A program made the position numbers and the translations under genes. The notes under the pieces are model-generated. The model searched no databases. It saw only the letters and a program-made list of their open reading frames with translations, and was not told the origin of the DNA. This document shows positions 1 through 64,000 of a stretch of 64,000 bases of DNA, in pieces. This stretch comes from Bacteroidales bacterium (GTDB taxonomy: Bacteria > Bacteroidota > Bacteroidia > Bacteroidales > FEN-979), in assembly GCA_014860625.1 (NCBI GenBank), contig JACZJJ010000022.1, positions 11,887 to 75,886 of the forward strand, given 5' to 3'. Numbering within the stretch: position 1 is the stretch's first letter; the number at the start of each line of letters is the position of its first letter.

Positions 1-16
1 AATTCGTAATTCGTAA
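1..16 (+). repeat. Heptamer array (AATTCGT)x2+, cut by the window edge
   Basis: AATTCGT AATTCGT AA; exact reverse complement of 1246-1261. Confidence 0.7.
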
Positions 17-27
17 ATCCCTTCATC

Positions 28-1245
28 GTGTTTCCAATAGAAAAAATCAGAGCTGATTTCCCCATCCTGCAGACAAAGGTCTACAACAAACCTCTTGTCT
101 ATTTCGACAACGCAGCAACCACACAGAAGCCAAAACAGGTGATTCAGGCGATTTCCACTTATTACGAGAAAGAGAATTGCAACATCCACCGCGGAGTTCA
201 TTTCCTGAGTGTCAAAGCTACGGAAGCATACGAGGAGGCGCGTTGTGCGATACGGGATTTTATAGGAGCGAAACATGCACATGAAATCATCTTTACACGC
301 GGAACGACCGAAGCCATTAATCTTGTGGCTTATTCTTTCGGTAAAAAATATATCAGCGCGGGAGATGAAGTGATTACATCGGTGATGGAACACCACTCAA
401 ATTTTGTTCCCTGGCAGCAGATGTGCCTTGAGCAGAAAGCCACCCTGAAATTCATTCCCTTGCTGGAGGATGGCTCTCTGGATATTCCCGCATTCCGGAA
501 CCTGATCAGCGAAAAAACCCGCCTCGTGGCAATTACCCATATCTCCAACGTGCTCGGAACGATCAATCCGATAGAGAAGATCATTGCCATAGCACACGAG
601 AAAGATATTCCGGTGTTGGTAGACGGGGCGCAGTCTGTGGCGCATACGACGGTGGATGTTCAGTCTCTGGATGCTGATTTTTATTGTTTCAGCGGCCACA
701 AGATGTATGCTCCGATGGGTATTGGCGTCCTCTATGGAAAAGAGCACTGGCTTGAAGAGATGCCTCCATACCAGATGGGTGGAGAGATGATCAAAGAGGT
801 CTTTTTTACACACACCACATTCAACGAACTTCCTTTTAAGTTTGAAGCCGGTACACCCAATGTGGAAGGAGTCCTGGGCTTGCATACAGCAATCCGGTAT
901 ATGCTGGATACGGGAATGGACCGGATTGAAGGTTACGAGCAGGAGCTTCTCGATTATGCCACCCAACGGCTTCTTGGAATTGAAGGCCTTAAGATTTATG
1001 GTACCGCAAAACACAAAGCCAGCCTGATCTCCTTTCTGATGCACGGCATCCATCCCTATGATGCCGGAATGATCATTGATAAACTGGGGGTTGCTGTTCG
1101 TACCGGGCACCATTGCGCCATGCCACTGATGGAGTACCTGCATATTCCCGGCACCATCAGGGCCTCGTTTGCTTTTTACAACACAAAAGAGGAGATCGAC
1201 CGGCTGGTTGAAGCAGTTGTGACAGCAAAGGAGATGCTACTTTAA
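28..1245 (+). CDS. sufS: Cysteine desulfurase SufS
   Basis: FDNAATTQKP, NIHRG, PLP lysine motif SGHKM, RTGHHCAMP; GTG start. Confidence 0.96.
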   Translation: MFPIEKIRADFPILQTKVYNKPLVYFDNAATTQKPKQVIQAISTYYEKENCNIHRGVHFLSVKATEAYEEARCAIRDFIGAKHAHEIIFTRGTTEAINLVAYSFGKKYISAGDEVITSVMEHHSNFVPWQQMCLEQKATLKFIPLLEDGSLDIPAFRNLISEKTRLVAITHISNVLGTINPIEKIIAIAHEKDIPVLVDGAQSVAHTTVDVQSLDADFYCFSGHKMYAPMGIGVLYGKEHWLEEMPPYQMGGEMIKEVFFTHTTFNELPFKFEAGTPNVEGVLGLHTAIRYMLDTGMDRIEGYEQELLDYATQRLLGIEGLKIYGTAKHKASLISFLMHGIHPYDAGMIIDKLGVAVRTGHHCAMPLMEYLHIPGTIRASFAFYNTKEEIDRLVEAVVTAKEMLL

Positions 1246-1294
1246 TTACGAATTACGAATTACGAAGAGCGAAATGCGAATAGCGAATAGCGAA
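1244..1294 (+). repeat. Heptamer array AAnnnCG x7
   Basis: AATTACG x3, AAGAGCG, AAATGCG, AATAGCG x2 in register; contains the ATG of the next gene. Confidence 0.9.
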
Positions 1295-2776
1295 CGGCAA
1301 AACCCCACCCTTCTCCAGGTCAATACCCGCGTTTATCTCACTGAACTCTCCCGGAAGTTGAAACGTGGTACAACCCTCGACGACATCCCCGAAGAGGAGA
1401 TCGAAAGCTGGGCGAACGCTGGTTTTGACTGGATTTACATGCTCAGCGTCTGGCAAACCGGCGAAGCAGGAAGGCAGATCTCCCGGTCCAATTCGCAGTG
1501 GAGAAGAGAATTTGAGGAGACACTCGATGACCTGGAAGAATCCGATATCATCGGCTCTGGGTTTGCCATCAAAGAATATAAAGTAACCAGTTCGATCGGA
1601 GGAGCAGAGGCCCTGAAACGGCTGAGGGAGCGGATTGCCGGATATGGCATGAAGCTGATGCTCGATTTTGTGCCCAACCATATGGCCCCCGATCATCCCT
1701 GGGTAGAGAATCACCCCGATTTTTTCATCAGGGGAACAGAAGCAGACATCCTCCGGGCTCCTGAAAATTTCACATGGATAGACCGAACCCAGGGAGAGCT
1801 GGTTCTTGCCTATGGCCGCGACCCATATTTCTCGGGCTGGCCCGACACCATTCAACTGAATTATGGCAATGTTCACCTACAGGAAGCTATGAAGGAAGAG
1901 CTCCTGCAGATTGCTTCTCAATGTGATGGGGTGCGATGCGACATGGCAATGCTGCTACTCCCGGAAATCTTCGCAAACACCTGGAGTATCCGGGTCGAAC
2001 CTTTCTGGCCGGATGCCATTCAACGGGTAAAAAAGGATGTTCCCGGATTTGTGATGATGGGGGAGGTTTACTGGGACCTTGAGTGGGAGATGCAACAACA
2101 GGGCTTCGATTTTACCTACGACAAACGGCTATACGATCGCTTGCGTACCCTGGAAGCCACTCCGGTGCGCGACCACCTGAGGGCCGATATCAATTACCAG
2201 GAGAGACTGGCCCGTTTCCTGGAGAATCATGATGAACAGCGGGTTGCACGGGCATTTCCATGGGATCAGCATCAGGCGGCAGCCATTCTTACTTTCCTTA
2301 CACCCGGACTGAAGTTTTTCCACAAGGGTGAGTGTCAGGGAAAGAAGGTAAAAATCTCTCCCCATCTGGGACGTGGTCCAGTTGAAAAACCAAACAAAAT
2401 CACGGAAGCCTTCTATGCACAACTTCTCACACTCATAAAAAGACCTCTTTTTCATGAAGGGGAGTGGCAGCTTCTGGAATCTGTACCTGCCTGGGATGAA
2501 AATCAAACCAACCAGGATTTCATTGCTTTCTCATGGGAATATCAGGAATCGAAGGTCGTGGCAATCGTCAATTACGCCTCCTGCCAGGGGCAAGCATTGA
2601 TTCGACTTCCATTCGCAGAAATAGTGGGAGAGAGAGTCTCACTGAAGGAGATTTTCGTGGATAACATCTATCACCGTGACGGTACCGAACTGAATCAGCG
2701 CGGACTCTATGTTGACCTTCCCGGCTGGGGATACCACCTTTTTGAATTACGAATGACGAACCGGAGCGAAGCGTAG
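1274..2776 (+). CDS. GH13 alpha-amylase family glycosidase, no signal peptide
   Basis: DFVPNH, DGVRCDMAM, GEVYW, FLENHDE conserved regions. Confidence 0.88.
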   Translation: MRIANSERQNPTLLQVNTRVYLTELSRKLKRGTTLDDIPEEEIESWANAGFDWIYMLSVWQTGEAGRQISRSNSQWRREFEETLDDLEESDIIGSGFAIKEYKVTSSIGGAEALKRLRERIAGYGMKLMLDFVPNHMAPDHPWVENHPDFFIRGTEADILRAPENFTWIDRTQGELVLAYGRDPYFSGWPDTIQLNYGNVHLQEAMKEELLQIASQCDGVRCDMAMLLLPEIFANTWSIRVEPFWPDAIQRVKKDVPGFVMMGEVYWDLEWEMQQQGFDFTYDKRLYDRLRTLEATPVRDHLRADINYQERLARFLENHDEQRVARAFPWDQHQAAAILTFLTPGLKFFHKGECQGKKVKISPHLGRGPVEKPNKITEAFYAQLLTLIKRPLFHEGEWQLLESVPAWDENQTNQDFIAFSWEYQESKVVAIVNYASCQGQALIRLPFAEIVGERVSLKEIFVDNIYHRDGTELNQRGLYVDLPGWGYHLFELRMTNRSEA

Positions 2777-2836
2777 CTCGGCGAAGCCAATGAGGATTGA
2801 CGAATTTATATCCCTTATCCCGTATCGCGTATCATA
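2744..2836 (+). repeat. Heptamer arrays (GAATGAC-type, TATCCCG-type) with a nested 28-bp hairpin element
   Basis: GAATTAC GAATGAC GAA[CCGGAGCGAAGCGTAGCTCGGCGAAGCC]AATGAG GATTGAC; then TATCCCT TATCCCG TATCGCG TATCATA. Confidence 0.8.
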
Positions 2837-2848
2837 TTACAGAAGTTG

Positions 2849-2856
2849 TATATTTG
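2849..2856 (+). promoter_or_regulatory. Bacteroidota -7 promoter element for sufE
   Basis: TATATTTG matches TAnnTTTG, 21 nt before the ATG. Confidence 0.6.
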
Positions 2857-2877
2857 CAATCCAAAGTACTTTAACGT

Positions 2878-3309
2878 ATGACTATCTCTGAAATTGAAGC
2901 CGAAATTGTCAGTGAATTCTCCCTCTTCGAAGATTGGATGGATAAATACAATTACCTGATTGAGCTTGGGAAATCACTTCCGGTGATCGATCCGAAATAC
3001 AAAACGGAGCAGTACATCATCTCAGGTTGCCAGTCTCAGGTATGGCTTCATGCAGAGTACAGGGAGGGGAAGGTGGTTTATACGGCTGACAGTGATGCGA
3101 TTATCACGAAAGGAATCGTCAGTCTGCTCATCCGGGTGCTGGCGAATCAATCGCCGAAGGATATTGTGGAGGCCAACCTCGATTTCATCGATACGATAGG
3201 CCTTAGAGAACACCTCTCACCAACCCGCTCCAACGGCCTGAATTCTATGATCAAACAGATGAAACTCTATGCTGTGGTATTCCAGCAGAAGTATGGTGAA
3301 AGGTCATGA
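2878..3309 (+). CDS. sufE: SufE sulfur acceptor
   Basis: GCQSQVW, ADSDAIITKG, LSPTRSNGL. Confidence 0.95.
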   Translation: MTISEIEAEIVSEFSLFEDWMDKYNYLIELGKSLPVIDPKYKTEQYIISGCQSQVWLHAEYREGKVVYTADSDAIITKGIVSLLIRVLANQSPKDIVEANLDFIDTIGLREHLSPTRSNGLNSMIKQMKLYAVVFQQKYGERS

Positions 3310-3393
3310 AGTCATGAGGTCATGAGGTCATGACTGCCCACTGCCAACTGCCGACTGCCGACTGCCCACTGGCTACTGCCCACTGCCCACTGG
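3301..3393 (+). repeat. Octamer array (AGGTCATG)x4 abutting heptamer array (ACTGCCn)x8
   Basis: Fills the whole junction between convergent sufE and pspC and overlaps both stop codons. Confidence 0.92.
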
Positions 3394-3582
3394 TTCTTCC
3401 GGTACAATGATCCAGGCGATAATGTAGGCCAGGAGGCCCATCCCGCCGGCAAAAAACATCACAGCCCATAAAACCCTGAGCAAGACCGGGTCTACTTTGA
3501 AATATTCTCCTAGTCCGCCGCAGACACCACCGATGATCCTGTCTCTTCTTGAACGGTATAATCTTCTTAACTCTTCAGTCAT
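3373..3582 (-). CDS. pspC: PspC domain protein (69 aa)
   Basis: RRLYRSRRDRIIGGVCGGLGEYF...AYIIAWIIVPEE; start reassigned to MTEE. Confidence 0.88.
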   Translation of the reverse strand: MTEELRRLYRSRRDRIIGGVCGGLGEYFKVDPVLLRVLWAVMFFAGGMGLLAYIIAWIIVPEEPVGSGQ

Positions 3583-3703
3583 GATTTTTGGATTTTGGTT
3601 TAGGCCACGAAGATAAAAGGAATCGTTACACAGACCAAAACACCTATCGGTGAGTTGCCGGAAATCGTCGTTAAAATGGTTAATTTTGCAGAAAGAAGTA
3701 TTT

Positions 3704-4021
3704 ATGGACCTGAAAAAATTCGAAATGGAAAACAAGGTCATCTCTGCCCTGCGGCAGGTATATGACCCTGAAATACCGGTTAACATTTACGACCTTGGTT
3801 TGATCTACGATCTGCGACTGGACGATTCCTTCAATGTGAATGTCCTGATGACGCTCACTACACCCAATTGTCCTGTTGCCGAAGATATGCCCGGAATGGT
3901 GAAAAGTGAAATCAAGTTGATTGAAGGCATCGGGGAGGTGAATGTTGAGTTAACGTTCGAACCTCCCTGGGACATGGAAAAACTGACCGACGAAGCCAAG
4001 CTCGAACTCGGCATGCTCTAA
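3704..4021 (+). CDS. sufT: SufT/DUF59 Fe-S assembly protein
   Basis: VYDPEIPVNIYDLGLIY, MTLTTPNCPVA, FEPPW; TAATTTTG at 3681-3688 supports start 3704. Confidence 0.88.
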   Translation: MDLKKFEMENKVISALRQVYDPEIPVNIYDLGLIYDLRLDDSFNVNVLMTLTTPNCPVAEDMPGMVKSEIKLIEGIGEVNVELTFEPPWDMEKLTDEAKLELGML

Positions 4022-4064
4022 CCCGTCTAACTTGTCCAACTTGTCCAACTTGTCCAACTTTTCC
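4020..4064 (+). repeat. Nonamer array (AACTTGTCC)x3 plus two degenerate units
   Basis: Read directly; followed by TACCTTTG promoter element at 4066-4073. Confidence 0.88.
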
Positions 4065-4094
4065 CTACCTTTGTCTACCCAAAAACTCCAGCAC

Positions 4095-5993
4095 ATGACC
4101 CCTGCAATCGGGCCGTTATTAGCGAACATTGATTCACCCGACGATCTCAAGAAATTGTCTGTTGAGGAATTGCCGAAACTGTGTGATGAGATCCGTTCGC
4201 TGATCATTGATGTGATCTCTGTCAACCAGGGTCATCTGGGAGCTAGCCTGGGAACGGTCGACTTGGCTGTTGCGCTTCATTACGTGTTTGACACGCCCAA
4301 AGACAAAGTGATTTGGGATGTAGGGCATCAGGCTTATGCGCATAAAATTCTGACAGGAAGGAAAGGGATGTTCCACACCATCCGGATGTATAAGGGGATC
4401 AGTGGATTCCCCAAGATGTCGGAGAGTGAATACGATGCATTTGGGGTCGGTCACTCCTCCACTTCTATCTCCGCTGCCCTGGGGATGGGCGTTGCAGCCA
4501 GACTCAGCGGAAACGGTAATCATCATCAGGTAGCTGTGATTGGTGATGGAGCTATGACTGGCGGGATGGCCATGGAGGCTCTCAACAATGCAGGAGTATC
4601 CAATGCCAACCTGCTGGTTATTCTCAATGACAACCAGATCGCCATTGATAAAAATGTTGGTGCCATCAAAGATTACCTGGCTGATATTGTAACCAGCCGG
4701 ACATATAACAAAATCCGTGATAAGATATGGTTCCTCATGGGAGGTGGTACCAAATACGGGAAGAATTCCAGGGCCGTGGTCAAGCAGCTCGGAAATGCGG
4801 TAAAATCCTCCATTTTAACCCGCAGCAACCTGTTTGAAGCTTTTAACTTTCGCTATTTCGGTCCGGTTGATGGGAACGATGTCATCCGTCTCGTGAAGTT
4901 GTTGTCGGACCTCAAGGTTATTCATGGTCCGAAGTTGTTGCACTTGAGTACAGTCAAAGGAAAGGGGTTTGAGAAAGCCGAAAAGGACCAAACGAGTTAT
5001 CATGCTCCGGGTGTCTTTGACCGGACTACCGGCGTGATCAAGGAGGATAAATGCCACGGACTGGCTCCCAAGTACCAGACTGTTTTTGGCAGGACGATCA
5101 TCGAACTGGCTGAGAAGAATCCTAAGATAGTGGGAGTCACACCAGCTATGGCTTCAGGCTGTTCGCTCAATATTATGATGAACAAGATGCCTGACCGGGC
5201 TTTTGACGTGGGCATTGCCGAGCAGCATGCGGTCACCTTCTCGGCCGGATTGGCCACCGAAGGATATATCCCGTTTTGTAATATCTACAGTACATTTATG
5301 CAACGGGCTTATGATCAGGTTATTCACGATGTGGCCCTCCAAAAGCTGCATGTTGTTTTTTGTTTAGACCGGGGCGGACTTGTTGGAGAGGATGGCCCAA
5401 CTCATCATGGGGCATTTGACCTTGCTTATTTGCGCTGCATTCCCAACCTCATCGTGGCCTCACCATTGAATGAAGAGGAGCTTCGAAACCTGATGTATAC
5501 AGCTCAACATGATGGCATGGGGCCTTTCGCCATCCGCTATCCCAGGGGAAGAGGGGTGATGCCGCAATGGAAAACCGATTTTCGGCTTCTAAAACCCGGC
5601 GTCGGTAGGATGATCAGGGAAGGAAAAGAGATAGCGATACTCTCAATCGGTCATGTCGGAAATGAAGTGGTGAAAGCATGTGAAACGCTTGAAAAGGAAG
5701 GAGTATCAATTGCCCATGGGGATATGCGTTTCCTGAAGCCACTGGATGAAGAGCTTTTGCATGCAATTTTAAAAAGCTATAAAACTATTATCACGGTTGA
5801 AGACGGAACCATTATTGGGGGTCTTGGCAGTGCGGTGATTGAATTCATCAGTGAGCACAATTATGCAGCGAAGGTCAAACGTTTGGGCATCCCCGACCGG
5901 TTTGTTGGCCAGGGATCACCGGAAGATCTTTACCGGGAATGCGGATTCGACGCACATGGTATTGAAGAGGCTGTGAAAAGTATAAAATTATGA
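4095..5993 (+). CDS. dxs: 1-deoxy-D-xylulose-5-phosphate synthase
   Basis: WDVGHQAY, GDGAMTGG, DVGIAEQHAVT, DRGGLVGEDGPTHHG; start moved downstream of repeat and promoter. Confidence 0.96.
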   Translation: MTPAIGPLLANIDSPDDLKKLSVEELPKLCDEIRSLIIDVISVNQGHLGASLGTVDLAVALHYVFDTPKDKVIWDVGHQAYAHKILTGRKGMFHTIRMYKGISGFPKMSESEYDAFGVGHSSTSISAALGMGVAARLSGNGNHHQVAVIGDGAMTGGMAMEALNNAGVSNANLLVILNDNQIAIDKNVGAIKDYLADIVTSRTYNKIRDKIWFLMGGGTKYGKNSRAVVKQLGNAVKSSILTRSNLFEAFNFRYFGPVDGNDVIRLVKLLSDLKVIHGPKLLHLSTVKGKGFEKAEKDQTSYHAPGVFDRTTGVIKEDKCHGLAPKYQTVFGRTIIELAEKNPKIVGVTPAMASGCSLNIMMNKMPDRAFDVGIAEQHAVTFSAGLATEGYIPFCNIYSTFMQRAYDQVIHDVALQKLHVVFCLDRGGLVGEDGPTHHGAFDLAYLRCIPNLIVASPLNEEELRNLMYTAQHDGMGPFAIRYPRGRGVMPQWKTDFRLLKPGVGRMIREGKEIAILSIGHVGNEVVKACETLEKEGVSIAHGDMRFLKPLDEELLHAILKSYKTIITVEDGTIIGGLGSAVIEFISEHNYAAKVKRLGIPDRFVGQGSPEDLYRECGFDAHGIEEAVKSIKL

Positions 5994-6787
5994 ACCGAAT
6001 TGCAATCGTCACAGGCGCGTATGGTGCCATTGGCAAAGCCATCGTCCGGGGAATCGCAGAATACGGGATGGAGGTCATCCTGGTTGGGCGGGACGAAGCG
6101 AAGTTAAAGAAAACCATTCAAGAGGTCATGGACCTATTCCCTGATGCCGCTTTGGGATATGCTGCTGTGGATCTATCACGCGAACGGGAGATCCAGGCAT
6201 TCGCCGAAGCCTGGAAAGGACCTTTGCAAGTGCTGGTGAACAACGCTGCAAGTTGTCCCCGGGCCCGGACTGAAACACCTGAAGGAATCGAGATGCAGTG
6301 GGCAACCAATGTACTTGGGTATTATTGGATGATCAGGTATCTCTCCCCCCATATGAAGGAACAGAAGGATGCCCGGATTGTCAACGTGGCGAGTTACTGG
6401 GCAGGTGGGTTAACTTTCAGTGACCTTGAATTCAAGACAAGGTATTACGATAACGATGAATCCTACCGGCAATCGAAACAGGCAAACAGGATGCTGTCGG
6501 CCGGCTTCGCTACGAGGCTTAAAGGAGCCGGAACAGGAGTCAATGCATGCCATCCGGGCGATGTGGTTTCAAAAGTGAGCAGCGATCTGGGGTATGGTGG
6601 GAGTGACACTCCTGAACAGGGAGCCGACACCCCGGTTTGGCTGGCTACATCAACTGAAGCTGAGGGGAAAAGCGGTCACTATTTTGAACATAGGGAAAAA
6701 CGGCATTGCCCCTTTATGAACGATACCAAAGGTGTTGAACAGTTGATGGAAATATGTGAAGGTTATTCGGAAAAAAAGGCCGTATAG
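5990..6787 (+). CDS. SDR family NAD(P)-dependent oxidoreductase
   Basis: TGAYGAIG, LVNNAA, YRQSK, HPGDV. Confidence 0.88.
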   Translation: MNRIAIVTGAYGAIGKAIVRGIAEYGMEVILVGRDEAKLKKTIQEVMDLFPDAALGYAAVDLSREREIQAFAEAWKGPLQVLVNNAASCPRARTETPEGIEMQWATNVLGYYWMIRYLSPHMKEQKDARIVNVASYWAGGLTFSDLEFKTRYYDNDESYRQSKQANRMLSAGFATRLKGAGTGVNACHPGDVVSKVSSDLGYGGSDTPEQGADTPVWLATSTEAEGKSGHYFEHREKRHCPFMNDTKGVEQLMEICEGYSEKKAV

Positions 6788-7614
6788 GAGGTGATATACG
6801 TCCACTCTTCCGGCACAGGAAATTTGTTCGCCGTTTGAAAAAGGCCCGAAATTCCCTCTTCTCTGAGAGAGAGATCAAAATGGGCAATCGCAATTCCAAG
6901 ATCAATCCGCTGAAGGTCTACTGTTTTATAGGACTCTTTTACCACCTTATTCCGTGCAAGGAAAAAGTGAAACTGCTTTCCCTCCTTGATAATACGCCAG
7001 GGCTGGGCATTGTTGGCTGATGGGGCAATCCGGACCATTTCCAGGGCGTTGGCAAAGATGCCCGCCGCCTCCTTCGTCAATGGCTTGGAAAGCGTTCTGT
7101 CGAAAAAAAGTTCCGACCACTCTTTCCTGCTTTTCGAGCGTGCAAGATATTTAATCACTCTCTCCCTAAATCCCTGCTTTTCGCCAGGAAATCCGATGGG
7201 CGTTATTGCCGGGATGATCTCCCCATCGTGAAATGTCGTGGTTTTGGCATACTCACTCCGGCGGAATGTACCGCCGATCCAACAGGTACCCAATCCCATC
7301 CGGGTGAACTGAATTATTTTTCGCTCCAACACATAGCCGTAATCCTCCATGTTCAAATGAGCACCCTTGGTTACCGTTCCGGCGATGATATACCGTAGTC
7401 CACTGATAAAACCATAGGTTCCCAGCTTTACTGGTTCGTTGCGGTAAGATTCGGAATCAATTAACCAAAACCGACACATGTTCCCAAAAGGACCCTCATT
7501 TTCGGTCGTCAGAATATCAAAGATTTCTGACAACTTTTTGCCAGGGAGTTCATGGGATGAGTATTTTCTGATTGAAGTCCTTGCCTTGATCGCTTCGGTC
7601 GTATGACGATTCAT
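6763..7614 (-). CDS. Nitroreductase family protein
   Basis: RTSIRKY, GLGTCWIGG, RIAPSANNAQPW. Confidence 0.85.
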   Translation of the reverse strand: MNRHTTEAIKARTSIRKYSSHELPGKKLSEIFDILTTENEGPFGNMCRFWLIDSESYRNEPVKLGTYGFISGLRYIIAGTVTKGAHLNMEDYGYVLERKIIQFTRMGLGTCWIGGTFRRSEYAKTTTFHDGEIIPAITPIGFPGEKQGFRERVIKYLARSKSRKEWSELFFDRTLSKPLTKEAAGIFANALEMVRIAPSANNAQPWRIIKEGKQFHFFLARNKVVKESYKTVDLQRIDLGIAIAHFDLSLREEGISGLFQTANKFPVPEEWTYITSYTAFFSE

Positions 7615-7650
7615 CTGAGTTGCCCTGATTGAAGTAGCAAATATACCAAA

Positions 7651-10600
7651 TTAGTATACGACGAGCTTCTTTATGCAGATGACATTCTCAGCCGCTACTC
7701 TGACAATGTATATCCCGGGAGTCCGTTTCGAAACATCCACCTGGTATTCATTGTTTCGGGATAGATTTTCGAAGGTTTCGCTGCTAACGACAGAGCCGCG
7801 GAGGTCTATCAGGTCGATACTGCCCCGGCCATCCATGGTTTGCGGCATCGTGATGTAAACTTTGTCGGATGTTGGATTGGGGAAGATATGAATCCCTTCA
7901 GAGGCCATTCCGTCTTCTTCAATACCTGCACATATGTTTACGTGGATAAACTTTTTTTTGTGCATGCTCTGTGTATGTTCTCCGTCGGAAATTGTCAGCA
8001 TGACATCGTAAAGTCCGGAAACAGGATACTGCACAGTTGGATTCTTTTCTTCCGAGGTTTCGGGGACTCCTCCCGGAAATTCCCATTGCCAGGACGTTAC
8101 ATTGTCGAACGAGTCGTCGATGAACTGCACGCTGTGCCATTGACAGATATGGGTTGTATCAGCATGGAAATAGGGGAAGGGGCCATCGATGTTTACTTCC
8201 AGGAAGTCGAGATACCGTTTGAATAAGATAGATTTTCGAGAAGGGGGTTCTCCATTGACGAGGTGGCCGAATTCCTTAAAGGTACCGATGGTTTTATAAA
8301 CCGGTCCGGCATAGCCGAACTCTAGACATCTGGGAGGGTTATCCATATTGTTCATCAGGGAAAATCCGTCTCCTTTCGGGATGACTTCAAAGATCGCATA
8401 TGGGGAGGATCCAAGATAGATGTAGTCCATCCCTTCAGTAATGGTTCCATCTACTCCCTCCATATCGTTGAAATAGTAAACGCTCACTCGTTGTGTTGAA
8501 AACCGGAACATCTCCTCAAGCATTTTTGCGGTCCCGTAATACCAGGAGGCATAGCTTTCCATGTATACATTACCTCCGTTGTTCAGGTAGTTGATCAGCT
8601 GATTGGTCTCTGTCGTTGAGAGAGCATAAGATCCGGGATAGGCTGTGCCCAGAATAAGGAAGGCGACAGGATACGTTGTCAAATTCTCAGGGATGGAGGA
8701 GAACTGGTCATATCCGACCTGCAGGCTGTCCATCAGGTGAGTCATCAGGGCCACTGATGTTGTGGAAGAGGTGAGGTTGATCAACGCTACAGGACGGCCT
8801 CCCATCGGAAGTGTGCAAGGATGAATGATCTCAATTGACGACCCATTGGATATCAACAATTCCAGGTTTGTCAAATGTCCGGGAGGTGTACTGCGCGAAG
8901 ATCTCACTGTGAATATTGCATGATAGATAGCCTTTTTACCCAATGTACCTGCAGGAAGTGTGGGAGAGGAGAGGATCTCAAAGAACTCATCCTCTGAGGA
9001 AAGAGTGACGCTTAATTCCTCAGCGGGGAGACTTCCCAGATTGGTAAGTGTGAATGCCAGATCGGCAGTCTCGCCGGCATCCAGCAATGCATTGACACCA
9101 TCCTGAACTTCCATACCGGAAACCTTAAGTTCGATGGCAGATACATCCAGAAAAAACCGATACTCCCAGCTATCCCAACCAGAAGTTGCAACAATGCGAC
9201 AAGGCAGGGAGGTCTGATCAGGGAGCTCAGATTGTACCATAAAGTTAAAAACATCCGAAAGTTCAATGGATTGACCAGCTGCTAACGTTGTGGTTGATAC
9301 GGTACTGTCTGTAATCATCAGCTCAGCCTCATTGCAGTAAAATTTCAGTGTGATCTCTCCCAGTTGATCAGGCGAGATATTGGTCACTTCAAGATTTAAA
9401 GAAGCGGGCTCCCCATGCTGCAGATAGCCCGAATTACTAACTAACTCTTGCCTGATGGTCAATCCTGATGAGAGTTGGAAATGCTTTTCGGTACTCATTC
9501 TCTGCTCGTCGGTTACTCGTACAGCAAGGTCATAGATGGTGCTTTCGTCGGCTCCGGAAATTGCAAGAAGTCCCTGGGGTGAGAGATCAACTGTTAAAGG
9601 TTTTGCAGGGGGGACCCATTTAATGGAATTTCCATATTCGGCATCCAGGTCGAAGATGGGGTGAATCAGGGTATTTTGTTTCTCTCCGGAAGAGAGCCCA
9701 CTCCAGACAATCAGGCTGTTTGGTTCCAGTACAGCAGGGCCGAAGCAGAACGATACTTCACCATTTGGGAAGAGGGTGGCACCAAACTCTACCCTTGTCT
9801 GTTGTTCATGACCAAGAAGAGAGAGTTGCCAGCGGAATCTCACAGAATCTGGAGAGGACGTCATCCATATTCCGTCACCATCAGACAAGCGAATCACAAA
9901 GTCCCATGAAAAGGCGGGAACGATGGCGGAGATATAACCAAACATGTCTGTGGCGCTGCAGAGATAGGGATAAGGGATATGCTCATCCGTAAAATGGATC
10001 ATTCCGTAGGAGTTGACATAAATGGTATCAAAGAGATTTCCAAAAAAAGGAAATTCAAAGGGTAAAGCAACAGTTGCATATGGTTTCCCGGAGCTCTGCG
10101 GAGTAACCTGCTGGCCTTCAAAAGGATTGTATTCAGCGTTTTCTGTTATTTTTTGATAGGGTTGATGAAGAAGCCAGGAATAGGGTGATACTCCACCCTG
10201 AGATTGAAACTGTACCGAATAATTTCCTGATGAGGTGAATGGTGGTAACTCCTCGTTCAGGATCACAGGGAGGTCACAGTCTGCAATGCCTGTAGCCGAC
10301 AAAACCGTAGTTCCATGGTGGTTAATTGTAGTTTCTGTTGGGTTGCAGGGAAAGATGTGGGTAGAGGCCCCGTAGTGGATAAAAGAGGCTTCATGAATTA
10401 TTCCCTGACCTGAATTCAAGGGGTCACGCTCCTCAATGATCAGGAAAAACCTGGCAGGAACACCTGGTTCAATATAACTCAGAAGCGGGGTTACATCTAT
10501 CCCGAACTCCAGCCTGCTTTGTTCAAACACAGAATCAAATCCCTGCATGTAAAGTGGTCCGCCCTGATTCGAAAAAATAGTTGATTGCAACAGATTATCG

Positions 10601-11724
10601 GGATAAGCTGCCTCCAGATCATTGCTCACACCAGCCATGATATTCAGCTGATTCCGCCGGTTATGTTCCAGATCTATTTTTACCGTAAGAAGTGGGGTAT
10701 AATCCGGATCTGGTTCAACGATATATACACAATTATTCCAAATACCTCCCTGCTCAAAGTTTGAGGCCATTGCATGGTAAAGCACATAAAAATAGCCTTC
10801 ATCTGACCACCAGCCACCATAAGAGTTGGCCAGCCTGAAGCCGCCGATCTCCCAGTCGCGTGCATCCAGAGTGCCATCGCTGTTGATGTCGATATCGTTG
10901 GTATATTGACCATCCTGGTTCAGGTCGTAACGGATCGAGTCGTGATAGCCCACAATCGTCATCCCGTGCGTTGGATATTGATTCCAATCGGTCATCACGT
11001 ATTTACCTGCTTCCGGTGTATTTTCAGGAAGGACAGCACCGTATCCGGATGGGCTGGAAGCTGTAAAACAAGCGATTCCTCCCGTAGAGGAGCCATCAAG
11101 GTGGTCAAAAAGATACTGCTTGACTGCTTGAATCCCTTCTGCCGAATTGACCGGGATAGCGTAAATATTTCGGATCCGGTTTTTCATGGCCCGGCAGTAC
11201 TTATCGTATCCAGTGATCCATCCGTATTCCAGCTGAGCGGTATCCGGACCATAATCGGCATTTGTCATATGCCCCTGTTCCATCATGGCATGAAAACTAT
11301 GCAGGAAGTTGACACCAACATACCGTTCTCCCTCATTGAAAAAATGCCACATATAATGTGGAGGATATTTGTTCTCCAGGCTTTTCCCGTCAACATTCCG
11401 CAAACGGTTCATCTCATAAGCAAAGGTGTATGCCGAACCGCAATATTGCTGGCAGGCATAGTATCCATCCTGATCGAGGATGCCAGGGAACCACATGTAT
11501 TGTGAATTGTCGAGCGAATCTGGAAGGTTCAGAGACAAGGCATCAGCAGGTACAGATAGTACCGGGAGGTGGGAGGCGACCACAGAATCGAAAGCCCTCT
11601 GACCGGGTTCAGGAGAGTAGAACTTCACCTGTCTGGGAATGTTTTGTGCGAAAATTGACGTGGCGATGAACATCAATAAACCGCTTGTCAAATAAACGTA
11701 ACGACTATGTGTAGAAAGAGGCAT
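7651..11724 (-). CDS. T9SS-secreted papain-like (C1) cysteine peptidase with Ig-like, PKD and C-terminal domains
   Basis: Signal peptide; DQDGYYAC, HGMTIVGY, LANSYG; PKD (WQWEFPGG); CTD IFPNPT...KKLVVY. Confidence 0.75.
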   Translation of the reverse strand: MPLSTHSRYVYLTSGLLMFIATSIFAQNIPRQVKFYSPEPGQRAFDSVVASHLPVLSVPADALSLNLPDSLDNSQYMWFPGILDQDGYYACQQYCGSAYTFAYEMNRLRNVDGKSLENKYPPHYMWHFFNEGERYVGVNFLHSFHAMMEQGHMTNADYGPDTAQLEYGWITGYDKYCRAMKNRIRNIYAIPVNSAEGIQAVKQYLFDHLDGSSTGGIACFTASSPSGYGAVLPENTPEAGKYVMTDWNQYPTHGMTIVGYHDSIRYDLNQDGQYTNDIDINSDGTLDARDWEIGGFRLANSYGGWWSDEGYFYVLYHAMASNFEQGGIWNNCVYIVEPDPDYTPLLTVKIDLEHNRRNQLNIMAGVSNDLEAAYPDNLLQSTIFSNQGGPLYMQGFDSVFEQSRLEFGIDVTPLLSYIEPGVPARFFLIIEERDPLNSGQGIIHEASFIHYGASTHIFPCNPTETTINHHGTTVLSATGIADCDLPVILNEELPPFTSSGNYSVQFQSQGGVSPYSWLLHQPYQKITENAEYNPFEGQQVTPQSSGKPYATVALPFEFPFFGNLFDTIYVNSYGMIHFTDEHIPYPYLCSATDMFGYISAIVPAFSWDFVIRLSDGDGIWMTSSPDSVRFRWQLSLLGHEQQTRVEFGATLFPNGEVSFCFGPAVLEPNSLIVWSGLSSGEKQNTLIHPIFDLDAEYGNSIKWVPPAKPLTVDLSPQGLLAISGADESTIYDLAVRVTDEQRMSTEKHFQLSSGLTIRQELVSNSGYLQHGEPASLNLEVTNISPDQLGEITLKFYCNEAELMITDSTVSTTTLAAGQSIELSDVFNFMVQSELPDQTSLPCRIVATSGWDSWEYRFFLDVSAIELKVSGMEVQDGVNALLDAGETADLAFTLTNLGSLPAEELSVTLSSEDEFFEILSSPTLPAGTLGKKAIYHAIFTVRSSRSTPPGHLTNLELLISNGSSIEIIHPCTLPMGGRPVALINLTSSTTSVALMTHLMDSLQVGYDQFSSIPENLTTYPVAFLILGTAYPGSYALSTTETNQLINYLNNGGNVYMESYASWYYGTAKMLEEMFRFSTQRVSVYYFNDMEGVDGTITEGMDYIYLGSSPYAIFEVIPKGDGFSLMNNMDNPPRCLEFGYAGPVYKTIGTFKEFGHLVNGEPPSRKSILFKRYLDFLEVNIDGPFPYFHADTTHICQWHSVQFIDDSFDNVTSWQWEFPGGVPETSEEKNPTVQYPVSGLYDVMLTISDGEHTQSMHKKKFIHVNICAGIEEDGMASEGIHIFPNPTSDKVYITMPQTMDGRGSIDLIDLRGSVVSSETFENLSRNNEYQVDVSKRTPGIYIVRVAAENVICIKKLVVY

Positions 11725-11757
11725 CTCGATTTGAATTTAAAAAGTATCTGTATATAT

Positions 11758-11784
11758 GACAAGGCGATCTGGTGAAAAGTTGCT
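11758..11784 (-). promoter_or_regulatory. Putative ECF-type promoter for the C1 protease gene
   Basis: GCAACTTTTCACCAGATCGCCTTGTC resembles GCAACCTTTTTACCAGAT upstream of the ECF gene at 44716. Confidence 0.4.
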
Positions 11785-11874
11785 TTAAATTGTTAACTAA
11801 ATATCCAACATAATTAACCGAACGAATTTACGTTTTTTTACTTTTGCCAATTATCCATATATCTAAAAGATCAG

Positions 11875-12729
11875 ATGTTTCGTCGATTCGTGCTCCTTAT
11901 TGCAACTGTATCGCTGATTTTGACAAATTATTCCTGTCATGAAGCAGATTCCCAGAGGGTGGCTGTCAATTGGTGGGATTCACTTCAAAAGGTGGAAGCT
12001 GATTCTCTGGCATTGGCACCGCTGGTACGGGAGCTGCAATATTTATTATCGAAAAACAGCATCGATCCCACAACTACCAGTTACCTGATCATTGACGATA
12101 CGGAGGATAATCCTGTGGTATTGGCTGAGTATCGCTCAAACCAGTTGCTGATCCCGGCTTCGGTCCAAAAAATTCTCGTTACAGCCGCCGCCCTGGAAAT
12201 ACTGGGAGACAAAGCGAAAAAAGATGTTTACAGGTGCAATCTTCAGAGTCACAACGGGCTGGCTAATAAGTTATTGAAGGATATAGGCAAGAAGGTGTAC
12301 GGTTCCCGCACCTATTCCAACGGCATCAGGGCTGTACTAAATTTCTGGGAAAAAAAAGGGGTGGACATGACCGGTGTTCAGATGGCCGACGGCAGTGGTC
12401 GACGGTATGATAATTTCCTGACCGCACGTCAGCTGGTTGATATCCTCTCTTACCAAACCACAGCACCGACTTTCGGAACTTTCTACAGCTCCCTTCCTCT
12501 GGCGGGCATCTCCGGCACATTGCGCAACACCCTTAAGGGAACCATCGCTGAGGGAAAGATACGGGCCAAAACGGGTACACTTGCTGCCGTTAAAACATTG
12601 ACGGGGTATGCATCTACCGTTTCCGGGCGTAAGCTCATTTTTGCTATCATTGTAAATAATTACACGTGCCGAAATTCGACATTAAAGAAATATATGGATC
12701 GTGTACTTGTTGAAATGATAAAGTTGTAA
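11875..12729 (+). CDS. dacB: Compact D-Ala-D-Ala carboxypeptidase/endopeptidase (S13, PBP4-like)
   Basis: PASVQK (SxxK), SHN (SxN), DGSG, AKTGTL; TACTTTTG at 11839-11846. Confidence 0.8.
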   Translation: MFRRFVLLIATVSLILTNYSCHEADSQRVAVNWWDSLQKVEADSLALAPLVRELQYLLSKNSIDPTTTSYLIIDDTEDNPVVLAEYRSNQLLIPASVQKILVTAAALEILGDKAKKDVYRCNLQSHNGLANKLLKDIGKKVYGSRTYSNGIRAVLNFWEKKGVDMTGVQMADGSGRRYDNFLTARQLVDILSYQTTAPTFGTFYSSLPLAGISGTLRNTLKGTIAEGKIRAKTGTLAAVKTLTGYASTVSGRKLIFAIIVNNYTCRNSTLKKYMDRVLVEMIKL

Positions 12730-12742
12730 GCCGAAAGAGGGA

Positions 12743-14536
12743 ATGATCATACCCGGAGTTATTGCTGTTGTGAAGATCTGGTTCAGGAGGCTTCCTGAAT
12801 GGATGATTGAAAAGCTGGGAGATAACACCTTCCTGATTCTTGCCAGTATCGTGGTAGGGATCATCTCCGCACTGGCAGCTGTTGTCCTCAAAATCTTTGT
12901 GCGTTTCATGCATGGAGTTCCCGACTACTTCCTGAAGATTAATCACACGCCGTTCCTTTACCTTCTTTTTCCGCTTGTAGGTATCCTGCTGACGGTTCTT
13001 TTTGTTCAGCTGTTTTTGAAGGGGAATCTGGAAAGAGGGTTGGGAAGTATCATTTTCTCTATCCTGAGGAAGTCATCCTATGTTGATCGCAGCAAAACAT
13101 ACACACCCATTATCACCAGCGGAATCACTGTTGGATTGGGTGGATCGGCCGGTTTGGAAGCGCCGATTGTAGCCAGTGCTTCAGCCATTGGTGCCAATAT
13201 CGCTCAGGCTCTGCGGCTGGGTTATAAAGAACGGACCCTGTTGCTTGCATGCGGAGCGGCATCCGGAATTGCTGCCATCTTCAACAGCCCCATTGCAGGC
13301 GTGATCTTCGCGGTAGAAGTGCTGCTGATTGATCTGTCGGTTCCCCTCTTTATCCCCCTGTTAATTTCAACAGCCACAGCAACCATTCTCTCCAAACTTC
13401 TTTACTCAGGACAACTCTTTTTCCTGATAACCACCGAATGGTTTTTACCGGCTTTGCCATACTATATCCTCCTGGGCATCCTTTGCGGTTTTGTGTCGGT
13501 CTATATGACACGAACAACACTTCAGATTGAAGGGTGGTTTGATGCCCGAAAACAAACATGGACCAAGGCTTTGCTGGGAGGACTGGCACTCAGCCTGATG
13601 ATTTTTCTTTTCCCGCCACTCTATGGTGAGGGATACACCACCATCACAAGTCTGTTAAATGGCAGCTACCAGGACATCGTTACTGAAAGTTTCCTTTTCT
13701 CCTGGGCCGAATCCCCCTGGGTACTGATTGCCTTTGGGGGAACCATCATCCTGATCAAAGTAATCGCCACATCGTTTACCCTGGGAGCAGGGGGAAATGG
13801 AGGAATTTTCGCCCCTTCACTGTTTACCGGGGCTATGACCGGCTTCACCCTTTCATTTGCCTTAAACACCCTTGGCATGACCCGGTTGCAGGTGTCTAAT
13901 TTTGTTGCAGTGGGTATGGCTGGTATCATGGCCGGAGTGGTTCATGCACCACTGACTGCCATCTTCCTCATCGCTGAAATTACAGGGGGATATATGCTTT
14001 TCGTGCCGCTGATGATCGTAGCGGCAATCTCCTTTTTTATCAGCAGGTACTTTGAACCCTATTCAATCTATACCAAGAACCTGACGAACAAAGGGTACCT
14101 GATGGCCGACAGCAAAGACAAGAATATCCTGAACCAACTTCGGCTTGATGATATGATCGAGACCGGATTCGTTGCGCTAAAGGCGCATGACAACCTTGGA
14201 ACATTGATCAATGCATTTACCGAGAGCCAGCGGAATATCTTTCCGGTTGTGGACGACAACAACCTTTTCATTGGCGTGGTCCATCTTGCCGAAGTCAAAA
14301 AGTTGATGTTCAGGACGGAACTGTACAATGAAGTGACCATTTTTGAACTCACCAACAAAGAGATCATGACACTTGATGTCACAGAAGATGTGGCATCGGC
14401 CCTGATGAAGTTTGAAAATTCAGATCTTTGGAATATACCGGTGGTAGATAAAGGGAAGTACATTGGTTTCATCTCCCGCTCAAATATGCTCTCCTATTAC
14501 AGAAAGATACTGAAGAAGTCGGCCACACTTTTTTGA
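12743..14536 (+). CDS. ClC chloride channel/transporter with CBS pair
   Basis: GGSAGLEAP, GIAAIFNSPIAG, GGIFAPSLF; C-terminal CBS domains. Confidence 0.92.
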   Translation: MIIPGVIAVVKIWFRRLPEWMIEKLGDNTFLILASIVVGIISALAAVVLKIFVRFMHGVPDYFLKINHTPFLYLLFPLVGILLTVLFVQLFLKGNLERGLGSIIFSILRKSSYVDRSKTYTPIITSGITVGLGGSAGLEAPIVASASAIGANIAQALRLGYKERTLLLACGAASGIAAIFNSPIAGVIFAVEVLLIDLSVPLFIPLLISTATATILSKLLYSGQLFFLITTEWFLPALPYYILLGILCGFVSVYMTRTTLQIEGWFDARKQTWTKALLGGLALSLMIFLFPPLYGEGYTTITSLLNGSYQDIVTESFLFSWAESPWVLIAFGGTIILIKVIATSFTLGAGGNGGIFAPSLFTGAMTGFTLSFALNTLGMTRLQVSNFVAVGMAGIMAGVVHAPLTAIFLIAEITGGYMLFVPLMIVAAISFFISRYFEPYSIYTKNLTNKGYLMADSKDKNILNQLRLDDMIETGFVALKAHDNLGTLINAFTESQRNIFPVVDDNNLFIGVVHLAEVKKLMFRTELYNEVTIFELTNKEIMTLDVTEDVASALMKFENSDLWNIPVVDKGKYIGFISRSNMLSYYRKILKKSATLF

Positions 14537-14750
14537 TTTCCGAATAATTCGATTTTCGAATTGATAAGATTCAGTGCTTAACCCTATATCTGTTTTTAGG
14601 TAGGACCAAATCCTACGATAAAAGAACCTTTGATGGGGAACATTGCGAGTTTGAACTCGAGTTCCGGATCAAGGAGTTGCGCGATCAGGTGAAGGAATTT
14701 AATTGATCAACAAGGAAGATATTCCGACAAACAGCATTTTTCACTATTTT

Positions 14751-14778
14751 GCTTCCCGCTTCCCGCTTCCCGCTTCCC
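14751..14778 (+). repeat. Heptamer array (GCTTCCC)x4
   Basis: Four perfect units just downstream of the ABC transporter stop. Confidence 0.9.
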
Positions 14779-14789
14779 GCTACCTTCCC

Positions 14790-16613
14790 CTATACAAACG
14801 TTTGCAAATCAAACAGCTTCCTGTATACGCCGTTTCGTGCGTGAAGCTCGGCGTGTGATCCCCGCTCTACCAGGTTGCCACTTTGAAGTACGATGATCTG
14901 GTGGGCATGCTGGATGGTGGAAAGACGGTGGGCAATCACGATAGAGGTACGATTCTTCATCAGGTTCTCAAGAGCCTGTTGCACCAGCCGTTCCGATTCG
15001 GTATCCAGCGCTGAAGTGGCTTCATCGAGGATGAGGATGGGCGGGTTTTTCAGGACGGCACGGGCAATGCTCAGACGCTGTCGCTGACCGCCTGAAAGTT
15101 TGATGCCACGGTCACCAATGTTGGTGTAATAGCCTTCCGGCATCCGGATGATAAATTCGTGGGCATTCGCTACTTTGGCTGCTGAGATGACCTCCTCCTC
15201 GCTGGTGTTCTCTTTCCCGAAGGCGATATTGTTGAACACGGTATCGTTGAACAGTATGGTCTCCTGAGATACAATCCCCATCAGCCCCCTCAGGTCGTCA
15301 ATGATCATATCGCGGATCGGGATCCCGTCGATGCGGAGTTCGCCATCTGCAATGTCGTAAAATCGGGGAAGCAGATCCACCAGGGTAGATTTGCCACCTC
15401 CGGAGGGGCCAACAACCGCGATTGTCTTTCCCTTTTCAATCACCAGGTTGATGTGGCTTAGCACCGGTTCGGCAACGTACCGGAAAGAGACATCCGCGTA
15501 TTCAATCCGGTCGGTAAACTCTTTCTTTGGAATTGCATTCACCTTCTCTTCAATGATCTCAGGCTCATCCAGCACCTGTTTGATCCTGTCCATCGAAGCA
15601 GCCCCTTTCTGAACATTGTAATAGGCTTGCGTGATTGATTTTGCAGGAGGAATTACCTGTGAGAAGATGGTGATGTAGACCAGAAACACGGCGGCATCCA
15701 GGCTATGTTCGGGAGCCATCACCAACCTTCCGCCATACCATAAGAGGATGGTCAATACCACAGCACTCAGGAATTCACTCAACGGAGAGGCGAGATCCCG
15801 TTTACGATAGAGCCTGACCATGATCCTGAAAAAGTGATTGTTCGTCTCTTTGAAGCGGTTATCCGCAAAGTTAATAGCGCTGAAGGCCTTGATGATCCGA
15901 AGGCCGGAGATGGTCTCCTCGATTACTGCAAGGAGTTCCCCCATCTTTTTTTGTCCTTTGGCGGAGGTACGTTTCAGGCTTTTTCCAATCCGTCCGATGA
16001 TTAACCCGCTAACCGGGAGGAGGATCATGACAAAAATAGTCAGTTGCGGACTGATCACAAACAGGGTTACAACAAAAACGATGATCTGGATCGGATCCCG
16101 GAAGATCATCTCCAGGGAGCTCATGATCGAAATTTCCACCTCCTGCACATCGGCCGTCATCCTGGAAATGATATCTCCTTTTCGTTGTTCGGAATAGTAA
16201 CCGAGTGGAAGGATCAGGATTTTCTTGTAGAGGTCGTCGCGGAGGTCTTTCACAACCCCGTTACGAACCACTGCCAGGAAAAACATTGCCAGGTAGCGGA
16301 AAAGGTTTCGGAAAAAGAAAAGCACAATGATAGCAACCCCGATATATACCAGCACCTCGTCTTCACCATAGTTCCGGATAAGCTGGCCGAAGAAATGGTA
16401 GAAGTTCTCCTTAAGTGAGTCCATGTTGGTCCAGATCAGCGGACCGGCTGTTTCAGGAATCTCAGCCGTTTTGAACAACATCTGGAGGATCGGGATAAAG
16501 AGTGCGAAGGAGACAAGCGAAAATAAAATAGAGAGGATATTGAACAACGCGTTCAGAGCTGCAAAGAGCCAGTAATTGCGAATGTAGTGGAAGATTTTAA
16601 TGAGGCTTTTCAT
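14790..16613 (-). CDS. MsbA-like ABC exporter (TMD plus NBD)
   Basis: GPSGGGKST, LSGGQRQR, LILDEATSALD; start reassigned to MKSLIKIF. Confidence 0.9.
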   Translation of the reverse strand: MKSLIKIFHYIRNYWLFAALNALFNILSILFSLVSFALFIPILQMLFKTAEIPETAGPLIWTNMDSLKENFYHFFGQLIRNYGEDEVLVYIGVAIIVLFFFRNLFRYLAMFFLAVVRNGVVKDLRDDLYKKILILPLGYYSEQRKGDIISRMTADVQEVEISIMSSLEMIFRDPIQIIVFVVTLFVISPQLTIFVMILLPVSGLIIGRIGKSLKRTSAKGQKKMGELLAVIEETISGLRIIKAFSAINFADNRFKETNNHFFRIMVRLYRKRDLASPLSEFLSAVVLTILLWYGGRLVMAPEHSLDAAVFLVYITIFSQVIPPAKSITQAYYNVQKGAASMDRIKQVLDEPEIIEEKVNAIPKKEFTDRIEYADVSFRYVAEPVLSHINLVIEKGKTIAVVGPSGGGKSTLVDLLPRFYDIADGELRIDGIPIRDMIIDDLRGLMGIVSQETILFNDTVFNNIAFGKENTSEEEVISAAKVANAHEFIIRMPEGYYTNIGDRGIKLSGGQRQRLSIARAVLKNPPILILDEATSALDTESERLVQQALENLMKNRTSIVIAHRLSTIQHAHQIIVLQSGNLVERGSHAELHARNGVYRKLFDLQTFV

Positions 16614-16616
16614 TGT

Positions 16617-16668
16617 CGCAAAGTTAGAATAATTGATGGATAACTCAGTAACATAACGTAACTTTGCG
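16617..16668. promoter_or_regulatory. Divergent pair of TAACTTTG -7 elements (ABC exporter and rbfA)
   Basis: TAACTTTGCG on both strands, each ending 4-5 nt before an ATG. Confidence 0.65.
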
Positions 16669-16670
16669 AG

Positions 16671-17024
16671 ATGGAATCTACGCGTCAGCAAAAAATCTCC
16701 AGACTCATTCAAAAAGACCTTGGAATCCTTTTTCAGCAACTCGGAAAGGATTTGTTCGAAGGTGCCATGATTACGGTCACCAAAGTCTATGTCTCCAAGG
16801 ACCTCTCTGTAGCCAAAGTTTTTCTGAGCCTCTTCGCTACGAAAGACAAAGTGGCTCTGATGGAGAAAATTCACCATCACGTCAGGGAGATGCGCCACCT
16901 CCTGGCACAACGAACCAAGCATCAGCTGCGGGTGGTGCCCGAACTGCACTTTCTGGAAGATGATTCCCTGGATTATATTGAAAACATTGATAACCTATTG
17001 CACGACCCTCATGATAAACCCTGA
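16671..17024 (+). CDS. rbfA: Ribosome-binding factor A
   Basis: MESTRQQKISRLIQKDL, SKDLSVAKVFLS, LRVVPELHFLEDDSLDY. Confidence 0.95.
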   Translation: MESTRQQKISRLIQKDLGILFQQLGKDLFEGAMITVTKVYVSKDLSVAKVFLSLFATKDKVALMEKIHHHVREMRHLLAQRTKHQLRVVPELHFLEDDSLDYIENIDNLLHDPHDKP

Positions 17025-17025
17025 T

Positions 17026-17078
17026 GTAGAGACGGGGCATGCAATTCCCTGTACAGACGGGGCATGCCCCGTCTCTAC
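17026..17078. repeat. GTAG-type REP-like palindrome (one and a half copies)
   Basis: GTAGAGACGGGGCATGC...GTACAGACGGGGCATGCCCCGTCTCTAC. Confidence 0.8.
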
Positions 17079-17099
17079 GGGATTAAACGACAAACGTAA

Positions 17100-17978
17100 A
17101 TGCAATACGATCCCATAAAACGCTCCCTCGGCTCAATTTTCAACAGAACACCATGGCTGCGGATCCTCTTTTACCACTTGCTTGATCTTCTGCTGCTGCG
17201 CACATGGCATGTGAAAAAGGCACTGAGACAGTGGGGAAAGAAACAGGAAAAAGGCTCAGGGCACAGAGCTCAGGGCACAGAAACATCCAGTCATCCAGCA
17301 ACCAGCGACCAGCAACAAGCCTCCCGGATCCTCGACGCCGGCTCCGGCTTTGGACAATACAGTTACTTCCTCTCACGCATGAGCCGTAGCCTGATGGTTG
17401 ATGCCGTGGATGTGAAGGAAGAGCAGATCGCCGACTGCAACCGGTTTTTTACATCCATCGGAAGATCCAATGTGCATTTCAGCGTTGCTGACCTGACAAC
17501 ATTCTCTAAACCAGCGACCTATGAACTGATCCTCTCCGTGGATGTGATGGAACACATTCTTGAAGATGAAGCCGTGTTCAGAAATTTTCACGCATCCCTG
17601 AAACCGGGAGGCATGGTGTTGATATCGACTCCTTCCGACCAGGGCGGGTCTGACGTGCACGATCATGATGAAGAGGAGTCGTTTATTGATGAACATGTAA
17701 GGGATGGATACAACATACAAGAGATTCAGGAAAAACTGAAACGCGCCGGGTTCGGGAAGACCGAAGCGCACTTCACTTACGGAAAGCCGGGTCAAACTGG
17801 CTGGAGACTCTCGATGAAGTATCCAATCAAGATGCTCAATGCCAGTAAACTCTTTTTCATCCTATTGCCGTTCTATTACCTGCTTACATTTCCATTTGCC
17901 CTGCTGTTCAATGCGTTTGATTTGTGGGGAAAGCATAAAACCGGGACAGGCCTGATTGTCAAAGCCTGGAAAGAGTGA
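17100..17978 (+). CDS. Class I SAM-dependent methyltransferase with repeat-derived insert
   Basis: ILDAGSGFG, DVMEHI, LKPGG. Confidence 0.88.
   Translation: MQYDPIKRSLGSIFNRTPWLRILFYHLLDLLLLRTWHVKKALRQWGKKQEKGSGHRAQGTETSSHPATSDQQQASRILDAGSGFGQYSYFLSRMSRSLMVDAVDVKEEQIADCNRFFTSIGRSNVHFSVADLTTFSKPATYELILSVDVMEHILEDEAVFRNFHASLKPGGMVLISTPSDQGGSDVHDHDEEESFIDEHVRDGYNIQEIQEKLKRAGFGKTEAHFTYGKPGQTGWRLSMKYPIKMLNASKLFFILLPFYYLLTFPFALLFNAFDLWGKHKTGTGLIVKAWKE
17253..17324 (+). repeat. In-frame composite array (GGCACAG-type, AGTCATCC-type, AGCAACC-type)
   Basis: Encodes GSGHRAQGTETSSHPATSDQQQAS immediately before SAM motif I. Confidence 0.85.
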
Positions 17979-18081
17979 GATAGTGAGCTCGTGAAATGGT
18001 GAACCGGAGCGAAGCGAAGCTCGGCGGAGCCAAATGGTGAAAGTCTGGATTTTATTTCGTATTTCGTAATTCGTAATTCTT
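17975..18081 (+). repeat. Octamer array with nested 28-bp element, then heptamer array (AwTTCGT)
   Basis: GTGAGATA GTGAGCTC GTGAAATG GTGAA[CCGGAGCGAAGCGAAGCTCGGCGGAGCC]AAATG GTGAA; ATTTCGT x2 AATTCGT AATTCTT. Confidence 0.85.
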
Positions 18082-18083
18082 AA

Positions 18084-19319
18084 TTGAATATTTCCTTCTA
18101 CATAGCCCGTCGTTACTTCAAATCCAAGAAGTCGCACAATGTCATCAATATCATTTCAATGATATCGGTAGCCGGGGTTACCATCGGTACCATGGCGCTG
18201 ATCGTAGTTCTGTCGGTATTTAATGGGTTTGAACAACTGGTGGTCTCACTCTTCAACTCCTTCAATCCCGACCTTGTTATTACCCTGCGGGAAGGCAAGA
18301 ATTTTCCCGCAACAGATATCCCTCAAAACCTTCTGAGAGAGATGCCGGGAGTTCTCAACCTGACTGAGGTGCTCGAAGAGAACGCACTGATGAAATACAA
18401 GGACAAACAGGCAATCGTTACCCTGAAAGGGGTGGGGGAGGAGTACCAGCGGATGACAGGCGTGGATACCATGATGGCCGAAGGGAGGTTCCTGCTTCAG
18501 AGCGGGGATTACAACTTTACTGTACTGGGCTATGGCGTGGCCTATTACCTGAATGCCAGTTTGCAAGACTATATCAACCCCATCACCATTTTTATCCCGT
18601 CCCGCACCCGGAAGATCGGAGGATCCCTGGATCAGGCATTTAACCAGGAGATTATCTTCCCCACCGGATATTTCTCTATTCAACAGGAGTTTGATGTAAA
18701 ATATGCCCTGATGCCGATCCGCTTTGTCAGGAAACTGCTCGACTATACCAACGATGTCACTGCCATCGAGATCCAACTGGCTGACGGGGCTGACAAGCGC
18801 AGGATTCAGCAACAGATCGAAGTAGCTGTAGGTGACAGATTCAGGGTGAAAAACAGGTTTCAGCAGCAGGAACTGTTGTATAACATCATGAAATCGGAGA
18901 AATATGCCATCTTCCTGATCCTGACCTTTATCCTTCTGCTGGCAACCTTCAATGTGGTGGGCTCTCTCTCCATGCTGATCCTCGATAAAAAGAAAGACAT
19001 AGCGGTACTTCAAAGCATGGGTGCTACCATGAAGCTGATCAAACGCATCTTTTTGACAGAGGGGTTGATGATCTCAGGTATCGGCGCTCTTTCCGGAATG
19101 TTCCTGGGTGGCGTTCTCTGCTGGATCCAGCAAACATTCGGGCTCATCCGGATGGGCGGCCCCAACAGCACGTTTGTGGTGGACAGCTACCCCATTCAGA
19201 TGCAACCACTTGACTTCCTGCTTGTCTTTATTACAGTGATGCTGATCGGATACCTGGCGTCATGGTATCCTGTCTATAATATCCGGAAAATCAACACCAC
19301 GCTGGTCAAGCTCGATTGA
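18084..19319 (+). CDS. LolC/E (FtsX-like) lipoprotein-releasing ABC permease
   Basis: FYIARRYFKSKKS, VLSVFNGFE, KKKDIAVLQSMGA; TTG start. Confidence 0.88.
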   Translation: MNISFYIARRYFKSKKSHNVINIISMISVAGVTIGTMALIVVLSVFNGFEQLVVSLFNSFNPDLVITLREGKNFPATDIPQNLLREMPGVLNLTEVLEENALMKYKDKQAIVTLKGVGEEYQRMTGVDTMMAEGRFLLQSGDYNFTVLGYGVAYYLNASLQDYINPITIFIPSRTRKIGGSLDQAFNQEIIFPTGYFSIQQEFDVKYALMPIRFVRKLLDYTNDVTAIEIQLADGADKRRIQQQIEVAVGDRFRVKNRFQQQELLYNIMKSEKYAIFLILTFILLLATFNVVGSLSMLILDKKKDIAVLQSMGATMKLIKRIFLTEGLMISGIGALSGMFLGGVLCWIQQTFGLIRMGGPNSTFVVDSYPIQMQPLDFLLVFITVMLIGYLASWYPVYNIRKINTTLVKLD

Positions 19320-19429
19320 CCACATACCATGCGAACCTCTTTCCGTTGATAAATGTTTGGCAATAAGACCGATTAATGACTTGATTTTATTAAATTTGTC
19401 CGTTGTAAAAACTCACAAAACCTAACAGT

Positions 19430-22400
19430 ATGATGAAATTTGTACTCTCCCGTGTTGCCATTGCAATCTTCCTTTTCAGCTTTCCTGTTTTGATGATTGC
19501 AGGAGAAATTCAGGTTACCTCCGGGAAGACCGAACTTCGTATTACTACGAACAACTACCAGCAGATGACCTTTACCAGCGATGTATCTTCTCTGCTTTAT
19601 CGCGATATCCAGACCAAACTGGGTATTTTCACTGAGCTGTATGTTGCTGGCTATGGATACAGCAGCACCGTGGGAGATCCGAAACTTCCTGTAGCCAGGA
19701 AACTGATTGAGATCCCCATGAATTCAATCCCGGAGGTCACGGTAACCCATTCAGCGTATACCGACTACACACTAGCCGAACTTGGCATCACCTTCCCGGT
19801 AATTCCCCATCAGGAATCTGTGAGTAAAGCCATCACCGATCCGGAGGAGATCCCTTTTGTCATCAATACTGATTCATACCAGCTAAACGAATTCCTCGGC
19901 GCCCCGCTGGTTTCCCTTTCACCAGCAGGAACCATGCGTGCAGTGACAATTGCAAGTCTGGATATTGCCCCTGTTCAGTACAACCCTGTTACCGGAACTC
20001 TGCGAGTCTATCAGACCATAGAAGCAACAGTCACCTTTTCCAATGGAAACGAACAAGGAAGTATTGAGCGGAAACAGGCTCTCTACTCACCCTTTTTTGA
20101 AAATGCATACGGCCAGCTGGCTAACTATAAGCCCCTTTCGGATGAGTTGATCATCACCGAACCGGTTACTTACATCATTGTCTCCGATCCGATGTTTGAA
20201 GATGCGCTGCAGCCTTTCATCGAATGGAAGACCCGAAAAGGATTTAAGGTTGTGGAGGCTTATACGGATAATCCTGCCGTTGGCACTACCACCACAGCGA
20301 TAAAAGCTTACCTGCAGAATTTCTACAACAATCCCCCTTCCGGATACGAAGCTCAAAGCTTTGTTCTGATTGTTGGCGACGTTGCCCAGGTTCCTACTTT
20401 TACCGGAACTTCCGGAAGTCACCCTACTGATCTTTATTACTTCGAATATACAGGGGATAAGATTCCCGAATGTTATTACGGGCGCTTTTCAGCAAATAAC
20501 CTGACTCAGCTGCAACCACAGATAGATAAGACCCTCGAGTACGAACAGTACCTCTTCCCCGATGAGTCTTTCCTTGGTGAAGTGGTTATGGCAGCCGGTG
20601 CCGATGCCACGTTTGGTCCCCTTCATGGGAATGGCCAGATCAATTACGGAACGAACAATTACTTTAATACAGCCCATGGTATCCTCTCCTACACGTACCT
20701 CCAGCCTGAGCCTTCGGGAGGAAACTACTCCAACCTGATCAAGGGGAATGTCTCCGCTGGCGTTGCCTATGCCAACTATACCGCACATTGCAGCGAGCAG
20801 GGGTGGGCTGACCCTTCATTTAAAATATCCGATATTCCCAACCTGCAGAACAATCATAAGTATTGCCTGATGGTTGGCAACTGTTGTCTCAGTAACCGGT
20901 TCAACACCAACTGTTTCGGAGAAGAACAACTGCGGGCAGCAGGGAAGGGAGCTCTCGGCTACATCGGAGGAAGCAACAACACCTACTGGGATGAAGATTA
21001 CTGGTGGGGCGTTGGATTTCAAGCGGTCTCATCCACAGGGCCCTCTTACAATTCCGATCACCTGGGAGCATATGATGTGACCTTTCACGACCATGGCGAA
21101 GCGATTGACGATTGGTTTGTGACACAGGGACAGATGGTTGTTGGCGGGAATCTTGCCGTGCAGCAATCGAATTCGGGAATGAAAACCTATTACTGGGAGA
21201 TCTACCACCTGATGGGAGACCCTTCACTGATGGTCTACATGTCGATTCCCCCTCAACTGACAGCTACCTACATGGATCCAATCCTGGTAGGAACCACTAC
21301 CCTGAACATCACCACAGAACCTTATGCCTACATTGGGTTATCAGAGAATGGGAATACCCTCGTCTCTTGCGCCTGCGCAGATGCCGCAGGAGCAGCAACG
21401 CTGACATTTGCCGCTCAGACGAACCCGGGATACCTCGGACTTGTGATCACGAAACAGAATTTTAAACCGCTGATTGATTCCATCCAGGTCATTCCGGCAA
21501 CAGGCCCCTACCTGAATCTTTCCTCATTCACTGTGAATGATTCCGTAGGTGGAAATAACAACAACAATGCCGACTTCAGTGAAACCATCACCCTCGATCT
21601 GAGTGTTACAAACCTTGGGATAGCTACGGCATACAATGTGTCCGCCACACTTACCACGACCGATACCAATATAGTGGTAACGGATAACTCCTGCACCATC
21701 GATTCGGTTGCAGCCGGAGCGACCGTCACCTGTTACGATGCCTTTGCAATGACTGTAAACGACTTTGTGGTTGATCAGCATGTAGTTGCAGGGGAGATTC
21801 TTTTCGACGACGGAACCGATAGCTGGACCTCCGACCTGATGCTAACGCTGAATGCACCTCTGTTGATGGTTTACAACATGACCATTTCCGACCCTGCACC
21901 GGGAGGAAATAACAATGGAGTTCTCGACCCGGGTGAGAATGTCATCCTTTCCGTTGCTACCAGGAATATCGGGCACGCCGGAGTTGGAAATGGCTTTGGG
22001 CACCTGGTCGTCCAGATTCCTTCAAGTCCCTTTATCATCGTGAACAATCCCAATACGCTTATTGGCAACCTGCCGGTCAATACGATTGTCAATGTAGATT
22101 TCCCGGCCATAACCAATGGGATCACCCCAATCGGGACGATGGTAGGTCTGGACTTTAGCGAAACTGCCGGACCCCTGAATCAGTTTGCTGCACAGAAAAC
22201 CTTCGAGCTTGAAATTGGGGCAGCCCCGATTTACCTGATGCAGAACGGCTCTAAAACTTCTTGTAATGCAAAGTTTTACGATTCCGGAAATTCGAATATG
22301 AACTACAACAACAACGAAAACTTCACACTCACTTTCTATCCGGGAACGCCAGGCTCATTTATTGAAGCTGATTTTTTAGAGTTTGACGTAGAACCACAGA

Positions 22401-23338
22401 CAAATTGCAATTATGACTACATGACGATCTACAATGGCGATGATATTTTCGCTCCCGTAATCGGCACATACTGCGGAACAGACTCACCTGGTGCGGTGGA
22501 GTCAACTTCGCCGGATGGAGCTCTCACCTTCAAGTTCCATTCCGACTATGCCGACACCTTTTCTGGATGGGAAGCAAATATCAGCTGTGCAGGAGGCCCG
22601 CTTGGGATGACTGCCAATGCCTTCCCTTCATCTGTTTGCAAGGGTTCAACTAGCCGTTTGTCAGTGATTCCTTCGGGTGGATCGGGAACCTACACCTACC
22701 TGTGGACACCTGCAACCTATCTGGATGATCCTGCAAGTCAGTTCCCCTATTGCACACCCGATGCCGATATCACATACACAGTTACGGTGGATGATGGAAG
22801 TGCAACACTCACTTCAGCTCCGGTTGAAGTCACGGTACTGGATATCCCTGATGCCCCTGTTGCCACACTGAACGGTTATACGCTGGAATCAAGTGTTGCC
22901 GATGGGAACCAGTGGTATTACAACGGAGCCATCATCCCTGGTGCCACACAACAAACCTACCTGCCTTCACTTTCGGGAGATTATTACGTAACCGTTGCCG
23001 ACCAGGTTACAGGTTGCGAATCAGCCCCCTCCAATACAGTCGTATTCCTGTTCACTGCGGTCGACCATACTCAGGCACAGAGATTTGTTTCGGTCTATCC
23101 AAATCCGTTTACCGACCAGCTCAACATTTCGTTTTTCCTCCCGGAAGCCTCCGGTTCTAACGTGATCCTTTCGGATGCCTTTGGAAGGGTAATCCGGGAG
23201 CTTGAGGATAAGAGCCTGCTGCAATCCGGCAAATACAACCTGGTTATGGATAGCGGAAACCTGAACCCGGGAATCTATTACTGCAGGATCCAGACAGATT
23301 CGTACACGGTGGTACGGAAAGTTATTCTGACGAGATAA
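19430..23338 (+). CDS. Kgp-like C25 gingipain-family protease with CUB domain and T9SS CTD
   Basis: C25 propeptide (GDPKLP), ANYTAHCS, VGNCC, YWDEDYWW; CUB (CNYDY...YCG); VYPNP CTD. Confidence 0.88.
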   Translation: MMKFVLSRVAIAIFLFSFPVLMIAGEIQVTSGKTELRITTNNYQQMTFTSDVSSLLYRDIQTKLGIFTELYVAGYGYSSTVGDPKLPVARKLIEIPMNSIPEVTVTHSAYTDYTLAELGITFPVIPHQESVSKAITDPEEIPFVINTDSYQLNEFLGAPLVSLSPAGTMRAVTIASLDIAPVQYNPVTGTLRVYQTIEATVTFSNGNEQGSIERKQALYSPFFENAYGQLANYKPLSDELIITEPVTYIIVSDPMFEDALQPFIEWKTRKGFKVVEAYTDNPAVGTTTTAIKAYLQNFYNNPPSGYEAQSFVLIVGDVAQVPTFTGTSGSHPTDLYYFEYTGDKIPECYYGRFSANNLTQLQPQIDKTLEYEQYLFPDESFLGEVVMAAGADATFGPLHGNGQINYGTNNYFNTAHGILSYTYLQPEPSGGNYSNLIKGNVSAGVAYANYTAHCSEQGWADPSFKISDIPNLQNNHKYCLMVGNCCLSNRFNTNCFGEEQLRAAGKGALGYIGGSNNTYWDEDYWWGVGFQAVSSTGPSYNSDHLGAYDVTFHDHGEAIDDWFVTQGQMVVGGNLAVQQSNSGMKTYYWEIYHLMGDPSLMVYMSIPPQLTATYMDPILVGTTTLNITTEPYAYIGLSENGNTLVSCACADAAGAATLTFAAQTNPGYLGLVITKQNFKPLIDSIQVIPATGPYLNLSSFTVNDSVGGNNNNNADFSETITLDLSVTNLGIATAYNVSATLTTTDTNIVVTDNSCTIDSVAAGATVTCYDAFAMTVNDFVVDQHVVAGEILFDDGTDSWTSDLMLTLNAPLLMVYNMTISDPAPGGNNNGVLDPGENVILSVATRNIGHAGVGNGFGHLVVQIPSSPFIIVNNPNTLIGNLPVNTIVNVDFPAITNGITPIGTMVGLDFSETAGPLNQFAAQKTFELEIGAAPIYLMQNGSKTSCNAKFYDSGNSNMNYNNNENFTLTFYPGTPGSFIEADFLEFDVEPQTNCNYDYMTIYNGDDIFAPVIGTYCGTDSPGAVESTSPDGALTFKFHSDYADTFSGWEANISCAGGPLGMTANAFPSSVCKGSTSRLSVIPSGGSGTYTYLWTPATYLDDPASQFPYCTPDADITYTVTVDDGSATLTSAPVEVTVLDIPDAPVATLNGYTLESSVADGNQWYYNGAIIPGATQQTYLPSLSGDYYVTVADQVTGCESAPSNTVVFLFTAVDHTQAQRFVSVYPNPFTDQLNISFFLPEASGSNVILSDAFGRVIRELEDKSLLQSGKYNLVMDSGNLNPGIYYCRIQTDSYTVVRKVILTR

Positions 23339-23375
23339 AACCAATCATCAAATAAAAACCAGAACCAAAACCAAC

Positions 23376-26300
23376 ATGAGACACATCTTCACAATGATCT
23401 TAGTACTGGCAATCAGCCTTGCCGGTATGAGCACAAACTGGGTTGATATCAAATCAAACAGCCCTGTGCCGGCAAAAATTACTCTTGTTAAATCAACGAT
23501 CGAAAAGTCGACCATCACCTTCACCCTGGAGGGATTTTTCCTGAATCCGGTGGAAACACCAAAAGGAATGGCTTTTATTCCTTCGGTTGAAGAGGGAACA
23601 CCCTGGATGGAAGCAGGAGCTCCGGATCTTCAAAAGCTGACTTCAACCCTGGTTATCCCTGATCTTGCAGGCATGACAGCGAGGGTAATTGCTTCCAGCT
23701 TTACGGATTACCCAAATATCGAGATCGCTCCTTCCAAAGGAAACCTGCTTCGTAACGTTGATCCCGCATCCGTACCCTACACTTATGGAAATGCCTATGC
23801 AGCCAACAGGTTTTATCCGGGAGATATTGTCTCCACCCGTGATCCTTTTATCGTCAGGGACCTTCGGGGACAGACCGTCCTGGTATCTCCTTTTCAGTAT
23901 AATCCAGTCACCAAAGTCTTACGGGTATACAACGAGGTTACAGTCGAGCTGGTTAAAGAGAAGGATAATGGCATGAATCAGCTGATCAGGAAAGAGAGCG
24001 AAATCAAGATTCATGAAGAGTGGGCACAGATCTACTCCAATGAGTTTCAGAACTTCGATGCAGTGAACTACACTCCGCTGGAAGAGTATGGAAATCTTCT
24101 GATTATCAGTTATGGGGCTTTCATGGATGCCATGCAGCCTTATGCCGACTGGAAAACTTCCATTGGCTTCCCCGTTGAGATGATAGATGTATCTACGATC
24201 GGAACAACTGCTGCTGCATTAAAAACCTACATTACTGACTACTACAATACAAATGGATTATCCTTTGTTCTGTTGGTTGGTGACATAGCCCAGATCCCTA
24301 CAAACACAGGTGGAGGCCTTGGTGGTCCGTCCGATAATGCATACGGCTACATTTTAGGCAGCGACCATTACCAGGAGCTCCTTGTAGGTCGTTTCTCTGC
24401 CGAATCGGAAGCCATGGTGGAGACACAGGTTACACGTACCCTGAACTATGAAATGGATCCCCAGTTACTTACTAACGACTGGTATACCAGCGTTATCGGA
24501 ATTGGTTCGGACCAGGGCCCTGGTGACGACGGAGAATATGACTACCAGCACATCCGGAATATGCAGGATGACTGTTTGGGGTATACCTATACCCTGAACT
24601 ATGAGCTCTTTGACGGATCGCAGGGCGGTAATGATGCCCCGGGAAATCCAACCCCTTCCCAGGTTGCAGCCGATGTGAATGAAGGGGCCTCCCTCATTCT
24701 GTATTGTGGACACGGAAGTACTACTTCATGGGGAACCTCCGGGTTTAACAACAACAATGTCAACAGTCTTACCAACAATGATAAGCTTCCCTTTGTATGG
24801 TCGGTTGCCTGTGTGAACGGTGAGTTCATGAACGGAACCTGCTTCGCGGAAGCCTGGTTGCGCGCTACAAATAACGGCGAGCCGTCAGGAGCTGTTGCTT
24901 TCTTCGGCGCTACTATCAACCAGAGCTGGAATCCCCCGATGGAGGGTGAAGATGAGATGGTGGACATCCTGGTTGAAAGCTATTCAAGCAATATCAAACG
25001 CACTTTCTCCGGACTTTCCATCAATGGGTGTTTTAAAATGAATGATACCTACGGCTCCGGAGGAAATGACATGACTGATACCTGGGTCGTTTTTGGTGAT
25101 CCAACCATTTTTGTTCGTACCGATAATCCCGGAACCATGACGGTGACTCATGATCCAACGCTGTTTGTAGGTTCTACTTCCCTATCGGTCTCCTGCAACG
25201 TAGACGGAGCCCGTGCCACGGCATCCATGAACGGCGAAATGCTCGCAACGGGAATTATTTCCGGCGGTAACATCGTACTTAATTTCCCTGCACTTCCCAA
25301 TCCCACTGATACCGTTCGGTTGGTGGTGACTGCCTTTAATTATATTCCATACATTGCAGATATCCAGATCATCACACCAAATGGTCCATACATTCAATAC
25401 ATCAGCAATACGGTCAACGACCAGGCCTGGAACAACGACCAGCTCGTCGACTACGGAGAGGATATTTACCTCGGGGTTGCTGTCAAGAATCTGGGAGTGG
25501 AAGCCACATCCGACCTTGTTGTTGGATTGACAACACCCAATCTTTACATCAATTTAACGGATAATACAGAAGATTATGGCATTGTTCTTCCCGGAGAAAT
25601 AAAAGAGATGCCGGATGGGTACTACTTCCATGTTTCAAGCAACATCTCTGATGGTACCAGCATCGAATTTGAGATGACGGGCGTTGATGGACTGGATAGC
25701 TGGACATCCAACTTCAGCATCATGGCTCATGCACCGAATCTTACTCTGAATAACTGCGTTGTTCTGGATCCCGGCGGGAATAACAACGGAAGAATGGATC
25801 CGGGCGAAGCGGTTGATCTCAATATCACCCTCGTCAATTATGGCTCCTCTGCGGCATATAGTGTATCAGGCGAACTCATTTCCATCAGTCCTTATGTGAC
25901 GGTTGTATCCGATTCCAAGAGTTTTGGTGATATGGCATCCGGGGAGACAAGTTCACAAATCTATGGAGTCACAGTGGACCCAACGGCGCCGGAAGGACAA
26001 TTGGCTCCATTTATGCTGGAGATCACAGCCGATCGTGGTCTGGCAAAGGTTGTCACATTCAACCTGGTGATTGGCAAGACTCCTGTTCTTGTGATTGACA
26101 TGGATGGAAATCAGAATTCAGGTTCAACAATTGTCGATGCCGTTTCCAATCTTGGCCTGATGTCAGATTATATCCAGTCTGTACCTGCAGATATGGCTGA
26201 TTACACTTCAATATTTGTTTGTCTTGGGATGTATCCCGATAAGCATGTTCTTTCCAGTACGGAAGGTACCCGTATGAAAAACTTCCTGGATAATGGAGGA

Positions 26301-27215
26301 AGAGCTTACATGGAAGGTGGAGATACCTGGAAATACGATCCGCAAACTGCCGTTCATCCCATGTTCAGCATCCAGGGGTTAAACGACGGGGGCACCGACC
26401 TTGGCACACTTCTGGGACAAGCCGGCACTTTCACCGATGGAATGACCTTTGATTATAATGGTGACGATAAATTCGCCGACAGGATTATAAGTCAGGGAAC
26501 AGCATTCCAGATCTTCAGAAACCAGTCGCCAAATTATTACTGCGCCGTGGCTTACGATGGCGGAAGTTATAAAACAATCGGTAAATCGTTTGAATTCAGC
26601 GGTCTGACAGATGGCGCCCTACCTTCCACAAAGTTGAATCTGATGGTTGAGTACCTCACCTTCTTTGGAATTGATATCCCGGCATTGGCAGCCAATTTTG
26701 CAGGCTACCCAACGAGTATCAGCATTGGTGAGAGTGTTGGTTTCTATAACTTTTCTACTGGTGGAATCGTTTCCTACGACTGGTCATTCCCTGGTGGAAC
26801 ACCGGCGACTTCAACTGAACCGGAACCTGTTGTATTTTACGACACTCAAGGAGCCTATGATGTAACACTTACTGTCAGCGATGGAATAAATACAAATACG
26901 ACTACAAAGACAGATTACATCCTGGTTGACTATGCCACCGGAATCTCTGCTAACGACGGCTCTCTGCAGTGTGTCCTGATGCCGAACCCGAATAACGGAA
27001 CCTTCATCCTTAGGATGGCTGCTGCCGAAGAGAATCAGGTAAACCTGAAGATCTTCAACACCTTGGGAACCCTGGTCTATTCAGAAGATGCCGTATCAGT
27101 GCACAACAAGCTTGATAAGAACATCTCGATCCGGAATGTACCTAACGGAATCTACGTCATGACAGTTCAGGGTCAGAAAGGAACCTGGACCGGAAAGATC
27201 GTCGTCAACAAATAA
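23376..27215 (+). CDS. Rgp-like C25 gingipain-family protease with PKD and T9SS CTD
   Basis: IAPSKG propeptide, YCGHGS, VACVNG, TINQSW; PKD; MPNPNNG CTD. Confidence 0.9.
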   Translation: MRHIFTMILVLAISLAGMSTNWVDIKSNSPVPAKITLVKSTIEKSTITFTLEGFFLNPVETPKGMAFIPSVEEGTPWMEAGAPDLQKLTSTLVIPDLAGMTARVIASSFTDYPNIEIAPSKGNLLRNVDPASVPYTYGNAYAANRFYPGDIVSTRDPFIVRDLRGQTVLVSPFQYNPVTKVLRVYNEVTVELVKEKDNGMNQLIRKESEIKIHEEWAQIYSNEFQNFDAVNYTPLEEYGNLLIISYGAFMDAMQPYADWKTSIGFPVEMIDVSTIGTTAAALKTYITDYYNTNGLSFVLLVGDIAQIPTNTGGGLGGPSDNAYGYILGSDHYQELLVGRFSAESEAMVETQVTRTLNYEMDPQLLTNDWYTSVIGIGSDQGPGDDGEYDYQHIRNMQDDCLGYTYTLNYELFDGSQGGNDAPGNPTPSQVAADVNEGASLILYCGHGSTTSWGTSGFNNNNVNSLTNNDKLPFVWSVACVNGEFMNGTCFAEAWLRATNNGEPSGAVAFFGATINQSWNPPMEGEDEMVDILVESYSSNIKRTFSGLSINGCFKMNDTYGSGGNDMTDTWVVFGDPTIFVRTDNPGTMTVTHDPTLFVGSTSLSVSCNVDGARATASMNGEMLATGIISGGNIVLNFPALPNPTDTVRLVVTAFNYIPYIADIQIITPNGPYIQYISNTVNDQAWNNDQLVDYGEDIYLGVAVKNLGVEATSDLVVGLTTPNLYINLTDNTEDYGIVLPGEIKEMPDGYYFHVSSNISDGTSIEFEMTGVDGLDSWTSNFSIMAHAPNLTLNNCVVLDPGGNNNGRMDPGEAVDLNITLVNYGSSAAYSVSGELISISPYVTVVSDSKSFGDMASGETSSQIYGVTVDPTAPEGQLAPFMLEITADRGLAKVVTFNLVIGKTPVLVIDMDGNQNSGSTIVDAVSNLGLMSDYIQSVPADMADYTSIFVCLGMYPDKHVLSSTEGTRMKNFLDNGGRAYMEGGDTWKYDPQTAVHPMFSIQGLNDGGTDLGTLLGQAGTFTDGMTFDYNGDDKFADRIISQGTAFQIFRNQSPNYYCAVAYDGGSYKTIGKSFEFSGLTDGALPSTKLNLMVEYLTFFGIDIPALAANFAGYPTSISIGESVGFYNFSTGGIVSYDWSFPGGTPATSTEPEPVVFYDTQGAYDVTLTVSDGINTNTTTKTDYILVDYATGISANDGSLQCVLMPNPNNGTFILRMAAAEENQVNLKIFNTLGTLVYSEDAVSVHNKLDKNISIRNVPNGIYVMTVQGQKGTWTGKIVVNK

Positions 27216-27217
27216 CA

Positions 27218-28060
27218 TTATTCTACCAGATGTTGTTTCTCCACCTGGATGATCTCTTTGGTTTCGCTGTTGAAAACAAAGGCAACCAGTGAAAGGTGGT
27301 CAGGATTCCAGCTATCGTTTATCGTATAAACATATGTGTTGGAATAGGTCAGGGTTGTATCTACTGCGTTTGTCACCTGCTCCCCGTATGTTCCGTTGAG
27401 GACAGCTCTCAGCATATCATTGAACACGTAGTTCTCGATATCGGGAACCGTTCCCACATTGGGGTCATTGTTTTTCTGCCACCCGACAATGCTGTCTTCA
27501 AGGATACAGACAGTGAGGTTATAGGCTCCCGGTAATTCTGAATGGAACGTTGTCTCAATGGTTGTATTGATGTGATGACGGCTTAGGGGAGTATACTCTG
27601 TGGTGATACGGATGGACGCCACCTCATTTTCCTGAGCGACGCTGGCAACAGCCTCAGCCCAGGATCCGGATCCGATTGCCGGTTTCCCATTGTAGGGAGC
27701 CCGGTTGACCATCCCCATCGGGTTGGATATCAGTAAAAAATCGTTGAACCAGGAAACACCTTCTGTCACACGGTAATCTGTCGAATAGTGACCGGATGCG
27801 TCCGGCTCGGAAAAATATCCGGCATGAACTGTCATTAAAATAACCTGTCCTTTGTAGAGATCTACCAGGGCTTCTGCATCTGCTGTTGCAGCCGGACAGT
27901 TAACACACTTCATCCCCGTATAATCTTCCAGAAGAACTTTCCGCTTGTTGGTGTCGAGCACAATCACTTTCTCACTGGAATAAGGTTGATCCAACTTATC
28001 GCAGGAAACCACCAGGATACCTGCCAGTGCCATCATTAAATATAAAACCCTGAATTTCAT
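27218..28060 (-). CDS. Omp28-family lipoprotein (CxxC)
   Basis: Lipobox VVSC; KVLLEDYTGMKCVNCP. Confidence 0.85.
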   Translation of the reverse strand: MKFRVLYLMMALAGILVVSCDKLDQPYSSEKVIVLDTNKRKVLLEDYTGMKCVNCPAATADAEALVDLYKGQVILMTVHAGYFSEPDASGHYSTDYRVTEGVSWFNDFLLISNPMGMVNRAPYNGKPAIGSGSWAEAVASVAQENEVASIRITTEYTPLSRHHINTTIETTFHSELPGAYNLTVCILEDSIVGWQKNNDPNVGTVPDIENYVFNDMLRAVLNGTYGEQVTNAVDTTLTYSNTYVYTINDSWNPDHLSLVAFVFNSETKEIIQVEKQHLVE

Positions 28061-28070
28061 ATTCTTATAT

Positions 28071-28119
28071 TTTCTTAATTTCCTAATTTCGCTTTTCGCT
28101 TCTCGCTATTTCGCTATTT
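28071..28119 (-). repeat. Heptamer array (AnnAGCG) plus octamers (TTAGGAAA)
   Basis: 28087-28111 is the exact reverse complement of 44792-44816. Confidence 0.85.
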
Positions 28120-28123
28120 AATT

Positions 28124-29845
28124 CTAGAAACTGCTATTGATTGTCAAGGTGAACCCTGTTGATTCAGGTACGTAGCGGCAAACACCTCCTACGCACACAA
28201 CACCTTCGCGCTGACGTCCGTAGGAAAGGGCAATGCGGGTTGTATTGTAGATAAAGCCTGCTGAGAAATTGTAATAATGTAACTGAAGATTCGAAACGGG
28301 GTTTCCGATGTTCCACTGATCACTGACAGAGATAAACCATTTTGGAGAGATTGTCAGCTCCAGCATTCCTGCCATCCAGTTCCCTTTATCCTGTTTTGCC
28401 CACAAACCCTGTACTTCTCCGCGAATGGAGTACTTTTTAGTGATGTTCCATGTAATATCCACCACACCGATATTGGCATAAACAGTTCCATATTCGTCGA
28501 GATGCCCTTCGATCACATCTTTGTTGTAGGTTTGATAGTAGTATGCAAAAATTCCTTTCCATTTCTTATTGAACTTCTTCGTCACTTCAATATTTACATC
28601 CTGGTAGAAGACGTCTTTCCAATCCACTGCAAAAGGAGTCGATTTGTATCCAAGTGTTCCCGGTGTATTAATAGCTGTTGTATCATTGACTTGTGAACGT
28701 TTGATGTTGTTCACCTGAGAAAAGTTGATGGCAAAGTTCATTCCGTACTTGCCCCCAAGTTTGGAGTTTTTGGGGAGGGAAAAAATCAGCTCTGCAGACG
28801 CTCCGACCTCTCCGGTAGGCTGGGTGGCATACGGATACATAGCTGCAAGGAAATAGGTGTGTTCTTTTGTGACAGCGGGGAGGTAATTAATATCGAGTGC
28901 ATTGTTCGTGACCGAACGGTTGGATTTATAACTCATGTTATCAATCCATTTGGTTTTAGCCGTCAACCCGAAATTTTTACGGGAATAGGAAGCCGTTAAC
29001 AGCCATCCGTCGCCATTTTTGTAAATATAGTGGTTCATGGCTGAGGGATCGTTGATCTTGTGGGCGTATTCCGTATAGAAGTTGAACCCACTGTAATTTA
29101 GGTTGAGCCGACCGCCATAGGTAGCCACATTCTCAGGAAGGTTGAGTTCGTAGATTTTGGGAGGGACCACAATCTCCATTGATTTTCCTTTCTGGAAATC
29201 GCTCACAAAGCTTCCTCCAAAGCTAAGTTTAAATTTTGACGAGGAGAGGCTCGAAATCATGTCGTTGAGGTAAAAATCGGCATCCAGCCCTTTTACAATA
29301 CCCCTGTTATTGTCCTTGAAGGGAACCCAGTAGGTACGCTGAACGCCCACCACTCCTGTGATGGCGACACCGCTAAAGGGCGTCAGTTTAACCCTCAATC
29401 CGCGCATGGAGTTGTCATAGCCAAGAGTCCAGTCCTGGTAAGTCCTGAAAATCATTCCGTTTCCAAACTGTTCATAGAAATTACCAGCTGTCACCTCAAT
29501 CAGTTTGTTTTTGTATTTCACATACCAATAAGGAACTCCATACCCCTGGTACTCCTGGTCATATCCGAGAAGAGGAGGAAGGTACGCCTCAAATCTGAGT
29601 CCCGCAGAAAAGTTCTTGTAAGAGTAGTTGACATCAGTAAATCCCTGCACCCGGAAATATTTCCCGTCGAGGGTCGAGTCTGTGATGCCCAGCTGGCTGT
29701 CGGTCATGTAGTAAACCGCATCACTCTGAAAACTTCCGCTAATCTGACTGTTTTCCAGGAACCCTTGTCCAAACAACATCACAGGCACCGAAAACAATAC
29801 AACGATAAGCCCTTTTAACATGGCTTCTCTTTTCATAGATCGCAT
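28124..29845 (-). CDS. DUF6029-like outer-membrane beta-barrel protein
   Basis: GNFYEQFGNG, YGRQREGVVCVGGVCRYVP, C-terminal Phe; lies between tlpA and omp28. Confidence 0.72.
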   Translation of the reverse strand: MRSMKREAMLKGLIVVLFSVPVMLFGQGFLENSQISGSFQSDAVYYMTDSQLGITDSTLDGKYFRVQGFTDVNYSYKNFSAGLRFEAYLPPLLGYDQEYQGYGVPYWYVKYKNKLIEVTAGNFYEQFGNGMIFRTYQDWTLGYDNSMRGLRVKLTPFSGVAITGVVGVQRTYWVPFKDNNRGIVKGLDADFYLNDMISSLSSSKFKLSFGGSFVSDFQKGKSMEIVVPPKIYELNLPENVATYGGRLNLNYSGFNFYTEYAHKINDPSAMNHYIYKNGDGWLLTASYSRKNFGLTAKTKWIDNMSYKSNRSVTNNALDINYLPAVTKEHTYFLAAMYPYATQPTGEVGASAELIFSLPKNSKLGGKYGMNFAINFSQVNNIKRSQVNDTTAINTPGTLGYKSTPFAVDWKDVFYQDVNIEVTKKFNKKWKGIFAYYYQTYNKDVIEGHLDEYGTVYANIGVVDITWNITKKYSIRGEVQGLWAKQDKGNWMAGMLELTISPKWFISVSDQWNIGNPVSNLQLHYYNFSAGFIYNTTRIALSYGRQREGVVCVGGVCRYVPESTGFTLTINSSF

Positions 29846-29866
29846 CCTATTTTGGTTTCTATTAGA

Positions 29867-30397
29867 TTACTCTTCGATGGTTTCGCCGGCATTCAGCTTT
29901 CTGACCAGTTCAATCAGATGGACCTCATTTCCTTCCGTATAAGAAGAGTGCTGCCAGACAATATTTCCCTCTCCGTCAATTAGAAACGTATGCGGAGGAA
30001 ATCCAACATTCATAGCACGCTTGAAGTCTTCGTTCGGGTCACGAAGTACTTCATATTCCCATCCTTTACCGTTAACTGTTGGTTCAACGGTAGCGCTGGA
30101 GCGGGAATTATCGACGGAGACAGCTACCAGTTTTACACCGGTTTCTTCTACCCAATCGTCATATACATCAGCAATGGCACTCAGCTCTTTGATGCAGGGC
30201 TTGCACCAGGTCGCCCAGAAGCAAAGGATGATAGGCTTCCCGTCATTGTTGATACTGCTCGTATTGAATGGATTCCCCTGAAGATCTTGAATATCAACAG
30301 ACGGAATCTTTTTATTGCTTTCGGGAGCGGTTTCCTGGGCTATTCCTGTCCATACAAAAAGGAGAAGCGCCAAAAGAGTCGTAATGGTTCTTTTCAT
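29867..30397 (-). CDS. TlpA-family thiol-disulfide oxidoreductase
   Basis: FWATWCKPC; signal peptide; TATCTTTG at 30427-30434 on the minus strand. Confidence 0.9.
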   Translation of the reverse strand: MKRTITTLLALLLFVWTGIAQETAPESNKKIPSVDIQDLQGNPFNTSSINNDGKPIILCFWATWCKPCIKELSAIADVYDDWVEETGVKLVAVSVDNSRSSATVEPTVNGKGWEYEVLRDPNEDFKRAMNVGFPPHTFLIDGEGNIVWQHSSYTEGNEVHLIELVRKLNAGETIEE

Positions 30398-30438
30398 GGT
30401 TGATTTTCAGTTTGGTTAAGAGCGTGCAAAGATAAGGA

Positions 30439-31419
30439 TTATGGATAGTAAATCTCCAAAAGTTTCGTTTTTGGCTTTGGAAGAATGAAGAGATGATCAA
30501 TGGTGGCAGGGATCAGGATGACTTCCCCTTTTTTTAGCTCCTCCATCCCTTGCAAAAACTGGATGCTGCAACTTCCGCTGGTGCAAAGATAGATGATAAA
30601 TGAGTCGATGTACTCCAGATCCTTTTTAATGCCATGATCCAACTCCAGGATATTTGTGGTGAATGCTGTACTCTCAACCAGGTTTACGGTTTGATTCTTC
30701 AGCTTTGCATAGGTCGTGCGGTAGTTATCAGGTATGGTGAAATCAATGGCTTCAAGAGCCAGGTCGGTATGGAGTTCCCTTGACTTTCCTTCGCCGTCGG
30801 TCCGGTCCCAGTCATAAATCCTGTAAGTGGTATCGGAAGTTTGCTGGATCTCAGCAAGCAGAACGCCAGGCCCCAACGCGTGAACCCTACCCGCTGGCAT
30901 GAAAAAAACATCCCCTGCATGAACAGACTCCACATTCAGGATCTCCTTCAGTCGCTTCTGCTCAAGGTAATCCAGGTAGATTTTTTGATTCACGGATTGG
31001 TTGAAACCGCTGATCAGTTCGGCCTTCTTATCCGCATCCAGGATATACCACATCTCAGTCTTTCCGTTGCCGATCTTCCGTTTTGCGGCCAGGGCATCAT
31101 CCGGATGGACCTGGATGGAGAGCCAGTCGTGGGAGTCAATAAACTTTACAAGGATCGGGAACTTTTCTGGAAACTGCTCGAATGCTTTCTCGCCAACCAG
31201 ATCGTCCATATAGATTTCAACCAGGTCGTTCAACTCATTTCCTTCAAGAAATCCGTTGGAAACGACAGTCTGAAATCCTTCAACTCCGGAGAGTACCCAA
31301 ACTTCCCCGCAGTTGGGAAGAGGGGAGAAGTCGAGACCCAATTCAGTGCGAATTTTATCACCACCCCACACTTTATCTTTAAAGATGGGCGTGAATTTCA
31401 ATGGATAGAGCAAGTTCAT
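30439..31419 (-). CDS. manA: Mannose-6-phosphate isomerase, class I
   Basis: VWGG, LSIQVHPDD, GKTEMW, EIQQTSDTTYRIYDW; start reassigned to MNLLYP. Confidence 0.9.
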   Translation of the reverse strand: MNLLYPLKFTPIFKDKVWGGDKIRTELGLDFSPLPNCGEVWVLSGVEGFQTVVSNGFLEGNELNDLVEIYMDDLVGEKAFEQFPEKFPILVKFIDSHDWLSIQVHPDDALAAKRKIGNGKTEMWYILDADKKAELISGFNQSVNQKIYLDYLEQKRLKEILNVESVHAGDVFFMPAGRVHALGPGVLLAEIQQTSDTTYRIYDWDRTDGEGKSRELHTDLALEAIDFTIPDNYRTTYAKLKNQTVNLVESTAFTTNILELDHGIKKDLEYIDSFIIYLCTSGSCSIQFLQGMEELKKGEVILIPATIDHLFILPKPKTKLLEIYYP

Positions 31420-31495
31420 GACAGATGTAGCAGTTACTCGATTAATGACTACTTTTACAGACTGATTGTAAGGCAAAGGTATACTTTTATCTATT

Positions 31496-32647
31496 ATGGC
31501 GACTCCCACGATTTCATATCTCAATAAAATACAAGAACTTAGAAAAGAACTTCACCAGTACCCTGAATATTCAGGCAGAGAAAAGAAGACAGCTGCCAGA
31601 GTTCTCCAGTTTTGTTCAGCTTTTCAGCCTGATGTTGTGATTGAAAGATTGGGAGGGAATGGTTTTGCTTTGGTTTTTGAAGGAGCTCTGGATGGGAAAA
31701 CTGTAATGCTCAGAGCGGAACTGGATGCATTGCCTCTGGATGAGGTCATTGATATTCCGCACCGCTCCCGAAACAAGGACCTTGCGCATAAATGCGGCCA
31801 CGACGGACACATGGCAATTCTCTGCGGGGTTGCTTCGCTGTTGCAGAAGAAGCGACCTAAAGCCGGAAGAATTGTACTTCTTTTTCAACCTGCTGAAGAG
31901 ACGGGAAAAGGATCAAAGGCAGTGTTGAAAGACCCCAAATTCCAGGGTATCGTACCCGATTATGTTTTTGCATTGCATAATCTTCCCGGATTTCCTGCAG
32001 GATCGGTCATCGTTAAAAATGGCCCGTTTGCCTTTGCATCTCTTGGCATCTTCACCCGGATCAAGGGGGAGTCGTCGCACGCAGCGTTTCCGGAACACGG
32101 AATATCCCCGCTTCCTGCATTGATGGAGCTGCTTGGCACACTTCAGGAACTTCCCAAAAACATTCCCAATCTTCACAAGGATACCATTCTAACCATTACC
32201 TACAGTCGTTTGGGGCACTTTGTGTTTGGAACCTCCCCGGGGCAGGCCGAACTGGCAGCCACCATACGATCGGAACGAAACGAGGACATTGAGAAGATCA
32301 AGGATACAATCATTCCTGTCATCAGGGAGATCGGAATCCGCTATATGCTGGATACGATAATTCAATGGCATGAACCTTTCAGTGCCACAGTAAATACCCC
32401 TGAGGCTGTTACCATGATCCGGTCTGCTGCGCGAAAACTGGATTTCCCTCTGGTGGAGAGAAATGACCCTTTCCGCTGGTCAGAAGATTTTGGCGAGTTT
32501 ACCGCAAAATATCCGGGAGCGATCTTCGGACTGGGTTCAGGGGAGAATCACTCCGATCTCCATACACCGCACTATGACTTCCCGGATGAGATCATCGAAC
32601 CCGGGATCCGGATGTTCTATGAGATAATCAACCAGATAAACAGATGA
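31496..32647 (+). CDS. M20 family amidohydrolase
   Basis: LHQYPE, RAELDAL, HKCGHDGH, FQPAEE, SEDF. Confidence 0.9.
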   Translation: MATPTISYLNKIQELRKELHQYPEYSGREKKTAARVLQFCSAFQPDVVIERLGGNGFALVFEGALDGKTVMLRAELDALPLDEVIDIPHRSRNKDLAHKCGHDGHMAILCGVASLLQKKRPKAGRIVLLFQPAEETGKGSKAVLKDPKFQGIVPDYVFALHNLPGFPAGSVIVKNGPFAFASLGIFTRIKGESSHAAFPEHGISPLPALMELLGTLQELPKNIPNLHKDTILTITYSRLGHFVFGTSPGQAELAATIRSERNEDIEKIKDTIIPVIREIGIRYMLDTIIQWHEPFSATVNTPEAVTMIRSAARKLDFPLVERNDPFRWSEDFGEFTAKYPGAIFGLGSGENHSDLHTPHYDFPDEIIEPGIRMFYEIINQINR

Positions 32648-32651
32648 TTTC

Positions 32652-33251
32652 ATGAACCCTATGCGCGCCATCTGCCTCTTTTGTGGATCTGCTGTCGGGA
32701 AATCTCCCAACTACCGTGAAGCAGGTCTGGCATTAGCTGCAGTGATGCTGAGAAAGAAGATTACCCTCATCTACGGTGGAGCGAATATCGGTTTGATGAA
32801 AGTTGCTGCGGATGCTTTTCTGGAAGCCGGCGGAAACGTCGTCGGTGTTATGCCTAAGAGTTTGGCCGACAGAGAGGTGGCGCACGACAGGTTAACAGCC
32901 ATGCACATTGTTCCTGGCATGCAGGAGAGGAAAGCGCTGATGGCTGAGCTCTCGGATGGCTTCATCACAATGCCCGGAGGATACGGGACCTTCGACGAGA
33001 TCTTCGAAATGCTCTCCTGGAACCAGCTGAAGCTGATGCAGAAGCCTGTAGGGGTTCTGAATGTAAACGGCTATTTTGATCCGATGATCCAGCAACTCGA
33101 CAGGGCTGTCAGAGAAGGGTTTCTGCGTCCTGAGCACCGGGAACTCCTGTTGGTTGATACGAACCCTGAAGTCTTAATCCAACGCATGGAAGTGTTCCTT
33201 CCCGTTGAAGCCGAAAAATGGATTGACCGGCTAAAAGCAGGAGAAATATGA
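32652..33251 (+). CDS. LOG-family nucleotide monophosphate phosphoribohydrolase
   Basis: YGGANIGLM, ERKALM, PGGYGTFDE. Confidence 0.9.
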   Translation: MNPMRAICLFCGSAVGKSPNYREAGLALAAVMLRKKITLIYGGANIGLMKVAADAFLEAGGNVVGVMPKSLADREVAHDRLTAMHIVPGMQERKALMAELSDGFITMPGGYGTFDEIFEMLSWNQLKLMQKPVGVLNVNGYFDPMIQQLDRAVREGFLRPEHRELLLVDTNPEVLIQRMEVFLPVEAEKWIDRLKAGEI

Positions 33252-33802
33252 TCATCATAGGAATCACCGGAACCCTCGGGGCAGGAAAAGGAACAATTGT
33301 CGACTACCTGACTGAAAAAAAAGGTTTTGCCCACTACTCCGTAAGGGGATATTTGGTTGGAAAAATCCGACAGCTTGGACTTCCCGAAAACCGCGACAGC
33401 ATGTTCAACCTTGCCAATGAGCTCAGGGCTGAGCATGGTCCCTCTTATGTGGTGGATCAACTCTTTGAGGAGGCCCGGAAATCGGGAAAGAACGGCATCA
33501 TAGAAAGTATCCGTACCACAGGAGAGATCGACTCGCTGCGAGAAAAGGGAGCCTTCTATCTTTTTGCGGTTGATGCTGACCCAAAACTACGGTACGAAAG
33601 GATTCAACTGCGGAAATCGGTAACAGACTCGGTTAGTTATGAAACCTTCGTTGAAAATGAAAAGCGGGAGTCGGTTTCCACCAATCCCGGGGTACAAAAT
33701 CTTCAAGCTTGCATTGATCAGGCTGATTATCGGTTTGAGAACAACGGTTCGATGAAGGAGCTCTTCCTGCAGGTGGATTCAGCTCTGGCAGAAATCCTTT
33801 AA
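33248..33802 (+). CDS. P-loop nucleoside monophosphate / dephospho-CoA kinase-like protein
   Basis: IIIGITGTLGAGKGT Walker A, IIESIR, LRYERI, ADYRFENNGS. Confidence 0.8.
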   Translation: MIIIGITGTLGAGKGTIVDYLTEKKGFAHYSVRGYLVGKIRQLGLPENRDSMFNLANELRAEHGPSYVVDQLFEEARKSGKNGIIESIRTTGEIDSLREKGAFYLFAVDADPKLRYERIQLRKSVTDSVSYETFVENEKRESVSTNPGVQNLQACIDQADYRFENNGSMKELFLQVDSALAEIL

Positions 33803-35431
33803 CCTGGCGGCACAACCCTGAAATGTGCTGAATACATGCTCCTCGCTCACCAGGTCGGGGATCAGAAAGCTGTTACGCATCATATATGCCGGTTGCGCCT
33901 GAGGCATGGATAGCAGGACGAGAATCTTCTTTTCAGACATATCCAGGATTGCTGATTCAAGGGCATTGAGACCTGATTGATCAAGGAAAGGTACCCTCTT
34001 CATCCTGATGACCACTACCTCGGTCTTAGCAGGAATTCCATTTATTTTATACTGGAATTGGTTCACCGAGCCGAAGAAAAGCGGACCATCCAACCGAACA
34101 ATGTAGATCTGGTCTTTCAGGCAGTTGGTTATCTCTGCTTCATCGTCCCACGGCATCTCTTCATCGGCTTCGTGAAGTGGCGCTACTTTCATGTTTTTAT
34201 CCACCATGTCGCCGGTACGTTTCATGAAGAGAACGGAGGCAATCACCATTCCAATACCAACAGCTTGCAGAAGGTCCACAAAAACTGTCAGAACAAGAAC
34301 CAGAATCAGTACCACGGCATCAGAACGAGGGATCAAACGCAGATCGGCCAACCCTTTCCGGTCTATAATACTGATGCCAACAGTAATTAAAATGCCTGCC
34401 AGAACACTGAGAGGAATATGACTCACAAGTTTACCAGCTCCCAGCAGGATAATCAGCAGAAAAATTCCGTGAATGAGTCCCGACCAGACACTCTTGCCGC
34501 CCGAACGGATGTTGACTACTGTTCGCATGGTGGCTCCGGCGCCGGGAATTCCTCCGATGAGTGATGCAGCCATGTTACCGATCCCTTGTCCGATCAATTC
34601 GCGGTTGCTGTTGTGCCTGGTCTTGGTGATATTATCTGCAACCACCGAAGTGAGAAGGGAGTCGATCGATCCCAAACCGGCCAGAGTCAGAGCCGGAAAG
34701 AAAACATAACTCAACTGGGACCATTGCAAATGCAGGATCTCAGAAATCCTGATAGTAGGCAATCCTCCGGCGATATCACCGATCACCGGGATTTCGCTCT
34801 TCAGCATGTATGCCAGGGCCGTCATCAGGATCACAGCGATGAGTGTTCCGGGCATCTTTTTCGCTAGTAACGGGAAGAGGTAAATGATGGCGATTGTTCC
34901 CAACCCAAAGAGCAATGCAACAGGTCTGAACATCGCAATGGCTTCAGGAATTTCAAGAACTGTTTTTATGATGGAAGAGGGAGATGTAAGCCCTGCCATG
35001 GGAAAGAGCTGCAGGACAATAATAATGATACCGATTCCGCTCATGAACCCCGACAACACAGGATAAGGGATGTAGCGGATATATTTTCCAAGACGCAGAA
35101 CCCCGAACAGGATCTGAAAAAGTCCTGCCAGAAAAAAGATGATGATGATCATCCCGATTCCCTTCTCCAGGCTTCCTGCATGTTGTATAGCCATGATGCC
35201 AATGGAGGCGGAAACTACGGTCATGGGGCCTGTGGGCCCACTGATCTGCGTGGGAGTCCCTCCAAACAGGGAGGCTAAAATCCCCAGCACGATGGCGCCA
35301 TACAACCCGGCAATTGCTCCAAGACCGGATTGTACACCAAATGCCAGCGCAAGTGGGAGAGCCACGATGCCTGCCGTGATCCCTCCATAGAAGTCTCCTT
35401 TCCCCGGGAGTGCGGGAAAATTAATTTTCAT
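33779..35431 (-). CDS. SulP family anion transporter with STAS domain
   Basis: GIVALPLALAFG, GGTPTQISGPTG, ELIGQGIGN, DGPLFFG. Confidence 0.92.
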   Translation of the reverse strand: MKINFPALPGKGDFYGGITAGIVALPLALAFGVQSGLGAIAGLYGAIVLGILASLFGGTPTQISGPTGPMTVVSASIGIMAIQHAGSLEKGIGMIIIIFFLAGLFQILFGVLRLGKYIRYIPYPVLSGFMSGIGIIIIVLQLFPMAGLTSPSSIIKTVLEIPEAIAMFRPVALLFGLGTIAIIYLFPLLAKKMPGTLIAVILMTALAYMLKSEIPVIGDIAGGLPTIRISEILHLQWSQLSYVFFPALTLAGLGSIDSLLTSVVADNITKTRHNSNRELIGQGIGNMAASLIGGIPGAGATMRTVVNIRSGGKSVWSGLIHGIFLLIILLGAGKLVSHIPLSVLAGILITVGISIIDRKGLADLRLIPRSDAVVLILVLVLTVFVDLLQAVGIGMVIASVLFMKRTGDMVDKNMKVAPLHEADEEMPWDDEAEITNCLKDQIYIVRLDGPLFFGSVNQFQYKINGIPAKTEVVVIRMKRVPFLDQSGLNALESAILDMSEKKILVLLSMPQAQPAYMMRNSFLIPDLVSEEHVFSTFQGCAARLKDFCQS

Positions 35432-35488
35432 GGTAATCGGTTTGAATTTCAATAGGGGAGGTGCAAAATCGTGCAAAAGTAATTTTTT

Positions 35489-35523
35489 ATTTCTAATTTC
35501 GAATTTCCAATTTCATATTTCCA
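35489..35523 (+). repeat. Heptamer array (ATTTCnn)x5
   Basis: ATTTCTA ATTTCGA ATTTCCA ATTTCAT ATTTCCA. Confidence 0.8.
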
Positions 35524-35542
35524 TTCAAATTAACTAAGCCTC

Positions 35543-36037
35543 ATGACTGAATCACCTTCATACATACGTCCCTCCTGGGACGACTATTTCATGGAAATTG
35601 CCAATACCGTTGCCAATAGGGCTACCTGCGACCGGGGCCGGAGCGGTTGCGTGATCGCTCGCGACAAACAGATCCTGGTGACAGGGTATGTGGGCAGTCC
35701 TCGAGGGTTGCCTCATTGCGATGAGATAGGTCATCTTTTAAAGCAGGTTACCCATGAAGACGGCCGGGTATCCCAGCACTGCATGCGTACCGTCCATGCC
35801 GAGCAGAACGCCATTTGCCAGGCAGCACGGTTAGGAATACCCCTGGAAGGGGCTACCCTCTATTGCAGGATGACCCCCTGCCGCACTTGTGCCATGCTGA
35901 TCATCAACTGCGGGATCGTTCGGGTGGTGTGCCAGCGAAAATACCATGATGGCCGTGATTCGGAGGAGATGTTTGCCAAAGCGGGGATTTCGCTCGAATA
36001 TGTGATCGACGAAGTGCAGCAGTACGATAAGCAGTAA
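35543..36037 (+). CDS. dCMP deaminase family protein
   Basis: RPSWDDYFM, RATCDR, HAEQNAI, PCRTC zinc motif. Confidence 0.92.
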   Translation: MTESPSYIRPSWDDYFMEIANTVANRATCDRGRSGCVIARDKQILVTGYVGSPRGLPHCDEIGHLLKQVTHEDGRVSQHCMRTVHAEQNAICQAARLGIPLEGATLYCRMTPCRTCAMLIINCGIVRVVCQRKYHDGRDSEEMFAKAGISLEYVIDEVQQYDKQ

Positions 36038-36053
36038 ATCATTATCTTTACAC

Positions 36054-36608
36054 GTGAACAAGGATCCAAAGGGGATGCCCAATGCCTTAGATAAAACGGA
36101 ATTTGAACGGCTGTTCAAAAATGAGTTCAAAGGACTCGTGCTGTTCTCCATTCAGTATGTCAAGGATTACGAAGCGGCCCGGGAAATTGTGCAGGAGGCA
36201 TTCATTGGTTTATGGGACAAGAGAAGTCAGATCGATCCCGCAAGACAGGTAAAAAGCTACCTCTCCACGACTGTCAGAAACCGCTCCCTGAACTACCTGC
36301 GGGATAACAGGAAATTTGATACCCGCCTTCTTACCCAGGAAAATCTTTTCCCTCTTGCATCGTACGAACAAACAGACAACCTTGTGGTAAAGGAGCTTCA
36401 GGATAAAATCCATGAAGCCGTTTCGGAACTGCCGGAAAGATGCCGGGAGGTATTTTTACTCAGCAGAAATGAACACCTCAAATACCAGGCAATTGCCGAT
36501 AAACTCCAGATTTCGGTTAAAACCGTGGAGACCCAGATGTCGAAAGCACTGCAACACCTCCGAATCCGGTTGAAGGATTACCTCCCATCAGGGTATCCCT
36601 CAACTTAA
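36054..36608 (+). CDS. ECF RNA polymerase sigma-70 factor (FecI-like)
   Basis: EIVQEAFIGLW, LPERCREVFLLSR, ISVKTVETQMSKAL; start may be ATG 36075. Confidence 0.9.
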   Translation: MNKDPKGMPNALDKTEFERLFKNEFKGLVLFSIQYVKDYEAAREIVQEAFIGLWDKRSQIDPARQVKSYLSTTVRNRSLNYLRDNRKFDTRLLTQENLFPLASYEQTDNLVVKELQDKIHEAVSELPERCREVFLLSRNEHLKYQAIADKLQISVKTVETQMSKALQHLRIRLKDYLPSGYPST

Positions 36609-36619
36609 GTGTATAATGA
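36586..36619 (+). promoter_or_regulatory. Putative ECF promoter, copy 1
   Basis: CATCAGGGTA-N13-GTGTATAATGA, same arms and spacing as at 41435. Confidence 0.7.
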
Positions 36620-36627
36620 ATGAATAA

Positions 36628-37836
36628 ATGAACACAAACGACACATATTACACTGACCTGATCACCCGGTACCTTTCAGGAGAGGCTTTGCCGGAAGAGA
36701 TTTCGGAGCTTTCATCCTGGATTGGTTCCAACCCCGAACACGCAACTCTTTTTAGCGAGTTCAGGAAAACATGGGAAAGTATTACTGCCGACCAGGTTGA
36801 GCAACAGTTAGATCCGTCGAAGGAGTGGGAAGTTCTGCTGCCCAAACTGAAAGGAATTGGGGCTCAGGGCACAGGGCCAGGGGCACAGGGCCAAGGGCAC
36901 AGGGCACAGGGCACAGGGCCAAAACAAGAGGGTTCAGGGCACAGAGCACAGGGCTCAGGGCTCAGGGCGAAGGCTCCGGGTCAAAAGGCACCGGACATCG
37001 AATCCTGGGATCCGGCATCCGGTATCCGGCATCTGGCATCCGAGAAGGAACCAAAGGTCATCCAGATGGAGAGCAACCGGCTCCCCTGGCAGGTGGTCAT
37101 GATCAGGGCCTCCCTCATTGCTGCCATTGCATTGGTACTTCTGATTCCTGCCTGGATGACATACCACTATTTTTCAGCAACTGACATGGTTCGGCTTACC
37201 GCCTCCGGTGAAGTCCTTGAGGCAGTACTTCCTGACGGTACAACGATATCTCTGAATGCTTATGCGTCAATCTCTTATCCTGAAAACTACGGGATAAATA
37301 ACCGTGAAGTCATACTAAACGGACAGGGTTATTTTGAGGTAAACAGGGACTCTCTGCTGCCTTTTGTCATTACCTGCGGCAGTTCAAAACTTGAAGTGCT
37401 GGGAACCTCCTTCTTTGTCGACGCCGAACAGGCCGCTGGAAATATGGAGGTCGTTCTGGTTGACGGAAGCGTGGCGGTCTATTTTGAGGATGCCCGCTCC
37501 ACCGGCAAAACAATCATTCCCGGAGAAAAAGCAAAACTGATCCAGACGGATCAGCGTATCATCATCTCGCCCAACGAAGACCCCAACTTCATGGCATGGA
37601 AGACACACAACCTCATTTTTCTTGACGACAGGCTGGATATGATCCTCACCACCCTGAACAAAATCTATCAATCCAATATCACCCTGGCGAATGAAAACCT
37701 GGCTGACTGCCGCCTCACAGCTACTTTCAGCCAGCAGTCGCTGGAATCGGTACTCAGCGTGATCGGGGTTACGCTGGACCTTCAGTCTGAAACCACACCT
37801 TCCGGTATCATCCTCTACGGGAAAGGATGCAACTAA
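36628..37836 (+). CDS. FecR-family anti-sigma factor with about 60-aa repeat-derived insert
   Basis: LITRYLSGE N-domain, TM helix, LPDGTTISLN, GQGYFEV, VLGTSF. Confidence 0.9.
   Translation: MNTNDTYYTDLITRYLSGEALPEEISELSSWIGSNPEHATLFSEFRKTWESITADQVEQQLDPSKEWEVLLPKLKGIGAQGTGPGAQGQGHRAQGTGPKQEGSGHRAQGSGLRAKAPGQKAPDIESWDPASGIRHLASEKEPKVIQMESNRLPWQVVMIRASLIAAIALVLLIPAWMTYHYFSATDMVRLTASGEVLEAVLPDGTTISLNAYASISYPENYGINNREVILNGQGYFEVNRDSLLPFVITCGSSKLEVLGTSFFVDAEQAAGNMEVVLVDGSVAVYFEDARSTGKTIIPGEKAKLIQTDQRIIISPNEDPNFMAWKTHNLIFLDDRLDMILTTLNKIYQSNITLANENLADCRLTATFSQQSLESVLSVIGVTLDLQSETTPSGIILYGKGCN
36860..37042 (+). repeat. In-frame heptamer arrays (GGGCACA-type, 16 periods; ATCCGGC-type)
   Basis: Register unbroken 36860-36971; encodes GAQGTGPGAQGQGHRAQG...DPASGIRHLAS. 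Confidence 0.93.
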
Positions 37837-40526
37837 CCGGCTGGCATCGATTGTCTGCCGGGCTCAGGGCTGCTTCATTGCGTCTCGCAGGCCTGCTGCT
37901 GATTTGCCTGTTTCATCACGCCCTTTTCAGCCAGGATCCGGGTCGGAAAATTTCCCTCGGGGTCAAACGTATGCCTCTCAGCGAGGTGCTTGAGCAGATA
38001 TCCGGAAAAGGAGATATCCGCTTCTCCTACAGTTCCCATGTGATCCCTGTTCATCAAGAGATCTCTTATACATGCAAGGATAAACGTATCAGCGAAGTAT
38101 TGAATGAGATCCTTGGAAGCCTGGGAATCGAGTGGTTGCTGGTGGAAAACCAGATCGTTCTGAAACTTCTTACTCCGGCCGGGCAGGTTGAAAACAGCAT
38201 AAAGGTCAGACAGCCACAAGTCTATGCCATCAGCGGGTATCTGCACGACAGCCTGACAGGAGAAGCGCTGATCGGGGCCAATATCATGGTCAGGAAGCTG
38301 GGAAAGGGCACTACGACAAACGAATATGGATTCTACTCTCTTTCCTTACCCAGCGGATCTCACGAAGTTGAATTTTCCTTCCTTGGATTCAGGGAGGCAA
38401 TCTCTTCATTGAACTTGATGAAAGACACACTGATCTCTCCTGATCTTCAGGAAGCCAGTGTAGGGATGCGCGAAGTGGTGATCAGAGCAAGGGATAACCC
38501 ACAGCTTCCTGCTGTGAACCAACCAGGAGATTTCAACTTCTCAGGAGCTACCCTGGAGAGGCTTCCCGGTTTTGCAGGAGATGTAGATGTGCTAAAGGCA
38601 CTGCAGCTCTTGCCGGGAATCAGAACTTTCGGAGACGGATCTTCACTCTACTATGTCAGGGGAGGGAACAACGACCAGAATCTCCTGATGATCGATGAAG
38701 CACCGATTTACAACCCGTCGCATCTGTTTGGTTTCTACTCGGTACTCGCACCCGATGCCGTGAATGACATGGAGATTTACAAAGGAGATTTTCCGGCAAG
38801 GTACGGCGGCAGAGCCTCTTCGGTGATCAACATTACGGCACGTGAGGGAAACATGAAACGGTTCAGCTTTGGCGGCAACCTGGGCCCATATGCCTCCTCC
38901 CTCACCGTTGAAGGCCCGATTGTAAAGGACAAGGCTTCCTTCATTGTTTCAGGACGCCTCTCCACCCTCAACTGGCTCAACTACCTTGTGGATGATGCCG
39001 GCTCGTTTGATCTTTATTTTTTTGATATCAATGCCAAGATCAATGTGAAACCAACCCGGAAGGACAGGATATTTTTCACTTTTTTTACCGGACGCGACCA
39101 GTTCAACCGTTTTACCAACTCTGTTTACAGGACATACGGCATCAGCTGGGATAACATGGCAGCTACACTTCGCTGGAACCACCTGTTCAATCCGAAACTT
39201 TTTTCCAACACTACACTGAACTTCAGCAATTACGACTACTCACTCTTTCTTTCATCCGACCACAAGAGCTACTGGCAATCCTCCATTGGCAGCATAACCC
39301 TCAAAAGCGATTTCACCTGGTTTCTCAACCCGTCGAATACGCTGCGGGCGGGTTTTGCAGTGAGCCGCTATCACTCCAACCCGGGAAACATTTCGCAGGA
39401 AGGGGAAGAGGAGCAGCTCGAGGTAAGAGAGGTGTCTGAATACACATCGATGGAATACCTGATTTATCTGAGCAACGAGCAGAAGATCGGCAACAGGCTC
39501 TCTCTGCAGTATGGGATCAGGCTTCCTGTCTGGCAGAACTTTGGCCCCTCAAGCATCTATTTCTTTGACCCGAATTTTAACGTGATCGACACGGTTCAGG
39601 TTGGTAAAAACACCTCGTACGATGTGTTTTTCAGTCCGGAGCCCAGAGTGTCGTTAGGTTTTGCCCTGAACAAGAGCTCTTCTCTCAAAGCCAGCTACAG
39701 CCGCACTACGCAGTTCATACAACAGCTCTCAACAGCAACCGGGCCTTTCACCTCCCTGGAGGTATGGGTTCCCGTCGGCCAAAACATCCAGCCCCTGAAA
39801 ACCGACCAGGTCACATTGGGCTATTTTCTGAAGTTTGCCTCTTCCAATCTTTACTTTTCTGCGGAAGCCTTTTATAAATATTTCAGAGATCATATTGATT
39901 ATACAGACCATGCAAACCTCCTCTACAATCCTTTGCTGGAAGGCGAACTCAGGTTCGGCAACGCGTGGTCGTACGGACTGGAGGTGATGCTTCAGAAACC
40001 TGTTGGCAAGCTCAGCGGATGGATTGGATACACCTGGTCGCGAGCGATGACGGAGACTGCCGGGGTGAATGCAGGAGACCCCTATCCTGCCAGTTTCGAC
40101 TCCCCGCATAATCTTTGCATGTATCTCTCTTATGACACCCGAAAACGGTGGTCATTTTCAGCAAACTGGGTGTTCATGACAGGGAACCCGATTACCTCTC
40201 CTGTAGGATTTTATCTGTACAACGGATCTACGCTCCCTCTCTATGGAGCAAAGAACAATGACCGTTTGCCCGACTACCACCGGCTGGATCTTTCGGTCGT
40301 TTACCGCCTGAACAAGCCAGATGCCAGGTTCCGCCACAACCTGGCAATAACTCTCTACAATGCGTATGGAAAGGCGAATCCCTTTTCGGTGAGCTTCAAT
40401 AAATACCAGGACGGACAAGGCAATTTCGTAGTACCCTCAAACCTTGAAGGCGATTACGAACTTGTTCCTACGATGATTTCAGTGGCAGGGATCATTCCGT
40501 CGCTCAATTACCAGTTTAAGTTCTGA
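37827..40526 (+). CDS. TonB-dependent receptor with N-terminal signalling extension
   Basis: STN-like N-terminus, GEALIGANI, plug VRGGNNDQN, RLPDYHRLD, terminal YQFKF. Confidence 0.9.
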   Translation: MQLTGWHRLSAGLRAASLRLAGLLLICLFHHALFSQDPGRKISLGVKRMPLSEVLEQISGKGDIRFSYSSHVIPVHQEISYTCKDKRISEVLNEILGSLGIEWLLVENQIVLKLLTPAGQVENSIKVRQPQVYAISGYLHDSLTGEALIGANIMVRKLGKGTTTNEYGFYSLSLPSGSHEVEFSFLGFREAISSLNLMKDTLISPDLQEASVGMREVVIRARDNPQLPAVNQPGDFNFSGATLERLPGFAGDVDVLKALQLLPGIRTFGDGSSLYYVRGGNNDQNLLMIDEAPIYNPSHLFGFYSVLAPDAVNDMEIYKGDFPARYGGRASSVINITAREGNMKRFSFGGNLGPYASSLTVEGPIVKDKASFIVSGRLSTLNWLNYLVDDAGSFDLYFFDINAKINVKPTRKDRIFFTFFTGRDQFNRFTNSVYRTYGISWDNMAATLRWNHLFNPKLFSNTTLNFSNYDYSLFLSSDHKSYWQSSIGSITLKSDFTWFLNPSNTLRAGFAVSRYHSNPGNISQEGEEEQLEVREVSEYTSMEYLIYLSNEQKIGNRLSLQYGIRLPVWQNFGPSSIYFFDPNFNVIDTVQVGKNTSYDVFFSPEPRVSLGFALNKSSSLKASYSRTTQFIQQLSTATGPFTSLEVWVPVGQNIQPLKTDQVTLGYFLKFASSNLYFSAEAFYKYFRDHIDYTDHANLLYNPLLEGELRFGNAWSYGLEVMLQKPVGKLSGWIGYTWSRAMTETAGVNAGDPYPASFDSPHNLCMYLSYDTRKRWSFSANWVFMTGNPITSPVGFYLYNGSTLPLYGAKNNDRLPDYHRLDLSVVYRLNKPDARFRHNLAITLYNAYGKANPFSVSFNKYQDGQGNFVVPSNLEGDYELVPTMISVAGIIPSLNYQFKF

Positions 40527-41344
40527 TGAAGAAATCAATACGATATATCGCCCTGATACTACTGCTCACTGGTTGCGTAAAGCAGGCAGACTGGCCTGTT
40601 CCCGATCAATCACCGGAATTTATTGTTGTGGATGCCACCCTTACGGATGAGCAAAAGGTTCATACCGTCTCAATCAATCTCCCGGTTACAGATCTTAATG
40701 CAATCCCGGAAGCCGTGACCGGAGCAACTGTACTGATAGCCACCGCTGATTCGTTGTGGTTTCTGAACGAAGATTCCCTCCGTCCCGGGAACTACCTGAC
40801 CGACTCTTCTTTCGTTGCCACCCTTAATACAGGATATTCGCTGCAGATCCTCTGGCACGAAAAAAACTATTCGGCACAAACTTCTATGGTACCGGGTAGA
40901 GTTTTCAATCCATTGATCTATAAAAAGAATGAAGGAGATGATGCCTATCATATCGATTGGGTAGCTTCCGCATTTAGCGTGAACGACCCGGCCATGTGGG
41001 AGGTGTTTGTTGACTGGTCGGCTCTTCCCGGCTATGACACGCTGGATCCCTGCTCCTGTCAGGCCAGGTTGCTTTTTTATACCCTCCCTACCATTGATGT
41101 TAGCCAGATATTTGCTCCCATTGTTGAACAAATCTCTTTCCCTGCCGGCAGCCTCATTACCGAACGTCGCTTTTCCGTCACGCCGGATCATGCGGAGTTT
41201 CTCAGGCAACTTCTGCTGGAGACCAACTGGCAGGGAAGCATGTTCCCTTCGGCAAATGCCAATGTAATCACAAACCTGAGTTCAGGAGCTATTGGTTACT
41301 TCAGCGTGTGCGCTGTAACGGAGCTGTCGCTGGTGGTGGAGTAG
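40526..41344 (+). CDS. DUF4249-like lipoprotein
   Basis: Lipobox LTGC, IVVDATLTD, TNLSSGAIGYF; coupled to the TonB-dependent receptor. Confidence 0.7.
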   Translation: MKKSIRYIALILLLTGCVKQADWPVPDQSPEFIVVDATLTDEQKVHTVSINLPVTDLNAIPEAVTGATVLIATADSLWFLNEDSLRPGNYLTDSSFVATLNTGYSLQILWHEKNYSAQTSMVPGRVFNPLIYKKNEGDDAYHIDWVASAFSVNDPAMWEVFVDWSALPGYDTLDPCSCQARLLFYTLPTIDVSQIFAPIVEQISFPAGSLITERRFSVTPDHAEFLRQLLLETNWQGSMFPSANANVITNLSSGAIGYFSVCAVTELSLVVE

Positions 41345-41417
41345 GGCACAGGGCACAGGGCACAGGGCACAGGGCGCAGGGCACAGGGCACGTATCCGGC
41401 ATCTGGCATCCGGCATC
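41343..41417 (+). repeat. Heptamer arrays (AGGGCAC)x7 then (ATCCGGC-type)x3
   Basis: Same two-part order as the FecR insert; 41392-41412 identical to 37022-37042. Confidence 0.93.
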
Positions 41418-41434
41418 AAAAAAGATAATTCCGG

Positions 41435-41468
41435 CATCAGGGTAACCCGTAGGTCAGGTGTATAATGA
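41435..41468 (+). promoter_or_regulatory. Putative ECF promoter, copy 2
   Basis: CATCAGGGTA-N13-GTGTATAATGA. Confidence 0.7.
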
Positions 41469-41492
41469 GCAGAAACCCAAAACTCCAACACT

Positions 41493-42449
41493 ATGAAAAC
41501 AACCCACATCTTCAAATTCAGCATGCTCCTGATTGCTGCATTTGCCATGACTTTCGCCGGATGCAAGAAAGATCCTGTCGATCCTATTCCTGATGAAAAC
41601 GGTTCAACATCCGTCCAGCAAATCTCTATGGACGACAATCATCTCCAGAAGATCAGTGACGACATCAACCTTGATGTAGAGGTTATGATGAGCGGCGGCA
41701 CACTGAAATCTACCGACTGGCTGCCTTGTAACGCTACGATTGATTCGACCAATGTGGTAAATGATACAATCACTTATTACATTACCTACCACGGCCTCAA
41801 TTGTCCCCAAACCCTTTACCGGACGGGAAAAGTGGAGGTGAGGAAGCAAGTTGGTACACAATGGTTTATGCCTAACGCAACCGTGAATATCAAAATCATC
41901 AACCTTCAGGTTACTCGTGTTGCTAATCAGAAAACCATTGTTATCAATGGCGTGAAGACGCATAAAAATGTGACCGGTGGACTGTTGATACAGCTGGGCT
42001 TTGGCATCAATACCATTGTCCACAAAACCCATGGCTTTATGACAGTCAACTTTGATGACGGGAGCAACCGAACCTGGAACGTTGCCAGGCGTTGTGTGTA
42101 CAACGGCACATTCAATATTAATACCGGAACCTTCGATCAGCTGACAATTGGTGTGGCTGGATTCGGTCAGGTTGGAGCTTATACTGACCTGGTGACCTGG
42201 GGAGTGGCCCGCAACGGGGATCAGTTTTATATCAGCGTACCTGAACCCGTTCACTATGTTATGGCCTGCAACTTCAACCCGGTTAACGGAATCCAGACCA
42301 TTGAAATTCCCAGTAAGAACAAAGGAGCTACGATTACTTACGGATTTGACAGCAACAACCAGCCTGTCGTTCCGCCTGCATGCCCAACGAAATACAAAGT
42401 TGATTGGTACCACAATCAGAACAGTGGGACGATCTACCTTTGGTTGTAA
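41493..42449 (+). CDS. Beta-rich surface lipoprotein, function unknown
   Basis: Lipobox FAGC followed by KKD export-like signal; 318 aa. Confidence 0.75.
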   Translation: MKTTHIFKFSMLLIAAFAMTFAGCKKDPVDPIPDENGSTSVQQISMDDNHLQKISDDINLDVEVMMSGGTLKSTDWLPCNATIDSTNVVNDTITYYITYHGLNCPQTLYRTGKVEVRKQVGTQWFMPNATVNIKIINLQVTRVANQKTIVINGVKTHKNVTGGLLIQLGFGINTIVHKTHGFMTVNFDDGSNRTWNVARRCVYNGTFNINTGTFDQLTIGVAGFGQVGAYTDLVTWGVARNGDQFYISVPEPVHYVMACNFNPVNGIQTIEIPSKNKGATITYGFDSNNQPVVPPACPTKYKVDWYHNQNSGTIYLWL

Positions 42450-42465
42450 TTGGCAGGGAATTCAG

Positions 42466-42494
42466 GTAGGGACAACCAGCCTCGTTGCCCCTGC
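42466..42494. repeat. Degenerate GTAG-type REP-like hairpin
   Basis: GTAGGGACAAC...GTTGCCCCTGC. Confidence 0.45.
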
Positions 42495-42503
42495 TTCTGC
42501 CAC

Positions 42504-42538
42504 ATCCCTCTTGTGCAAAAGCACGAGAGGGATTTTTT
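42504..42538 (+). terminator. Intrinsic terminator between convergent genes
   Basis: ATCCCTCTTGTGC-AAAA-GCACGAGAGGGAT followed by a T run. Confidence 0.75.
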
Positions 42539-43631
42539 ACAACCATTTCTTCCTTTTGAAGTAAATGAGCATCCCAGCGCCCAGAGTTAACACAACACCC
42601 CACCAAGCGAAATATCCATATTTAATTGAAAGCTCAGGGATTACATGAAAGTTCATTCCATATACGCCGGCCAGGAAGGTTAGCGGGATGAAGATGGCAG
42701 CGAAGATGGTGAGCACTTTCATCACTTCGTTCATCTTGTTGCTGATGGTGGAAAGGTAAAGATCCTGCATCCCGGAAGCCATGTCCCTGAATGTCTCTAC
42801 TGTTTCAATTACCTGAATGGTATGGTCGTAAGCATCCCGGAGGAAAAACCCAACCTGCTTGGTGATCAGTTTATGCTCGGCATGCTGCATAGAGCTGATC
42901 ACCTCCCGCATCGGCCAGATCGATTTCCGCAGGAAAATCAGATCTTGCTTCAGGTGATAAATATCGTTGAGCATAGCCTGGTCGGCCTGTTTCAGCAATG
43001 TCTCTTCCAAATCTTCAATCCGGTCGCCAAGCTGTTCCAGAACAGTAAAATAGAAGTCTACGATCGAATCCAGGATGGCGTAGAGCAAATAGTCACTGCC
43101 CATCTTCCGGATACGCCCTTTACCGGTTCGGATCCGTTGCCGCAATCCATTGAGCACATCCTCCTCCTTTTCCTGGAATGAGAGGATGTAATTCTGTCCG
43201 ATGATCAGACTTAGCTGTTCAATGATGATATTCCCGGATTTTGTATCAATATAGGTCATCTTCACCACTGCAAACAGGTACCCGTCATATTCCTCAAGCT
43301 TGGGCCTCTGGGTGGTATTGGCAATATCTTCCAGCACCAGGCTGTGTATCCCGTATGCATCTCCAATCGACTCAATCACAGAAGTATCGTGGACGCCGGT
43401 GACATTGACCCAGGTTACCATCGGACTGTTTTTTAGCGGGAGAATCTCTCCTATCGCTTTGATCTCCTTCTCTTGAAAGTGATCCTCGTGGTATTCCATG
43501 ACCTGGATCCTGACCGGGGCTTCACGTTTTCTTCCAACATAGTTGACTGTCCCGGGAGAAGCTGCATGTGTAGCTATTCGGGGCATAAGCTTCGATATGC
43601 GAAACCTTTTAAGCAATGATTCTGTTGTCAT
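42537..43631 (-). CDS. corA: Magnesium/cobalt transporter CorA
   Basis: QRPKLE, MNEVMKVLT, YGMNF. Confidence 0.93.
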   Translation of the reverse strand: MTTESLLKRFRISKLMPRIATHAASPGTVNYVGRKREAPVRIQVMEYHEDHFQEKEIKAIGEILPLKNSPMVTWVNVTGVHDTSVIESIGDAYGIHSLVLEDIANTTQRPKLEEYDGYLFAVVKMTYIDTKSGNIIIEQLSLIIGQNYILSFQEKEEDVLNGLRQRIRTGKGRIRKMGSDYLLYAILDSIVDFYFTVLEQLGDRIEDLEETLLKQADQAMLNDIYHLKQDLIFLRKSIWPMREVISSMQHAEHKLITKQVGFFLRDAYDHTIQVIETVETFRDMASGMQDLYLSTISNKMNEVMKVLTIFAAIFIPLTFLAGVYGMNFHVIPELSIKYGYFAWWGVVLTLGAGMLIYFKRKKWL

Positions 43632-43758
43632 AAAACACCTGTTTATTCTGTTGGCATTACACCAACTAAGATACACAAAATGGGATTCAGATCATTTTTT
43701 TTACCAATCATCCGATAATCATGCCTGTACCAGGGCGACAGCAGGCAAAGCCAGTTAT

Positions 43759-44118
43759 CTAATAAGCTTGTGGCCTGTGATAGAATTTCAGGAGTACCTG
43801 ATCGGAGAAGAAGGTAAACAGGATGAGGAATCCGACGCCTGTGACGAGTTTCCAGTTATCGACCACCATCAGGAGGAAAGGGTTGGTTGATTCCCGCATC
43901 GGAAAGTAGAGACACAGTGCCAGGATGATCAACGCTCCAACAACGATTCCGGTCTTCACAGCAAATTCACGGATCAGTTCTCTCCAGGTAAGCCGTTTTT
44001 CAACCCGCCTCAACAGCGTATCCGTAAAGGTAAGGGAAAGTTCCCGTTCGGGTTTCTCCTTCAGGGCTTCCGTGATGAGGGCTTCCAGTTCGGCGAATCG
44101 TTCGTTCTCGGCGTTCAT
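43759..44118 (-). CDS. Putative membrane anti-sigma factor
   Basis: Directly downstream of ECF gene; FTDTLLRRV followed by two TM segments. Confidence 0.6.
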   Translation of the reverse strand: MNAENERFAELEALITEALKEKPERELSLTFTDTLLRRVEKRLTWRELIREFAVKTGIVVGALIILALCLYFPMRESTNPFLLMVVDNWKLVTGVGFLILFTFFSDQVLLKFYHRPQAY

Positions 44119-44152
44119 GATGGCAAAATTAGTTTTTTTATTTTGTTGCAGA

Positions 44153-44716
44153 TCATTCGGGACGCATATCAGGAACCATCTGAAGAATCCCTTCACGGAT
44201 CGCTTGCCGGCCACGGTTCAGATAGCTTTTAATCGTTCCATCGGGCATCCCCGTTATCTCTTCAATTTCTTTGTATGAAAGTTCCTCCAGGTAGAAGAGT
44301 GTAATCACCGTACGGTACTGGACAGGCAATGAGTCAATTACACGGTGAATAATCTTTTTCATACTGCTCTTGTCAAGGGCCTCATCTGCTGTTTCATCCG
44401 ATAACTTCCCGGAAGTCACCGGAAGGTAATCGTCGACAGGGACCATGATATTCTTTCCTTTTTTTCTCAAATAAGTAACGCTCATGTTATAGGCGATCGC
44501 TCCGATCCAGGTCGACAATTTTGCCTCTCCCCTGAACTTTCCAATATCCCGGAATACCCGGAGAAAAATCTCCTGGCACAGGTCTTCGGCATCTTCCGTT
44601 TGATCTACCATTCGCAACACCAGGTGCCACACCAGGTTTTTGTATTTTTCAATCAGAAACCTGTTTGCGTGCTCGTTCCCAGCCTGGACCTGCGCGATCA
44701 GCGTTGCATCATCCAT
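44153..44716 (-). CDS. ECF RNA polymerase sigma factor (SigW/RpoE-like)
   Basis: DAEDLCQEIF, KLSTWI, LSYKEI, GTIKSYLNRGR. Confidence 0.92.
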   Translation of the reverse strand: MDDATLIAQVQAGNEHANRFLIEKYKNLVWHLVLRMVDQTEDAEDLCQEIFLRVFRDIGKFRGEAKLSTWIGAIAYNMSVTYLRKKGKNIMVPVDDYLPVTSGKLSDETADEALDKSSMKKIIHRVIDSLPVQYRTVITLFYLEELSYKEIEEITGMPDGTIKSYLNRGRQAIREGILQMVPDMRPE

Positions 44717-44726
44717 TTTGCTATTG

Positions 44727-44752
44727 GTCGGTAATCTGGTAAAAAGGTTGCA
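44727..44752 (-). promoter_or_regulatory. Putative autoregulatory ECF promoter
   Basis: TGCAACC-N15-CGAC. Confidence 0.6.
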
Positions 44753-44760
44753 GTAAAAAT

Positions 44761-44860
44761 CGAAATTAGGAAATTAGGAAATTATTACAACAAATAGCGA
44801 GAAGCGAAAAGCGAAACATGTCATTGCGAGGAACGGAGTGACGCGGCAAAGCGAAAAGCA
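44761..44860 (+). repeat. Octamers (GGAAATTA) and heptamers (AnnAGCG) with nested GTCATTGCGAG-type element
   Basis: AATAGCG AGAAGCG AAAAGCG AAA[CATGTCATTGCGAGGAACGGAGTGACGCGGC]AAAGCG AAAAGCA. Confidence 0.8.
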
Positions 44861-44876
44861 AAAAAAATGAATTTCT

Positions 44877-44902
44877 TGCAACCTTTAAGTATGAACTGCG
44901 AC
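44877..44902 (+). promoter_or_regulatory. Putative ECF promoter for the divergent membrane protein gene
   Basis: TGCAACC-N15-CGAC, same spacing as the divergent copy. Confidence 0.6.
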
Positions 44903-44939
44903 ATATTGTCCAAATGTTAATCACTAAAATTACGAAAAA

Positions 44940-45314
44940 ATGGAAACCCTTGGAACCATCATCATTGTCGGCACTGTTTTTTATGGTGTTTATGCCCTGA
45001 TCAAAGTATATACCGACTATCTCTTAAAACGCAAGATCGTAAAATCGGGACACCTGGAAAAGGCTGGAATCCTTGATCCGCCGGTTCAGCCATCCGGTGA
45101 GGCAACACGCTACCCAAACCTGAAATGGGGCCTGATCGCCCTGATGGCAGGATTGGGATTGATCCTGATCGAGATCTTCAACCGCACCGGCACGATCACC
45201 TGGCAGGATGGCCGCGACGGATTCCTTCCAATAGGAATTGAACTGGTTGCCATCGCGATCGGGTTCCTGGTCTATTTCTTTATCGTGAACGCGAAAGGGA
45301 TGAAGAACCGGTAG
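44940..45314 (+). CDS. DUF6249-like membrane protein
   Basis: NLKWGLIALMAGLGL; three TM segments; divergent from the ECF gene. Confidence 0.6.
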   Translation: METLGTIIIVGTVFYGVYALIKVYTDYLLKRKIVKSGHLEKAGILDPPVQPSGEATRYPNLKWGLIALMAGLGLILIEIFNRTGTITWQDGRDGFLPIGIELVAIAIGFLVYFFIVNAKGMKNR

Positions 45315-45315
45315 A

Positions 45316-45386
45316 ACGAAATACGAAATACGAAAAACGAAATATGGTTTGTTATTGTAAGGTCGATCTGTAAGGTCGGCCCTACA
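45316..45386. repeat. Heptamer array (ACGAAAT)x4 plus degenerate GTAG REP-like hairpin
   Basis: ACGAAAT x2, ACGAAAA, ACGAAAT; minus strand GTAGGGCCGACCT-TAC-AGATCGACCTTAC. Confidence 0.7.
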
Positions 45387-45421
45387 TATTTAAGGGAGTC
45401 CCAAAGATTATTGTCGGGAAG

Positions 45422-46258
45422 TTAACGCAGTGTGAATTTAATTGGGAGATTATAGGATATCCTCACAGGCGTTCCATTTTGATATCCTGGTTTCCATTTT
45501 CCGTCAGACATTCGTACTACCCTCAATGCTTCTTCATTGAGAGATTCAAACTCCCCGTACATTAGCCGGATCCGTTTTAAAGAACCATCCTCCATGATGA
45601 TGAAGTTGACAAACACTCTTCCCTGGTATCCATTTTCCGCTGCCTCTTTGGGATAGCGGATCTCATTGCCAAGAAACCGGTACAGGCCCGCGTCGCCACC
45701 CTCAAATTCTGGACTGACATCCGCCAATGTGTATACATCAGTGATAAAGGTATCAGTCTCCTCATCCCAGTAACGGACCTCAGTAAGTTGGTTGTTATCG
45801 TAGGTTTCGTCGCGGTCAAGTCCGGCGGTTTCTGGCATGTAGTAAATCCAGAGGCCCTCTTTGACAAGCGGGGCAACCAGGTGACTGAACCCTCTTGAAC
45901 GGAGAATCCCTTCCCGGAACTCAAAGATCATGAAACCGGTGTCGACAGCATGCACCTGCCAGAAACAGGTGTCTCTTCTGCCCCGGGACGTGGTTTCATC
46001 TACCATGAAAGTTGAGTCATTCACCGGAAAGATCTCCGATTTTCCGGTTTCCACCCACTTCTTATCCCTCAAATAGTAAGATGTCAATGTAAGGACGGAG
46101 TCTGTGGACAAGGCAAGAACCTGGTAGTGTTCCGCTTCCTTTTTTGATGGTACCGGGACTCCCGTCTTGGAGAAAAAGAGGATGGTATCGCGTGGTATGA
46201 TTTCTTGAGTGAACGCAACGATTGGCAGCAGTGCCAGGATCAGGATGAATTGCTTCAT
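45422..46258 (-). CDS. TonB C-terminal domain protein
   Basis: PEFEGG, IRYPKEA, QGRVFVNF, WKPGYQNG. Confidence 0.85.
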   Translation of the reverse strand: MKQFILILALLPIVAFTQEIIPRDTILFFSKTGVPVPSKKEAEHYQVLALSTDSVLTLTSYYLRDKKWVETGKSEIFPVNDSTFMVDETTSRGRRDTCFWQVHAVDTGFMIFEFREGILRSRGFSHLVAPLVKEGLWIYYMPETAGLDRDETYDNNQLTEVRYWDEETDTFITDVYTLADVSPEFEGGDAGLYRFLGNEIRYPKEAAENGYQGRVFVNFIIMEDGSLKRIRLMYGEFESLNEEALRVVRMSDGKWKPGYQNGTPVRISYNLPIKFTLR

Positions 46259-46401
46259 GACAAAAAGAATTAGATTGCAGGTGTAAAGTTCTGCGAAAAT
46301 TCGTTAAAAAAGGCGTTTCGGGGATATAATTAGAAAAAATTCATAGCTTTATGCTCCTTTTACCAAGAAACCAATCCAGTATATCCATTAACTAAACTAT
46401 C

Positions 46402-49203
46402 ATGATGAAGAGAAACCTGATCCTTTTCCTTGCAATTGGACTGATTACATTGCTCGGATGCAAATCGCAAAAAGACGATCTGAACATCGTCTATGAAAAG
46501 TACACACTGCCCAACGGACTCGATGTGATCCTTCACGTCGACCGTTCCGACCCCATCGTTGCCCTGGCCATCCAGTTTCACGTTGGATCCAACCGTGAAG
46601 TAGAAGGACGGACCGGCTTTGCCCATCTGTTTGAGCATATGATGTTCCAGAAATCTGAAAACGTTGGTGAAGACCAGTTCTTCAAAATCATCCAGGATGC
46701 CGGTGGTACACTGAACGGCGGAACCGGTAACGATGCTACAACCTACTATGAAGTGGTTCCGAAAAATGCACTTGAGAAAATCCTCTGGCTGGAGTCAGAC
46801 AGGATGGGATACATGATCAACACCGTCACGCAAAATGCCTTCAGCATCCAGCAAAATGTGGTGCAGAATGAGAAGAGGCAGGGTGTCGACAACCAACCTT
46901 ACGGATTCACATCCTGGGTCATCGCGACGAATCTTTATCCCAAAGGGCATCCATACAGCTGGACAGTCATTGGTGAAATGGAAGACCTGAAAAACGCTTC
47001 TGTGGAAGATGTGAAAGCGTTTCACCACCAGTGGTATGTACCAAACAATGCGACCCTTGTGCTGGCCGGAGATTTTGATGTGGATGAGGCCAAAAAGCTG
47101 ATCGAGAAGTATTTCGGTGAGATCCCCAGAGGAGGTGAGATCACCGATCCCGAACCGATGCCGGTAACTCTGGATAAAACCATCAAGGTTTATCATGAAG
47201 ATAATTTTGCCAAAGCTCCGCAGTTCCGGATGATCTGGCCGACCGTTGAAGATTACAATGCAGACGCCTATGCCCTGAGCTACCTTGGGGAACTGCTCTC
47301 TCAGGGGAAAAAAGCACCCCTGTATAAAGTATTGGAGAAAGAGAAAATGCTCTCTTCAAGTCAGTATGCATACAATAGTGCCCAGGAGATTGCCGGATCC
47401 TTCAATATTGTGGTTACTGCCAACGACGGCGTGAGCCTGAAAGAGGTTGAACAGGGAGTATGGGATGCCTTTGCCATGTTTGAAGAAGAGGGATTTACCG
47501 AAGCCGATGTTGAGCGAATCAAAGCCGGCCTGGAAACAGGTTTTTACAACGGGATCAGCAGTATCCTGGGAAAATCTTTCCAGCTTGCTTACTACAATGA
47601 ACAGAAGAATGATCCCTCATACTACAAAGTGGATTTGGAACGTACCAAGGCTGTCACCAAAGATGATATCCTCAGGGTGTACAACAAATACATCAAAGAC
47701 AAACCTTTCCTGGCAACCAGCTTTGTCCCAAAAGGCCAGCTTGAACTTGTAGCTGAGGAGTCGGTGAAGTCAGGTGTGGTAGAAGAGAGCATTGCCGAAG
47801 CTACCCAGGTTGAGATTGCCAATACGGAAGAAGAGGAGGTTGTGAAAACAACTACCATTCTGGATCGTTCGGTGATGCCTGCCGATGGACCGGATCCGCT
47901 GCTCAACCTGCCTGCAGTTTGGAATGGCTCTCTGGCAAATGAGATCAAGGTTTATGGTATCGAACAGCATGAGCTTCCTTTGATACAATTCAGCGTTACG
48001 TTAAAAGGGGGCCATTACCTTGACCAGCTCGACAAAGCCGGAGTAGCTTATCTGGTTTCAGAGCTGATGATGGAAGGGACGAAAAACAAAACACCGCAGG
48101 AACTGGAAGAGGCGATTGAAATGCTCGGAGCGAACATTTCTATGAGGACTTCAAATAATTCAATTTCAATCAGTGCCAATGCACTTGTGCGGAATTACGA
48201 CTCGGTGTTGGCTCTGGTTCAGGAGATCCTGCTGGAACCCCGTTGGGATGAGGAGGAGTTTGCCATGGCAAAGACCAGGCTGTTGAACTCCCTGAAACGC
48301 CAGAAAGCCAGTCCGAATGCGCTGGTCAGCGAAGGTTTTAATAAACTTATTTACGGGAAAGATCATATTTTTTCTGTTAGCAGCCAGGGAACGCTGGAAA
48401 CCATCGAAACAATCACGATCGACGATCTGAAAGCGTATTATGATGCAAACTTCTCTCCGTCTGTAACTTCCTTCCTGATTGCCGGCGACATTGCAAAGGA
48501 GAGGGTGATGAAATCTCTTGAGGATCTTTCTGCACAGTGGCTGACAAAAGAGGTCTCGTTTCCAACTTATACGTTACCTGAGGAGCTACCTGCATCGAAG
48601 ATCTATTTTGTAGATGTTCCGGGAGCGAAACAATCGGTGATTAACATTGGTTACCTGGCAATGGCACGCACGAACCCCGATTTCTATCCTGCAACGGTCA
48701 TGAACTACAAATTGGGAGGATCTTTTGCCGGAAATGTCAACATGGTGTTGAGGGAGGAGAAGGGGTATACCTATGGTGCCCGTACCGGCTTCCGTGGCGA
48801 TGAGATTCCTGGTCCGTTTTCAGCATCTGCCAGTGTAAGGTCATCGGCTACTGAAGAGTCGGTCAAGATTTTCAAAGAATTGATGGAGCAATACCGAAAC
48901 GGCATCACCGAGGAGGAGTTGTTGTTTACGAAGAATGCACTGATCAAGAGCAATGCAAGGGAGTTTGAGACCCTGCGCGCCCTGATCAGCATGCTCAGCA
49001 ACATTGCCGAATACAATCTTCCATTCGATTACGTGAAGAACGAAGAGGCTACTGTAAAAGGGATGACCCTCGAGCAGCACAAAGCGCTAGCCGATAAATA
49101 CATTGTTCCCGGAAGGATGTACTACGTTATTGGAGGCGATGCCAAAACACAACTGAAACCACTGGAGAAGATTGGGTTTGGGAAGGTAGAGCTGGTGAAG
49201 TAG
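46402..49203 (+). CDS. M16 (pitrilysin-like) zinc protease, lipoprotein
   Basis: Lipobox LLGC, GFAHLFEHMMF (HxxEH), LREEKGYTYG. Confidence 0.92.
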   Translation: MMKRNLILFLAIGLITLLGCKSQKDDLNIVYEKYTLPNGLDVILHVDRSDPIVALAIQFHVGSNREVEGRTGFAHLFEHMMFQKSENVGEDQFFKIIQDAGGTLNGGTGNDATTYYEVVPKNALEKILWLESDRMGYMINTVTQNAFSIQQNVVQNEKRQGVDNQPYGFTSWVIATNLYPKGHPYSWTVIGEMEDLKNASVEDVKAFHHQWYVPNNATLVLAGDFDVDEAKKLIEKYFGEIPRGGEITDPEPMPVTLDKTIKVYHEDNFAKAPQFRMIWPTVEDYNADAYALSYLGELLSQGKKAPLYKVLEKEKMLSSSQYAYNSAQEIAGSFNIVVTANDGVSLKEVEQGVWDAFAMFEEEGFTEADVERIKAGLETGFYNGISSILGKSFQLAYYNEQKNDPSYYKVDLERTKAVTKDDILRVYNKYIKDKPFLATSFVPKGQLELVAEESVKSGVVEESIAEATQVEIANTEEEEVVKTTTILDRSVMPADGPDPLLNLPAVWNGSLANEIKVYGIEQHELPLIQFSVTLKGGHYLDQLDKAGVAYLVSELMMEGTKNKTPQELEEAIEMLGANISMRTSNNSISISANALVRNYDSVLALVQEILLEPRWDEEEFAMAKTRLLNSLKRQKASPNALVSEGFNKLIYGKDHIFSVSSQGTLETIETITIDDLKAYYDANFSPSVTSFLIAGDIAKERVMKSLEDLSAQWLTKEVSFPTYTLPEELPASKIYFVDVPGAKQSVINIGYLAMARTNPDFYPATVMNYKLGGSFAGNVNMVLREEKGYTYGARTGFRGDEIPGPFSASASVRSSATEESVKIFKELMEQYRNGITEEELLFTKNALIKSNAREFETLRALISMLSNIAEYNLPFDYVKNEEATVKGMTLEQHKALADKYIVPGRMYYVIGGDAKTQLKPLEKIGFGKVELVK

Positions 49204-49208
49204 TGGAG

Positions 49209-49245
49209 AGGATGGTTCGACCCGTGATTGGGGTCGAACCATCCT
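49209..49245. terminator. 15-bp perfect stem between convergent genes (terminator or REP-like)
   Basis: AGGATGGTTCGACCC-N7-GGGTCGAACCATCCT. Confidence 0.6.
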
Positions 49246-49253
49246 GTTATTTG

Positions 49254-52200
49254 TTATCTGCTTATTACAATTTTTCTCTGATATACCGCTCCATTTGTTG
49301 TTACTTTGAGCATGTAGATACCTTGCTTCAGGGAAGATAAATCCAAACTTAAAGTGGAGGCAGATAGATTATCCTCAGTGAGACATCTGTCACCCAACAG
49401 TGAATAGAGTTCTATTCGGGTGATCGGATTAGCCGACTCTAAGTATAACCGATTCCCGGCCGGATTCGGATAGACCACCAGCTTGCCGGCATCAGGGTAC
49501 TGATAACCAACCACCAGGGCCGTGACTGTATCCGTTCCCACCGATTCACACAGGGAGTCACCCGTTTGTGCGTTGATGAATTTTGCGGTCACGAAGTAAC
49601 GGAATGTCCCTGGCAGGCCCGGATCATCCGAATAGTTGGTTCCGGTAATTGGAGTAGAAGTGACTGGCACATAGGGTGCGGCGCCGGAAGAGTCGCTCCT
49701 GTAAAGCATGTAACCGGCCAAACCACTCAGGTCGTTGCAGGGAGGTGCATCCCAGAAGAGATCAACAAACTGTCCGTTTACCATCAGATCGAGGTTCAGT
49801 GGTGCGATACACTCACCATACATGGAGATATTGTCGATCAGCCAGTGCAGGATGTTCGAGGAGTTCTCCCCTTCAGCTACAAAACGAATCATGAATCCCT
49901 TCCCTGAAACCTGTCCGATATTCAAATGCAGCGTAGTCCAGTCGAAGGAACCAGTGTTGCTCAGGGTGTAGAGGGTCGTCCAGTAGTTGTCGCAATACAG
50001 ATCTATCCTAAGATGCTCAGTTCCCGTGGCAAACCGGTCAACCAGTTTTACCTCCACATCCAGCCATATATCCGCGCAATCCCATGGGGTGGCATCAATC
50101 GCCCGACTGATCAGTTCGAAGTGATAATTGGTCTGAATGGGCTCCCATGAGAAATCGGCATAGGGAGCTGTTCCTTCGTCCGACATGCTGATGTTCCAGT
50201 TCCCTTGGTCGGGTTCGAAGCTCCATTCGTTATACGTAAATGTTCCGCTATTCCATCCCTCTCCAAAAGGAAGAATTGGGCCACAAGCCACTTGAATGAC
50301 GGGTGCACGCTCCAACAGGGATTCATCCTGCTGCCCAGGAAAACCATAGTAGGTTATATCGAAAATTGCAGTCACATCATAATTATACAATCCCGGATTT
50401 AGGTTGGTGTCCAGAAATGTGGTGGAATCCGGGTCCTGGATATAATGGTGAAAATTGTGCCACCGATAGATCTTGTACCCGATCAACCCAATGGGTGTCA
50501 CCCCTGTTCCAATATCCAGCGGTTTGTCCCATGAGACATCGGCTGCACACTCAAGAGGGGTCGCAGTAACGTTTCGGACAGGGTAAAGGAAGTGGCTCGT
50601 AAAAGTATAACAAACCTGGTTGGAATAACCTGATGTATATACCGAGTTTACGCAAAAGTCATAGGTTTGCCCGTATTGTACTAAGTTCGGAGGGATAAGA
50701 TAACTGGTATCGGTTGTAAATGCAATCAGAACGTTATTCAGTTCGATATTATATCCTAAGAAGCACTGTGGGGGCGATAAACTAGTGCCACCAGCAATAA
50801 CCTGGATGTTGTCAATATTCCAGTTGTTGATATTGTAACTGTCGGCCCCCCAGGCTTTGAATCGTATCTGGATGTCGTCATCAGTATATTGGGAGATGTC
50901 GAGTTGATCGCAAGTCCAGGAGATAGACCCCCACTGGTTGTTCCAGTTCTTCACCTGTGTCCAGGCTGAGCCATCCCATATTTCGATAGCCATGTTTTCG
51001 GTGGTGGTGGTGCCGAAATTACTTAGATAGATGTCGTATTTGAGTATCAGGAAGGGAGAGTTTAGTCCGTGAATTATCTGGTTGCTGGCAAGATACTGCT
51101 CATAGTTTGTGAGAGTTGGTGTGGAAGTGAATGTTGCTGATGGGGAAGGGTTTCCAAATGTTGTGTTGATCTGCCAGTTGGAGTTTGCTGGTGTCTCTAT
51201 CCATTGGTTTGGCCCATACCCGTTACTCCAGTCTTCGTTAAAAAGATTCTGAAGATCCAAGGGATAATACCATTGTCCTTCAAGACTTTTGTCATCTACG
51301 AAAACAAATCCGGGAGGGTTTGGAACAGGACCAGTGGGGATGACCTGAATGGAATCGTCTCCGGTAATATCGAGCAAGAGAGTGTATGGATTGCAGTTGA
51401 AGGTGTAGCACTCCAGCATATAAGATCCAAACCATACATTGGGGATAAAGGCATAACCTGATGAATCGGGTTGAATTAAATAGATTGTATCAGGGTAACT
51501 AACATTTGTTAACATGGCTGGAGGATGGGGGTTGATGGTATCCTCCTCACAGCAATTTGCTGTATACACCGTAATGCCAGCTGTCCAGCACTTCCCGATA
51601 ACATTTGTAAATGTGGAGGTGGATAATTGCCCCATGTAATCCACTTTGCAGGCCCATAGGTAAGGACTGCAGGGGAGTGACGACCAGGTATTGTCGGTGA
51701 ACGTGGGAGAGGAAGAGGTTCCGATAGAAGTCCACACAGCCGGGTTGCTCTCTTCGCCCTGTTTGAGTCTCCAGAAGTGGTATCCAGTGATAGTTTCGGG
51801 GTCATTTCCCGTCCCTGTTGAAGTTGTTTCAGGAGGCATTCCGTCGAGGGGTGGGAGTGGTCCTCCCTCTCCTTCCACGAAGGCCCGCACCATGAAGTTT
51901 CCGTTGGCAGGCACCCAGGGACCTCCGGTTGTAGCCGACCAGTTGTAGCTTCGCAGTTGAGGGGTGGTCTCGTCCACTGCGATGCCGGAAGCGTTTGGCG
52001 CATTGCCTCCCTGAATCCTGACAAGGTAGAAATTTCCGCTTGTTATGACGGTCGGAGGAAATACAAAATCAACCCATCCGTAATTTGACGGGGTTACATC
52101 GATTAATTCTCCAACTTGATTGCCAGGCAGTCCTCCCGGACCTGAGGCATCATAAACGGCCATCTGGAACGGAACCAGACCAGGGGCTCCTGGTGTGTAA

Positions 52201-53510
52201 TCGTCCGCTGTTCCGATATGGACTTTCCCACCAAAGATGGTACATGGATAACCAACCGGGGAAAACTTCACGGCATTCTTGCTGCCGGCCTGTGCCCATA
52301 CGGTAAAATTATCCTGGATCCCATCGTCGTATAGAATTTCATATGAACCTGACGGGAACTGCCAGGAGAGGTCGACAGCTGTCTGGGTCCCGTTCAGGAT
52401 GGCTGTGCCGGGTCCGGGTGGGTAATTCGAAGGTGGCATTGCAATGTTTAGGGATTCGGTCACTCCAATCTGAAAGATGAATGGTCCTGCAGCGTAACTA
52501 TCAAAACCGAGCTTATTTGCAGTTACGGAGAATGCTCCTGGCGGATAGATATTTAAGGTATATTGTCCGCCTCCGGTGGAATAGGTGACAGCATTCCCCA
52601 CCTGGATCCTGGCTCCCACAATCGGATTCCCGCTGTGGGCGTTGGTCACAATGCCACTGAGGTAGGCAGGTGTTGGGTCCATGCAAAAATTCTGCGTGGT
52701 GGTTTGCTGGTTCACTACATTCACTGTTTTCTGTTGCGTCAGGAATGAGGGGGCCGAACAGGAGACCTGTTGGGATCCGATAGGAACATTCAGCAGGGTA
52801 TAATATCCTGTGGGGTTTGAAGTGGTGGTTAATGCTCCGCAAGTAACGGTGGCGCCTGACAGAGGTTGATTGTTGAAACAGTTTTTCACCTGTCCGGTCA
52901 GGATCCCGGTATTTGGCAAGAGCATTACACCATTGATGTGCACCAAATCCAGATGACAATTGTTTCCATAATCGGACATGAATACAAAAGCCACGTAGAG
53001 AGCAGGTTGTCCTGCAGTCAATGAAGGGAGCGGGATAGATTTTATCTTCCATCCGGATACGGTATTGTACCGTCCAACCATTCCAGCCATTTCCCAAGTG
53101 GTTCCGTTCGTGGACCACTCTACGATCAAACTGTCATAGTTGGAGGGGTAGGCATTATCTTCTAGCCAGGCAAAATCGACTGAAATTGCCAGATAGCCGA
53201 CAGTAGATAACGAAATTGTCCGCTTCAACCGGGTAAAATTACCGGAAGGTGCGGTCCAGGAATTAAACTCAACCAGGCGACTACCATCGAAAGGAGTGAC
53301 CGTTGGGTGAGTTCCTGTTGGGAGAAAACTGACCTGCCCGGCTGTTCCCGAAACCTGTTCGGTTGTCCAGCCCGGGGGAGGCGTGGTGCCGGAACCTCCT
53401 TCGAATGATTCGGTAAGGAGGACCGTTTGCGCTGTTGCTGTGAGGTGTGGCAATAACAAACAAAAAATCAGCAAGAGCCACCTGCATGAGGGGGATATAT
53501 GTAATTTCAT
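49254..53510 (-). CDS. Large T9SS cargo, adhesin-like (beta-sandwich, carboxypeptidase-regulatory-like and FN3-like repeats)
   Basis: Signal peptide; repeated WxIDNI modules; PLSGATV/PIVGARI; VYPNPA CTD; TATATTTG at 53535-53542 on the minus strand. Confidence 0.75.
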   Translation of the reverse strand: MKLHISPSCRWLLLIFCLLLPHLTATAQTVLLTESFEGGSGTTPPPGWTTEQVSGTAGQVSFLPTGTHPTVTPFDGSRLVEFNSWTAPSGNFTRLKRTISLSTVGYLAISVDFAWLEDNAYPSNYDSLIVEWSTNGTTWEMAGMVGRYNTVSGWKIKSIPLPSLTAGQPALYVAFVFMSDYGNNCHLDLVHINGVMLLPNTGILTGQVKNCFNNQPLSGATVTCGALTTTSNPTGYYTLLNVPIGSQQVSCSAPSFLTQQKTVNVVNQQTTTQNFCMDPTPAYLSGIVTNAHSGNPIVGARIQVGNAVTYSTGGGQYTLNIYPPGAFSVTANKLGFDSYAAGPFIFQIGVTESLNIAMPPSNYPPGPGTAILNGTQTAVDLSWQFPSGSYEILYDDGIQDNFTVWAQAGSKNAVKFSPVGYPCTIFGGKVHIGTADDYTPGAPGLVPFQMAVYDASGPGGLPGNQVGELIDVTPSNYGWVDFVFPPTVITSGNFYLVRIQGGNAPNASGIAVDETTPQLRSYNWSATTGGPWVPANGNFMVRAFVEGEGGPLPPLDGMPPETTSTGTGNDPETITGYHFWRLKQGEESNPAVWTSIGTSSSPTFTDNTWSSLPCSPYLWACKVDYMGQLSTSTFTNVIGKCWTAGITVYTANCCEEDTINPHPPAMLTNVSYPDTIYLIQPDSSGYAFIPNVWFGSYMLECYTFNCNPYTLLLDITGDDSIQVIPTGPVPNPPGFVFVDDKSLEGQWYYPLDLQNLFNEDWSNGYGPNQWIETPANSNWQINTTFGNPSPSATFTSTPTLTNYEQYLASNQIIHGLNSPFLILKYDIYLSNFGTTTTENMAIEIWDGSAWTQVKNWNNQWGSISWTCDQLDISQYTDDDIQIRFKAWGADSYNINNWNIDNIQVIAGGTSLSPPQCFLGYNIELNNVLIAFTTDTSYLIPPNLVQYGQTYDFCVNSVYTSGYSNQVCYTFTSHFLYPVRNVTATPLECAADVSWDKPLDIGTGVTPIGLIGYKIYRWHNFHHYIQDPDSTTFLDTNLNPGLYNYDVTAIFDITYYGFPGQQDESLLERAPVIQVACGPILPFGEGWNSGTFTYNEWSFEPDQGNWNISMSDEGTAPYADFSWEPIQTNYHFELISRAIDATPWDCADIWLDVEVKLVDRFATGTEHLRIDLYCDNYWTTLYTLSNTGSFDWTTLHLNIGQVSGKGFMIRFVAEGENSSNILHWLIDNISMYGECIAPLNLDLMVNGQFVDLFWDAPPCNDLSGLAGYMLYRSDSSGAAPYVPVTSTPITGTNYSDDPGLPGTFRYFVTAKFINAQTGDSLCESVGTDTVTALVVGYQYPDAGKLVVYPNPAGNRLYLESANPITRIELYSLLGDRCLTEDNLSASTLSLDLSSLKQGIYMLKVTTNGAVYQRKIVISR

Positions 53511-53580
53511 AAAACATAGAATGTATGTTAGTGTCAAATATACAAAATAATTAGGGAAAAATTATAAATTGTTGAAAAAA

Positions 53581-55473
53581 TTACTGGAGCCTCCCCCGCA
53601 TCTGATCCAACGCCGATTGGGTTCCCAGGGCAATCACCGTATCACCGAGGCGAAGCTGGGTGTCTCCGTGAGGGACGTAGATGTTGTTTTTGCGCTTTAC
53701 GAGCATCAGGGAGCCGTCGTGGTGAAAAGGGATCTCCTTTACCTGCAGGCCATCACAGGCCCTGCTTGTGATCTCAATCTCCTCCACACTGAAACTTTCA
53801 AAGGTCTCCACCAGGGTATGGTAGGTAGTGGGACGAAGGATCAGGTTTTCAATGGTTGTCACCACTGTCCGGAGAAGATCTATCGTCTCCACTCCCATTC
53901 GGTTATACATTTGCTCGACCGATCGTGAGGGTGCCACGGCAATGATGCGGTTGTGGGCAAAGTGATTTCGCAGCAACTCACAGATGCTGATATTTTCCTC
54001 CTCCGATTCGGTGAGTACGATCACATAATTTGCCGGAATGAGTTTAAGTTTTACGTAAACTTCCGGATCCTTGCCATCGCCATGAAATGCATGAAGCCCT
54101 TTCTCTTCAATATCACGGAACCTTTTCTGGTCTAGCTCAATGATGACTGTTTCGCGGCTATGCATTTTAAATCTCCTGGCCAACAACACCGCTGAACTGC
54201 TGCCACCGACGATAATCAGCTTGTCGGCCGGCATCAGGGCTTTCGGACTTATTAAATTATACAGGATAGGCGAAACGATACAGGTGATGATAGCCATCAG
54301 AATCACGGCGGCATTAATTTCGGGAGAGATCAACTCCATCTGTAAGCCAATGGCTGAAGCAGCAATGATCAGGCTGAGCCTGGATGAGATCAGAAACCCG
54401 CCGGCCAACGCTTTTCGAACTCCAAAGAGACGAGTCCAGATCAGGGATGGGATCACCTTCACAGCATAGAGGGTGATCAGAAAAAGAGCCAGAAACAGGA
54501 ACAACGAACTCTCCAGACCTGCCAGTAAGGAGGGATCAAACCGGATGCCGACCATGACAAAAAACACCGGGATGAAAAATCCATACCCCATTCCATCCAG
54601 TTTCAACAGCAGCAACGACCGGGCTTTGTGGGTATAAACAGAGAGCAATAACCCACCGAGAAATGCTCCGAGCAACATCACCTCTCTGCCGATAAACTGC
54701 GCCAGCACGATAAATATCAGAAGCATCAGCATCGTTCCGCGCACAGTGATCTGGGAGGCGGCTTCCGAAAGTTGGAAGATCAGCTTTTTTATCAGTGGGA
54801 TCCTCTTCAGCAGGATGCCGGTGGAGTAGAAGACAAAGAACAGGAGGATAATGCCCAGGATCAGCAGGATCTCGGGCTGGAATCCGTTTTTGAGGATAAA
54901 CGCTGTGAACGAGAAAAGGATGATGCTGAGGATGTCGGCAATGACGGCGGCCAGCACGATCATCTGTCCGAAACGGCTGCTGATCTCTCCACGCTCTTTT
55001 AAAACCGGGATGATGATACCTACGGATGTCGTTATCATGATCAAAGCAAAATAGAAGGTATTTTGCATGGGGATGTATTGACGCATGACAATAGCGCCTC
55101 CGTAGGAGAGCGTAACCGTAAGAATGAATATGCTGAAGCCTACCAGAAATGGGTTGCTCAGAAACCTGGCCATGGTCAGCCGTCGGCGTGGGAGTGAGGC
55201 TACGATCTGGTCCATGTCAATCTCCAGTCCGCTCAGAAACATCAGGAACATGAACCCTGTGAATGCCAGGAAATCAAGAATATCTGTACTCTCGGGGGTG
55301 AAGTAGCTGAACAGGAATTTTCCGATCACAAATCCGATCACGATCTCCATGATCACCGTTGGGATCCTTCGTAACCGCAACACAGTCATCAGCAACGGCG
55401 TCAGCCACGCTACCGCCGCCACCACCAGAAGTGGCAGGTAGTCGAAGTGGCTGAAGATTGCGAGAATGTTCAT
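53581..55473 (-). CDS. CPA2 cation:proton antiporter with TrkA-N/TrkA-C domains
   Basis: FLSGLEID, TTSVGI, FFIPVFF, PHGDTQLRLGD. Confidence 0.88.
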   Translation of the reverse strand: MNILAIFSHFDYLPLLVVAAVAWLTPLLMTVLRLRRIPTVIMEIVIGFVIGKFLFSYFTPESTDILDFLAFTGFMFLMFLSGLEIDMDQIVASLPRRRLTMARFLSNPFLVGFSIFILTVTLSYGGAIVMRQYIPMQNTFYFALIMITTSVGIIIPVLKERGEISSRFGQMIVLAAVIADILSIILFSFTAFILKNGFQPEILLILGIILLFFVFYSTGILLKRIPLIKKLIFQLSEAASQITVRGTMLMLLIFIVLAQFIGREVMLLGAFLGGLLLSVYTHKARSLLLLKLDGMGYGFFIPVFFVMVGIRFDPSLLAGLESSLFLFLALFLITLYAVKVIPSLIWTRLFGVRKALAGGFLISSRLSLIIAASAIGLQMELISPEINAAVILMAIITCIVSPILYNLISPKALMPADKLIIVGGSSSAVLLARRFKMHSRETVIIELDQKRFRDIEEKGLHAFHGDGKDPEVYVKLKLIPANYVIVLTESEEENISICELLRNHFAHNRIIAVAPSRSVEQMYNRMGVETIDLLRTVVTTIENLILRPTTYHTLVETFESFSVEEIEITSRACDGLQVKEIPFHHDGSLMLVKRKNNIYVPHGDTQLRLGDTVIALGTQSALDQMRGRLQ

Positions 55474-55503
55474 TGGTCATTAATGTTTATTTACCCCAAA
55501 CTC

Positions 55504-55593
55504 ACCCCCAAACCCCCTGAAGGGGGCTTACTCTGCTTCGCAGTTTTACCCTCCCGGAGGGAGGAGTAAGTCCCCTTCAGGGGATTTAGGGGT
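55504..55593. repeat. Branched palindromic element (CCCCCTGAAGGGGG...CCCCTTCAGGGG)
   Basis: Outer inverted arms, inner hairpins CTGCTTCGCAG and CCCTCCCGGAGGG; supplies the stop of the upstream gene. Confidence 0.7.
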
Positions 55594-56719
55594 ATATCTC
55601 CACCACCGCTCCTTCTTTCGCTTTCGCATACCCCCGAAACATTGCATTGGTGTTGAAGGGCATCGCGATATTTCCATCTTTGTCAACAGCGATCAGGCCG
55701 CCACCGCCTCCCTGCGATTTCAGTTTATCCCGGATGAGGTAGTTTGTCGCCTCTTCCAGAGACCAATCCCGGTACTCCATCAGTGCGGAGACATCATAGG
55801 CGATCACATTCCGCATGAAATATTCGCCTGTACCGGTGCAGGAAACCGCACAGGTAGCATTATTTGCGTAGGTTCCTGCCCCAATGATCGGGGTGTCGCC
55901 AATCCTCCCTTTCATTTTCATCATCAGTCCCCCGGTAGAGGTTGCCGCTGCCAGGTTGCCCATGTTATCCAGGGCAACAGCACCCACAGTCCCTTTGGTG
56001 TTGTCATCCTTCATGCTCACGGTATCGGGCCGAGAATCCTTTTTCTCTTTGATTGTATCTGATTTGCTTCGCTGCTGCTCTTTCATCCGCTCGTATTGTT
56101 TCGTTCTGGCCGGGGTCTGAAAATAGGAACGGTCAACCATTTCGAGTCCCTGTGCCTGTGCGAAAAGATCGGCTCCTTCGCACATCAGAAGAACATGCCG
56201 TGTTTCAGTCATCACCAGCCGGGCGGCCGACACCGGATGCCGTATGGTGGTTACACCAGTTACCGCACCAGCCATCAAGGTACTCCCATCCATGATGGAG
56301 GCATCCATTTCGGCATATCCTTCATCGTTGTACACAGCGCCTTTCCCGGCATTGAAGAGGGGGCAGTCCTCCATAAACATCACCACGGCTTCCACGGCTT
56401 CCATACTGCTTCCTCCCTTTTCCAGGATGCCTGTTCCCACCGCAAGGGCTTCATTGAGTTTATCTTTGTATGCCTGTTCTTGCTCCTCCGACATCGATCC
56501 CTGGGGAGGTCCGCCGGCCCCCCCGTGGATGACCAGAACCCAGTTGCCCGGATGAAAGCCTGGTTGTCCGGTCCCGGATGCCTGATCCCGGATGCCGGAT
56601 GCCGGATCGGGGAGAGGTGTAATGGAAACATCCTGGCTGAAACCTGTTGAGCTGAAAAGTAACGGAATTAATAGCATCAGAAAGCCGCCAAATCCTGGTA
56701 TTTTACATGTCTTTTTCAT
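55586..56719 (-). CDS. Isoaspartyl peptidase / L-asparaginase (Ntn hydrolase), secreted
   Basis: VIHGGAG, FNAGKG, GTVGAVA, ATSTGG, GRIGDTP. Confidence 0.9.
   Translation of the reverse strand: MKKTCKIPGFGGFLMLLIPLLFSSTGFSQDVSITPLPDPASGIRDQASGTGQPGFHPGNWVLVIHGGAGGPPQGSMSEEQEQAYKDKLNEALAVGTGILEKGGSSMEAVEAVVMFMEDCPLFNAGKGAVYNDEGYAEMDASIMDGSTLMAGAVTGVTTIRHPVSAARLVMTETRHVLLMCEGADLFAQAQGLEMVDRSYFQTPARTKQYERMKEQQRSKSDTIKEKKDSRPDTVSMKDDNTKGTVGAVALDNMGNLAAATSTGGLMMKMKGRIGDTPIIGAGTYANNATCAVSCTGTGEYFMRNVIAYDVSALMEYRDWSLEEATNYLIRDKLKSQGGGGGLIAVDKDGNIAMPFNTNAMFRGYAKAKEGAVVEIYP
56568..56609 (-). repeat. In-frame heptamer array (GCATCCG-type)x6
   Basis: Encodes DPASGIRDQASGT between signal peptide and enzyme. 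Confidence 0.8.
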
Positions 56720-56726
56720 TTCCTAA

Positions 56727-56803
56727 TTTTCAAATTTCATATTTCATATTTCGTCCTTCGTCCTTCTTCCTTCTTCCTTCTTCCTTCTTCCTTCGTCCCT
56801 CGT
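56727..56803 (+). repeat. Heptamer array x11 changing from ATTTCAT to CCTTCTT
   Basis: TTTTCAA ATTTCAT x2 ATTTCGT CCTTCGT CCTTCTT x4 CCTTCGT CCCTCGT. Confidence 0.9.
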
Positions 56804-56805
56804 CC

Positions 56806-57588
56806 TTACCCGATCAAAGCCCTGAACAGCTCCTTAAAATCCACCATCCCTGTCACCTTCAACGCTGCCAGGATCACGGAAGCCACGATGACCCACCGGA
56901 TAAATTTACCACCTTTTTTAATAGCCATCACGCTGGCGATGTAGGCTCCGGCAATACTGCCGATTGACAGCAATATCCCGTACAGGTAATACACCTGATC
57001 GCTGAGGATAAAGATCACCAGCGAAACGGCTGCCGAGAAGAGGATCACCAGGTTTTTGACGGCATTCGCCTTTACCAGTTCGAAGCCAACACCCAGCACC
57101 AATGCCATCAGCAGGAAATAGCCCACGCCCACCTGCAGGAAGCCGGCGTAAGCTCCCACTCCGAAGAAGAGAAGTACCTGCCACCATTGAATCTTCTTCT
57201 CCAGGAAGGCCGTGTTCTCCTTCATCCATCGTTCAGGCTTTGCAAAGATGAAGACCAGCATAAAAGCCATCACGATTACCATCGCAATCTCCAGGGCTTC
57301 CGGTTTGATCCCGGTAGCGAGCCATGCTCCGGCAAGCGACCCTACGGTAGCCGGTCCGACAAGCCACCAGATCTTGCGGGTGGTGAACATCTTGTTGCGC
57401 CAGAATGTGGTCACCGACGTGCTTGTCTGGAAAAAAACACTCACCCGGTTGGTCCCGTTGGCAATGGTGGCCGGAAGCCCAAGGATCAGCAAAAGTGATA
57501 AAGAAATCACGGATCCTCCCCCGGCGAGGGTGTTGATGAAGCCAACCAGTACGCCGGCTAAAATGATGATCAGGTACTCAACAATCAT
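56806..57588 (-). CDS. TauE/SafE family exporter
   Basis: GFINTLAGGGS, ANGTNR, YAGFLQVGVG. Confidence 0.88.
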   Translation of the reverse strand: MIVEYLIIILAGVLVGFINTLAGGGSVISLSLLLILGLPATIANGTNRVSVFFQTSTSVTTFWRNKMFTTRKIWWLVGPATVGSLAGAWLATGIKPEALEIAMVIVMAFMLVFIFAKPERWMKENTAFLEKKIQWWQVLLFFGVGAYAGFLQVGVGYFLLMALVLGVGFELVKANAVKNLVILFSAAVSLVIFILSDQVYYLYGILLSIGSIAGAYIASVMAIKKGGKFIRWVIVASVILAALKVTGMVDFKELFRALIG

Positions 57589-57791
57589 AACGCTCTTAGA
57601 TGATGATTTGCAGTGCAAACAGAATAGGAAGTCAAAAATAAGAAATCAAATCTGATAACACGACGATTATTGGTTTTTGTACCTATATACAAATAAGTAA
57701 TATTTAATTAGAATAAATAAGAATAAATAGCGTACCTTTGCCAGAGTATGATTTTATCCAAACGATTTTTTATTCACCTAATATCTTTCTC

Positions 57792-60700
57792 ATGAAAATA
57801 TTTACACGTTTTCTTGTGATCACAATCCTAATCGCAGGTTTCTTGCCAGCAACATACTCCCAGAGCTGGTCATACGGGGCACCTCTGGATACGGTTGCAC
57901 CAGCATCTATTTTTACCAGGGCAGAGTGCAGCGTCCCAAGGTCTTATCTGTTGGATTCATTGCAAAGTCCATATCCGACAACATCGTGGTTCAAATGTTT
58001 GTTCCTTTCACGGTATGAGGAGGCTACGCAGAATTACCCCGACAGCATGGCCGGCTGGTCGCCCATATTTACTTATCCATATGCAGTCGGCCTTGGTACG
58101 ATGCCGGTTCCGGGGTATGTCAATTATAAGGATGCCCATAACCGGTTTGCGGCCGGATACCGGCCCTGGGCGACCACAGTTTCAACAGGCGGATTTCCCG
58201 GCGCGAACTCGGTCACTTACTCAGCTGGTTTTGACTGGTATTTTGGGGTGGCAGACCCATCCGGGACGCCCGACAACATGGATCTGAAACCTTTCATCAA
58301 ATCATACGACGATCTGTCGGTCACACTTAGGTACAGACCAGCAACCGGTGGAACCGGGTATATGGAAGCTCCGCTTGTTAAAGGGATGCCTTATGTAACA
58401 GTGAAATATTCAGGGATGATCCCCTTCTTTGCTTCCCAGGCACGCACCCTCGCTGCTTATTCCACCGACGGTACGAACTTTATCACTTTACCCAATCCGA
58501 ATCCTGTTACTGTGACAAGTAACCGACTGGTCTTAAAATTGAACGGAGACGGTGGGGCAGGGAAATACATTTACTGGGTGTTGTACCTCTCAGATCCTGT
58601 TGAGGTAAAGATCTATTTTGATTATGGGAACTCTCATACCGGTTCACCCTACCAGGCAGCCATCTTCTTTTCGGCTCCGTACAATGGTTACCTCAGGACA
58701 GCTTATCTCGCTGCTGTAAATGGCACCAACCCGGTATATGATGATACCCAGAATATGGTAGCGAAACTGAATGTTCTCAACCAGTATGCAAAATGTTACC
58801 CGATGGGCGGAACCTTTGCGGCAACCATAGATAACAACAGTGACATTGCTCAGGTAAAGTTCAACTGGGCAACCAATATTCCCTCCAGTGATTCACTGCT
58901 CATGTTCGCCTTGCCGCACCATCTTGATATCCTGGCTCCGGGCACCAAAAAAGATACTGAGCTGACTCAGTACCAGGTGATCAAAGGCAAGCTGACTGGG
59001 ATTATCGGGAAAACCTGGAATATGAATGAACCACTGGTAAAGACCGGGTGGCAATCCCCAACCCATAACCTGGCCGGCAATACGTTGAAGAAATACCGCG
59101 ATATTTTATACAAGACACTGGTTGGTGACAAAGATACCATCGCGGGGGCGACTGCCCGTCCTGCAGGATATTTGAACCAGACAGCTACTTCCACCTACTT
59201 TGGCGGAAAACAGCTGGCAAAAAAAGGACGGCTGGCTGTGATTGCAGATGAGATGCAGCAATGGTACCCTGCGGGTCCGGTAGCAAAAAGCATCCGCGAC
59301 TCCCTGAAGACTGAAATGAACCGATGGATGGATGCGCAGGACCAGCTCCTCTGCCCGGGTTGGCAACCTAACTTTTTCAGGTATGACACCGTGTACGGAG
59401 GAATGATCAATTCTTTGGACCTTGGTCATGTAGGGGCCGATTTTGGCAACTCCGTTTATACTGACCACCATTTTCATTATGGATACTTCCTTTATGCCGC
59501 TGCCGCATTGGCCAAAGGAGATCCTGCATGGGGAACTGCCTACCGCAGTAAAATACTGCTTCTGGCAAGGGATATTGCCAATCCCTCCTCGCAAGACAAA
59601 TATTTTGTCAGGCAACGGAACAAAGACTGGTACGACGGCCATTGCTGGGCACAGGGACTGGCTGATGCAGCTGGGGTAGGGAACAACCAGGAGAGCACCA
59701 GTGAGTCGGTGAACGCCTGGTACGGGATGTACCTTCTCGGAATCGCACTGGGGGATAAAAACCTTGAAAACACCGGGCTTCTCTACCTTTCCACTGAGAT
59801 ACAATCAGCACAGAAATACTGGCAGATTGGGCCCGTTTCTGAGTACCCTCACCAGTATACCGACCTGTATAAAGTTGTGGGCAATATGTATGAGACAAGC
59901 ATCAATTCACTGGTTGCTTTTGGTGGAGTTGGAGATCCAAGGATGGTTTACGGTGTACAGCAGATCCCGACAACCCCTGTAAATAATGACTTTTTATATG
60001 AACCCTGGAGCGATACGCTGTTTAATTTTTATTACAAAGGGTCGAAGATGTATAATGATCCATCAGTGAGTGTCGACAGCGCCGACCTGCCATGGGCTTC
60101 GGTCAACCTGGCTTCCATTGGGATATCCAAGCCGGGGCATGCGTATGCCTATTACACAAAGTACATGCGCAATTATACCTACTATGGAGCCCCCGATGAT
60201 CCCCGGACCCTTGCAATTAAAAATTTTGATGATGGAGAGAGCAAGACCAATGTGCTGTACAACGCGCTTGTCAATGCTCCGTCGACCGTTAATAGAAGTA
60301 AATTCATGCTGGATGTCAGCATCACAGTAATTGCCCAGGATACGTTGGGAAACTGCCAGGGAGAAGTGCTTGTTGACGTGCTGAACGGAGGCCAGGCCGA
60401 CCCGCCATTCCACTACTTCTGGCTATTTGACGGCAACGAAGAGGAGGAGTACCATAACGAGGCACAGATCAACGGACTTTGTGCCGGCCGACATCTCCTG
60501 GAAGTCATTGACGGAGAGTTCAATATTGGGTATGCTGCAGTCACGGTCGAAAATCTTCTTTCGGTGAAAGAGAATGACAGGGAAGAAACCTTAAAGGTGT
60601 TTCCGAATCCTTCGAGCGAAGGAAAATTTACTGTAAGCTGGAATACTGCCGGGAACGGGGTCGAAGAGATGCAGGTTTATTCTGCTTCAGGAAGAAACAT

Positions 60701-60842
60701 CTTTTCCGTGGTTCCTGTCAGCCAGGAAGCCGGGAAACAGGTGATCAACCTGGCCGGTAATCCTTCCGGGATCTATTACGTCACAGTAAAATTCGGGTCA
60801 GGAAAAGAAGGCCATGCCAAACTTGTTCTCCTGAACGATTGA
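57792..60842 (+). CDS. GH81 endo-beta-1,3-glucanase with T9SS CTD
   Basis: DFGNSVYTDHHFHYGY, NQESTSE; VFPNPS CTD; TACCTTTG at 57733-57740 supports start 57792. Confidence 0.88.
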   Translation: MKIFTRFLVITILIAGFLPATYSQSWSYGAPLDTVAPASIFTRAECSVPRSYLLDSLQSPYPTTSWFKCLFLSRYEEATQNYPDSMAGWSPIFTYPYAVGLGTMPVPGYVNYKDAHNRFAAGYRPWATTVSTGGFPGANSVTYSAGFDWYFGVADPSGTPDNMDLKPFIKSYDDLSVTLRYRPATGGTGYMEAPLVKGMPYVTVKYSGMIPFFASQARTLAAYSTDGTNFITLPNPNPVTVTSNRLVLKLNGDGGAGKYIYWVLYLSDPVEVKIYFDYGNSHTGSPYQAAIFFSAPYNGYLRTAYLAAVNGTNPVYDDTQNMVAKLNVLNQYAKCYPMGGTFAATIDNNSDIAQVKFNWATNIPSSDSLLMFALPHHLDILAPGTKKDTELTQYQVIKGKLTGIIGKTWNMNEPLVKTGWQSPTHNLAGNTLKKYRDILYKTLVGDKDTIAGATARPAGYLNQTATSTYFGGKQLAKKGRLAVIADEMQQWYPAGPVAKSIRDSLKTEMNRWMDAQDQLLCPGWQPNFFRYDTVYGGMINSLDLGHVGADFGNSVYTDHHFHYGYFLYAAAALAKGDPAWGTAYRSKILLLARDIANPSSQDKYFVRQRNKDWYDGHCWAQGLADAAGVGNNQESTSESVNAWYGMYLLGIALGDKNLENTGLLYLSTEIQSAQKYWQIGPVSEYPHQYTDLYKVVGNMYETSINSLVAFGGVGDPRMVYGVQQIPTTPVNNDFLYEPWSDTLFNFYYKGSKMYNDPSVSVDSADLPWASVNLASIGISKPGHAYAYYTKYMRNYTYYGAPDDPRTLAIKNFDDGESKTNVLYNALVNAPSTVNRSKFMLDVSITVIAQDTLGNCQGEVLVDVLNGGQADPPFHYFWLFDGNEEEEYHNEAQINGLCAGRHLLEVIDGEFNIGYAAVTVENLLSVKENDREETLKVFPNPSSEGKFTVSWNTAGNGVEEMQVYSASGRNIFSVVPVSQEAGKQVINLAGNPSGIYYVTVKFGSGKEGHAKLVLLND

Positions 60843-60964
60843 TGTTATAAATAAAAGTTATCTGAGTAGTCTGTTTCACATTGGACCATACTGCTATGTC
60901 CAGGCAGGAGCCTGAAAGCAGGGGGGATCCATCAGCTCCGGTCCTTAAACCGTGACTCTGTTTT

Positions 60965-62023
60965 TTACCGTGCAGGAAAAATAAGGGTCGGTATTTCCTG
61001 AGATGTACCTGTATCGGAAAGTGTGAACAGGAAAAGGATGGTTGTAAAAGTACGTTTGGACTTCCAGTCGTCGTTGGCAATCCAGAACCACTCTCCCTGG
61101 TACGGCACTGCTACAAATGCGTCGGCTGGACATGCGGATCCACTGTAAACGTGCATAAGGAGCGATTCAGGCGCGATTTCCACAGCCAGGGGTGGGGTAA
61201 GGTGTCGGTTAACGTGCGAGGGAGGCAGGTCTATCCCAATTCCTACGGCGGTCATGATTTGGATCAGAGAACGGGGATCAACGCTGAGTTCGCCGGTGTC
61301 CCCCTGCAATGGGGAAGAGACCAGAGTGAATGTTGACCGGGTTCCGATCAGGCCAAGCATTCCTCTCGTTTCCCCGATCTTTGCTTGTATTTCCGGCTTA
61401 ACCATTTCACCAGAAAAGAAAAAACCGATGGTTGGAGTCCCCTCAATCGTACGGTTCACTTGTAATCCGATTGACCCGGCATCCTGGATCTCCCGCAGCA
61501 ACGACAGAATCTTATAAAACGCCGGATCTGCAGTACGCTGCGACATATCGCGCGAGGATTGGTTATGAATGCCATTTAACGACTCCAGGCAGAGTTGGAG
61601 GATAAAGTCGACCGGATAACCTGCCTGTACCATGGCAAAGATCCTTGCCGGATCAATCGGATTCAAAAATGTTTTCAGAAATTTCTCTCCTGTCAGAGGG
61701 ATAAAGGTAATGGTCGGGTTATCCGAATACATGATGGTGTTCCCTACTCCATAGGCGCTTACGCCAATATTCCCGGAGGTTTGGAACGAATAATTACTGA
61801 CCATCTGTCCGACCGACAGAAAGGTGGGAGGCTCAAGATACCTTACCTTGATGATGTTCAGCAGCATCATCTTTTTCCAGGATTCTCCAAGGGCAGAGCT
61901 GTAATCGATCCGATTGGCGGTAAGTTCTTTCGGCCCGATCGACTTGCATCCCGTGAAAATCAACACACCCAGGAAAAATACTGATGCCACTTTCAACAAC
62001 GAATCACCGAATTTGCGCCACAT
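60965..62023 (-). CDS. Uncharacterised lipoprotein
   Basis: Lipobox FTGC; LLNIIKVRY, WFWIANDD; 352 aa. Confidence 0.7.
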   Translation of the reverse strand: MWRKFGDSLLKVASVFFLGVLIFTGCKSIGPKELTANRIDYSSALGESWKKMMLLNIIKVRYLEPPTFLSVGQMVSNYSFQTSGNIGVSAYGVGNTIMYSDNPTITFIPLTGEKFLKTFLNPIDPARIFAMVQAGYPVDFILQLCLESLNGIHNQSSRDMSQRTADPAFYKILSLLREIQDAGSIGLQVNRTIEGTPTIGFFFSGEMVKPEIQAKIGETRGMLGLIGTRSTFTLVSSPLQGDTGELSVDPRSLIQIMTAVGIGIDLPPSHVNRHLTPPLAVEIAPESLLMHVYSGSACPADAFVAVPYQGEWFWIANDDWKSKRTFTTILFLFTLSDTGTSQEIPTLIFPAR

Positions 62024-62048
62024 AGATAATCAGTTAAAAGCACGCATG

Positions 62049-63176
62049 TCAATGGCCTGATTGTCCGCTTGTCAGCAGGCAATAATAGGGGTAAATGGAA
62101 TGGTTTTCCCACACGTTAAAGGGCTCGGGATTTACAGGGAATTTCGCGAAATAAGATGAATCCGGTATCAACGGAATGGTAATACCCATTCGCACAAAAT
62201 CGTAGGATTTCATTGTTTCCGGCTCAACGAATTGCGGCAAAGCCTCGTGAATCTTTGGAGAAACGATCTCCCTTACGACATTGAGCAAGAATTCTACTGT
62301 TCCCGGAATCAGCTTGGAGTATTGTTCAAAACCAGCGTCGAACTTGGGGCCGGGAGGGTAATGACTCATGATGAAAAAAGCATGGATATCGGTGTATGGA
62401 CTTAAAGGTGGTTCGTCGGTTGAGTTTTGTACAGTGGGCGGCACCGTGGGGACCCAGTCAACGACATTCTGGATGGAAAACGCCCTCCCTCCGCTGGTCA
62501 GGTTTTCGTAGTCATAGGCATACCAAAGGTTCCCCGATTTCATATTGGCAACGCAGTAGGTCTTGAATCGAATGTCTGAGGGTAGTTTTCCATCTTTCTG
62601 CAAGTAGAGCAGATAAGAGGTGGCGAGATTGGCAAGACCGCTTCCCTGGCTGTGCCCCAGGATGTAAAAATCACGGATCCCGTCCTGGTACAGAAGGTCG
62701 ATCTGACTGAGGATGTCCGTTGCCATGCAGCCCAACCCGAGCAGCAGTCCGAGATGTACTCCGGCGCCTTGTATTTCTGCCAGTTTATATTCAAAGGTAT
62801 TTGAATCTGAGATTTTCACCGTGCCGGACGCAGGAACCATGAGGGTATAAAACGCTGCGGCAAAACTCATTCCTGCAGGGTCAAGAATGGTCCCCCGGAT
62901 GCTGATCAACCCCTTCCCGTCGTCGGATTGCCAGATATCAAAACGGTTCTTCAGAGGGCTTTCGGGCGACCGGTATTTCATGGTGTAATGAACCGGGGCC
63001 GGTGTTTTAAAATTGCCCAGATCGGTTGAATCATAGGTCCGTTCGATGACAGGCAGCAACGAGATCAGTTCTGTTTTATCATACCCGGGCACAAGGGAAA
63101 CGCTCTTGGGCTGTTGACAGGAGTAGAGTATAAACAGGCTAAACAAAGCCTGAGAAAGAATGAGATACTTTTTCAT
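62049..63176 (-). CDS. Class 3 lipase-like lipoprotein
   Basis: Lipobox LYSC, ISIRGT, GHSQG, DWVP, ENH. Confidence 0.8.
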   Translation of the reverse strand: MKKYLILSQALFSLFILYSCQQPKSVSLVPGYDKTELISLLPVIERTYDSTDLGNFKTPAPVHYTMKYRSPESPLKNRFDIWQSDDGKGLISIRGTILDPAGMSFAAAFYTLMVPASGTVKISDSNTFEYKLAEIQGAGVHLGLLLGLGCMATDILSQIDLLYQDGIRDFYILGHSQGSGLANLATSYLLYLQKDGKLPSDIRFKTYCVANMKSGNLWYAYDYENLTSGGRAFSIQNVVDWVPTVPPTVQNSTDEPPLSPYTDIHAFFIMSHYPPGPKFDAGFEQYSKLIPGTVEFLLNVVREIVSPKIHEALPQFVEPETMKSYDFVRMGITIPLIPDSSYFAKFPVNPEPFNVWENHSIYPYYCLLTSGQSGH

Positions 63177-63337
63177 AAAATCAGGGATTTAAGATCCAAA
63201 GATAATCGGATTATCCATCAATAATAACGGATGTGAAAAATAATTTCTGGGGTGCTTTTCCTTAAGGATTAGTCTGATTTACAAGTACATGAACTTTTAA
63301 TGTACCGTTGTTCCGGTAGAACATTGGCCATATGAGG

Positions 63338-63552
63338 TCATCCCGGCTGAATAAAAAGCAATCCGATATAAACAGTCAATAACAGAATAAAGGATAACGC
63401 CAGGGGTTACTGCAGCCGTTTTGAACCATTGAACAGACCGACCAGTGAAAGAATGACGAATAGAACACGGATCCAGCCATATCTGTATCAGGCTTAACTT
63501 CAGGAAGCAGTAAATAGCTTGACATGGATGCCATAAGTAAAATACCCACCAT
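63338..63552 (-). pseudogene. Possible degraded membrane-protein remnant
   Basis: Hydrophobic segments split by a frameshift and an in-frame stop. Confidence 0.25.
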
Positions 63553-63563
63553 TAAACTTTTTC

Positions 63564-64000
63564 TTAGTCTTTAGCCTTTCGCAGCTTACTATGCCTCACT
63601 CCAAAGGTAAAATAAATCGCCAGTCCAATCAACAGCCAGATGCCAAACCGAAACCAGTTGGTGGTGCCAAGTTGAGCCATCAGGTAAAGATTGGTCAGCA
63701 ACCCAAGAACAGGGATCAGCGACCATTGTTTCCAGATGCCAAAGGCCGTGATGATGATGGCGATAACGATGAAAAGCAGGATAGGGATTTCGTGATAGGT
63801 CAGATCCCGGATCCCGGATCCCGGATCCCGGATCAGTGAAGGATCAACATAAAAAAGTAAGATCCCGATTCCCACCCAGATCACAGGAAGAAAATAGCGT
63901 GTATTCAGATAAGGGATGTGAAACTCTTTCTTGTCGGGAGGTGCAATGCGCCCTTTGCCTCGCTCGTCGAGAACCAGCACACCGCCCGAAACCAGGACAA
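63564..64000 (-). CDS. C-terminus of an APC-family amino acid permease (partial)
   Basis: SLIPVLGLLTNLYLM, WFRFGIWLLIGLAIYFTFG..HSKL. Confidence 0.8.
   Translation of the reverse strand, partial: VLVSGGVLVLDERGKGRIAPPDKKEFHIPYLNTRYFLPVIWVGIGILLFYVDPSLIRDPGSGIRDLTYHEIPILLFIVIAIIITAFGIWKQWSLIPVLGLLTNLYLMAQLGTTNWFRFGIWLLIGLAIYFTFGVRHSKLRKAKD
63803..63834 (-). repeat. In-frame perfect heptamer array (GATCCCG)x4+
   Basis: Encodes IRDPGSGIRD in a loop between TM helices. Confidence 0.9.

Follow-up and report, generated by a model that had tools for sequence, protein, structure and literature searches.

Heptamer-dominated tandem repeat arrays throughout a Bacteroidales genome and their relation to TIGR02436 gene cassettes

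Short tandem repeats with units of 7, 8 or 9 bases occur throughout the genome of the Bacteroidales bacterium studied here. They had been noticed in an earlier note on one stretch of 64,000 nucleotides (hereafter, the window); the observation is confirmed, and the interpretation given there is, as a whole, partly supported. On balance we favour an explanation which, taken as a whole, holds that the arrays are bacterial long simple sequence repeats of the class in which heptamers predominate (the STRR/LSSR kind), sit at fixed gene junctions or protein linkers, are inherited vertically, are resized in place and are kept where harmless, not being cassette remnants. In bacteria, tandem repeats composed mainly of heptamers first became known through the STRR and LSSR reports. 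The class is recorded in cyanobacteria, Xanthomonas, Beggiatoaceae and a few Bacteroidetes (PMC4679880 and PMC4692102, in excerpt). The Prolixibacteraceae-like Bacteroidales, with approximately 981 arrays in 3.8 Mb, are a new lineage for it (the relatives of this genome are MAGs named Prolixibacteraceae or Bacteroidales), and we quantify here the step from period 6 to period 7, the repertoire of units and the polarity of strands in this genome.

About 20 arrays had been reported in the window, and TRF at a score of at least 30 matched 18 of the 19 positions listed, the exception being position 2744, where only about two copies of an AATTACG-like unit are followed by a 28-nt palindromic insert; all the units named (AATTACG, ACTGCCC, GCTTCCC, GGGCACA, ATCCGGC, CCTTCTT and GATCCCG) were found. 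At a score of at least 40, the window gave 16 rows of period 7, two of period 8, two of period 9 and none of periods 3–6, and 30 dinucleotide shuffles of the window gave means of 0.03, 0 and 0.03 rows for periods 7, 8 and 9. A scan of the whole genome (3.77 Mb, TRF score of at least 40, against one dinucleotide shuffle) yielded 687, 225 and 96 rows for periods 7, 8 and 9 (shuffle: 0, 1 and 2), with 0, 7 and 25 for the neighbouring periods 5, 6 and 10 (shuffle: 8 for period 10); the enrichment of period 7 over these three, proposed earlier as a check against a shuffled control, was thus found. Perfect runs stepped up between period 6 and period 7, periods 2–5 being without excess over the shuffle level. 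Non-redundant arrays numbered 981 genome-wide, with a median of 4.7 copies (range 2.9–21). As in long simple sequence repeats, the runs are longer than composition predicts in both the genome and the window counts, and the heptanucleotide is the commonest unit length (664/981). It is exceedingly improbable that the arrays are assembly artefacts: 65 of them lie no more than 50 nt from contig ends, and arrays therefore do break assembly, several loose ends also falling at arrays, but where contigs from three runs of one study spanned array loci, 0 differences were seen (rare variants stay hidden in contigs), and orthologous arrays are present in independent genomes.

At the left edge of the window, an AATTCGT array (positions 1..16, plus strand), which extends approximately 14 nt upstream of the window, ends 11 nt before a sufS-like ORF (28-1245); 3.3 copies of AATTACG followed by 4.6 of CGAATAG (1244..1294, plus) start within the TAA stop of that gene. 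This second array is purine-rich on the sense strand, and an inverted copy of its unit lies upstream of the sufS-like gene. Further along the plus strand, TATCCCG (3.6 copies, 2809..2833) occupies the spacer between an alpha-amylase-family gene and sufE, whose stop is overlapped by 4.1 copies of AGGTCATG running directly into 8.6 of ACTGCCC (3301..3393), and a period-9 array of GTCCAACTT (4.4 copies, 4025..4064) lies 4 nt past the stop of an FeS_assembly_P gene, upstream of dxs. GCTTCCC on the top strand (4.4 copies, 14751..14781, minus; sense GGGAAGC) is found 9 nt past the stop of a minus-strand ABC transporter gene. The locus at 17974..18085 (plus) consists of 3.6 copies of AGTGAGAT on a stop, a palindrome (a 28-nt dispersed element, 18003-18030) and 4.3 copies of TTCGTAA abutting the next start. 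Arrays of TTCTTAATT and ATTTCGCT (28062..28119, minus) fill the 63-nt spacer of two minus-strand genes, and AGCGAAAT, in the sense direction, comes after the stop of the DUF6029 gene. Divergent spacers, where no strand was assigned, hold TAATTTC/ATTTCAA arrays (35480..35523) and 2.9 copies of GAAATTAG with three of AGCGAAA (44762..44816). Seven copies of AGGGCAC and 3.4 of ATCCGGC (41343..41417, plus) start within the TAG stop of a DUF4249 gene, ACGAAAT (4.1 copies, 45316..45344, plus) lies 2 nt past the stop of a DUF6249 gene, and 3.6 copies of TTTCATA with 8.3 of TTCGTCC (sense GGACGAA; 56728..56807, minus) overlap the TauE stop codon on the minus strand and take up the whole spacer.

Genome-wide, array midpoints were intergenic in 653 of 981 cases, against crude ORF calls that cover 90% of the genome and whose start positions are for that reason unreliable; the over-representation in intergenic DNA described for long simple sequence repeats is thus seen here. 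The proposal that arrays begin near a stop or a start held for stops, with a gap of 0 or less in 37.7% of 477 cases vs 19.0% at random, but failed for starts, with a gap of 3 nt or less in 18.6% of 365 vs 20.5%. Convergent junctions carried arrays in 117/425 cases, co-directional ones in 373/1882 and divergent ones in 53/366, counts that fit arrays being approximately twice as frequent at 3′ as at 5′ gene ends. The purine-rich sense strand claimed for arrays after a stop was found in 218 of 241 arrays, with a sense-strand composition of 34% G and 12.5% C. Abutting arrays were polarised 231 vs 34 after stops and 54 vs 58 before starts. Array-free 3′ flanks were purine-rich in only 41% of 982, and local composition does not explain the after-stop polarity of 87–90%, which was equally strong at convergent junctions and within co-directional gene runs. 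Intrinsic terminators adjoining the arrays were considered and rejected (15 sites vs 19.3 expected in the first 20 kb).

The 664 period-7 arrays draw on only 115 units vs approximately 458 expected, and the top unit recurs in 65 arrays vs at most 10 in the null. Multi-locus arrays of the exact top unit also turned up in 15 of 400 further Bacteroidota genomes, chiefly from other classes, and in none of the seven same-order genomes sampled. The contention that the arrays are not ordinary slippage is to this extent upheld: periods 2–5 show no excess, the onset at 7 is abrupt, and the sharp 7-base threshold, the small shared repertoire and the same unit in distant Bacteroidota go beyond plain slippage, which does not explain them. 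For the accompanying idea of a dedicated process, no writer was found; a reverse transcriptase in that role was rejected, the 96.8%-complete assembly yielding no RVT_1 match. That composite arrays are copied en bloc was likewise rejected, 137 of 147 adjacent unit pairs being unique, and so was the ATCTGGC variant as a sign of a copied composite: it is common to both GGGCACA+ATCCGGC composites of the window and is widespread in the genome (six loci). Since 60 top-unit arrays have no conserved flank in common, the arrays do not belong to some larger mobile element, and a MITE-like element was rejected. Unit identity past the array edges decays weakly, from 0.32 to 0.28 vs 0.24 by chance.

Where this genome has an array, relatives within the genus had one at the same junction in 25 of 32 genome-by-junction comparisons; where it has none, relatives had one in 8 of 28. 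The units at orthologous junctions are related but altered, and at one junction they vary freely between species, period included; in the asparaginase linker, ATCCGGC here is replaced by ATCCAGC or CATCCAG in relatives at the same position. Conservation of array junctions within the genus while the units drift favours evolution in place, the orthologous junctions showing vertical inheritance. A rather unlikely alternative is that the arrays are selected RNA elements, i.e. purine-rich, C-poor, unstructured tandem sites right after stops. These would either serve as a multivalent platform on which an RNA-binding protein with a footprint of approximately 7 nt could assemble, or work as spacers of an anti-Rho or anti-reinitiation kind; binding specificity would then account for the restricted set of units. 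The polarity beyond local composition, junction occupancy conserved across the genus and beyond, and the small number of units, with the same unit in distant lineages, are all consistent with such selection, and for TAACTGA repeats MacGregor suggests binding proteins of S1/Csp type whose footprint is a heptamer (PMC4679880, excerpt). However, the free variation of units and even of period at one junction argues against it, as do the presence of the same units in frame within proteins and in 5′ spacers, the equal polarity at convergent junctions and within co-directional runs, and certain orthologous junctions that lack any array and where the genes may even overlap (junction 5993); moreover, no family of Rfam 15 matched at the gathering score within the window.

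A link of such arrays to TIGR02436 genes (the S23p / 23S rRNA intervening-sequence protein family), which the earlier note had mentioned, was borne out in this genome, where inverted arrays sharing one unit flank nine of 15 such genes; arrays on both sides were found at 9/15 vs 4% of all gene models. Inverted same-unit arms were present at 16 of 27 TIGR02436 loci in relatives across the order and at 37 of 65 within the genus, the two arms of each cassette being best partners of each other in 9/9 cases, and the cassettes fit snugly between genes. We found no description of this link in the literature searched on TIGR02436, PF05635 or S23p with repeats, where the texts covered, excerpts of PMC8700078 and PMC3936711, contained nothing relevant. 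The arms match the arrays of the window in their periods and draw on the same pool of units but differ from them in their setting: the window has no such gene, as had been stated (none of the 15 genome matches falls inside it, the nearest lying 3.9 kb upstream), and its arrays are mostly single, not inverted pairs round a gene.

The conjecture that the window arrays are empty footprints of excised cassettes is largely refuted and highly improbable. At 14 distinct junctions of this genome that lack a cassette carried by a same-genus relative, 10 had no array, one spacer being only 4 nt, and four had single arrays of units unrelated to the relatives' arms, a frequency close to the background occupancy of 421/2673 junctions. 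In its favour, an arm remnant of approximately 1.5 units, below threshold, was left at one junction only (contig C32 near 14258-14282), where five relatives carry the cassette; seven inverted same-unit pairs lie no more than 100 nt apart, only these seven being found; and inverted AATTCGT/AATTACG arrays flank the sufS-like gene of the window. Most arrays, however, are single, and same-unit pairs within 3 kb were inverted in 45 cases vs direct in 40, apart from a cassette-sized peak. That the arrays are remnants of lost TIGR02436 cassettes is thus not supported; two co-travelling things can be separated, the arrays staying in place and the cassettes being gained and lost cleanly together with their arms.

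It is decidedly unlikely that the cassettes (S23p/Avd-like, four-helix-bundle) drive a dedicated process that makes or spreads arrays, their proteins or hairpin arms seeding fixed-period arrays elsewhere in the genome. Apart from the inverted arms and their mutual pairing, this proposal draws on array density, which correlated with TIGR02436 copy number in 20 relatives (Spearman 0.68; these kin are not independent and 19–40 kb were sampled per genome, which also weighs against it) and was raised 1.6-fold at distances of up to 5 kb from cassettes (P about 0.02), and on two of three complete genomes without TIGR02436, which show zero arrays in 40 kb. Against it, arm units among orphan arrays resembled abundance-weighted random draws (140/959 vs 188 expected), on which ground cognate pairing of cassettes with orphan arrays was rejected; four genomes with 3–6 cassettes were otherwise free of arrays over 40 kb; one TIGR02436-less genome still carries period-8 and period-10 arrays; and no reverse transcriptase was found as a partner for an Avd-like protein. 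Arrays and cassettes might also be two faces of one undescribed system with a factor of 7–9-nt footprint, possibly the S23p/Avd-like proteins, which would recognise, stabilise or propagate units in nucleic acid exposed immediately after translation stops. We consider this unlikely; if true, it would account at once for the sharp 7-nt threshold, the small set of units common to distant Bacteroidota, the polarity of 90% with respect to the transcript strand and the way in which array density varies with cassette number.

In the explanation that we favour, of in-place evolution, each array would keep its place, a gene junction or a protein linker, through vertical descent. Slipped-strand mispairing or unequal exchange between 7–9-nt units would resize and homogenise it there, its units thereby changing sequence together as a block (concerted evolution). 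Arrays would persist only at sites of low harm, i.e. directly after stops, in short spacers or in frame in disordered linkers, and after stops only with the purine-rich, C-poor strand in the transcript; the TIGR02436 arms would be arrays of the same kind, travelling with the cassette. What the data show are the spectrum of periods, the positions of the arrays, their strand polarity, conserved junctions with drifting units, and cassettes cleanly gained and lost. We infer slippage to be the engine of array change, and any reason for the 7-nt lower limit or for the polarity is likewise put forward conditionally; the polarity could reflect counter-selection of C-rich untranslated RNA or expansion that proceeds more easily with a G-rich non-template strand. 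Counted against in-place evolution, besides the three results that plain slippage does not explain, are the correlation of array density with TIGR02436, the enrichment near cassettes and the absence of copy-number variation in contigs of three samples. Any explanation must satisfy three quantitative signatures of the approximately 981 arrays: an excess that is absent through period 6 and sets in with a jump at period 7, a restricted set of units common to distant lineages, and approximately 90% purine-strand polarity after stop codons, including units unable to form G-quadruplexes. Draconibacterium and Prolixibacter-like relatives may be culturable, which would open these questions to experiment.

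Among known systems, contingency-locus microsatellites have units of 1–6 nt that shift frame or promoter spacing (phase variation); like them, the arrays are tandem repeats near or within genes, but their units are of 7–9 nt, they lie after stops or in frame, and contigs of three samples, in which rare variants stay hidden, showed no length variants or indels, the in-gene arrays keeping frame. STRR are short tandem heptamers scattered in intergenic DNA of heterocystous cyanobacteria, the units STRR1-3 being found in filamentous forms. The analogy drawn with them earlier is a fair likeness, but the host here is a Bacteroidales bacterium and not a cyanobacterium, and the top units appear to differ from the STRR units. 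Three heptanucleotides are given for Calothrix PCC 7601 (PMC4692102, excerpt). The long simple sequence repeats of Mrazek, Guo and Shah (2007), as summarised in part of PMC4679880, have 5–11-nt units with heptanucleotides commonest, a scattered phylogenetic distribution and a polymerase-contact explanation for the 7-nt unit; the present arrays share with them direct tandem repetition beyond chance length and the predominance of heptamers. Rehm et al. (2015) describe G-rich GGGNATC heptamers of Xanthomonas and Nostoc, over-represented in non-coding DNA, with downstream copies 0–50 nt from a stop or overlapping it and the G-rich strand as the coding strand (PMC4692102, excerpt). The strand and the position within 50 nt after a stop agree with our arrays (218/241 purine-rich). 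Unlike GGGNATC, however, with its G-tract units and four-unit preference (G4 potential), the arrays comprise dozens of units, periods 8 and 9 as well, and no bias before starts; many units lack G-tracts (AAATAGCG, AATTACG and AAATACG, which are common after stops, have no GGG), and G-quadruplex formation therefore cannot be a general explanation. MacGregor (2015) describes direct repeats of TAACTGA from Beggiatoaceae, cyanobacteria and five Bacteroidetes, a single unit located mostly just upstream of start codons, and other heptamer arrays occur in Gramella and Aequorivita spacers (PMC4679880, excerpt). The TAACTGA repeats and the present arrays are both intergenic heptamer direct repeats, and in the case of TAACTGA one unit is common to distant phyla, but here the units are diverse and the arrays follow stops, TAACTGA ranking outside the top 25 units and starts showing no enrichment.

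The description of the arrays as lying at gene junctions fits the window except for four loci in frame inside genes. GATCCCG (4.6 copies, 63803..63834, minus) falls in a loop of an amino-acid permease before the AA_permease_C domain, and CCGGATG on the top strand (4.9 copies, sense ATCCGGC; 56568..56607, minus) directly follows the signal peptide of the asparaginase. Two copies of a period-14 unit, GCTCAGGGCACAGA, with 3.7 of CCAGCAA (17254..17320, plus) encode residues 52-74 of a methyltransferase ORF, just N-terminal of the SAM-binding motif. The fourth locus, with 15.6 copies of GGGCACA and 4.7 of ATCCGGC (36860..37042, plus), corresponds to residues 78-138 of a FecR anti-sigma gene, between the N-terminal domain and the membrane helix.

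Arrays (short tandem runs of period 7–9) were detected by Tandem Repeats Finder (TRF, score ≥30) at 18 of the 19 positions listed in the earlier note, among 53 rows in the window, 21 of them with period 7. The sole miss, at 2744, consists of about two copies resembling AATTACG, into which a palindromic sequence of 28 nt is inserted. At a score of ≥40, the window gave 16 rows of period 7, two each of periods 8 and 9, and no row of periods 3–6; in 30 dinucleotide-preserving shuffles of the window the means for periods 7, 8 and 9 were 0.03, 0 and 0.03, respectively. At the same score the whole assembly (3.77 Mb, 171 contigs, 96.8% complete), compared with one dinucleotide shuffle (in brackets), yielded 0 (0), 7 (0), 687 (0), 225 (1), 96 (2) and 25 (8) rows of periods 5, 6, 7, 8, 9 and 10, which bears out the excess of period 7 over 5, 6 and 10. 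Perfect runs of 2/3/4/5+ copies numbered 2914/3/0/0 for period 5 (shuffle, 3062/1/0/0), 1480/8/1/0 for period 6 (790/0/0/0) and 899/194/81/61 for period 7 (208/0/0/0); the repeat excess thus sets in abruptly at 7 nt, and it fades beyond 9. With overlapping rows removed, 981 arrays remained (664, 221 and 96 for periods 7, 8 and 9), with a median of 35 nt and 4.7 copies. The observation of period-7–9 arrays is confirmed and highly non-random. The arrays are heptamer repeats of the LSSR/STRR type, a known yet unexplained class, and are new for this lineage; the gene content of the window (FecR anti-sigma factor, SusC-like TonB-dependent receptor, DUF4249 and Omp28) is compatible with Bacteroidota and the host is, therefore, not a cyanobacterium.

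Read support was assessed with Logan contigs from three runs of a single bioreactor study, one of these runs being possibly the source of the assembly; contigs of the first run cross the arrays at 1244–4064, those of the second the arrays at 17254–18085, and those of the third the arrays at 17254–17320 and 4025–4064, in each case with 0 differences and no indels. Several run contigs terminate at arrays, 65 arrays lie ≤50 nt from the ends of the 171 contigs, and at least one contig break (C73/C120) is accounted for by the arms of a cassette, i.e. by the arrays on the two sides of a TIGR02436 (S23p/Avd-like four-helix-bundle) gene. The arrays are real, yet they break up assemblies.

Placement was analysed against 2844 gene models from a crude codon-usage ORF picker, which cover 90% of the genome and in which stops are exact and starts are not. 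The midpoint was intergenic in 653 of the 981 arrays. For 421 junctions with 543 arrays, the null was the same block placed randomly inside its own spacer. The earlier note had most arrays beginning within a few nt of a stop or start codon, which held for stops, with a stop-to-array gap of ≤0 in 37.7% of 477 cases (random, 19.0%) and of ≤3 nt in 47.8% (random, 29.7%), but not for predicted starts, where, with the inexact start calls, a gap of ≤3 nt was found in 18.6% of 365 cases (random, 20.5%). The numbers of arrays per junction, 117/425 for convergent, 373/1882 for co-directional and 53/366 for divergent ones, are consistent with arrays being about twice as common at 3′ as at 5′ ends.

A purine-rich tendency of arrays after stops, also proposed from the sequence alone, was evident in 218 of the 241 arrays beginning ≤10 nt past a stop (sense strand: A 35%, G 34%, T 18%, C 12.5%). 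When abutting arrays were split by junction type, 231 after-stop arrays were purine-rich vs 34 pyrimidine-rich, and before starts the numbers were 54 vs 58. Array-free 40-nt stretches past stops were purine-rich in only 41% of 982, so the arrays are not simply amplified local composition. In the window, the purine-sense rule is obeyed by the arrays at 1244, 3301, 14751, 17974, 28086, 41343, 45316 and 56750. The same after-stop strand geometry is described for the GGGNATC repeats of Xanthomonas and Nostoc, in which the G-rich strand is the coding strand and the repeats lie 0–50 nt from the stop or overlap it (PMC4692102). The polarity found here extends also to units without G-tracts, so that G-quadruplex formation is ruled out as its general cause.

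By the crude ORF calls, 198 arrays are interior to ORFs, 62% of them with a purine-rich sense strand. Four such loci in the window are in frame: in FecR (residues 78–138) between the N-terminal domain and the membrane helix; in a methyltransferase (residues 52–74) immediately ahead of the SAM-binding motif, the N-terminus aligning in four relatives; in an asparaginase directly behind the signal peptide; and in an amino-acid permease within a loop. The position of the asparaginase array is shared with relatives, with the unit ATCCGGC in the studied genome and ATCCAGC or CATCCAG in the relatives, a change of the unit as a block, as is typical of concerted evolution.

Eight same-genus genomes are syntenic with the window over its first 30 kb. 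Where the studied genome has an array at a junction, a period-7–9 array was also present in 25 of 32 genome-by-junction comparisons; where it has none, an array was found in 8 of 28, all eight at just two junctions. At a given junction the units are in many cases related without being identical, and the period occasionally changes: AATTACG, AATTGCG and AAAAGCG occur after sufS, and TGTCCGCT, TGTCCGCC and GTCCAACTT before dxs. At 5990–5993, dxs shares 4 nt with the following gene in the studied genome; the two genes abut in one relative (G005), and in four other same-genus species the junction has a spacer of 70–145 nt, each filled by a different array. Array occupancy is thus heritable, with the array sequences turning over in place.

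With rotations and reverse complements merged, the 664 period-7 arrays draw on 115 units, compared with a mean of 458 and a minimum of 426 for random intergenic 7-mers (200 draws). The top unit, AACTGCC, accounts for 65 arrays (≤10 in the null). The 60 AACTGCC arrays compared lack a conserved flank and hence do not belong to any larger dispersed element. Adjacent arrays are freely combined: of 147 pairs, 137 are distinct. Among 400 other Bacteroidota genomes, 15, most of them in other classes, contained three verbatim copies of AACTGCC, usually at numerous loci, compared with four genomes for the backwards pattern in the same survey; the three-copy run was absent from all seven same-order genomes sampled. 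Therefore, a few units are favoured, or have spread, far outside the lineage of the studied genome. MacGregor likewise reports TAACTGA far across lineages (PMC4679880).

The earlier note had also linked similar arrays to the flanks of TIGR02436 genes and, with none of these genes in the window, proposed that the window arrays could be empty footprints. The NCBIfam model matched 15 genes in the genome, indeed none inside the window, the nearest being at C70:7716-8030, 3.9 kb upstream of the window, which spans C70:11887-75886. The link to these genes holds: arrays stand on both sides of 9/15 of these genes (4.1% of all 2844 models) and on at least one side of 13/15 (28% of gene models), and the two arrays repeat one unit in opposite orientations. 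Among same-unit pairs, inverted ones are most frequent at gaps of 300–500 nt (10 pairs vs one direct pair), and at least eight of these 10 enclose a TIGR02436 gene; and in 9/9 cassettes the most stable duplex of an arm is with its own partner rather than with any other cassette's arm. Among relatives, inverted arms with ≤1 mismatch were seen in 16 of 27 fetched loci (13 families); same-genus cassette loci had inverted arms in 37/65 and arrays on both sides in 52/65. No description of this layout was found in the literature searched.

The footprint proposal fared otherwise. Flanks of the 65 same-genus cassettes were mapped onto the studied genome, 37 collinearly, and in 10 of these 37 the cassette is present there too; the remaining 27 mappings reduce to 14 distinct junctions, one ambiguous 3.9-kb span being excluded. 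Ten of the 14 carry no array, one spacer being just 4 nt, and the other four carry single arrays with units unlike the relatives' arms, a frequency close to the background (421/2673 junctions). A 7-mer search for arm remnants was positive only at C32:14258-14282 (approx. 1.5 units), where five relatives have a cassette, and only seven inverted same-unit pairs lie ≤100 nt apart. Cassettes are, therefore, gained or lost with their arms, mostly cleanly, and orphan arrays as their remains are ruled out.

Across 20 relatives, array density correlated with TIGR02436 matches per Mb (Spearman 0.68), the genomes being kin and the samples small (19–40 kb each). Of three genomes lacking TIGR02436, two were array-free in 40 kb and the third had, within 19 kb, one array of period 8 as well as arrays of period 10; four genomes with 3–6 cassettes had no further arrays in 40 kb. 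In the studied genome, 42 arrays per 100 kb lie 0.3–5 kb from cassettes vs 26 genome-wide (P about 0.02), and arm units resemble abundance-weighted draws from the array pool. Arrays and cassettes may have a common cause.

The most likely account is that the arrays would evolve in place by slippage limited to units of 7–9 nt and would then be filtered by tolerance and a transcript-strand rule. No writer of the kind proposed in the earlier note was found, and a search of the 96.8% complete assembly gave no RVT_1 reverse transcriptase. Slippage does not explain three results, namely the abrupt onset at 7 nt, the unit repertoire shared with other lineages and the strand polarity, and on these grounds a more specific mechanism may be at work.

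Several cassettes and repeats deserve separate mention. The cassette upstream of the window (C70:7576-8091, 3.8–4.3 kb away) has period-9 inverted arms and one in-frame TAA in its gene, and a relative (G002) has a cassette at the equivalent junction. Another (C31:5037-5577) is orthologous across three genera (L072, L076, L077 and L080); its arm unit TAGGGAT becomes TAGGCAT or TAGCCAT, and the other arm changes roughly in step. In a further relative (G010, locus L075), a cassette lies beside the orthologue of the 933-aa window gene (46402–49203) in a rearranged neighbourhood, and the matching site in the studied genome is an array-free spacer of 50 nt.

Small dispersed repeats nested in heptamer arrays are known from cyanobacteria. 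The 28-nt palindromic element found within tandem arrays at 2761–2788 and 18003–18030 (core GAGCGAAGCG, 32 core copies in the genome) resembles them; at 18003 it interrupts a ATGGTGAA-type array. A second dispersed motif (CATTGCGAGGA...GCGAAGC-like) adjoins arrays at 44820–44860 and in the flank of the C10:1768 array, and a similar stretch is apparently translated in the N-terminus of a relative's asparagine amidase (L032). The sufS-like gene (28–1245) is bracketed by inverted single-unit arrays, AATTCGT at 1–16 and AATTACG at 1244–1266, and likewise in two relatives (G004 and G009) with co-varying units; this bracket may be due to chance, the unit family being very common. Finally, GGGCACA followed by ATCCGGC occurs in the same orientation at 36860–37042 and 41343–41417. 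These direct repeats are 4.3 kb apart, with the FecR C-terminus, the TonB-dependent receptor and the DUF4249 gene between them, and might give rise to deletions or duplications.

Follow-up and report, generated by a model that had tools for sequence, protein, structure and literature searches.

Judging from sequence comparisons, two copies of a 28-nt sequence in the 64,000-nt stretch of Bacteroidales DNA analysed here (the window) probably represent, each together with an AA dinucleotide, a mobile insertion of 30 bp that is non-autonomous and can be regarded as a very small dispersed repeat in Bacteroidales; 'non-autonomous' refers here to the size of the element, which is the sole basis for the term. 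The element has been inserted with single-base precision and always in the same orientation at 5'-..G-A-A^A/T-T..-3' (the caret marks the insertion point), lineages differ in the sites that are occupied, and unoccupied orthologous sites persist. In the genome under study (G000) nearly all insertions are in 7-8-bp tandem arrays, which are abundant there, and the element usually runs in the sense direction of the gene at the site.

Results

Copy 1 (CCGGAGCGAAGCGTAGCTCGGCGAAGCC) is located at window positions 2761-2788 and copy 2 (CCGGAGCGAAGCGAAGCTCGGCGGAGCC) at 18004-18031, both on the + strand. The two are identical at 26/28 positions, with mismatches at positions 14 and 24; relative to the family consensus, copy 1 has two differences (T-14, A-24) and copy 2 has one (A-14). 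AA is present on both sides of each copy, at 2759-2760 and 2789-2790 for copy 1 and at 18002-18003 and 18032-18033 for copy 2, and the coordinates, the 26/28 identity and the AA flanks agree with an earlier, sequence-only reading of this DNA. That reading interpreted the AA as a duplication. There are indeed 30 bp added with AA on either side, but a 2-bp duplication is indistinguishable from an AA borne by the element, and the right-hand AA that we count with the insertion (2789-2790 at site 1, 18032-18033 at site 2, + strand) is equivalent to the left-hand one. The 28-mer gave two matches in the window compared with none in each of 100 dinucleotide-preserving shuffles.

As had also been proposed, excision of the element with one AA (28+2 bases) restores the host period, giving GAATTAC GAATGAC GAATGAG GATTGAC (period 7) at site 1 and GTGAAATG GTGAAATG GTGAAAGT (period 8) at site 2. 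In a version of the genome with all 24 copies excised, a TRF array spans both window junctions. The site 1 array (GAATTAC/GAATGAC type; 2744..2805, + strand) is interrupted by the insertion, which leaves 2744-2760 and 2791-2805 on its two sides, and is called in the excised genome at period 7, with 4.6 copies and 80% matches; the site 2 array (GTGAAATG/GAAATAGT type; 17969..18042, + strand) is split into 17969-18003 and 18034-18042 and is called at period 8, with 5.5 copies and 80% matches. Both are short (~4-5 units) and imperfect, and the host arrays fall in the known class of long simple sequence repeats with 5-11-nt units (heptamer arrays). An alpha-amylase-family ORF of 500 aa (1274..2776, + strand; ORF scan, Pfam PF00128, E 5e-14) crosses the array at site 1 and now stops at a TAG (2774-2776) made by the T-14 variant within the element, with sufE located downstream (2878..3309, + strand; PF02657, E 1e-46). 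The context of site 2, from the ORF scan and Pfam, is a methyltransferase ORF (17100..17978, + strand) that stops 25 nt before copy 2 and a downstream FtsX/MacB-like permease ORF (18084..19319, + strand).

The 28-mer, 30 bases long with its AA, is GC-rich and is built of three CGGAGC units at 10-nt spacing. Its consensus starts with CCGG and ends with AGCC, and the ends are direct rather than inverted (CGGAGC at 2-7 and 22-27); terminal inverted repeats are not present when the 5' CCGGAGC is compared with GGCTCCG, the reverse complement of the 3' end. Three GCGNAGC mini-hairpin heptamers occupy positions 6-12, 11-17 and 21-27, so that the motif lies near both ends of the element. Positions 24, 17 and 14 are the most variable (8, 7 and 4 changes respectively in an unbiased set of 29 copies), and two of them, 14 and 24, coincide with the free N in GCGNAGC. 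GTAG occurs only internally and is confined to the minority T-14 variant. The description of a 'hairpin element' in the sequence-only reading thus holds for the mini-hairpin motifs but not for an ordinary long stem, as folding was no better than that of shuffled sequences: nearest-neighbour folding as DNA gave -3.9 to -4.9 kcal/mol (z +0.2 to +0.7), with 110-152/200 shuffles folding as well or better, and folding as RNA gave ~-9 kcal/mol (z -0.15 to +0.35). Covariation between candidate stem positions revealed no associated pair (8 vs 17, OR 0.94). In a review (PMC13037366), the stability of GCGNAGC mini-hairpins is described as escaping conventional thermodynamic models, mini-hairpin DNA as nuclease-resistant, and the motifs as present at phage and plasmid priming sites.

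The genome under study is 96.8% complete, so genes absent from it could sit on a missing contig, and it contains 24 copies of the element. Following in-silico excision of 30 bp, 19/24 junctions fall within 7-8-bp tandem arrays identified by TRF, compared with a background in which arrays account for 1.64% of bases and 2.18% of GAAW sites (binomial p ~1e-27 against GAAW sites); 1035 period-7 and 391 period-8 arrays are called in this genome. Among 138 unique copies the flank consensus is G-A-A, element, A-A-W, with G at -3 in 78%, A at -2/-1 in 99/99%, A at +1/+2 in 99/96% and A or T at +3 in 96%; the adjoining AA noticed at the two window sites is therefore kept by other copies (96-99%). Orientation relative to GAA^AW is identical in all copies. 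Junctions agree to the base across at least eight unrelated kinds of array unit and also outside arrays, in contexts whose only common sequence is GAA and AAW. Two of the host array types, GGTGAAAT-like and GAATTAC-like, recur in many genomes. The 28-mer is not a slippage product of the host array because it is identical in arrays of many different units. Array flanks are missing, by a strict criterion, for about half of the 138 copies, many of those in other genomes being in non-array repeats, and one copy is in unique coding sequence (pyruvate kinase). The suggestion that arrays are the target consequently describes G000 well but not all of the copies elsewhere; the target is the short motif G-A-A^A/T-T and not arrays as such. 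The local coding strand holds 20/23 copies compared with 59.7% of available array-borne GAAW sites (p 0.009), a bias based on crude ORF-based gene calls, and there was no bias of orientation with respect to GC skew (11 vs 8). Malformed copies are limited to one form with an internal 10-nt deletion and one degenerate neighbour; no half or ragged copies were found.

Matches with <=3 mismatches were obtained in 13/41 related genomes, with a reversed-pattern control giving 0 matches in the 41, and in other assemblies at least 111 stretches carry the element. Its consensus is identical across four genera. It is missing from the congener G010 (94% complete) and from 12/24 other genomes of the family, and copy numbers in congeners reach 22; G005 has 22 copies and G013 has 6. 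Relatives also hold the empty sites for which the sequence-only reading recommended a search. Site 1 is empty in congeners G007 and G002, where an array of the same type is uninterrupted at the orthologous place; site 2 carries the same insertion in G007, with element-free arrays in G008, G003 and G010; and the G000 sites on C58 and C160 are empty in G005. From five G000 sites examined, G007 occupies three and G005 none, and as G005 nevertheless has 22 copies, this argues that the element was active independently in different lineages. Some of the copies in G000 are old, as G007 or G008 has them too. For three insertions common to G000 and G007, off-consensus positions amount to 1/84 in G000 against 10/84 in G007 (p 0.009), a decay of ~12% in the orthologous G007 copies. 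The 28-mer was found in contigs of three separate metagenome runs; no empty alleles were detected in these contigs, which drop rare variants.

Approximately 10/24 copies are in frame within genes with Pfam domains, essential genes among them, and the genes hosting copies encode unrelated enzymes, including pyruvate kinase, NadE, DnaX, a histidine kinase and others. As the 30-nt insertion adds exactly 10 codons and none of the frames of the element contains a stop codon, proteins tolerate it in frame in their loops and linkers. In-frame copies are spread over all three sense frames (4, 4 and 3), which indicates that the element acts at the DNA level and not at the peptide level. The pyruvate kinase gene has an exact 30-nt in-frame insert that is absent from 7/7 congeneric orthologues, a further empty site; its flanks (..ATGGTGAC^AAACGGTGA..) resemble those of GGTGAAAT-array copies over 7-9 nt on each side.

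The sequence-only reading had recommended looking for a nuclease or HUH transposase gene flanked by the element, and none could be linked to it. Y1 HUH genes (PF01797) do not track it, being present in 6/13 genomes with the element and 26/28 without, and neither do RAYT-like genes (10/13 vs 17/28) or IS91-type Y2 genes (7/13 vs 7/28). G013, with 6 copies and 98% completeness, has no Y1, RAYT-like or Y2 gene, and G005, with 22 copies, has only a weak Y1 fragment and partial Y2 pieces. In G000 there was no match for RVT_1, IS110, TnpB zinc ribbon or IS630 DDE_3, no parent IS with matching ends (PF01797, PF04986, PF01548, PF07282, PF13358, PF00078), and nothing resembling the 28-mer at transposase loci, RAYT included. 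This genome does encode a RAYT-like protein (C15) with an HVHGII motif and an IS91-like Y2 ORF (C163) that is internally deleted, lacking profile positions 40-128. The RAYT-like gene has on its flanks a GTAG-type palindrome of its own, distinct from the 28-mer, and a classical GTAG REP with this gene coexists in G000 as a separate family.

Discussion

The element is among the smallest mobile DNA elements known and is new for Bacteroidales. By analogy, its nearest counterparts are the cyanobacterial small dispersed repeats (SDRs) and the Rickettsia palindromic elements (RPEs). Elhai and colleagues reportedly described, in 2008, eight SDR families of 21-27 nt that nest in other repeats. MITEs are typically >=50 bp, and both the Nostocaceae SDR4/5/6, as citing papers portray them, and the 28-mer are far under that size, at ~20-30 nt, and dispersed (28 nt, or 30 as inserted, and 24 copies in the G000 genome, compared with 21 nt for SDR5). 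Both also insert exactly at one set position within a short word of the host, for which SDR5 and HIP1 provide the parallel, here accompanied by empty sites. They differ in phylum, in their unrelated sequences and in target, which is GAA^AW in 7-8-bp arrays for the 28-mer and the HIP1 palindrome for SDRs, and the 28-mer, built as a 10-nt repeat in three units with GCGNAGC motifs, is often in frame within genes. Among HIP1-rich cyanobacteria, SDR-like repeats were not found outside Nostocaceae according to one study (PMC5861425). We suggest a likeness in kind only and do not claim descent.

RPEs, as outlined in PMC10969869, resemble the 28-mer as selfish repeats inserted in frame in unrelated genes with a tolerated peptide. 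However, RPEs, of ~100-150 bp in general, are described as ~150 bp, palindromic and ending in CGTC (PMC3733652), and each encodes a conserved peptide, whereas the present element is 30 bp, non-palindromic and read in all three frames. REP/REPIN sequences are likewise short (20-40 bp) dispersed chromosomal repeats and are reported to be thought to move as single-stranded DNA via a trans-acting gene (PMC3116915, PMC3733652). REPs bear a GTAG or CGTC tetranucleotide at one end (in the account of PMC3733652), are palindromic, mostly extragenic and often in inverted doublets, and flank a RAYT gene; the 28-mer shows none of these, and we rejected membership of this class as there is no stem-loop, no terminal GTAG/CGTC and no co-occurrence with, or flanking of, RAYT. 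Features shared with MITEs, following the description in PMC10969869, are non-autonomy, dispersal, a fixed short flank repeat (AA here) and in-frame fusions, but MITEs end in inverted repeats that match an IS, and the 28-mer has no such repeats and gave no parent IS in G000.

The very small mobile element envisaged by the sequence-only reading is supported, and none of the outcomes it had named as speaking against it occurred. Other origins for the copies have to be weighed. HUH enzymes of the IS200/IS605 type act on single-stranded hairpin DNA and insert beside a short word, with no duplication and in one orientation; IS91 inserts at GAAC/CAAG words. A REP-type or IS200/IS605/IS91-type element of unusual form, mobilised by a resident HUH tyrosine transposase, either the RAYT-like protein or the IS91-like ORF of G000, would fit this behaviour and the junctions GAA^C (left) and CAA^W (right), and the single orientation relative to GAA^AW is compatible with such insertion, the origin of the AA being ambiguous. 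We consider it very improbable, since the RAYT-like gene already has a different palindrome of its own, the consensus has no GTAG or CGTC tag and no palindrome, transposase loci contain no 28-mer-like sequence, the Y2 ORF is truncated internally, and the presence of the three gene types does not follow the element, G013 having none. It is also unlikely that the copies are mainly functional motifs of the host, kept by selection, and not selfish elements. Such a motif could be bound by a protein that reads the three CGGAGC words on one helix face (10-bp spacing), or act as a single-strand signal of the mini-hairpin kind found at primase-dependent origins. The 10-nt periodicity, the same consensus in four genera, the old insertions that are still at consensus in G000 and the mini-hairpins described at phage and plasmid priming sites (PMC13037366) would all suit this explanation, but it conflicts with the many copies inside coding sequences of unrelated enzymes, the decay of orthologous copies in G007 and the absence from G010 and half of the other family genomes examined, and leaves unexplained how copies arrived. 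A transcription terminator was rejected, there being no strong stem and the next base being A, not T. Chance similarity or an assembly artefact is barely conceivable given the empty shuffle and reversed-pattern controls and the recurrence of the element in three separate runs and in other assemblies.

Another explanation, which we regard as rather doubtful, is that there is no dedicated enzyme and that the 28-mer is a passenger of array instability, copied from array to array through short homology between arrays of similar units. The routes would be replication template switching, ectopic gene conversion, or the annealing, at the replication fork, of a single-stranded piece that resists nucleases and consists of the element between two array units. 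The extreme array preference (19/24), the recurrence of GGTGAAAT-like and GAATTAC-like hosts in many genomes, and the resemblance of the unique-sequence pyruvate kinase flanks to those of GGTGAAAT-array copies are consistent with this, as are the reported nuclease resistance of GCGNAGC mini-hairpin DNA (PMC13037366) and the finding that no transposase tracks the element; the difference between G000 and G007 in off-consensus positions looks like homogenisation in one lineage. Against it, the junction is exact in at least eight unrelated unit types, where 3-4 bases of homology per side would not pick one sequence, the identical consensus in four genera fits recognition of the element itself, and the half or ragged copies expected from sloppy templated copying were not found.

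We favour a 30-bp mobile insertion and propose that it may move as single-stranded DNA, because its only structural features are the GCGNAGC mini-hairpin motifs, its length does not allow a double-stranded circle, and slippage in arrays can leave single strands exposed. A trans-acting sequence-specific enzyme would recognize the element, as the identity of the consensus in four genera suggests, and would cut and join it, with the AA on both sides being either a 2-bp duplication or a shared cleavage/crossover dinucleotide. More speculatively, the 28-mer could belong to a new class of minimal mobile DNA, having only nuclease-resistant GCGNAGC mini-hairpins and travelling as a single-stranded 30-nt oligonucleotide that is stitched into slipped-out array strands. 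Entry would then be mostly on the sense, probably lagging-template, strand, and the agent would be a new enzyme, or none if the fragment survives DNA turnover and anneals at forks. If this were true, protein loops and linkers would be remodelled 10 residues at a time across Bacteroidales.

Results

The 28-nt GC-rich element occurs twice in the window, on the + strand in both cases, at 2761-2788 (site 1) and 18004-18031 (site 2), the coordinates given in the sequence-only reading of this DNA. Its description of the two copies was also accurate: they differ at positions 14 and 24 only, each has AA directly before and after it, and taking out 28+2 bases restores period 7 at site 1 and period 8 at site 2. 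This restoration follows from the layout of the flanks, which read GAATTAC GAATGAC GAA, element and AA, TGAG GATTGAC GAA at site 1 and GTGAAATG GTGAA, element and AA, ATG GTGAAAGT at site 2. A pattern search of the window matched these two sites only, and 100 dinucleotide-preserving shuffles gave no match. Site 1 is at the 3' end of an alpha-amylase-family ORF, the TAG stop of which comes from the T-14 variant within the element; site 2 lies 25 nt past a methyltransferase stop codon and 52 nt ahead of an FtsX-like permease gene. Directly after sufE, at 3300-3392, two unlike arrays abut, four units of GAGGTCAT and then about nine CTGCCCA-type heptamers, and similar arrays recur on many contigs of the source genome (G000) and its congeners.

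Searching the whole of G000 (3.77 Mb in 171 contigs, 96.8% complete) gave 24 copies within six substitutions of the consensus CCGGAGCGAAGCGGAGCTCGGCGGAGCC, eight of them exact. The array units that host them vary (GAATTAC, GGTGAAAT, GCGAAAA, CCCGAAA, GGATCCC, GGAAATTA and GAAATAC). TRF called 2648 short-period arrays in this genome, 1035 of period 7 and 391 of period 8, and merged arrays of period 5-10 make up 1.64% of its bases. When each copy was removed in silico together with two bases and TRF was rerun, 19 of the 24 junctions fell inside a called array, where 1.64% would be expected by share of bases, or 2.18% by share of GAAW words (2116/97,047; binomial p ~1e-27). The other five junctions are on contigs C49, C105, C115, C136 and C144; most are degenerate arrays, and that on C115 is unique coding sequence. 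The targeting of arrays that had been claimed for the element therefore holds in G000 and is not general, as many copies among the matches listed from collection genomes lie in other small repeats, always as ..AA/AA...

Flanks were tabulated for 138 unique copies, made up of G000's own, 12 from relatives and 111 among the collection-scan matches listed. Retrieval of the collection copies with a degenerate element pattern biases what they show of internal variation but leaves their flanks unbiased. AA flanks proved to be general, with A at -2 and -1 in 99% each and at +1 and +2 in 99% and 96%; further out, G stands at -3 in 78%, A (43%) or T (53%) at +3 and T at +4 in 61%. With the period left free, removal of 1, 2 or 3 flank bases let 55, 59 and 45 of the 138 copies fit at ≥85%, near-equal values that result from A runs, and the orthologous empty sites were therefore relied on instead. 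A 30-bp block is added at G-A-A/W-T and always has one orientation with respect to this word. The local coding strand carries 20 of 23 copies in G000 compared with 59.7% of the array-borne target words available (p 0.009, on crude gene calls from stop-free ORFs), there is no signal of orientation by GC skew (11 vs 8), and the coding-strand bias in other genomes is weak (78 vs 46, judged on 270-nt flanks, too crude a method). At C121:44556-44629 of G000 two copies on one strand lie 18 nt apart in successive units of one array, and at C120:9594-9665 two are arranged likewise, 16 nt apart. Contig C12 also has two same-strand copies, 1.26 kb apart; a transposase between them was ruled out, the intervening ORFs being gene fragments.

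Empty sites, a search for which was among the checks proposed, were found at orthologous loci of congeners, which are distinct species with flanking-gene DNA identity of ~70-80%. The sharpest case is the pyruvate kinase gene on C115, which measures 1437 nt in G000 and 1401-1407 nt in all seven congeners compared; alignment places one 30-nt block, a 5-mismatch copy plus AA, between the ..VDGD and TVICEV.. codons of the B domain. At site 1 none of nine orthologous loci holds the 28-mer: G007 and G002 have unbroken GAATTRC/GAATGAC arrays at the equivalent place after the orthologous gene, G005 and G008 have an unrelated small repeat in place, and the remaining loci recovered have other arrays. 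At site 2 the element is present at the equivalent position in G007, the two copies differing by 3, and GGTGAAAT-type arrays without it are found in G008, G003 and G010; G005 and G006 have no array of this type. At C58 the element is present in G007, and G005 has the array without it. The copy on C160, in the linker of an aconitase-family protein, has a diverged form in G007, and G005 is without exactly 30 bases there; that on C41, inside a histidine kinase ATPase domain, is present in one G008 paralogue and strongly diverged in a second.

G005 has 22 copies of its own and none at the five G000 sites examined, and three of the five are shared by G007; insertion has therefore taken place before and after the species split, independently in different lineages. 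At the three insertions shared with G007 (window 18004-18031, C58:37149 and C160:46019; orthologous loci L048, L222 and L229), 1/84 positions are changed from the consensus in G000 vs 10/84 in G007 (p 0.009), and both lineages show divergence in the flanking arrays. Contigs from three metagenome runs of one study (X1-X3), one of which may be the source of the assembly, listed no 30-nt omission at sites 1 and 2, which is uninformative either way as contigs drop rare variants; those of X1 span both sites and one of X2 spans site 2, with the element in place throughout. The small repeat AGTAAGTCCCCTTYAGGGGATTTAGGGGT is far commoner in G000 than the 28-mer (132 copies at ≤4 substitutions) and is modular, frequently occurring in doubled form or nested among further GC-rich hairpin modules. 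One of its members lies at the site 1 orthologue in G005 (locus L033) and G008 (L039), in the array that holds the 28-mer in G000, and arrays thus take up small inserts of more than one kind.

Eleven of the 24 copies in G000 lie within long ORFs, ten of them on the ORF's own strand; these ten represent nine ORFs, since one carries two. Pfam domains flank or span the insert in pyruvate kinase, a histidine kinase (HATPase_c 549-678, insert at 599-608), NadE (in the order CN_hydrolase, insert, NAD_synthase), an aconitase-family protein, a HemN-like radical SAM protein, a tricorn-type protease, an APH/RapZ_C protein with two copies and an alpha-2-macroglobulin-like protein. In DnaX every Pfam domain found is on the N-terminal side of the insert, and the C82 ORF gave no Pfam match. 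The antisense copy, on C7, is upstream of a glycosyltransferase domain and possibly ahead of the true start codon. The consensus is without a stop codon in six frames, as are 64.5% of shuffles of its own composition and 4.7% of genome-composition 30-mers. The sense frames used read PERSGARRSQ (four), NRSEAELGGA (four) and GAKRSSAEP (three), and it follows from the use of three frames that the propagating unit is DNA and not peptide. Both copies on C120 are in frame within one protein, in different reading frames.

With its 5' AA the element forms a 30-mer of three 10-nt units, AACCGGAGCG / AAGCGGAGCT / CGGCGGAGCC, and CGGAGC recurs at positions 2-7, 12-17 and 22-27 of the 28-mer. It had been called a hairpin element, a description that stands for three GCGNAGC mini-hairpin motifs (6-12, 11-17 and 21-27) and fails for an ordinary stem: the element has no terminal inverted repeats, standard folding gave no stem beating shuffles, and covariation among candidate stem positions supported none. 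The one association seen, of positions 17 and 24 (nominal p 0.008 among 21 tests), was rejected as a stem, these positions not being a pair. In a 2026 review, GCGNAGC is described as an extraordinarily stable and nuclease-resistant mini-hairpin (GCGAAGC has a Tm of 76.5 °C and is folded in 7 M urea) that is carried by single-strand priming sites and has a stability beyond conventional thermodynamic models (PMC13037366); the failure of standard folding to give a stem therefore carries no decisive weight against mini-hairpins. Among 29 unique copies from G000 and relatives, an unbiased set, positions 24 (8 changes), 17 (7) and 14 (4) are the most variable, and transitions account for 34 of 41 changes. 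Two of these, 14 and 24, correspond to the free N of GCGNAGC; position 17 closes the middle heptamer, which overlaps the first, so that either 5' heptamer could be spared. The fit of this pattern to the mini-hairpin motif is suggestive only, and copies lacking both 5' heptamers show no depletion (2 observed vs ~2 expected). An 18-nt form, CCGGAGCGAAGCGGAGCC, at C28:37955-37972 (-) of G000 is missing one 10-nt unit and keeps its GAA and AA flanks; this is the product that slippage between the internal CGGAGC repeats would be expected to give. A larger parent, sought via half copies or a split element, was rejected: apart from this internally deleted form and a degenerate neighbour on C49, the matches were chance 14-mers at 2 mismatches.

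The element is present at ≤3 mismatches in 13 of 41 sampled genomes including G000: nine of the ten others of the same genus (1-22 copies each) and three that each represent a further genus of the family. Within the order but outside the family, 16 genomes from 16 families gave no match. A reversed-pattern control gave zero across all 41. Scanning one genome per species with an exact pattern returned at least 111 stretches, and the 80 titles among the matches listed are all Bacteroidota MAGs; names among them include Bacteroidales, Rikenellaceae, Prolixibacteraceae, Prevotellaceae, Salinivirgaceae and Draconibacterium, MAG titles being loose enough that no family range is claimed. Viral contigs gave no match, plasmid and phage collections gave chance-level matches only, to unrelated GC-rich taxa (E ~0.5), no Rfam entry overlaps the element, and a full-text literature search with its 18-mers on both strands returned no paper. 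In a MAG titled Prevotellaceae (L127:110-400) a ~52-nt tandem repeat has the 28-mer in one unit and a shortened form in the next, and this composite unit recurs on several of its contigs. Six MAGs (loci L105, L109, L135, L138, L140 and L162) have a common context, a TTCTTCG...CGAAGAA inverted repeat, the element and then AAAATCAAT, which represents either a hot spot or an old insertion that has been conserved; in L138 it lies upstream of an ORF starting MKTIAITAGG that is Ddl-like by eye only.

No transposase family among those tested tracks the element. Y1 HUH genes (PF01797) were found in 6/13 genomes with the element and 26/28 without it, and Y2/IS91 genes (PF04986) in 7/13 and 7/28; the RAYT-like protein of G000, used as a query, matched in 10/13 and 17/28, mostly distant paralogues in the other genomes. 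The nuclease or HUH transposase gene flanked by the element that the sequence-only reading had looked to was not found, the fetched transposase loci being without 28-mer-like sequence. In G016 a Y1 gene lies 2.2 kb from a copy; it was rejected as the mover, as cytochrome-oxidase genes stand between the two and no repeats common to them were found. Profile searches of the 96.8% complete G000 assembly found no reverse transcriptase, IS110, TnpB zinc ribbon or IS630 DDE_3; repeated IS copies often go unassembled. The RAYT-like HUH gene of G000 (C15:15152-15637, L183; 162 aa, HVHGII motif) is followed by a GTAG-tagged palindrome in two copies, gtagagacggggcatgccccgtct, with a core 16-mer that is present 29 times genome-wide. 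Gene and palindrome are a classical REP/RAYT pair, a repeat family that is separate from the coexisting 28-mer. At C163:1301-2230 (-) an IS91-like Y2 transposase ORF of 309 aa, preceded by the 3' end of a tyrosine-recombinase gene, matches profile positions 1-39 and 129-179 only and is internally deleted, as the middle of the profile is unmatched.

Discussion

The 28-mer forms a family of mobile insertions that is genuine, very small and new for its phylum; it has an unusually clear target, a mini-hairpin make-up and in-frame inserts in housekeeping genes, and in this the original interpretation is supported. We propose that it moves through a single-stranded intermediate by means of a sequence-specific enzyme acting in trans, a reading that as a whole we consider somewhat favoured; we would give much less credence to any particular enzyme. 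The intermediate would be single-stranded DNA because a 30-bp duplex circle is physically implausible and the only recognisable features of the element are single-strand mini-hairpin motifs. Recognition of the element by such an enzyme could account for a consensus that does not differ among four genera even as individual old copies decay. The preference for arrays may arise because an array offers the target word many times over and can leave slipped-out single strands exposed. The flanking AA pair, which had been read as an apparent duplication, may be a 2-bp duplication or a cleavage or crossover dinucleotide held in common, as in HUH or core-dinucleotide recombination.

The main rival is that copies spread without an enzyme, by homology-assisted copying between arrays. 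The extreme preference for arrays would fit this model, as would the array-like flanks of the pyruvate kinase insertion, and the difference in change between G000 and G007 at their shared insertions suggests homogenisation or turnover in one lineage. However, the junction is identical across arrays of unrelated units and in non-array contexts, and we regard enzyme-free copying as unlikely.

To our knowledge, there is essentially one earlier description of mobile elements of 20-30 bp, that of the small dispersed repeats (SDRs) of cyanobacteria. Given this precedent the 28-mer family is not a new category, and the SDRs of Nostocaceae are closest to it in kind. SDR5, 21 nt long, is inserted into the HIP1 octamer at one fixed point, with function and origin reported as unknown, and among HIP1-rich cyanobacteria SDR-like repeats are reported absent outside Nostocaceae (PMC5861425). 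Rickettsia palindromic elements behave similarly inside genes but are five times longer and palindromic (PMC10969869, PMC3733652). The 28-mer fails the defining features of REPs, having no palindrome, GTAG/CGTC tag or RAYT association, and those of MITEs, having no terminal inverted repeats, and no parent IS was found. The host arrays belong to a known class, heptamer-dominated long simple sequence repeats.

The 28-mer offers an easy marker with which Bacteroidales MAGs can be compared, and short-read assemblies are likely to break at its copies. Clean empty sites, a sharp target and a recognisable structural motif make it a tractable case for finding the machinery, and a second, unrelated family in another phylum means that mobility at 20-30 bp is not a cyanobacterial oddity. 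It links heptamer and octamer arrays with very small dispersed repeats, the arrays being landing pads for insertions, and it places exact 10-residue insertions in housekeeping enzymes, in the B domain of pyruvate kinase, the ATPase domain of a histidine kinase and the linkers of NadE and an aconitase-family protein.

Follow-up and report, generated by a model that had tools for sequence, protein, structure and literature searches.

Long simple sequence repeats of bacteria, as described by Mrazek, Guo and Shah (2007) and summarised in PMC4679880, have units of 5–11 nt, heptanucleotides being the commonest, and in that summary slippage is proposed as their origin. Heptamer repeats such as GGGNATC and TAACTGA are described in cyanobacteria, Xanthomonas and Beggiatoaceae, and the carriers on record already include a few Bacteroidetes (PMC4692102, PMC4679880). 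According to the authors of these accounts, a stop-containing unit is tolerable only at gene ends, and the unit in reverse orientation encodes a heptapeptide repeat. Two other systems place repeat DNA inside proteins. The neuO gene of the Escherichia coli K1 prophage CUS-3 carries 3–53 perfect AAGACTC units at its 5' end and is switched on and off within populations; as reported in PMC13001214, a full-length product is made only if the repeat number is divisible by three, and the frame is lost in 42 of 64 genomes. Rickettsia palindromic elements (RPE) are sequences of about 150 bp that fall into defined families, each with a conserved peptide, and are described as inserting in a MITE-like manner and in frame into unrelated genes, including metabolic ones, apparently in a way compatible with function (PMC10969869).

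The arrays described here belong to an uncultured Bacteroidales genome, and four of them lie within genes of the window, i.e., the whole stretch of 64,000 nt that was analysed. They resemble the long repeats of PMC4679880 in their head-to-tail 7 nt units, their abundance far above chance, their location mostly outside genes and their sporadic phylogeny, and those of PMC4692102 and PMC4679880 in forming genome-wide arrays that pile up near start and stop codons. In contrast to the long-repeat literature, the lineage is an uncultured Bacteroidales genus, and whereas the summary in PMC4679880 expects coding occurrence for unit lengths that are a multiple of three, 175 of the 687 heptamer arrays found here are deep within ORFs and in frame. 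The heptamer studies dealt with one or a few units and with coding under-representation, as far as described in PMC4692102 and PMC4679880, while 121 canonical units are present here and the copies in coding DNA are backed by orthologs. The arrays share with neuO a translated heptanucleotide tandem repeat whose frame needs a multiple-of-three fit of units (PMC13001214), but extend over more than 100 genes, are short and for the most part imperfect, and keep the frame in every relative read. Like RPE they are in-frame repeat DNA, but with a consensus only in the 7 nt unit and without a palindrome or shared ends. They are also unlike the GGACCGG x4 elements of Geobacter metallireducens, which have a single unit and fixed length and are read by their authors, in the account of PMC2700814, as regulatory RNA elements.

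Heptamer Arrays within Four Genes

A first-pass annotation had proposed in-frame heptamer arrays inside four unrelated proteins, and this is borne out by arrays detected with Tandem Repeats Finder at all four sites, each within one uninterrupted ORF, and by family or ortholog matches on both sides. Across the inserted stretches, DNA identity at lag 7 is 0.56–0.90, against 0.31–0.43 for the best other lag. The first gene (17100..17978, + strand) encodes a SAM-dependent methyltransferase of 292 aa (Pfam Methyltransf_25, residues 77–171), in which two arrays occupy the linker preceding the Rossmann fold. The repeat-encoded stretch, residues 51–75 (KGSGHRAQGTETSSHPATSDQQQAS; 17250..17324, +), comprises an array of GGCTCAG/GGCACAG type (17254–17281, +), reported as a 14-mer in 2.0 copies with 100% match and equal to two GCTCAGG/GCACAGA heptamer pairs, and an array of 3.7 CCAGCAA copies (17295–17320, +). 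Its lag-7 identity is 0.56, against 0.31 at the best other lag. An ortholog-conserved N-terminal helix region lies upstream and the Pfam domain downstream, orthologs align on both flanks, and in an AlphaFold2 model residues 54–72 are coil with a pLDDT below 50, between a helix (33–55) and a strand (76–80).

The second gene (36628..37836, +) encodes a FecR-type anti-sigma factor of 402 aa (Pfam FecR 191–282, FecR_C 329–388), with the gene for an ECF sigma factor on one side (36054–36608) and that for a TonB-dependent receptor on the other (37827–40526). The repeat-encoded linker, residues 76–138 (36853..37041, +), separates the conserved N-terminal part from the membrane helix, with Pfam matches flanking the array on both sides, and has a lag-7 identity of 0.63 against 0.34. 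It holds 15.6 copies of GGGCACA at 73% match (36860–36968, +), read as GHRAQGT, and 4.7 copies of ATCCGGC (37002/37010–37042, +), read as PASGIRH. A non-coding array at 41343–41417 (+), consisting of 7.0 copies of AGGGCAC followed by 3.4 of ATCCGGC, begins on the stop codon of a DUF4249 gene (40526–41344). Since this spacer array has the unit pair of FecR in the same order, coding and spacer arrays are members of a single population.

The other two genes are on the minus strand. An isoaspartyl peptidase/L-asparaginase of 377 aa with a signal peptide (55586..56719, -; Pfam Asparaginase_2 60–371, E 7e-113) has a repeat-encoded stretch at residues 37–52 (PDPASGIRDQASGTGQ; 56564..56611, -), where 4.9 copies of CCGGATG (56568–56607) connect signal peptide and mature domain. 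The sense-strand unit, CATCCGG, is a rotation of ATCCGGC, and lag-7 identity is 0.68 against 0.36. The 3' part of a gene for an APC-family amino-acid permease (63564..64000, -; AA_permease_2 34–484, AA_permease_C 525–568) ends the window; the full protein has 575 aa, and its gene extends past the window end to the equivalent of position 65291. Here a perfect array of 4.6 GATCCCG copies (63803–63834, 100% match) encodes part of a loop (LIRDPGSGIRDL; 63801..63836, -) between the two Pfam domains, joining the core to the C-terminal helices, with a lag-7 identity of 0.90. Placement in linkers or loops, as originally suggested, holds for all four proteins, by the modelled coil for the methyltransferase and by flanking domains, signal peptide and membrane helix for the others.

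The peptides said to be shared between these proteins are present as written in the translations: KKQEKGSGHRAQG in the methyltransferase and KQEGSGHRAQG in FecR, DPASGIR in both FecR and asparaginase, and DPGSGIR in the permease. Since 7 leaves a remainder of 1 on division by 3, a unit read in a given orientation yields the identical cyclic heptapeptide in all three frames, and any two proteins that carry this unit in this orientation share peptides. The shared peptides follow from arithmetic, and a common inserted element is unnecessary.

Reading Frame and Sites among Related Genomes

Same-genus relatives likewise carry arrays at all four sites, though unit and length are often different, while other genera mostly have short, non-periodic linkers. 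The methyltransferase linker is 66–114 nt in eight same-genus genomes, heptamer-periodic and in frame in all eight and built from a range of units, with identical array types and length in G004 and G008; a ninth copy, in G005, has a run of N at the array site. At the FecR site other heptads occupy the same place in relatives, and the linker is 63 nt longer than its G005 counterpart. Seven same-genus asparaginase orthologs have heptad-like variants. The idea that the inserts are lineage-specific stands for the methyltransferase and asparaginase: in other genera of the family the methyltransferase linker is 48–63 nt of non-periodic DNA (5/5), and four asparaginase orthologs from other genera have no such segment. 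It stands only in part for FecR, where the same-genus G008 and G010 have equally long but non-periodic linkers, and for the permease, where the loop of 29 aa compares with 25–43 aa in other-genus orthologs, four of six of which are non-periodic (lag-7 identity 0.25–0.33). As the permease loop is within the length range of these mostly non-periodic orthologs, the array overwrote an existing loop with zero gain in length. Judging from these comparisons, the four sites are old and permissive.

Each heptamer gained or lost shifts the frame, and the coding arrays might be phase-variation switches like that of neuO, in which one unit more or less toggles the gene; the perfect 4.6-copy tract of the permease would suit such a role. 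This is very unlikely, as all orthologs that could be read across the site keep the frame, including 8/8 same-genus copies of the methyltransferase (G005 being interrupted), 6/6 of full-length FecR and 7/7 of asparaginase. In G005 the permease array is unchanged in length, with two substitutions, despite a difference of about 17% of bases between the permease genes. Genome-wide, arrays are short, and only 17% of those deep in genes are perfect repeats, most being imperfect, with a median of 4.6 copies. They also occur in housekeeping genes (histidyl-tRNA synthetase, EPSP synthase, MutS), where an off state would be lethal or strongly harmful.

The same comparisons bear on whether the arrays are translated at all, rather than being an artefact of wrong gene calls, split genes or misassembly at repeats. 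Assembly breaks at arrays do occur, as at the methyltransferase site of G005, and gene starts are longest-ORF guesses. Against this, independent assemblies of 7–8 species preserve the frame of the conserved protein on either side of the array, and in the asparaginase the array stretch is needed to link the signal peptide to the mature domain, with no start codon in between. Contigs from three separate sequencing runs of one study each contain 58–96% of the words sampled from a 10 kb stretch that includes the FecR gene; no RNA run contains the locus. An artefact is extremely improbable.

Array Load across the Genome

The 3.77 Mb genome contains 687 period-7 arrays, compared with none in a fifth-order Markov simulated genome of equal length, and these have 121 different canonical units. 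Arrays set back from the ends of an ORF, by 150 nt or more at the 5' end and by 30 nt or more at the 3' end, were classed as deep, and 175 of the 687 fall in this class, spread over 116 of 2,936 predicted proteins (~4%); these counts are approximate, genes having been called with a crude ORF and hexamer finder using longest-ORF starts. Deep and intergenic arrays use the same units, and their median copy numbers (4.6 and 4.7) and repeat matches (89% and 90%) are close. The reading preferred here, with a probability of about 0.72, is that the four in-gene arrays are ordinary members of a genome-wide heptanucleotide repeat population of the LSSR/STRR kind, STRR being a name for heptamer repeats of this sort. 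This is a known repeat class, here at unusual scale, and there is no sign of a special function.

The first-pass annotation had also suggested that selection keeps stop-free, in-frame events, and array densities agree with this: deep coding DNA has about 0.05 arrays per kb, compared with 0.98 per kb in intergenic DNA, or 1.5 per kb of non-genic DNA when arrays straddling gene ends are counted, making arrays 20–30 times rarer in coding DNA than in spacers. The unit is stop-free on at least one strand in 174 of 175 deep arrays, and not one stop occurs among their 2,268 encoded residues. Units open on both strands make up 147/175 of deep and 171/285 of intergenic arrays, and 46% of random heptamers. 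The coding depletion and near absence of sense-strand stops support a selective filter.

Placement and Peptide Composition

Among 20 randomly drawn proteins with deep arrays, the array is between or beside matched Pfam stretches in ten, and within a matched stretch in the remaining ten. In eight of the latter the stretch exceeds the covered profile span, as expected for loop insertion (e.g., EPSP synthase, GH127_C, the PHP domain and DegT). In histidyl-tRNA synthetase and AnmK, arrays lie between matched parts of one domain. Relative to the proteome, deep-array peptides are enriched in R (x2.7), Q (x1.8), G (x1.7) and S (x1.6), and depleted in F (x0.2), M (x0.4) and L (x0.5).

Such peptides, or the underlying DNA or RNA, could be retained for a selected function, for instance by providing linkers of tuned flexibility, motifs for binding or a nucleic-acid structure with a regulatory effect on expression. 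Of the 147 deep arrays open on both strands, 99 have a sense peptide more hydrophilic than the antisense one, Cys is scarcer in the sense peptide in 57 of the 73 cases that are informative, and arrays are kept at the same sites across the genus. Non-coding arrays have this orientation bias as well, within 150 nt downstream (139 vs 65) and upstream (103 vs 36) of genes, and the sense strand is purine-rich in deep (115 vs 59), downstream (262 vs 164) and upstream (192 vs 99) arrays alike, indicating a property of the strand and not peptide selection. Unit, length and peptide vary freely between species at one site, with no particular sequence conserved, and a selected function is considered strongly doubtful.

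Origin and Turnover of the Arrays

The arrays could instead be ready-made cassettes of RPE- or MITE-like type, pasted in by transposition or inter-array recombination, with selection retaining in-frame, stop-free events. Unlinked sites can indeed share identical units, even in the same order, as the FecR insert does with the spacer at 41343–41417, and in one pair of paralogs, with 77% identity between the genes, the array is almost unchanged together with about 35 nt to either side, so that copying by recombination does take place at least sometimes. The distribution of AACTGCC is patchy: it is present in 12 of 151 genomes, four of those with 35–117 matches, and is amplified in four distant families of the order but rare or unseen in others, for which pure local chance fails to account. 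A mobile cassette is nevertheless unlikely. The four inserts lack inverted repeats of at least 10 nt, and the best alignment between those of methyltransferase and FecR is 21–23 nt of the unit itself. Comparison of the 961 array flanks left after removal of periodic and palindrome-bearing ones gave 200 similar pairs; the 25 inspected represent several small repeat families unrelated to one another, and the arrays have no common end among them. Modules do not recur, the commonest of 127 adjacent unit pairs being seen three times, and 121 canonical units are in use. The analogy with RPE insertion drawn at the outset was not upheld by these features, as the inserts share only the repeat unit.

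The preferred reading, an ordinary repeat population, would involve local birth and turnover of arrays by replication slippage or unequal exchange. Arrays occur everywhere, but in coding DNA only where extra unstructured residues are tolerated, in linkers between domains, in loops at the surface and in the stretch following a signal peptide. Those in genes persist only if the sense-strand unit is stop-free and the net length preserves the frame. Given ORF continuity and cross-species conservation, they are probably translated, as low-complexity peptide rich in Arg, Gly, Ser and Gln and poor in hydrophobic residues, and by the arithmetic GGGCACA gives GHRAQGT, and ATCCGGC PASGIRH, alike in any host protein. 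The arrays may then be tolerated passengers that quickly alter linker and loop length between species. Units at one site are often unrelated in sequence between species, which gradual mutation plus homogenisation does not readily account for, but which is consistent with arrays being born repeatedly at permissive sites or being replaced. Whole-unit growth from single-copy seeds predicts additions in multiples of three in coding arrays, and a weak trend of this kind is seen in 47 of 89 deep isolated arrays, compared with 96 of 227 non-coding ones (Fisher p = 0.10).

Heptamer arrays within four coding sequences

The period-7 arrays that the first-pass annotation had reported in frame within four genes were recovered by Tandem Repeats Finder inside the corresponding ORFs. 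The methyltransferase gene (ORF 17100-17978) carries arrays at 17254-17281 and 17295-17320, and the FecR gene (ORF 36628-37836) at 36860-36968 and 37002/37010-37042. The asparaginase gene (minus-strand ORF 55586-56719) and the APC permease gene (a minus-strand ORF that exits the window at 64000; the complete gene, read from the genome beyond the window, encodes 575 aa) have one each, at 56568-56607 and 63803-63834. Array lengths range from 3.7 to 15.6 copies, the first methyltransferase array being listed as two 14-mers, and at least three head-to-tail copies of a 7-nt unit are present at all four sites. The permease array is perfect over 4.6 copies, and the others match at 73–85%. Across the array-encoded stretches, DNA identity at a lag of 7 is 0.56–0.90, against 0.31–0.43 at any other lag.

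Pfam assigns the hosts to the same four families as the earlier reader: a class I SAM methyltransferase (Methyltransf_25, 49.4 bits vs a cut-off of 27), a FecR anti-sigma factor (FecR, 48.8 vs 24; FecR_C, 42.3 vs 24.4), an asparaginase with a signal peptide (Asparaginase_2, 377 vs 27) and an APC-family permease (AA_permease_2, 174.9 vs 27; AA_permease_C, 55 vs 27). The FecR gene is flanked by genes for an ECF sigma factor and a TonB-dependent receptor. The arrays encode residues 51-75 of the methyltransferase, 76-138 of FecR, 37-52 of the asparaginase and about 485-496 of the permease, and none of the four stretches overlaps a matched Pfam domain. The AlphaFold2 model of the methyltransferase, based on 13 orthologs, shows residues 54-72 as a coil with pLDDT <50, preceded by a helix and followed by the first Rossmann strand, in agreement with the previous placement of the inserts in linkers or loops.

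Two arrays of the window reach the stop codon of a gene. The non-coding array at 41343-41417 consists of AGGGCAC (7 copies) followed by ATCCGGC (3.4 copies), the two units of the FecR insert in the same order, and runs into the TAG stop codon of a DUF4249 gene (40526-41344) with its first unit. The array at 56750-56807 also terminates on a stop codon, that of the minus-strand gene 56806-57618.

Array population of the genome

The genome (3.77 Mb in 171 contigs) contains 687 period-7 and 225 period-8 arrays, and a 5th-order Markov genome of equal size contained no period-7 arrays. There are 121 canonical heptamer units genome-wide. Its DNA is present in three DNA runs from one bioreactor metagenome study; no RNA run is listed. 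Gene calls came from a crude, purpose-made finder (2,936 genes, 92% coding, longest-ORF starts), according to which 285 of the 687 period-7 arrays are intergenic, 158 straddle a gene end, 69 lie within a gene near an end and 175 lie deep in an ORF (at least 150 nt from its 5' end and at least 30 nt from its 3' end), the last being spread over 116 predicted proteins. The 285 intergenic and 158 straddling arrays thus fall in the 7.7% of the genome that no called gene covers, and the 175 deep arrays in the 92% that is coding, so that arrays are crowded into non-coding DNA and gene ends here as in known heptamer SSRs. Given this genome-wide load, the four inserts are local cases of it.

Heptanucleotides are the commonest class of long SSR, with slippage proposed as their origin, in the summary of Mrazek et al. 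2007 given in PMC4679880. Passages of other reports describe a coding-region deficit of the G-rich heptamers found in Xanthomonas and Nostoc (PMC4692102), and 49 four-unit heptamer elements of Geobacter as lying both within and between genes (PMC2700814); SSRs of coding regions are treated for mono- to trimeric units only in PMC3315296. A literature search covering part of what is in print found no paper on proteome-scale in-frame heptamer arrays in Bacteroidota. Like the heptamer SSRs known as LSSR/STRR, the arrays of this genome are head-to-tail, in genome-wide excess and concentrated outside genes, and the four inserts are a further member of this known repeat class.

Array load varies several-fold within the genus: the closest relative (G005) has 7 period-7 arrays in 111 kb, and by our own count from the window table there are about 25 in the 64-kb window, which overlaps the G005 region. 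Genome-wide, an array sits at the junction of 211 same-strand gene pairs, which are candidates for genes split by a frameshift there.

Shared peptides and reading frame

Since 7 equals 1 modulo 3, successive heptamer units are read in frames 0, 1 and 2, and an array encodes the same cyclic 7-residue peptide whichever frame it is entered in. Each unit orientation has one peptide: GGGCACA gives GHRAQGT, ATCCGGC gives PASGIRH and ATCCGGG gives DPGSGIR. The peptides that had been quoted as shared between unrelated proteins are indeed found in the translations of the four genes, and DPASGIR occurs in both FecR and the asparaginase because the asparaginase array has the unit of the second FecR array in the same orientation relative to the gene. 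Alignment of the methyltransferase and FecR inserts is confined to 21–23 nt of array. In the predicted proteome, PASGIR is found in 8 proteins and QLAVGS in 16; the heptapeptides of the 175 deep arrays form a limited set, such as AVGSWQL (18 times), ASGIRHP (14) and DEGRRTK (9). On the evidence of the sequences, the shared peptides require no common inserted element, and the sharing of GHRAQG or PASGIR by unrelated proteins of such genomes does not point to homology, to domain shuffling or to a mobile element.

Filtering of arrays in coding DNA

Array density is about 0.05 per kb deep in coding sequence, compared to 0.98 per kb for intergenic arrays and 1.5 per kb when straddling arrays are included, a coding deficit of 20- to 30-fold. 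Neither strand of the unit has a stop codon in 147 of the 175 deep arrays and 171 of the 285 intergenic ones; for random heptamers the share is 46%. From the intergenic mix in random orientation, a stop-free share of about 74% is expected, which together with a one-in-three chance that the frame is kept means that about one random birth in four would get through. The share observed, 3–5%, implies a further, roughly five-fold loss, which may be attributed to position in the fold. Residues encoded by deep arrays are high in R, Q, G and S and low in F, M, N, Y and L; among 2,268 of them there is no stop. The earlier interpretation, that insertions strike coding DNA and selection retains the stop-free, in-frame ones, is supported by the density deficit and the stop-free units as regards the filter; its other half, mobile insertion, is not supported.

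Pfam matches were used to survey placement in 20 proteins, picked at random among those with deep arrays. In 10 of the 20 the array lies between or beside matched Pfam stretches, as in the propeptide-protease linker of a C10 peptidase, the linker after a GH92 catalytic domain, or just before a T9SS sorting domain. In the other 10 it lies within a matched stretch, and in 8 of these the stretch exceeds the profile span that it covers, as expected for insertion into a loop (e.g., EPSP synthase, GH127_C, PHP and DegT). Histidyl-tRNA synthetase and AnmK have arrays between matched parts of one domain. An in-frame GGCACAG array is also found in mutS (G000:C9:1154-3721, in the genome of the window), at 3562-3590, just past the MutS_V domain.

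Deep coding arrays favour the orientation whose peptide is the more hydrophilic and Cys-poor by 99 to 48, and non-coding arrays within 150 nt of genes show the same bias (139 vs 65 downstream, 103 vs 36 upstream). Arrays with the purine-rich strand of the unit as gene-sense strand outnumber the reverse about two to one, whether they are coding (115:59), upstream (192:99) or downstream (262:164). The orientation bias comes down to this purine-rich sense strand in all classes, a property of the repeat strands that is no sign of selection on peptides, and peptide-level selection, considered on the basis of orientation, was rejected because non-coding arrays are biased alike. The purine-strand bias could be linked to transcription or replication. 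Coding arrays are neither shorter nor more degenerate than spacer arrays, and 17% of deep arrays are perfect; stabilization of coding arrays by interruptions was likewise rejected, their copy number and purity equalling those of intergenic arrays. Growth from single seeds inside genes would predict that units are added in multiples of three, and such additions number 47 of 89 in coding arrays vs 96 of 227 in non-coding arrays (p = 0.10), a weak trend. The repeats likely to occur in genes, in the view that PMC4679880 summarizes from Mrazek et al. 2007, are those whose unit length is a multiple of three.

Same-site turnover in orthologs

Each of the four proteins was searched against 30 relatives; linker figures are given only for loci where the extraction pattern matched, and match lengths otherwise. 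In the methyltransferase, the DNA that separates the conserved WHVKK motif from the conserved DAGSGFGQ motif spans 66–114 nt and is visibly heptamer-periodic in all 8 readable same-genus genomes, and in five other genera of the family the linker is 48–63 nt and non-periodic. The units differ between species: GGCACAG and CCAGCAA in the genome of the window, CAGTTGG and ATCCNGG in G008 and G004, GCATCGA and GCATCCA in G010, and GGATACG and ATCNCGN in G006; the units of G003 and G002 are G-rich. The match is 804–822 nt long in 69 of the 80 best species-representative loci, vs 876 nt here. Seven same-genus asparaginase orthologs carry variants at the same place, for example PASSIQHPASGIG or SSIQDPGSRIG, and in four orthologs from other genera the signal peptide joins the mature domain directly. 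For FecR, same-genus orthologs and further relatives from a large protein collection were compared, and heptads at the same place include GTGHRAQ, QPTTDNR, SSIQSPL, IRHPASE and ISNPKSQ; the linkers of G008 and G010 are as long as the one in the window but non-periodic (lag-7 identity 0.23). The permease loop is present in all orthologs at 25–43 residues, mostly non-periodic. As the 29 residues found here lie within that range, the array overwrote the loop and added no length. Other arrays occur in this loop in two other genera, encoding QHPASSIQD (G011) and GTGHRAQGAG... (G018).

Lineage-specific inserts, expected in the first-pass annotation, are seen in the asparaginase and, as regards periodicity, in the methyltransferase linker; equivalent segments encoded by non-periodic DNA, which were to count against that reading, are seen in most permease orthologs and in FecR of G008 and G010. 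The reading frame is kept in every ortholog readable across the sites. Between species, the FecR linker differs in length by 63 nt, or 9 units, and the asparaginase by 12 nt. Between the genome of the window and G005 (about 80% DNA identity), arrays at the same site are usually of unrelated units, based on 13 of 23 array clusters mapped in five contigs, which are too few for indel statistics.

Three side observations concern these orthologs. The G005 methyltransferase gene (locus L035; G005:C8, about 55740-55880) has a run of 100 Ns exactly at the array site with the two halves of the gene in different frames, and the run is probably a scaffold gap due to the repeat. In four asparaginase loci (L002-L004 and L008, in G005, G007, G004 and G010) the 5' end of the gene holds another array site: ATCCGGC-type arrays that are oriented the opposite way and read IPDAGCR lie at the N-terminus of the signal peptide or shortly before it. 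The permease ortholog G007:C91:6-1772 has one TGA within an otherwise full-length match.

A translated heptanucleotide tract can serve as a phase switch, as described for neuO in a passage of PMC13001214, and the arrays studied here are like contingency loci in that the tract lies within the coding sequence and its unit length is not divisible by three. Switching of this type as their main role is nevertheless argued against, on sequence grounds, by tracts that are short and imperfect, by hosts that include housekeeping genes, and by the in-frame state of every readable ortholog. Searches for conspecific sequences with FecR found no conspecific strain in metagenome contigs, the relatives there being at most 36% identical, and no conspecific FecR among 5.8 billion proteins, where the FecR of the window is alone in its 90% cluster and the next match is 68% identical.

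Origin of the arrays

Rickettsia palindromic elements (RPE), whose in-frame insertions are summarized in part of PMC10969869, had been offered as an analogy, and the arrays resemble them in lying in frame within unrelated genes, four in the window and 116 predicted proteins genome-wide. A mobile, RPE- or MITE-like origin is not supported by their structure, however: unlike such elements, the arrays show no consensus element, palindrome or inverted repeats, or common flanks. The four insert regions contain no inverted repeats of at least 10 nt, the 961 cleaned flanks have no end common to arrays, and inspection of 25 similar flank pairs found a few unrelated small repeat families. Nor is there an RPE-like consensus of 100–150 bp, the methyltransferase and FecR inserts having 21–23 nt in common and the genome 121 canonical units. 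Adjacent unit pairs do not recur, the commonest of 127 being seen three times, and on that count a composite module (GGGCACA then ATCCGGC) moving as a unit was rejected. Target-site duplications at arrays are indistinguishable from the repeat itself.

Local processes are favoured by the links between units: single substitutions join them by 244 edges, about twice the 126 +/- 11 of random sets, and the units of neighbouring arrays often differ at a single base. The ATCC-type arrays of the methyltransferase adjoin a native ATCCT that is kept in array-free orthologs. The most likely origin of the arrays is local slippage, with repeated births at permissive sites; occasional copying of arrays by recombination also occurs. 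Two paralogous Fib_succ_major genes outside the window (G000:C29:22525-26376 and 27535-31569) are 77% identical in DNA overall but nearly identical over about 75 nt around an in-frame CCCTCGT array, a pattern suggestive of gene conversion at this spot, or of an array copied along with short stretches of flank. This pair, the unrelated units at shared sites of G005 and the genome of the window, and the distribution of the commonest unit speak against a purely gradual origin.

Certain units are preferred beyond what local chance would give. The commonest unit, AACTGCC, was sought as three copies with at most one mismatch (a reversed-pattern control gave 0 in all genomes) and is present in 12 of 151 genomes of the order sample. 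It is amplified in four distant families, with 117 matches in the genome of the window, 54 in G060, 43 in G101 and 35 in G112; eight genomes have 1–4 and 139 have none, so that one unit has been amplified in a patchy set of lineages. Loss of mismatch repair as the cause of the repeat load was rejected, since MutS_V and a MutL domain score above cut-off in all five genomes checked (that of the window, G005 and three other AACTGCC-rich genomes).

Arrays as a possible source of linker sequence

Repeat units that are not a multiple of three are usually regarded as barred from genes, or as on/off switches. To judge from the predicted proteins, more than 100 here, some of them essential, would tolerate such repeats as translated loops. 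Heptamer slippage may act in this lineage as a standing generator of new linker and loop sequence, a tentative reading to which we give a probability of about one in three. Arrays would arise repeatedly at the few permissive sites of a protein; slips within an array would leave the peptide unchanged, only the exit frame mattering; and point mutation would then decay arrays to non-periodic, low-complexity linkers such as those in FecR of G008 and G010. Heptamer arrays would be uniquely tolerable because a 7-nt unit gives the same heptapeptide in every frame. If this is true, linker lengths in these Bacteroidales evolve in measurable part through one mutational process, which reaches essential enzymes (HisRS, AroA and MutS) and whose preferred units recur in unrelated families.

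The points of interest are the same-site turnover and the frame-independent coding property. Differences in protein length between close species at array sites represent repeat turnover, and genes with arrays will come out of assemblies and gene callers broken or mis-framed at these places. Arrays of different units at the same site across one genus are a natural experiment on which insertions a fold tolerates.

Other short repeats

A REP-like palindrome, GGGCGGGTT(TGG/CCA)AACCCGCCC, has 59 copies genome-wide and none in the window. A heptamer array is found no more than 80 nt away from 19 of the copies, and 45 are not located in called genes. Two more short dispersed repeats occur in array flanks.
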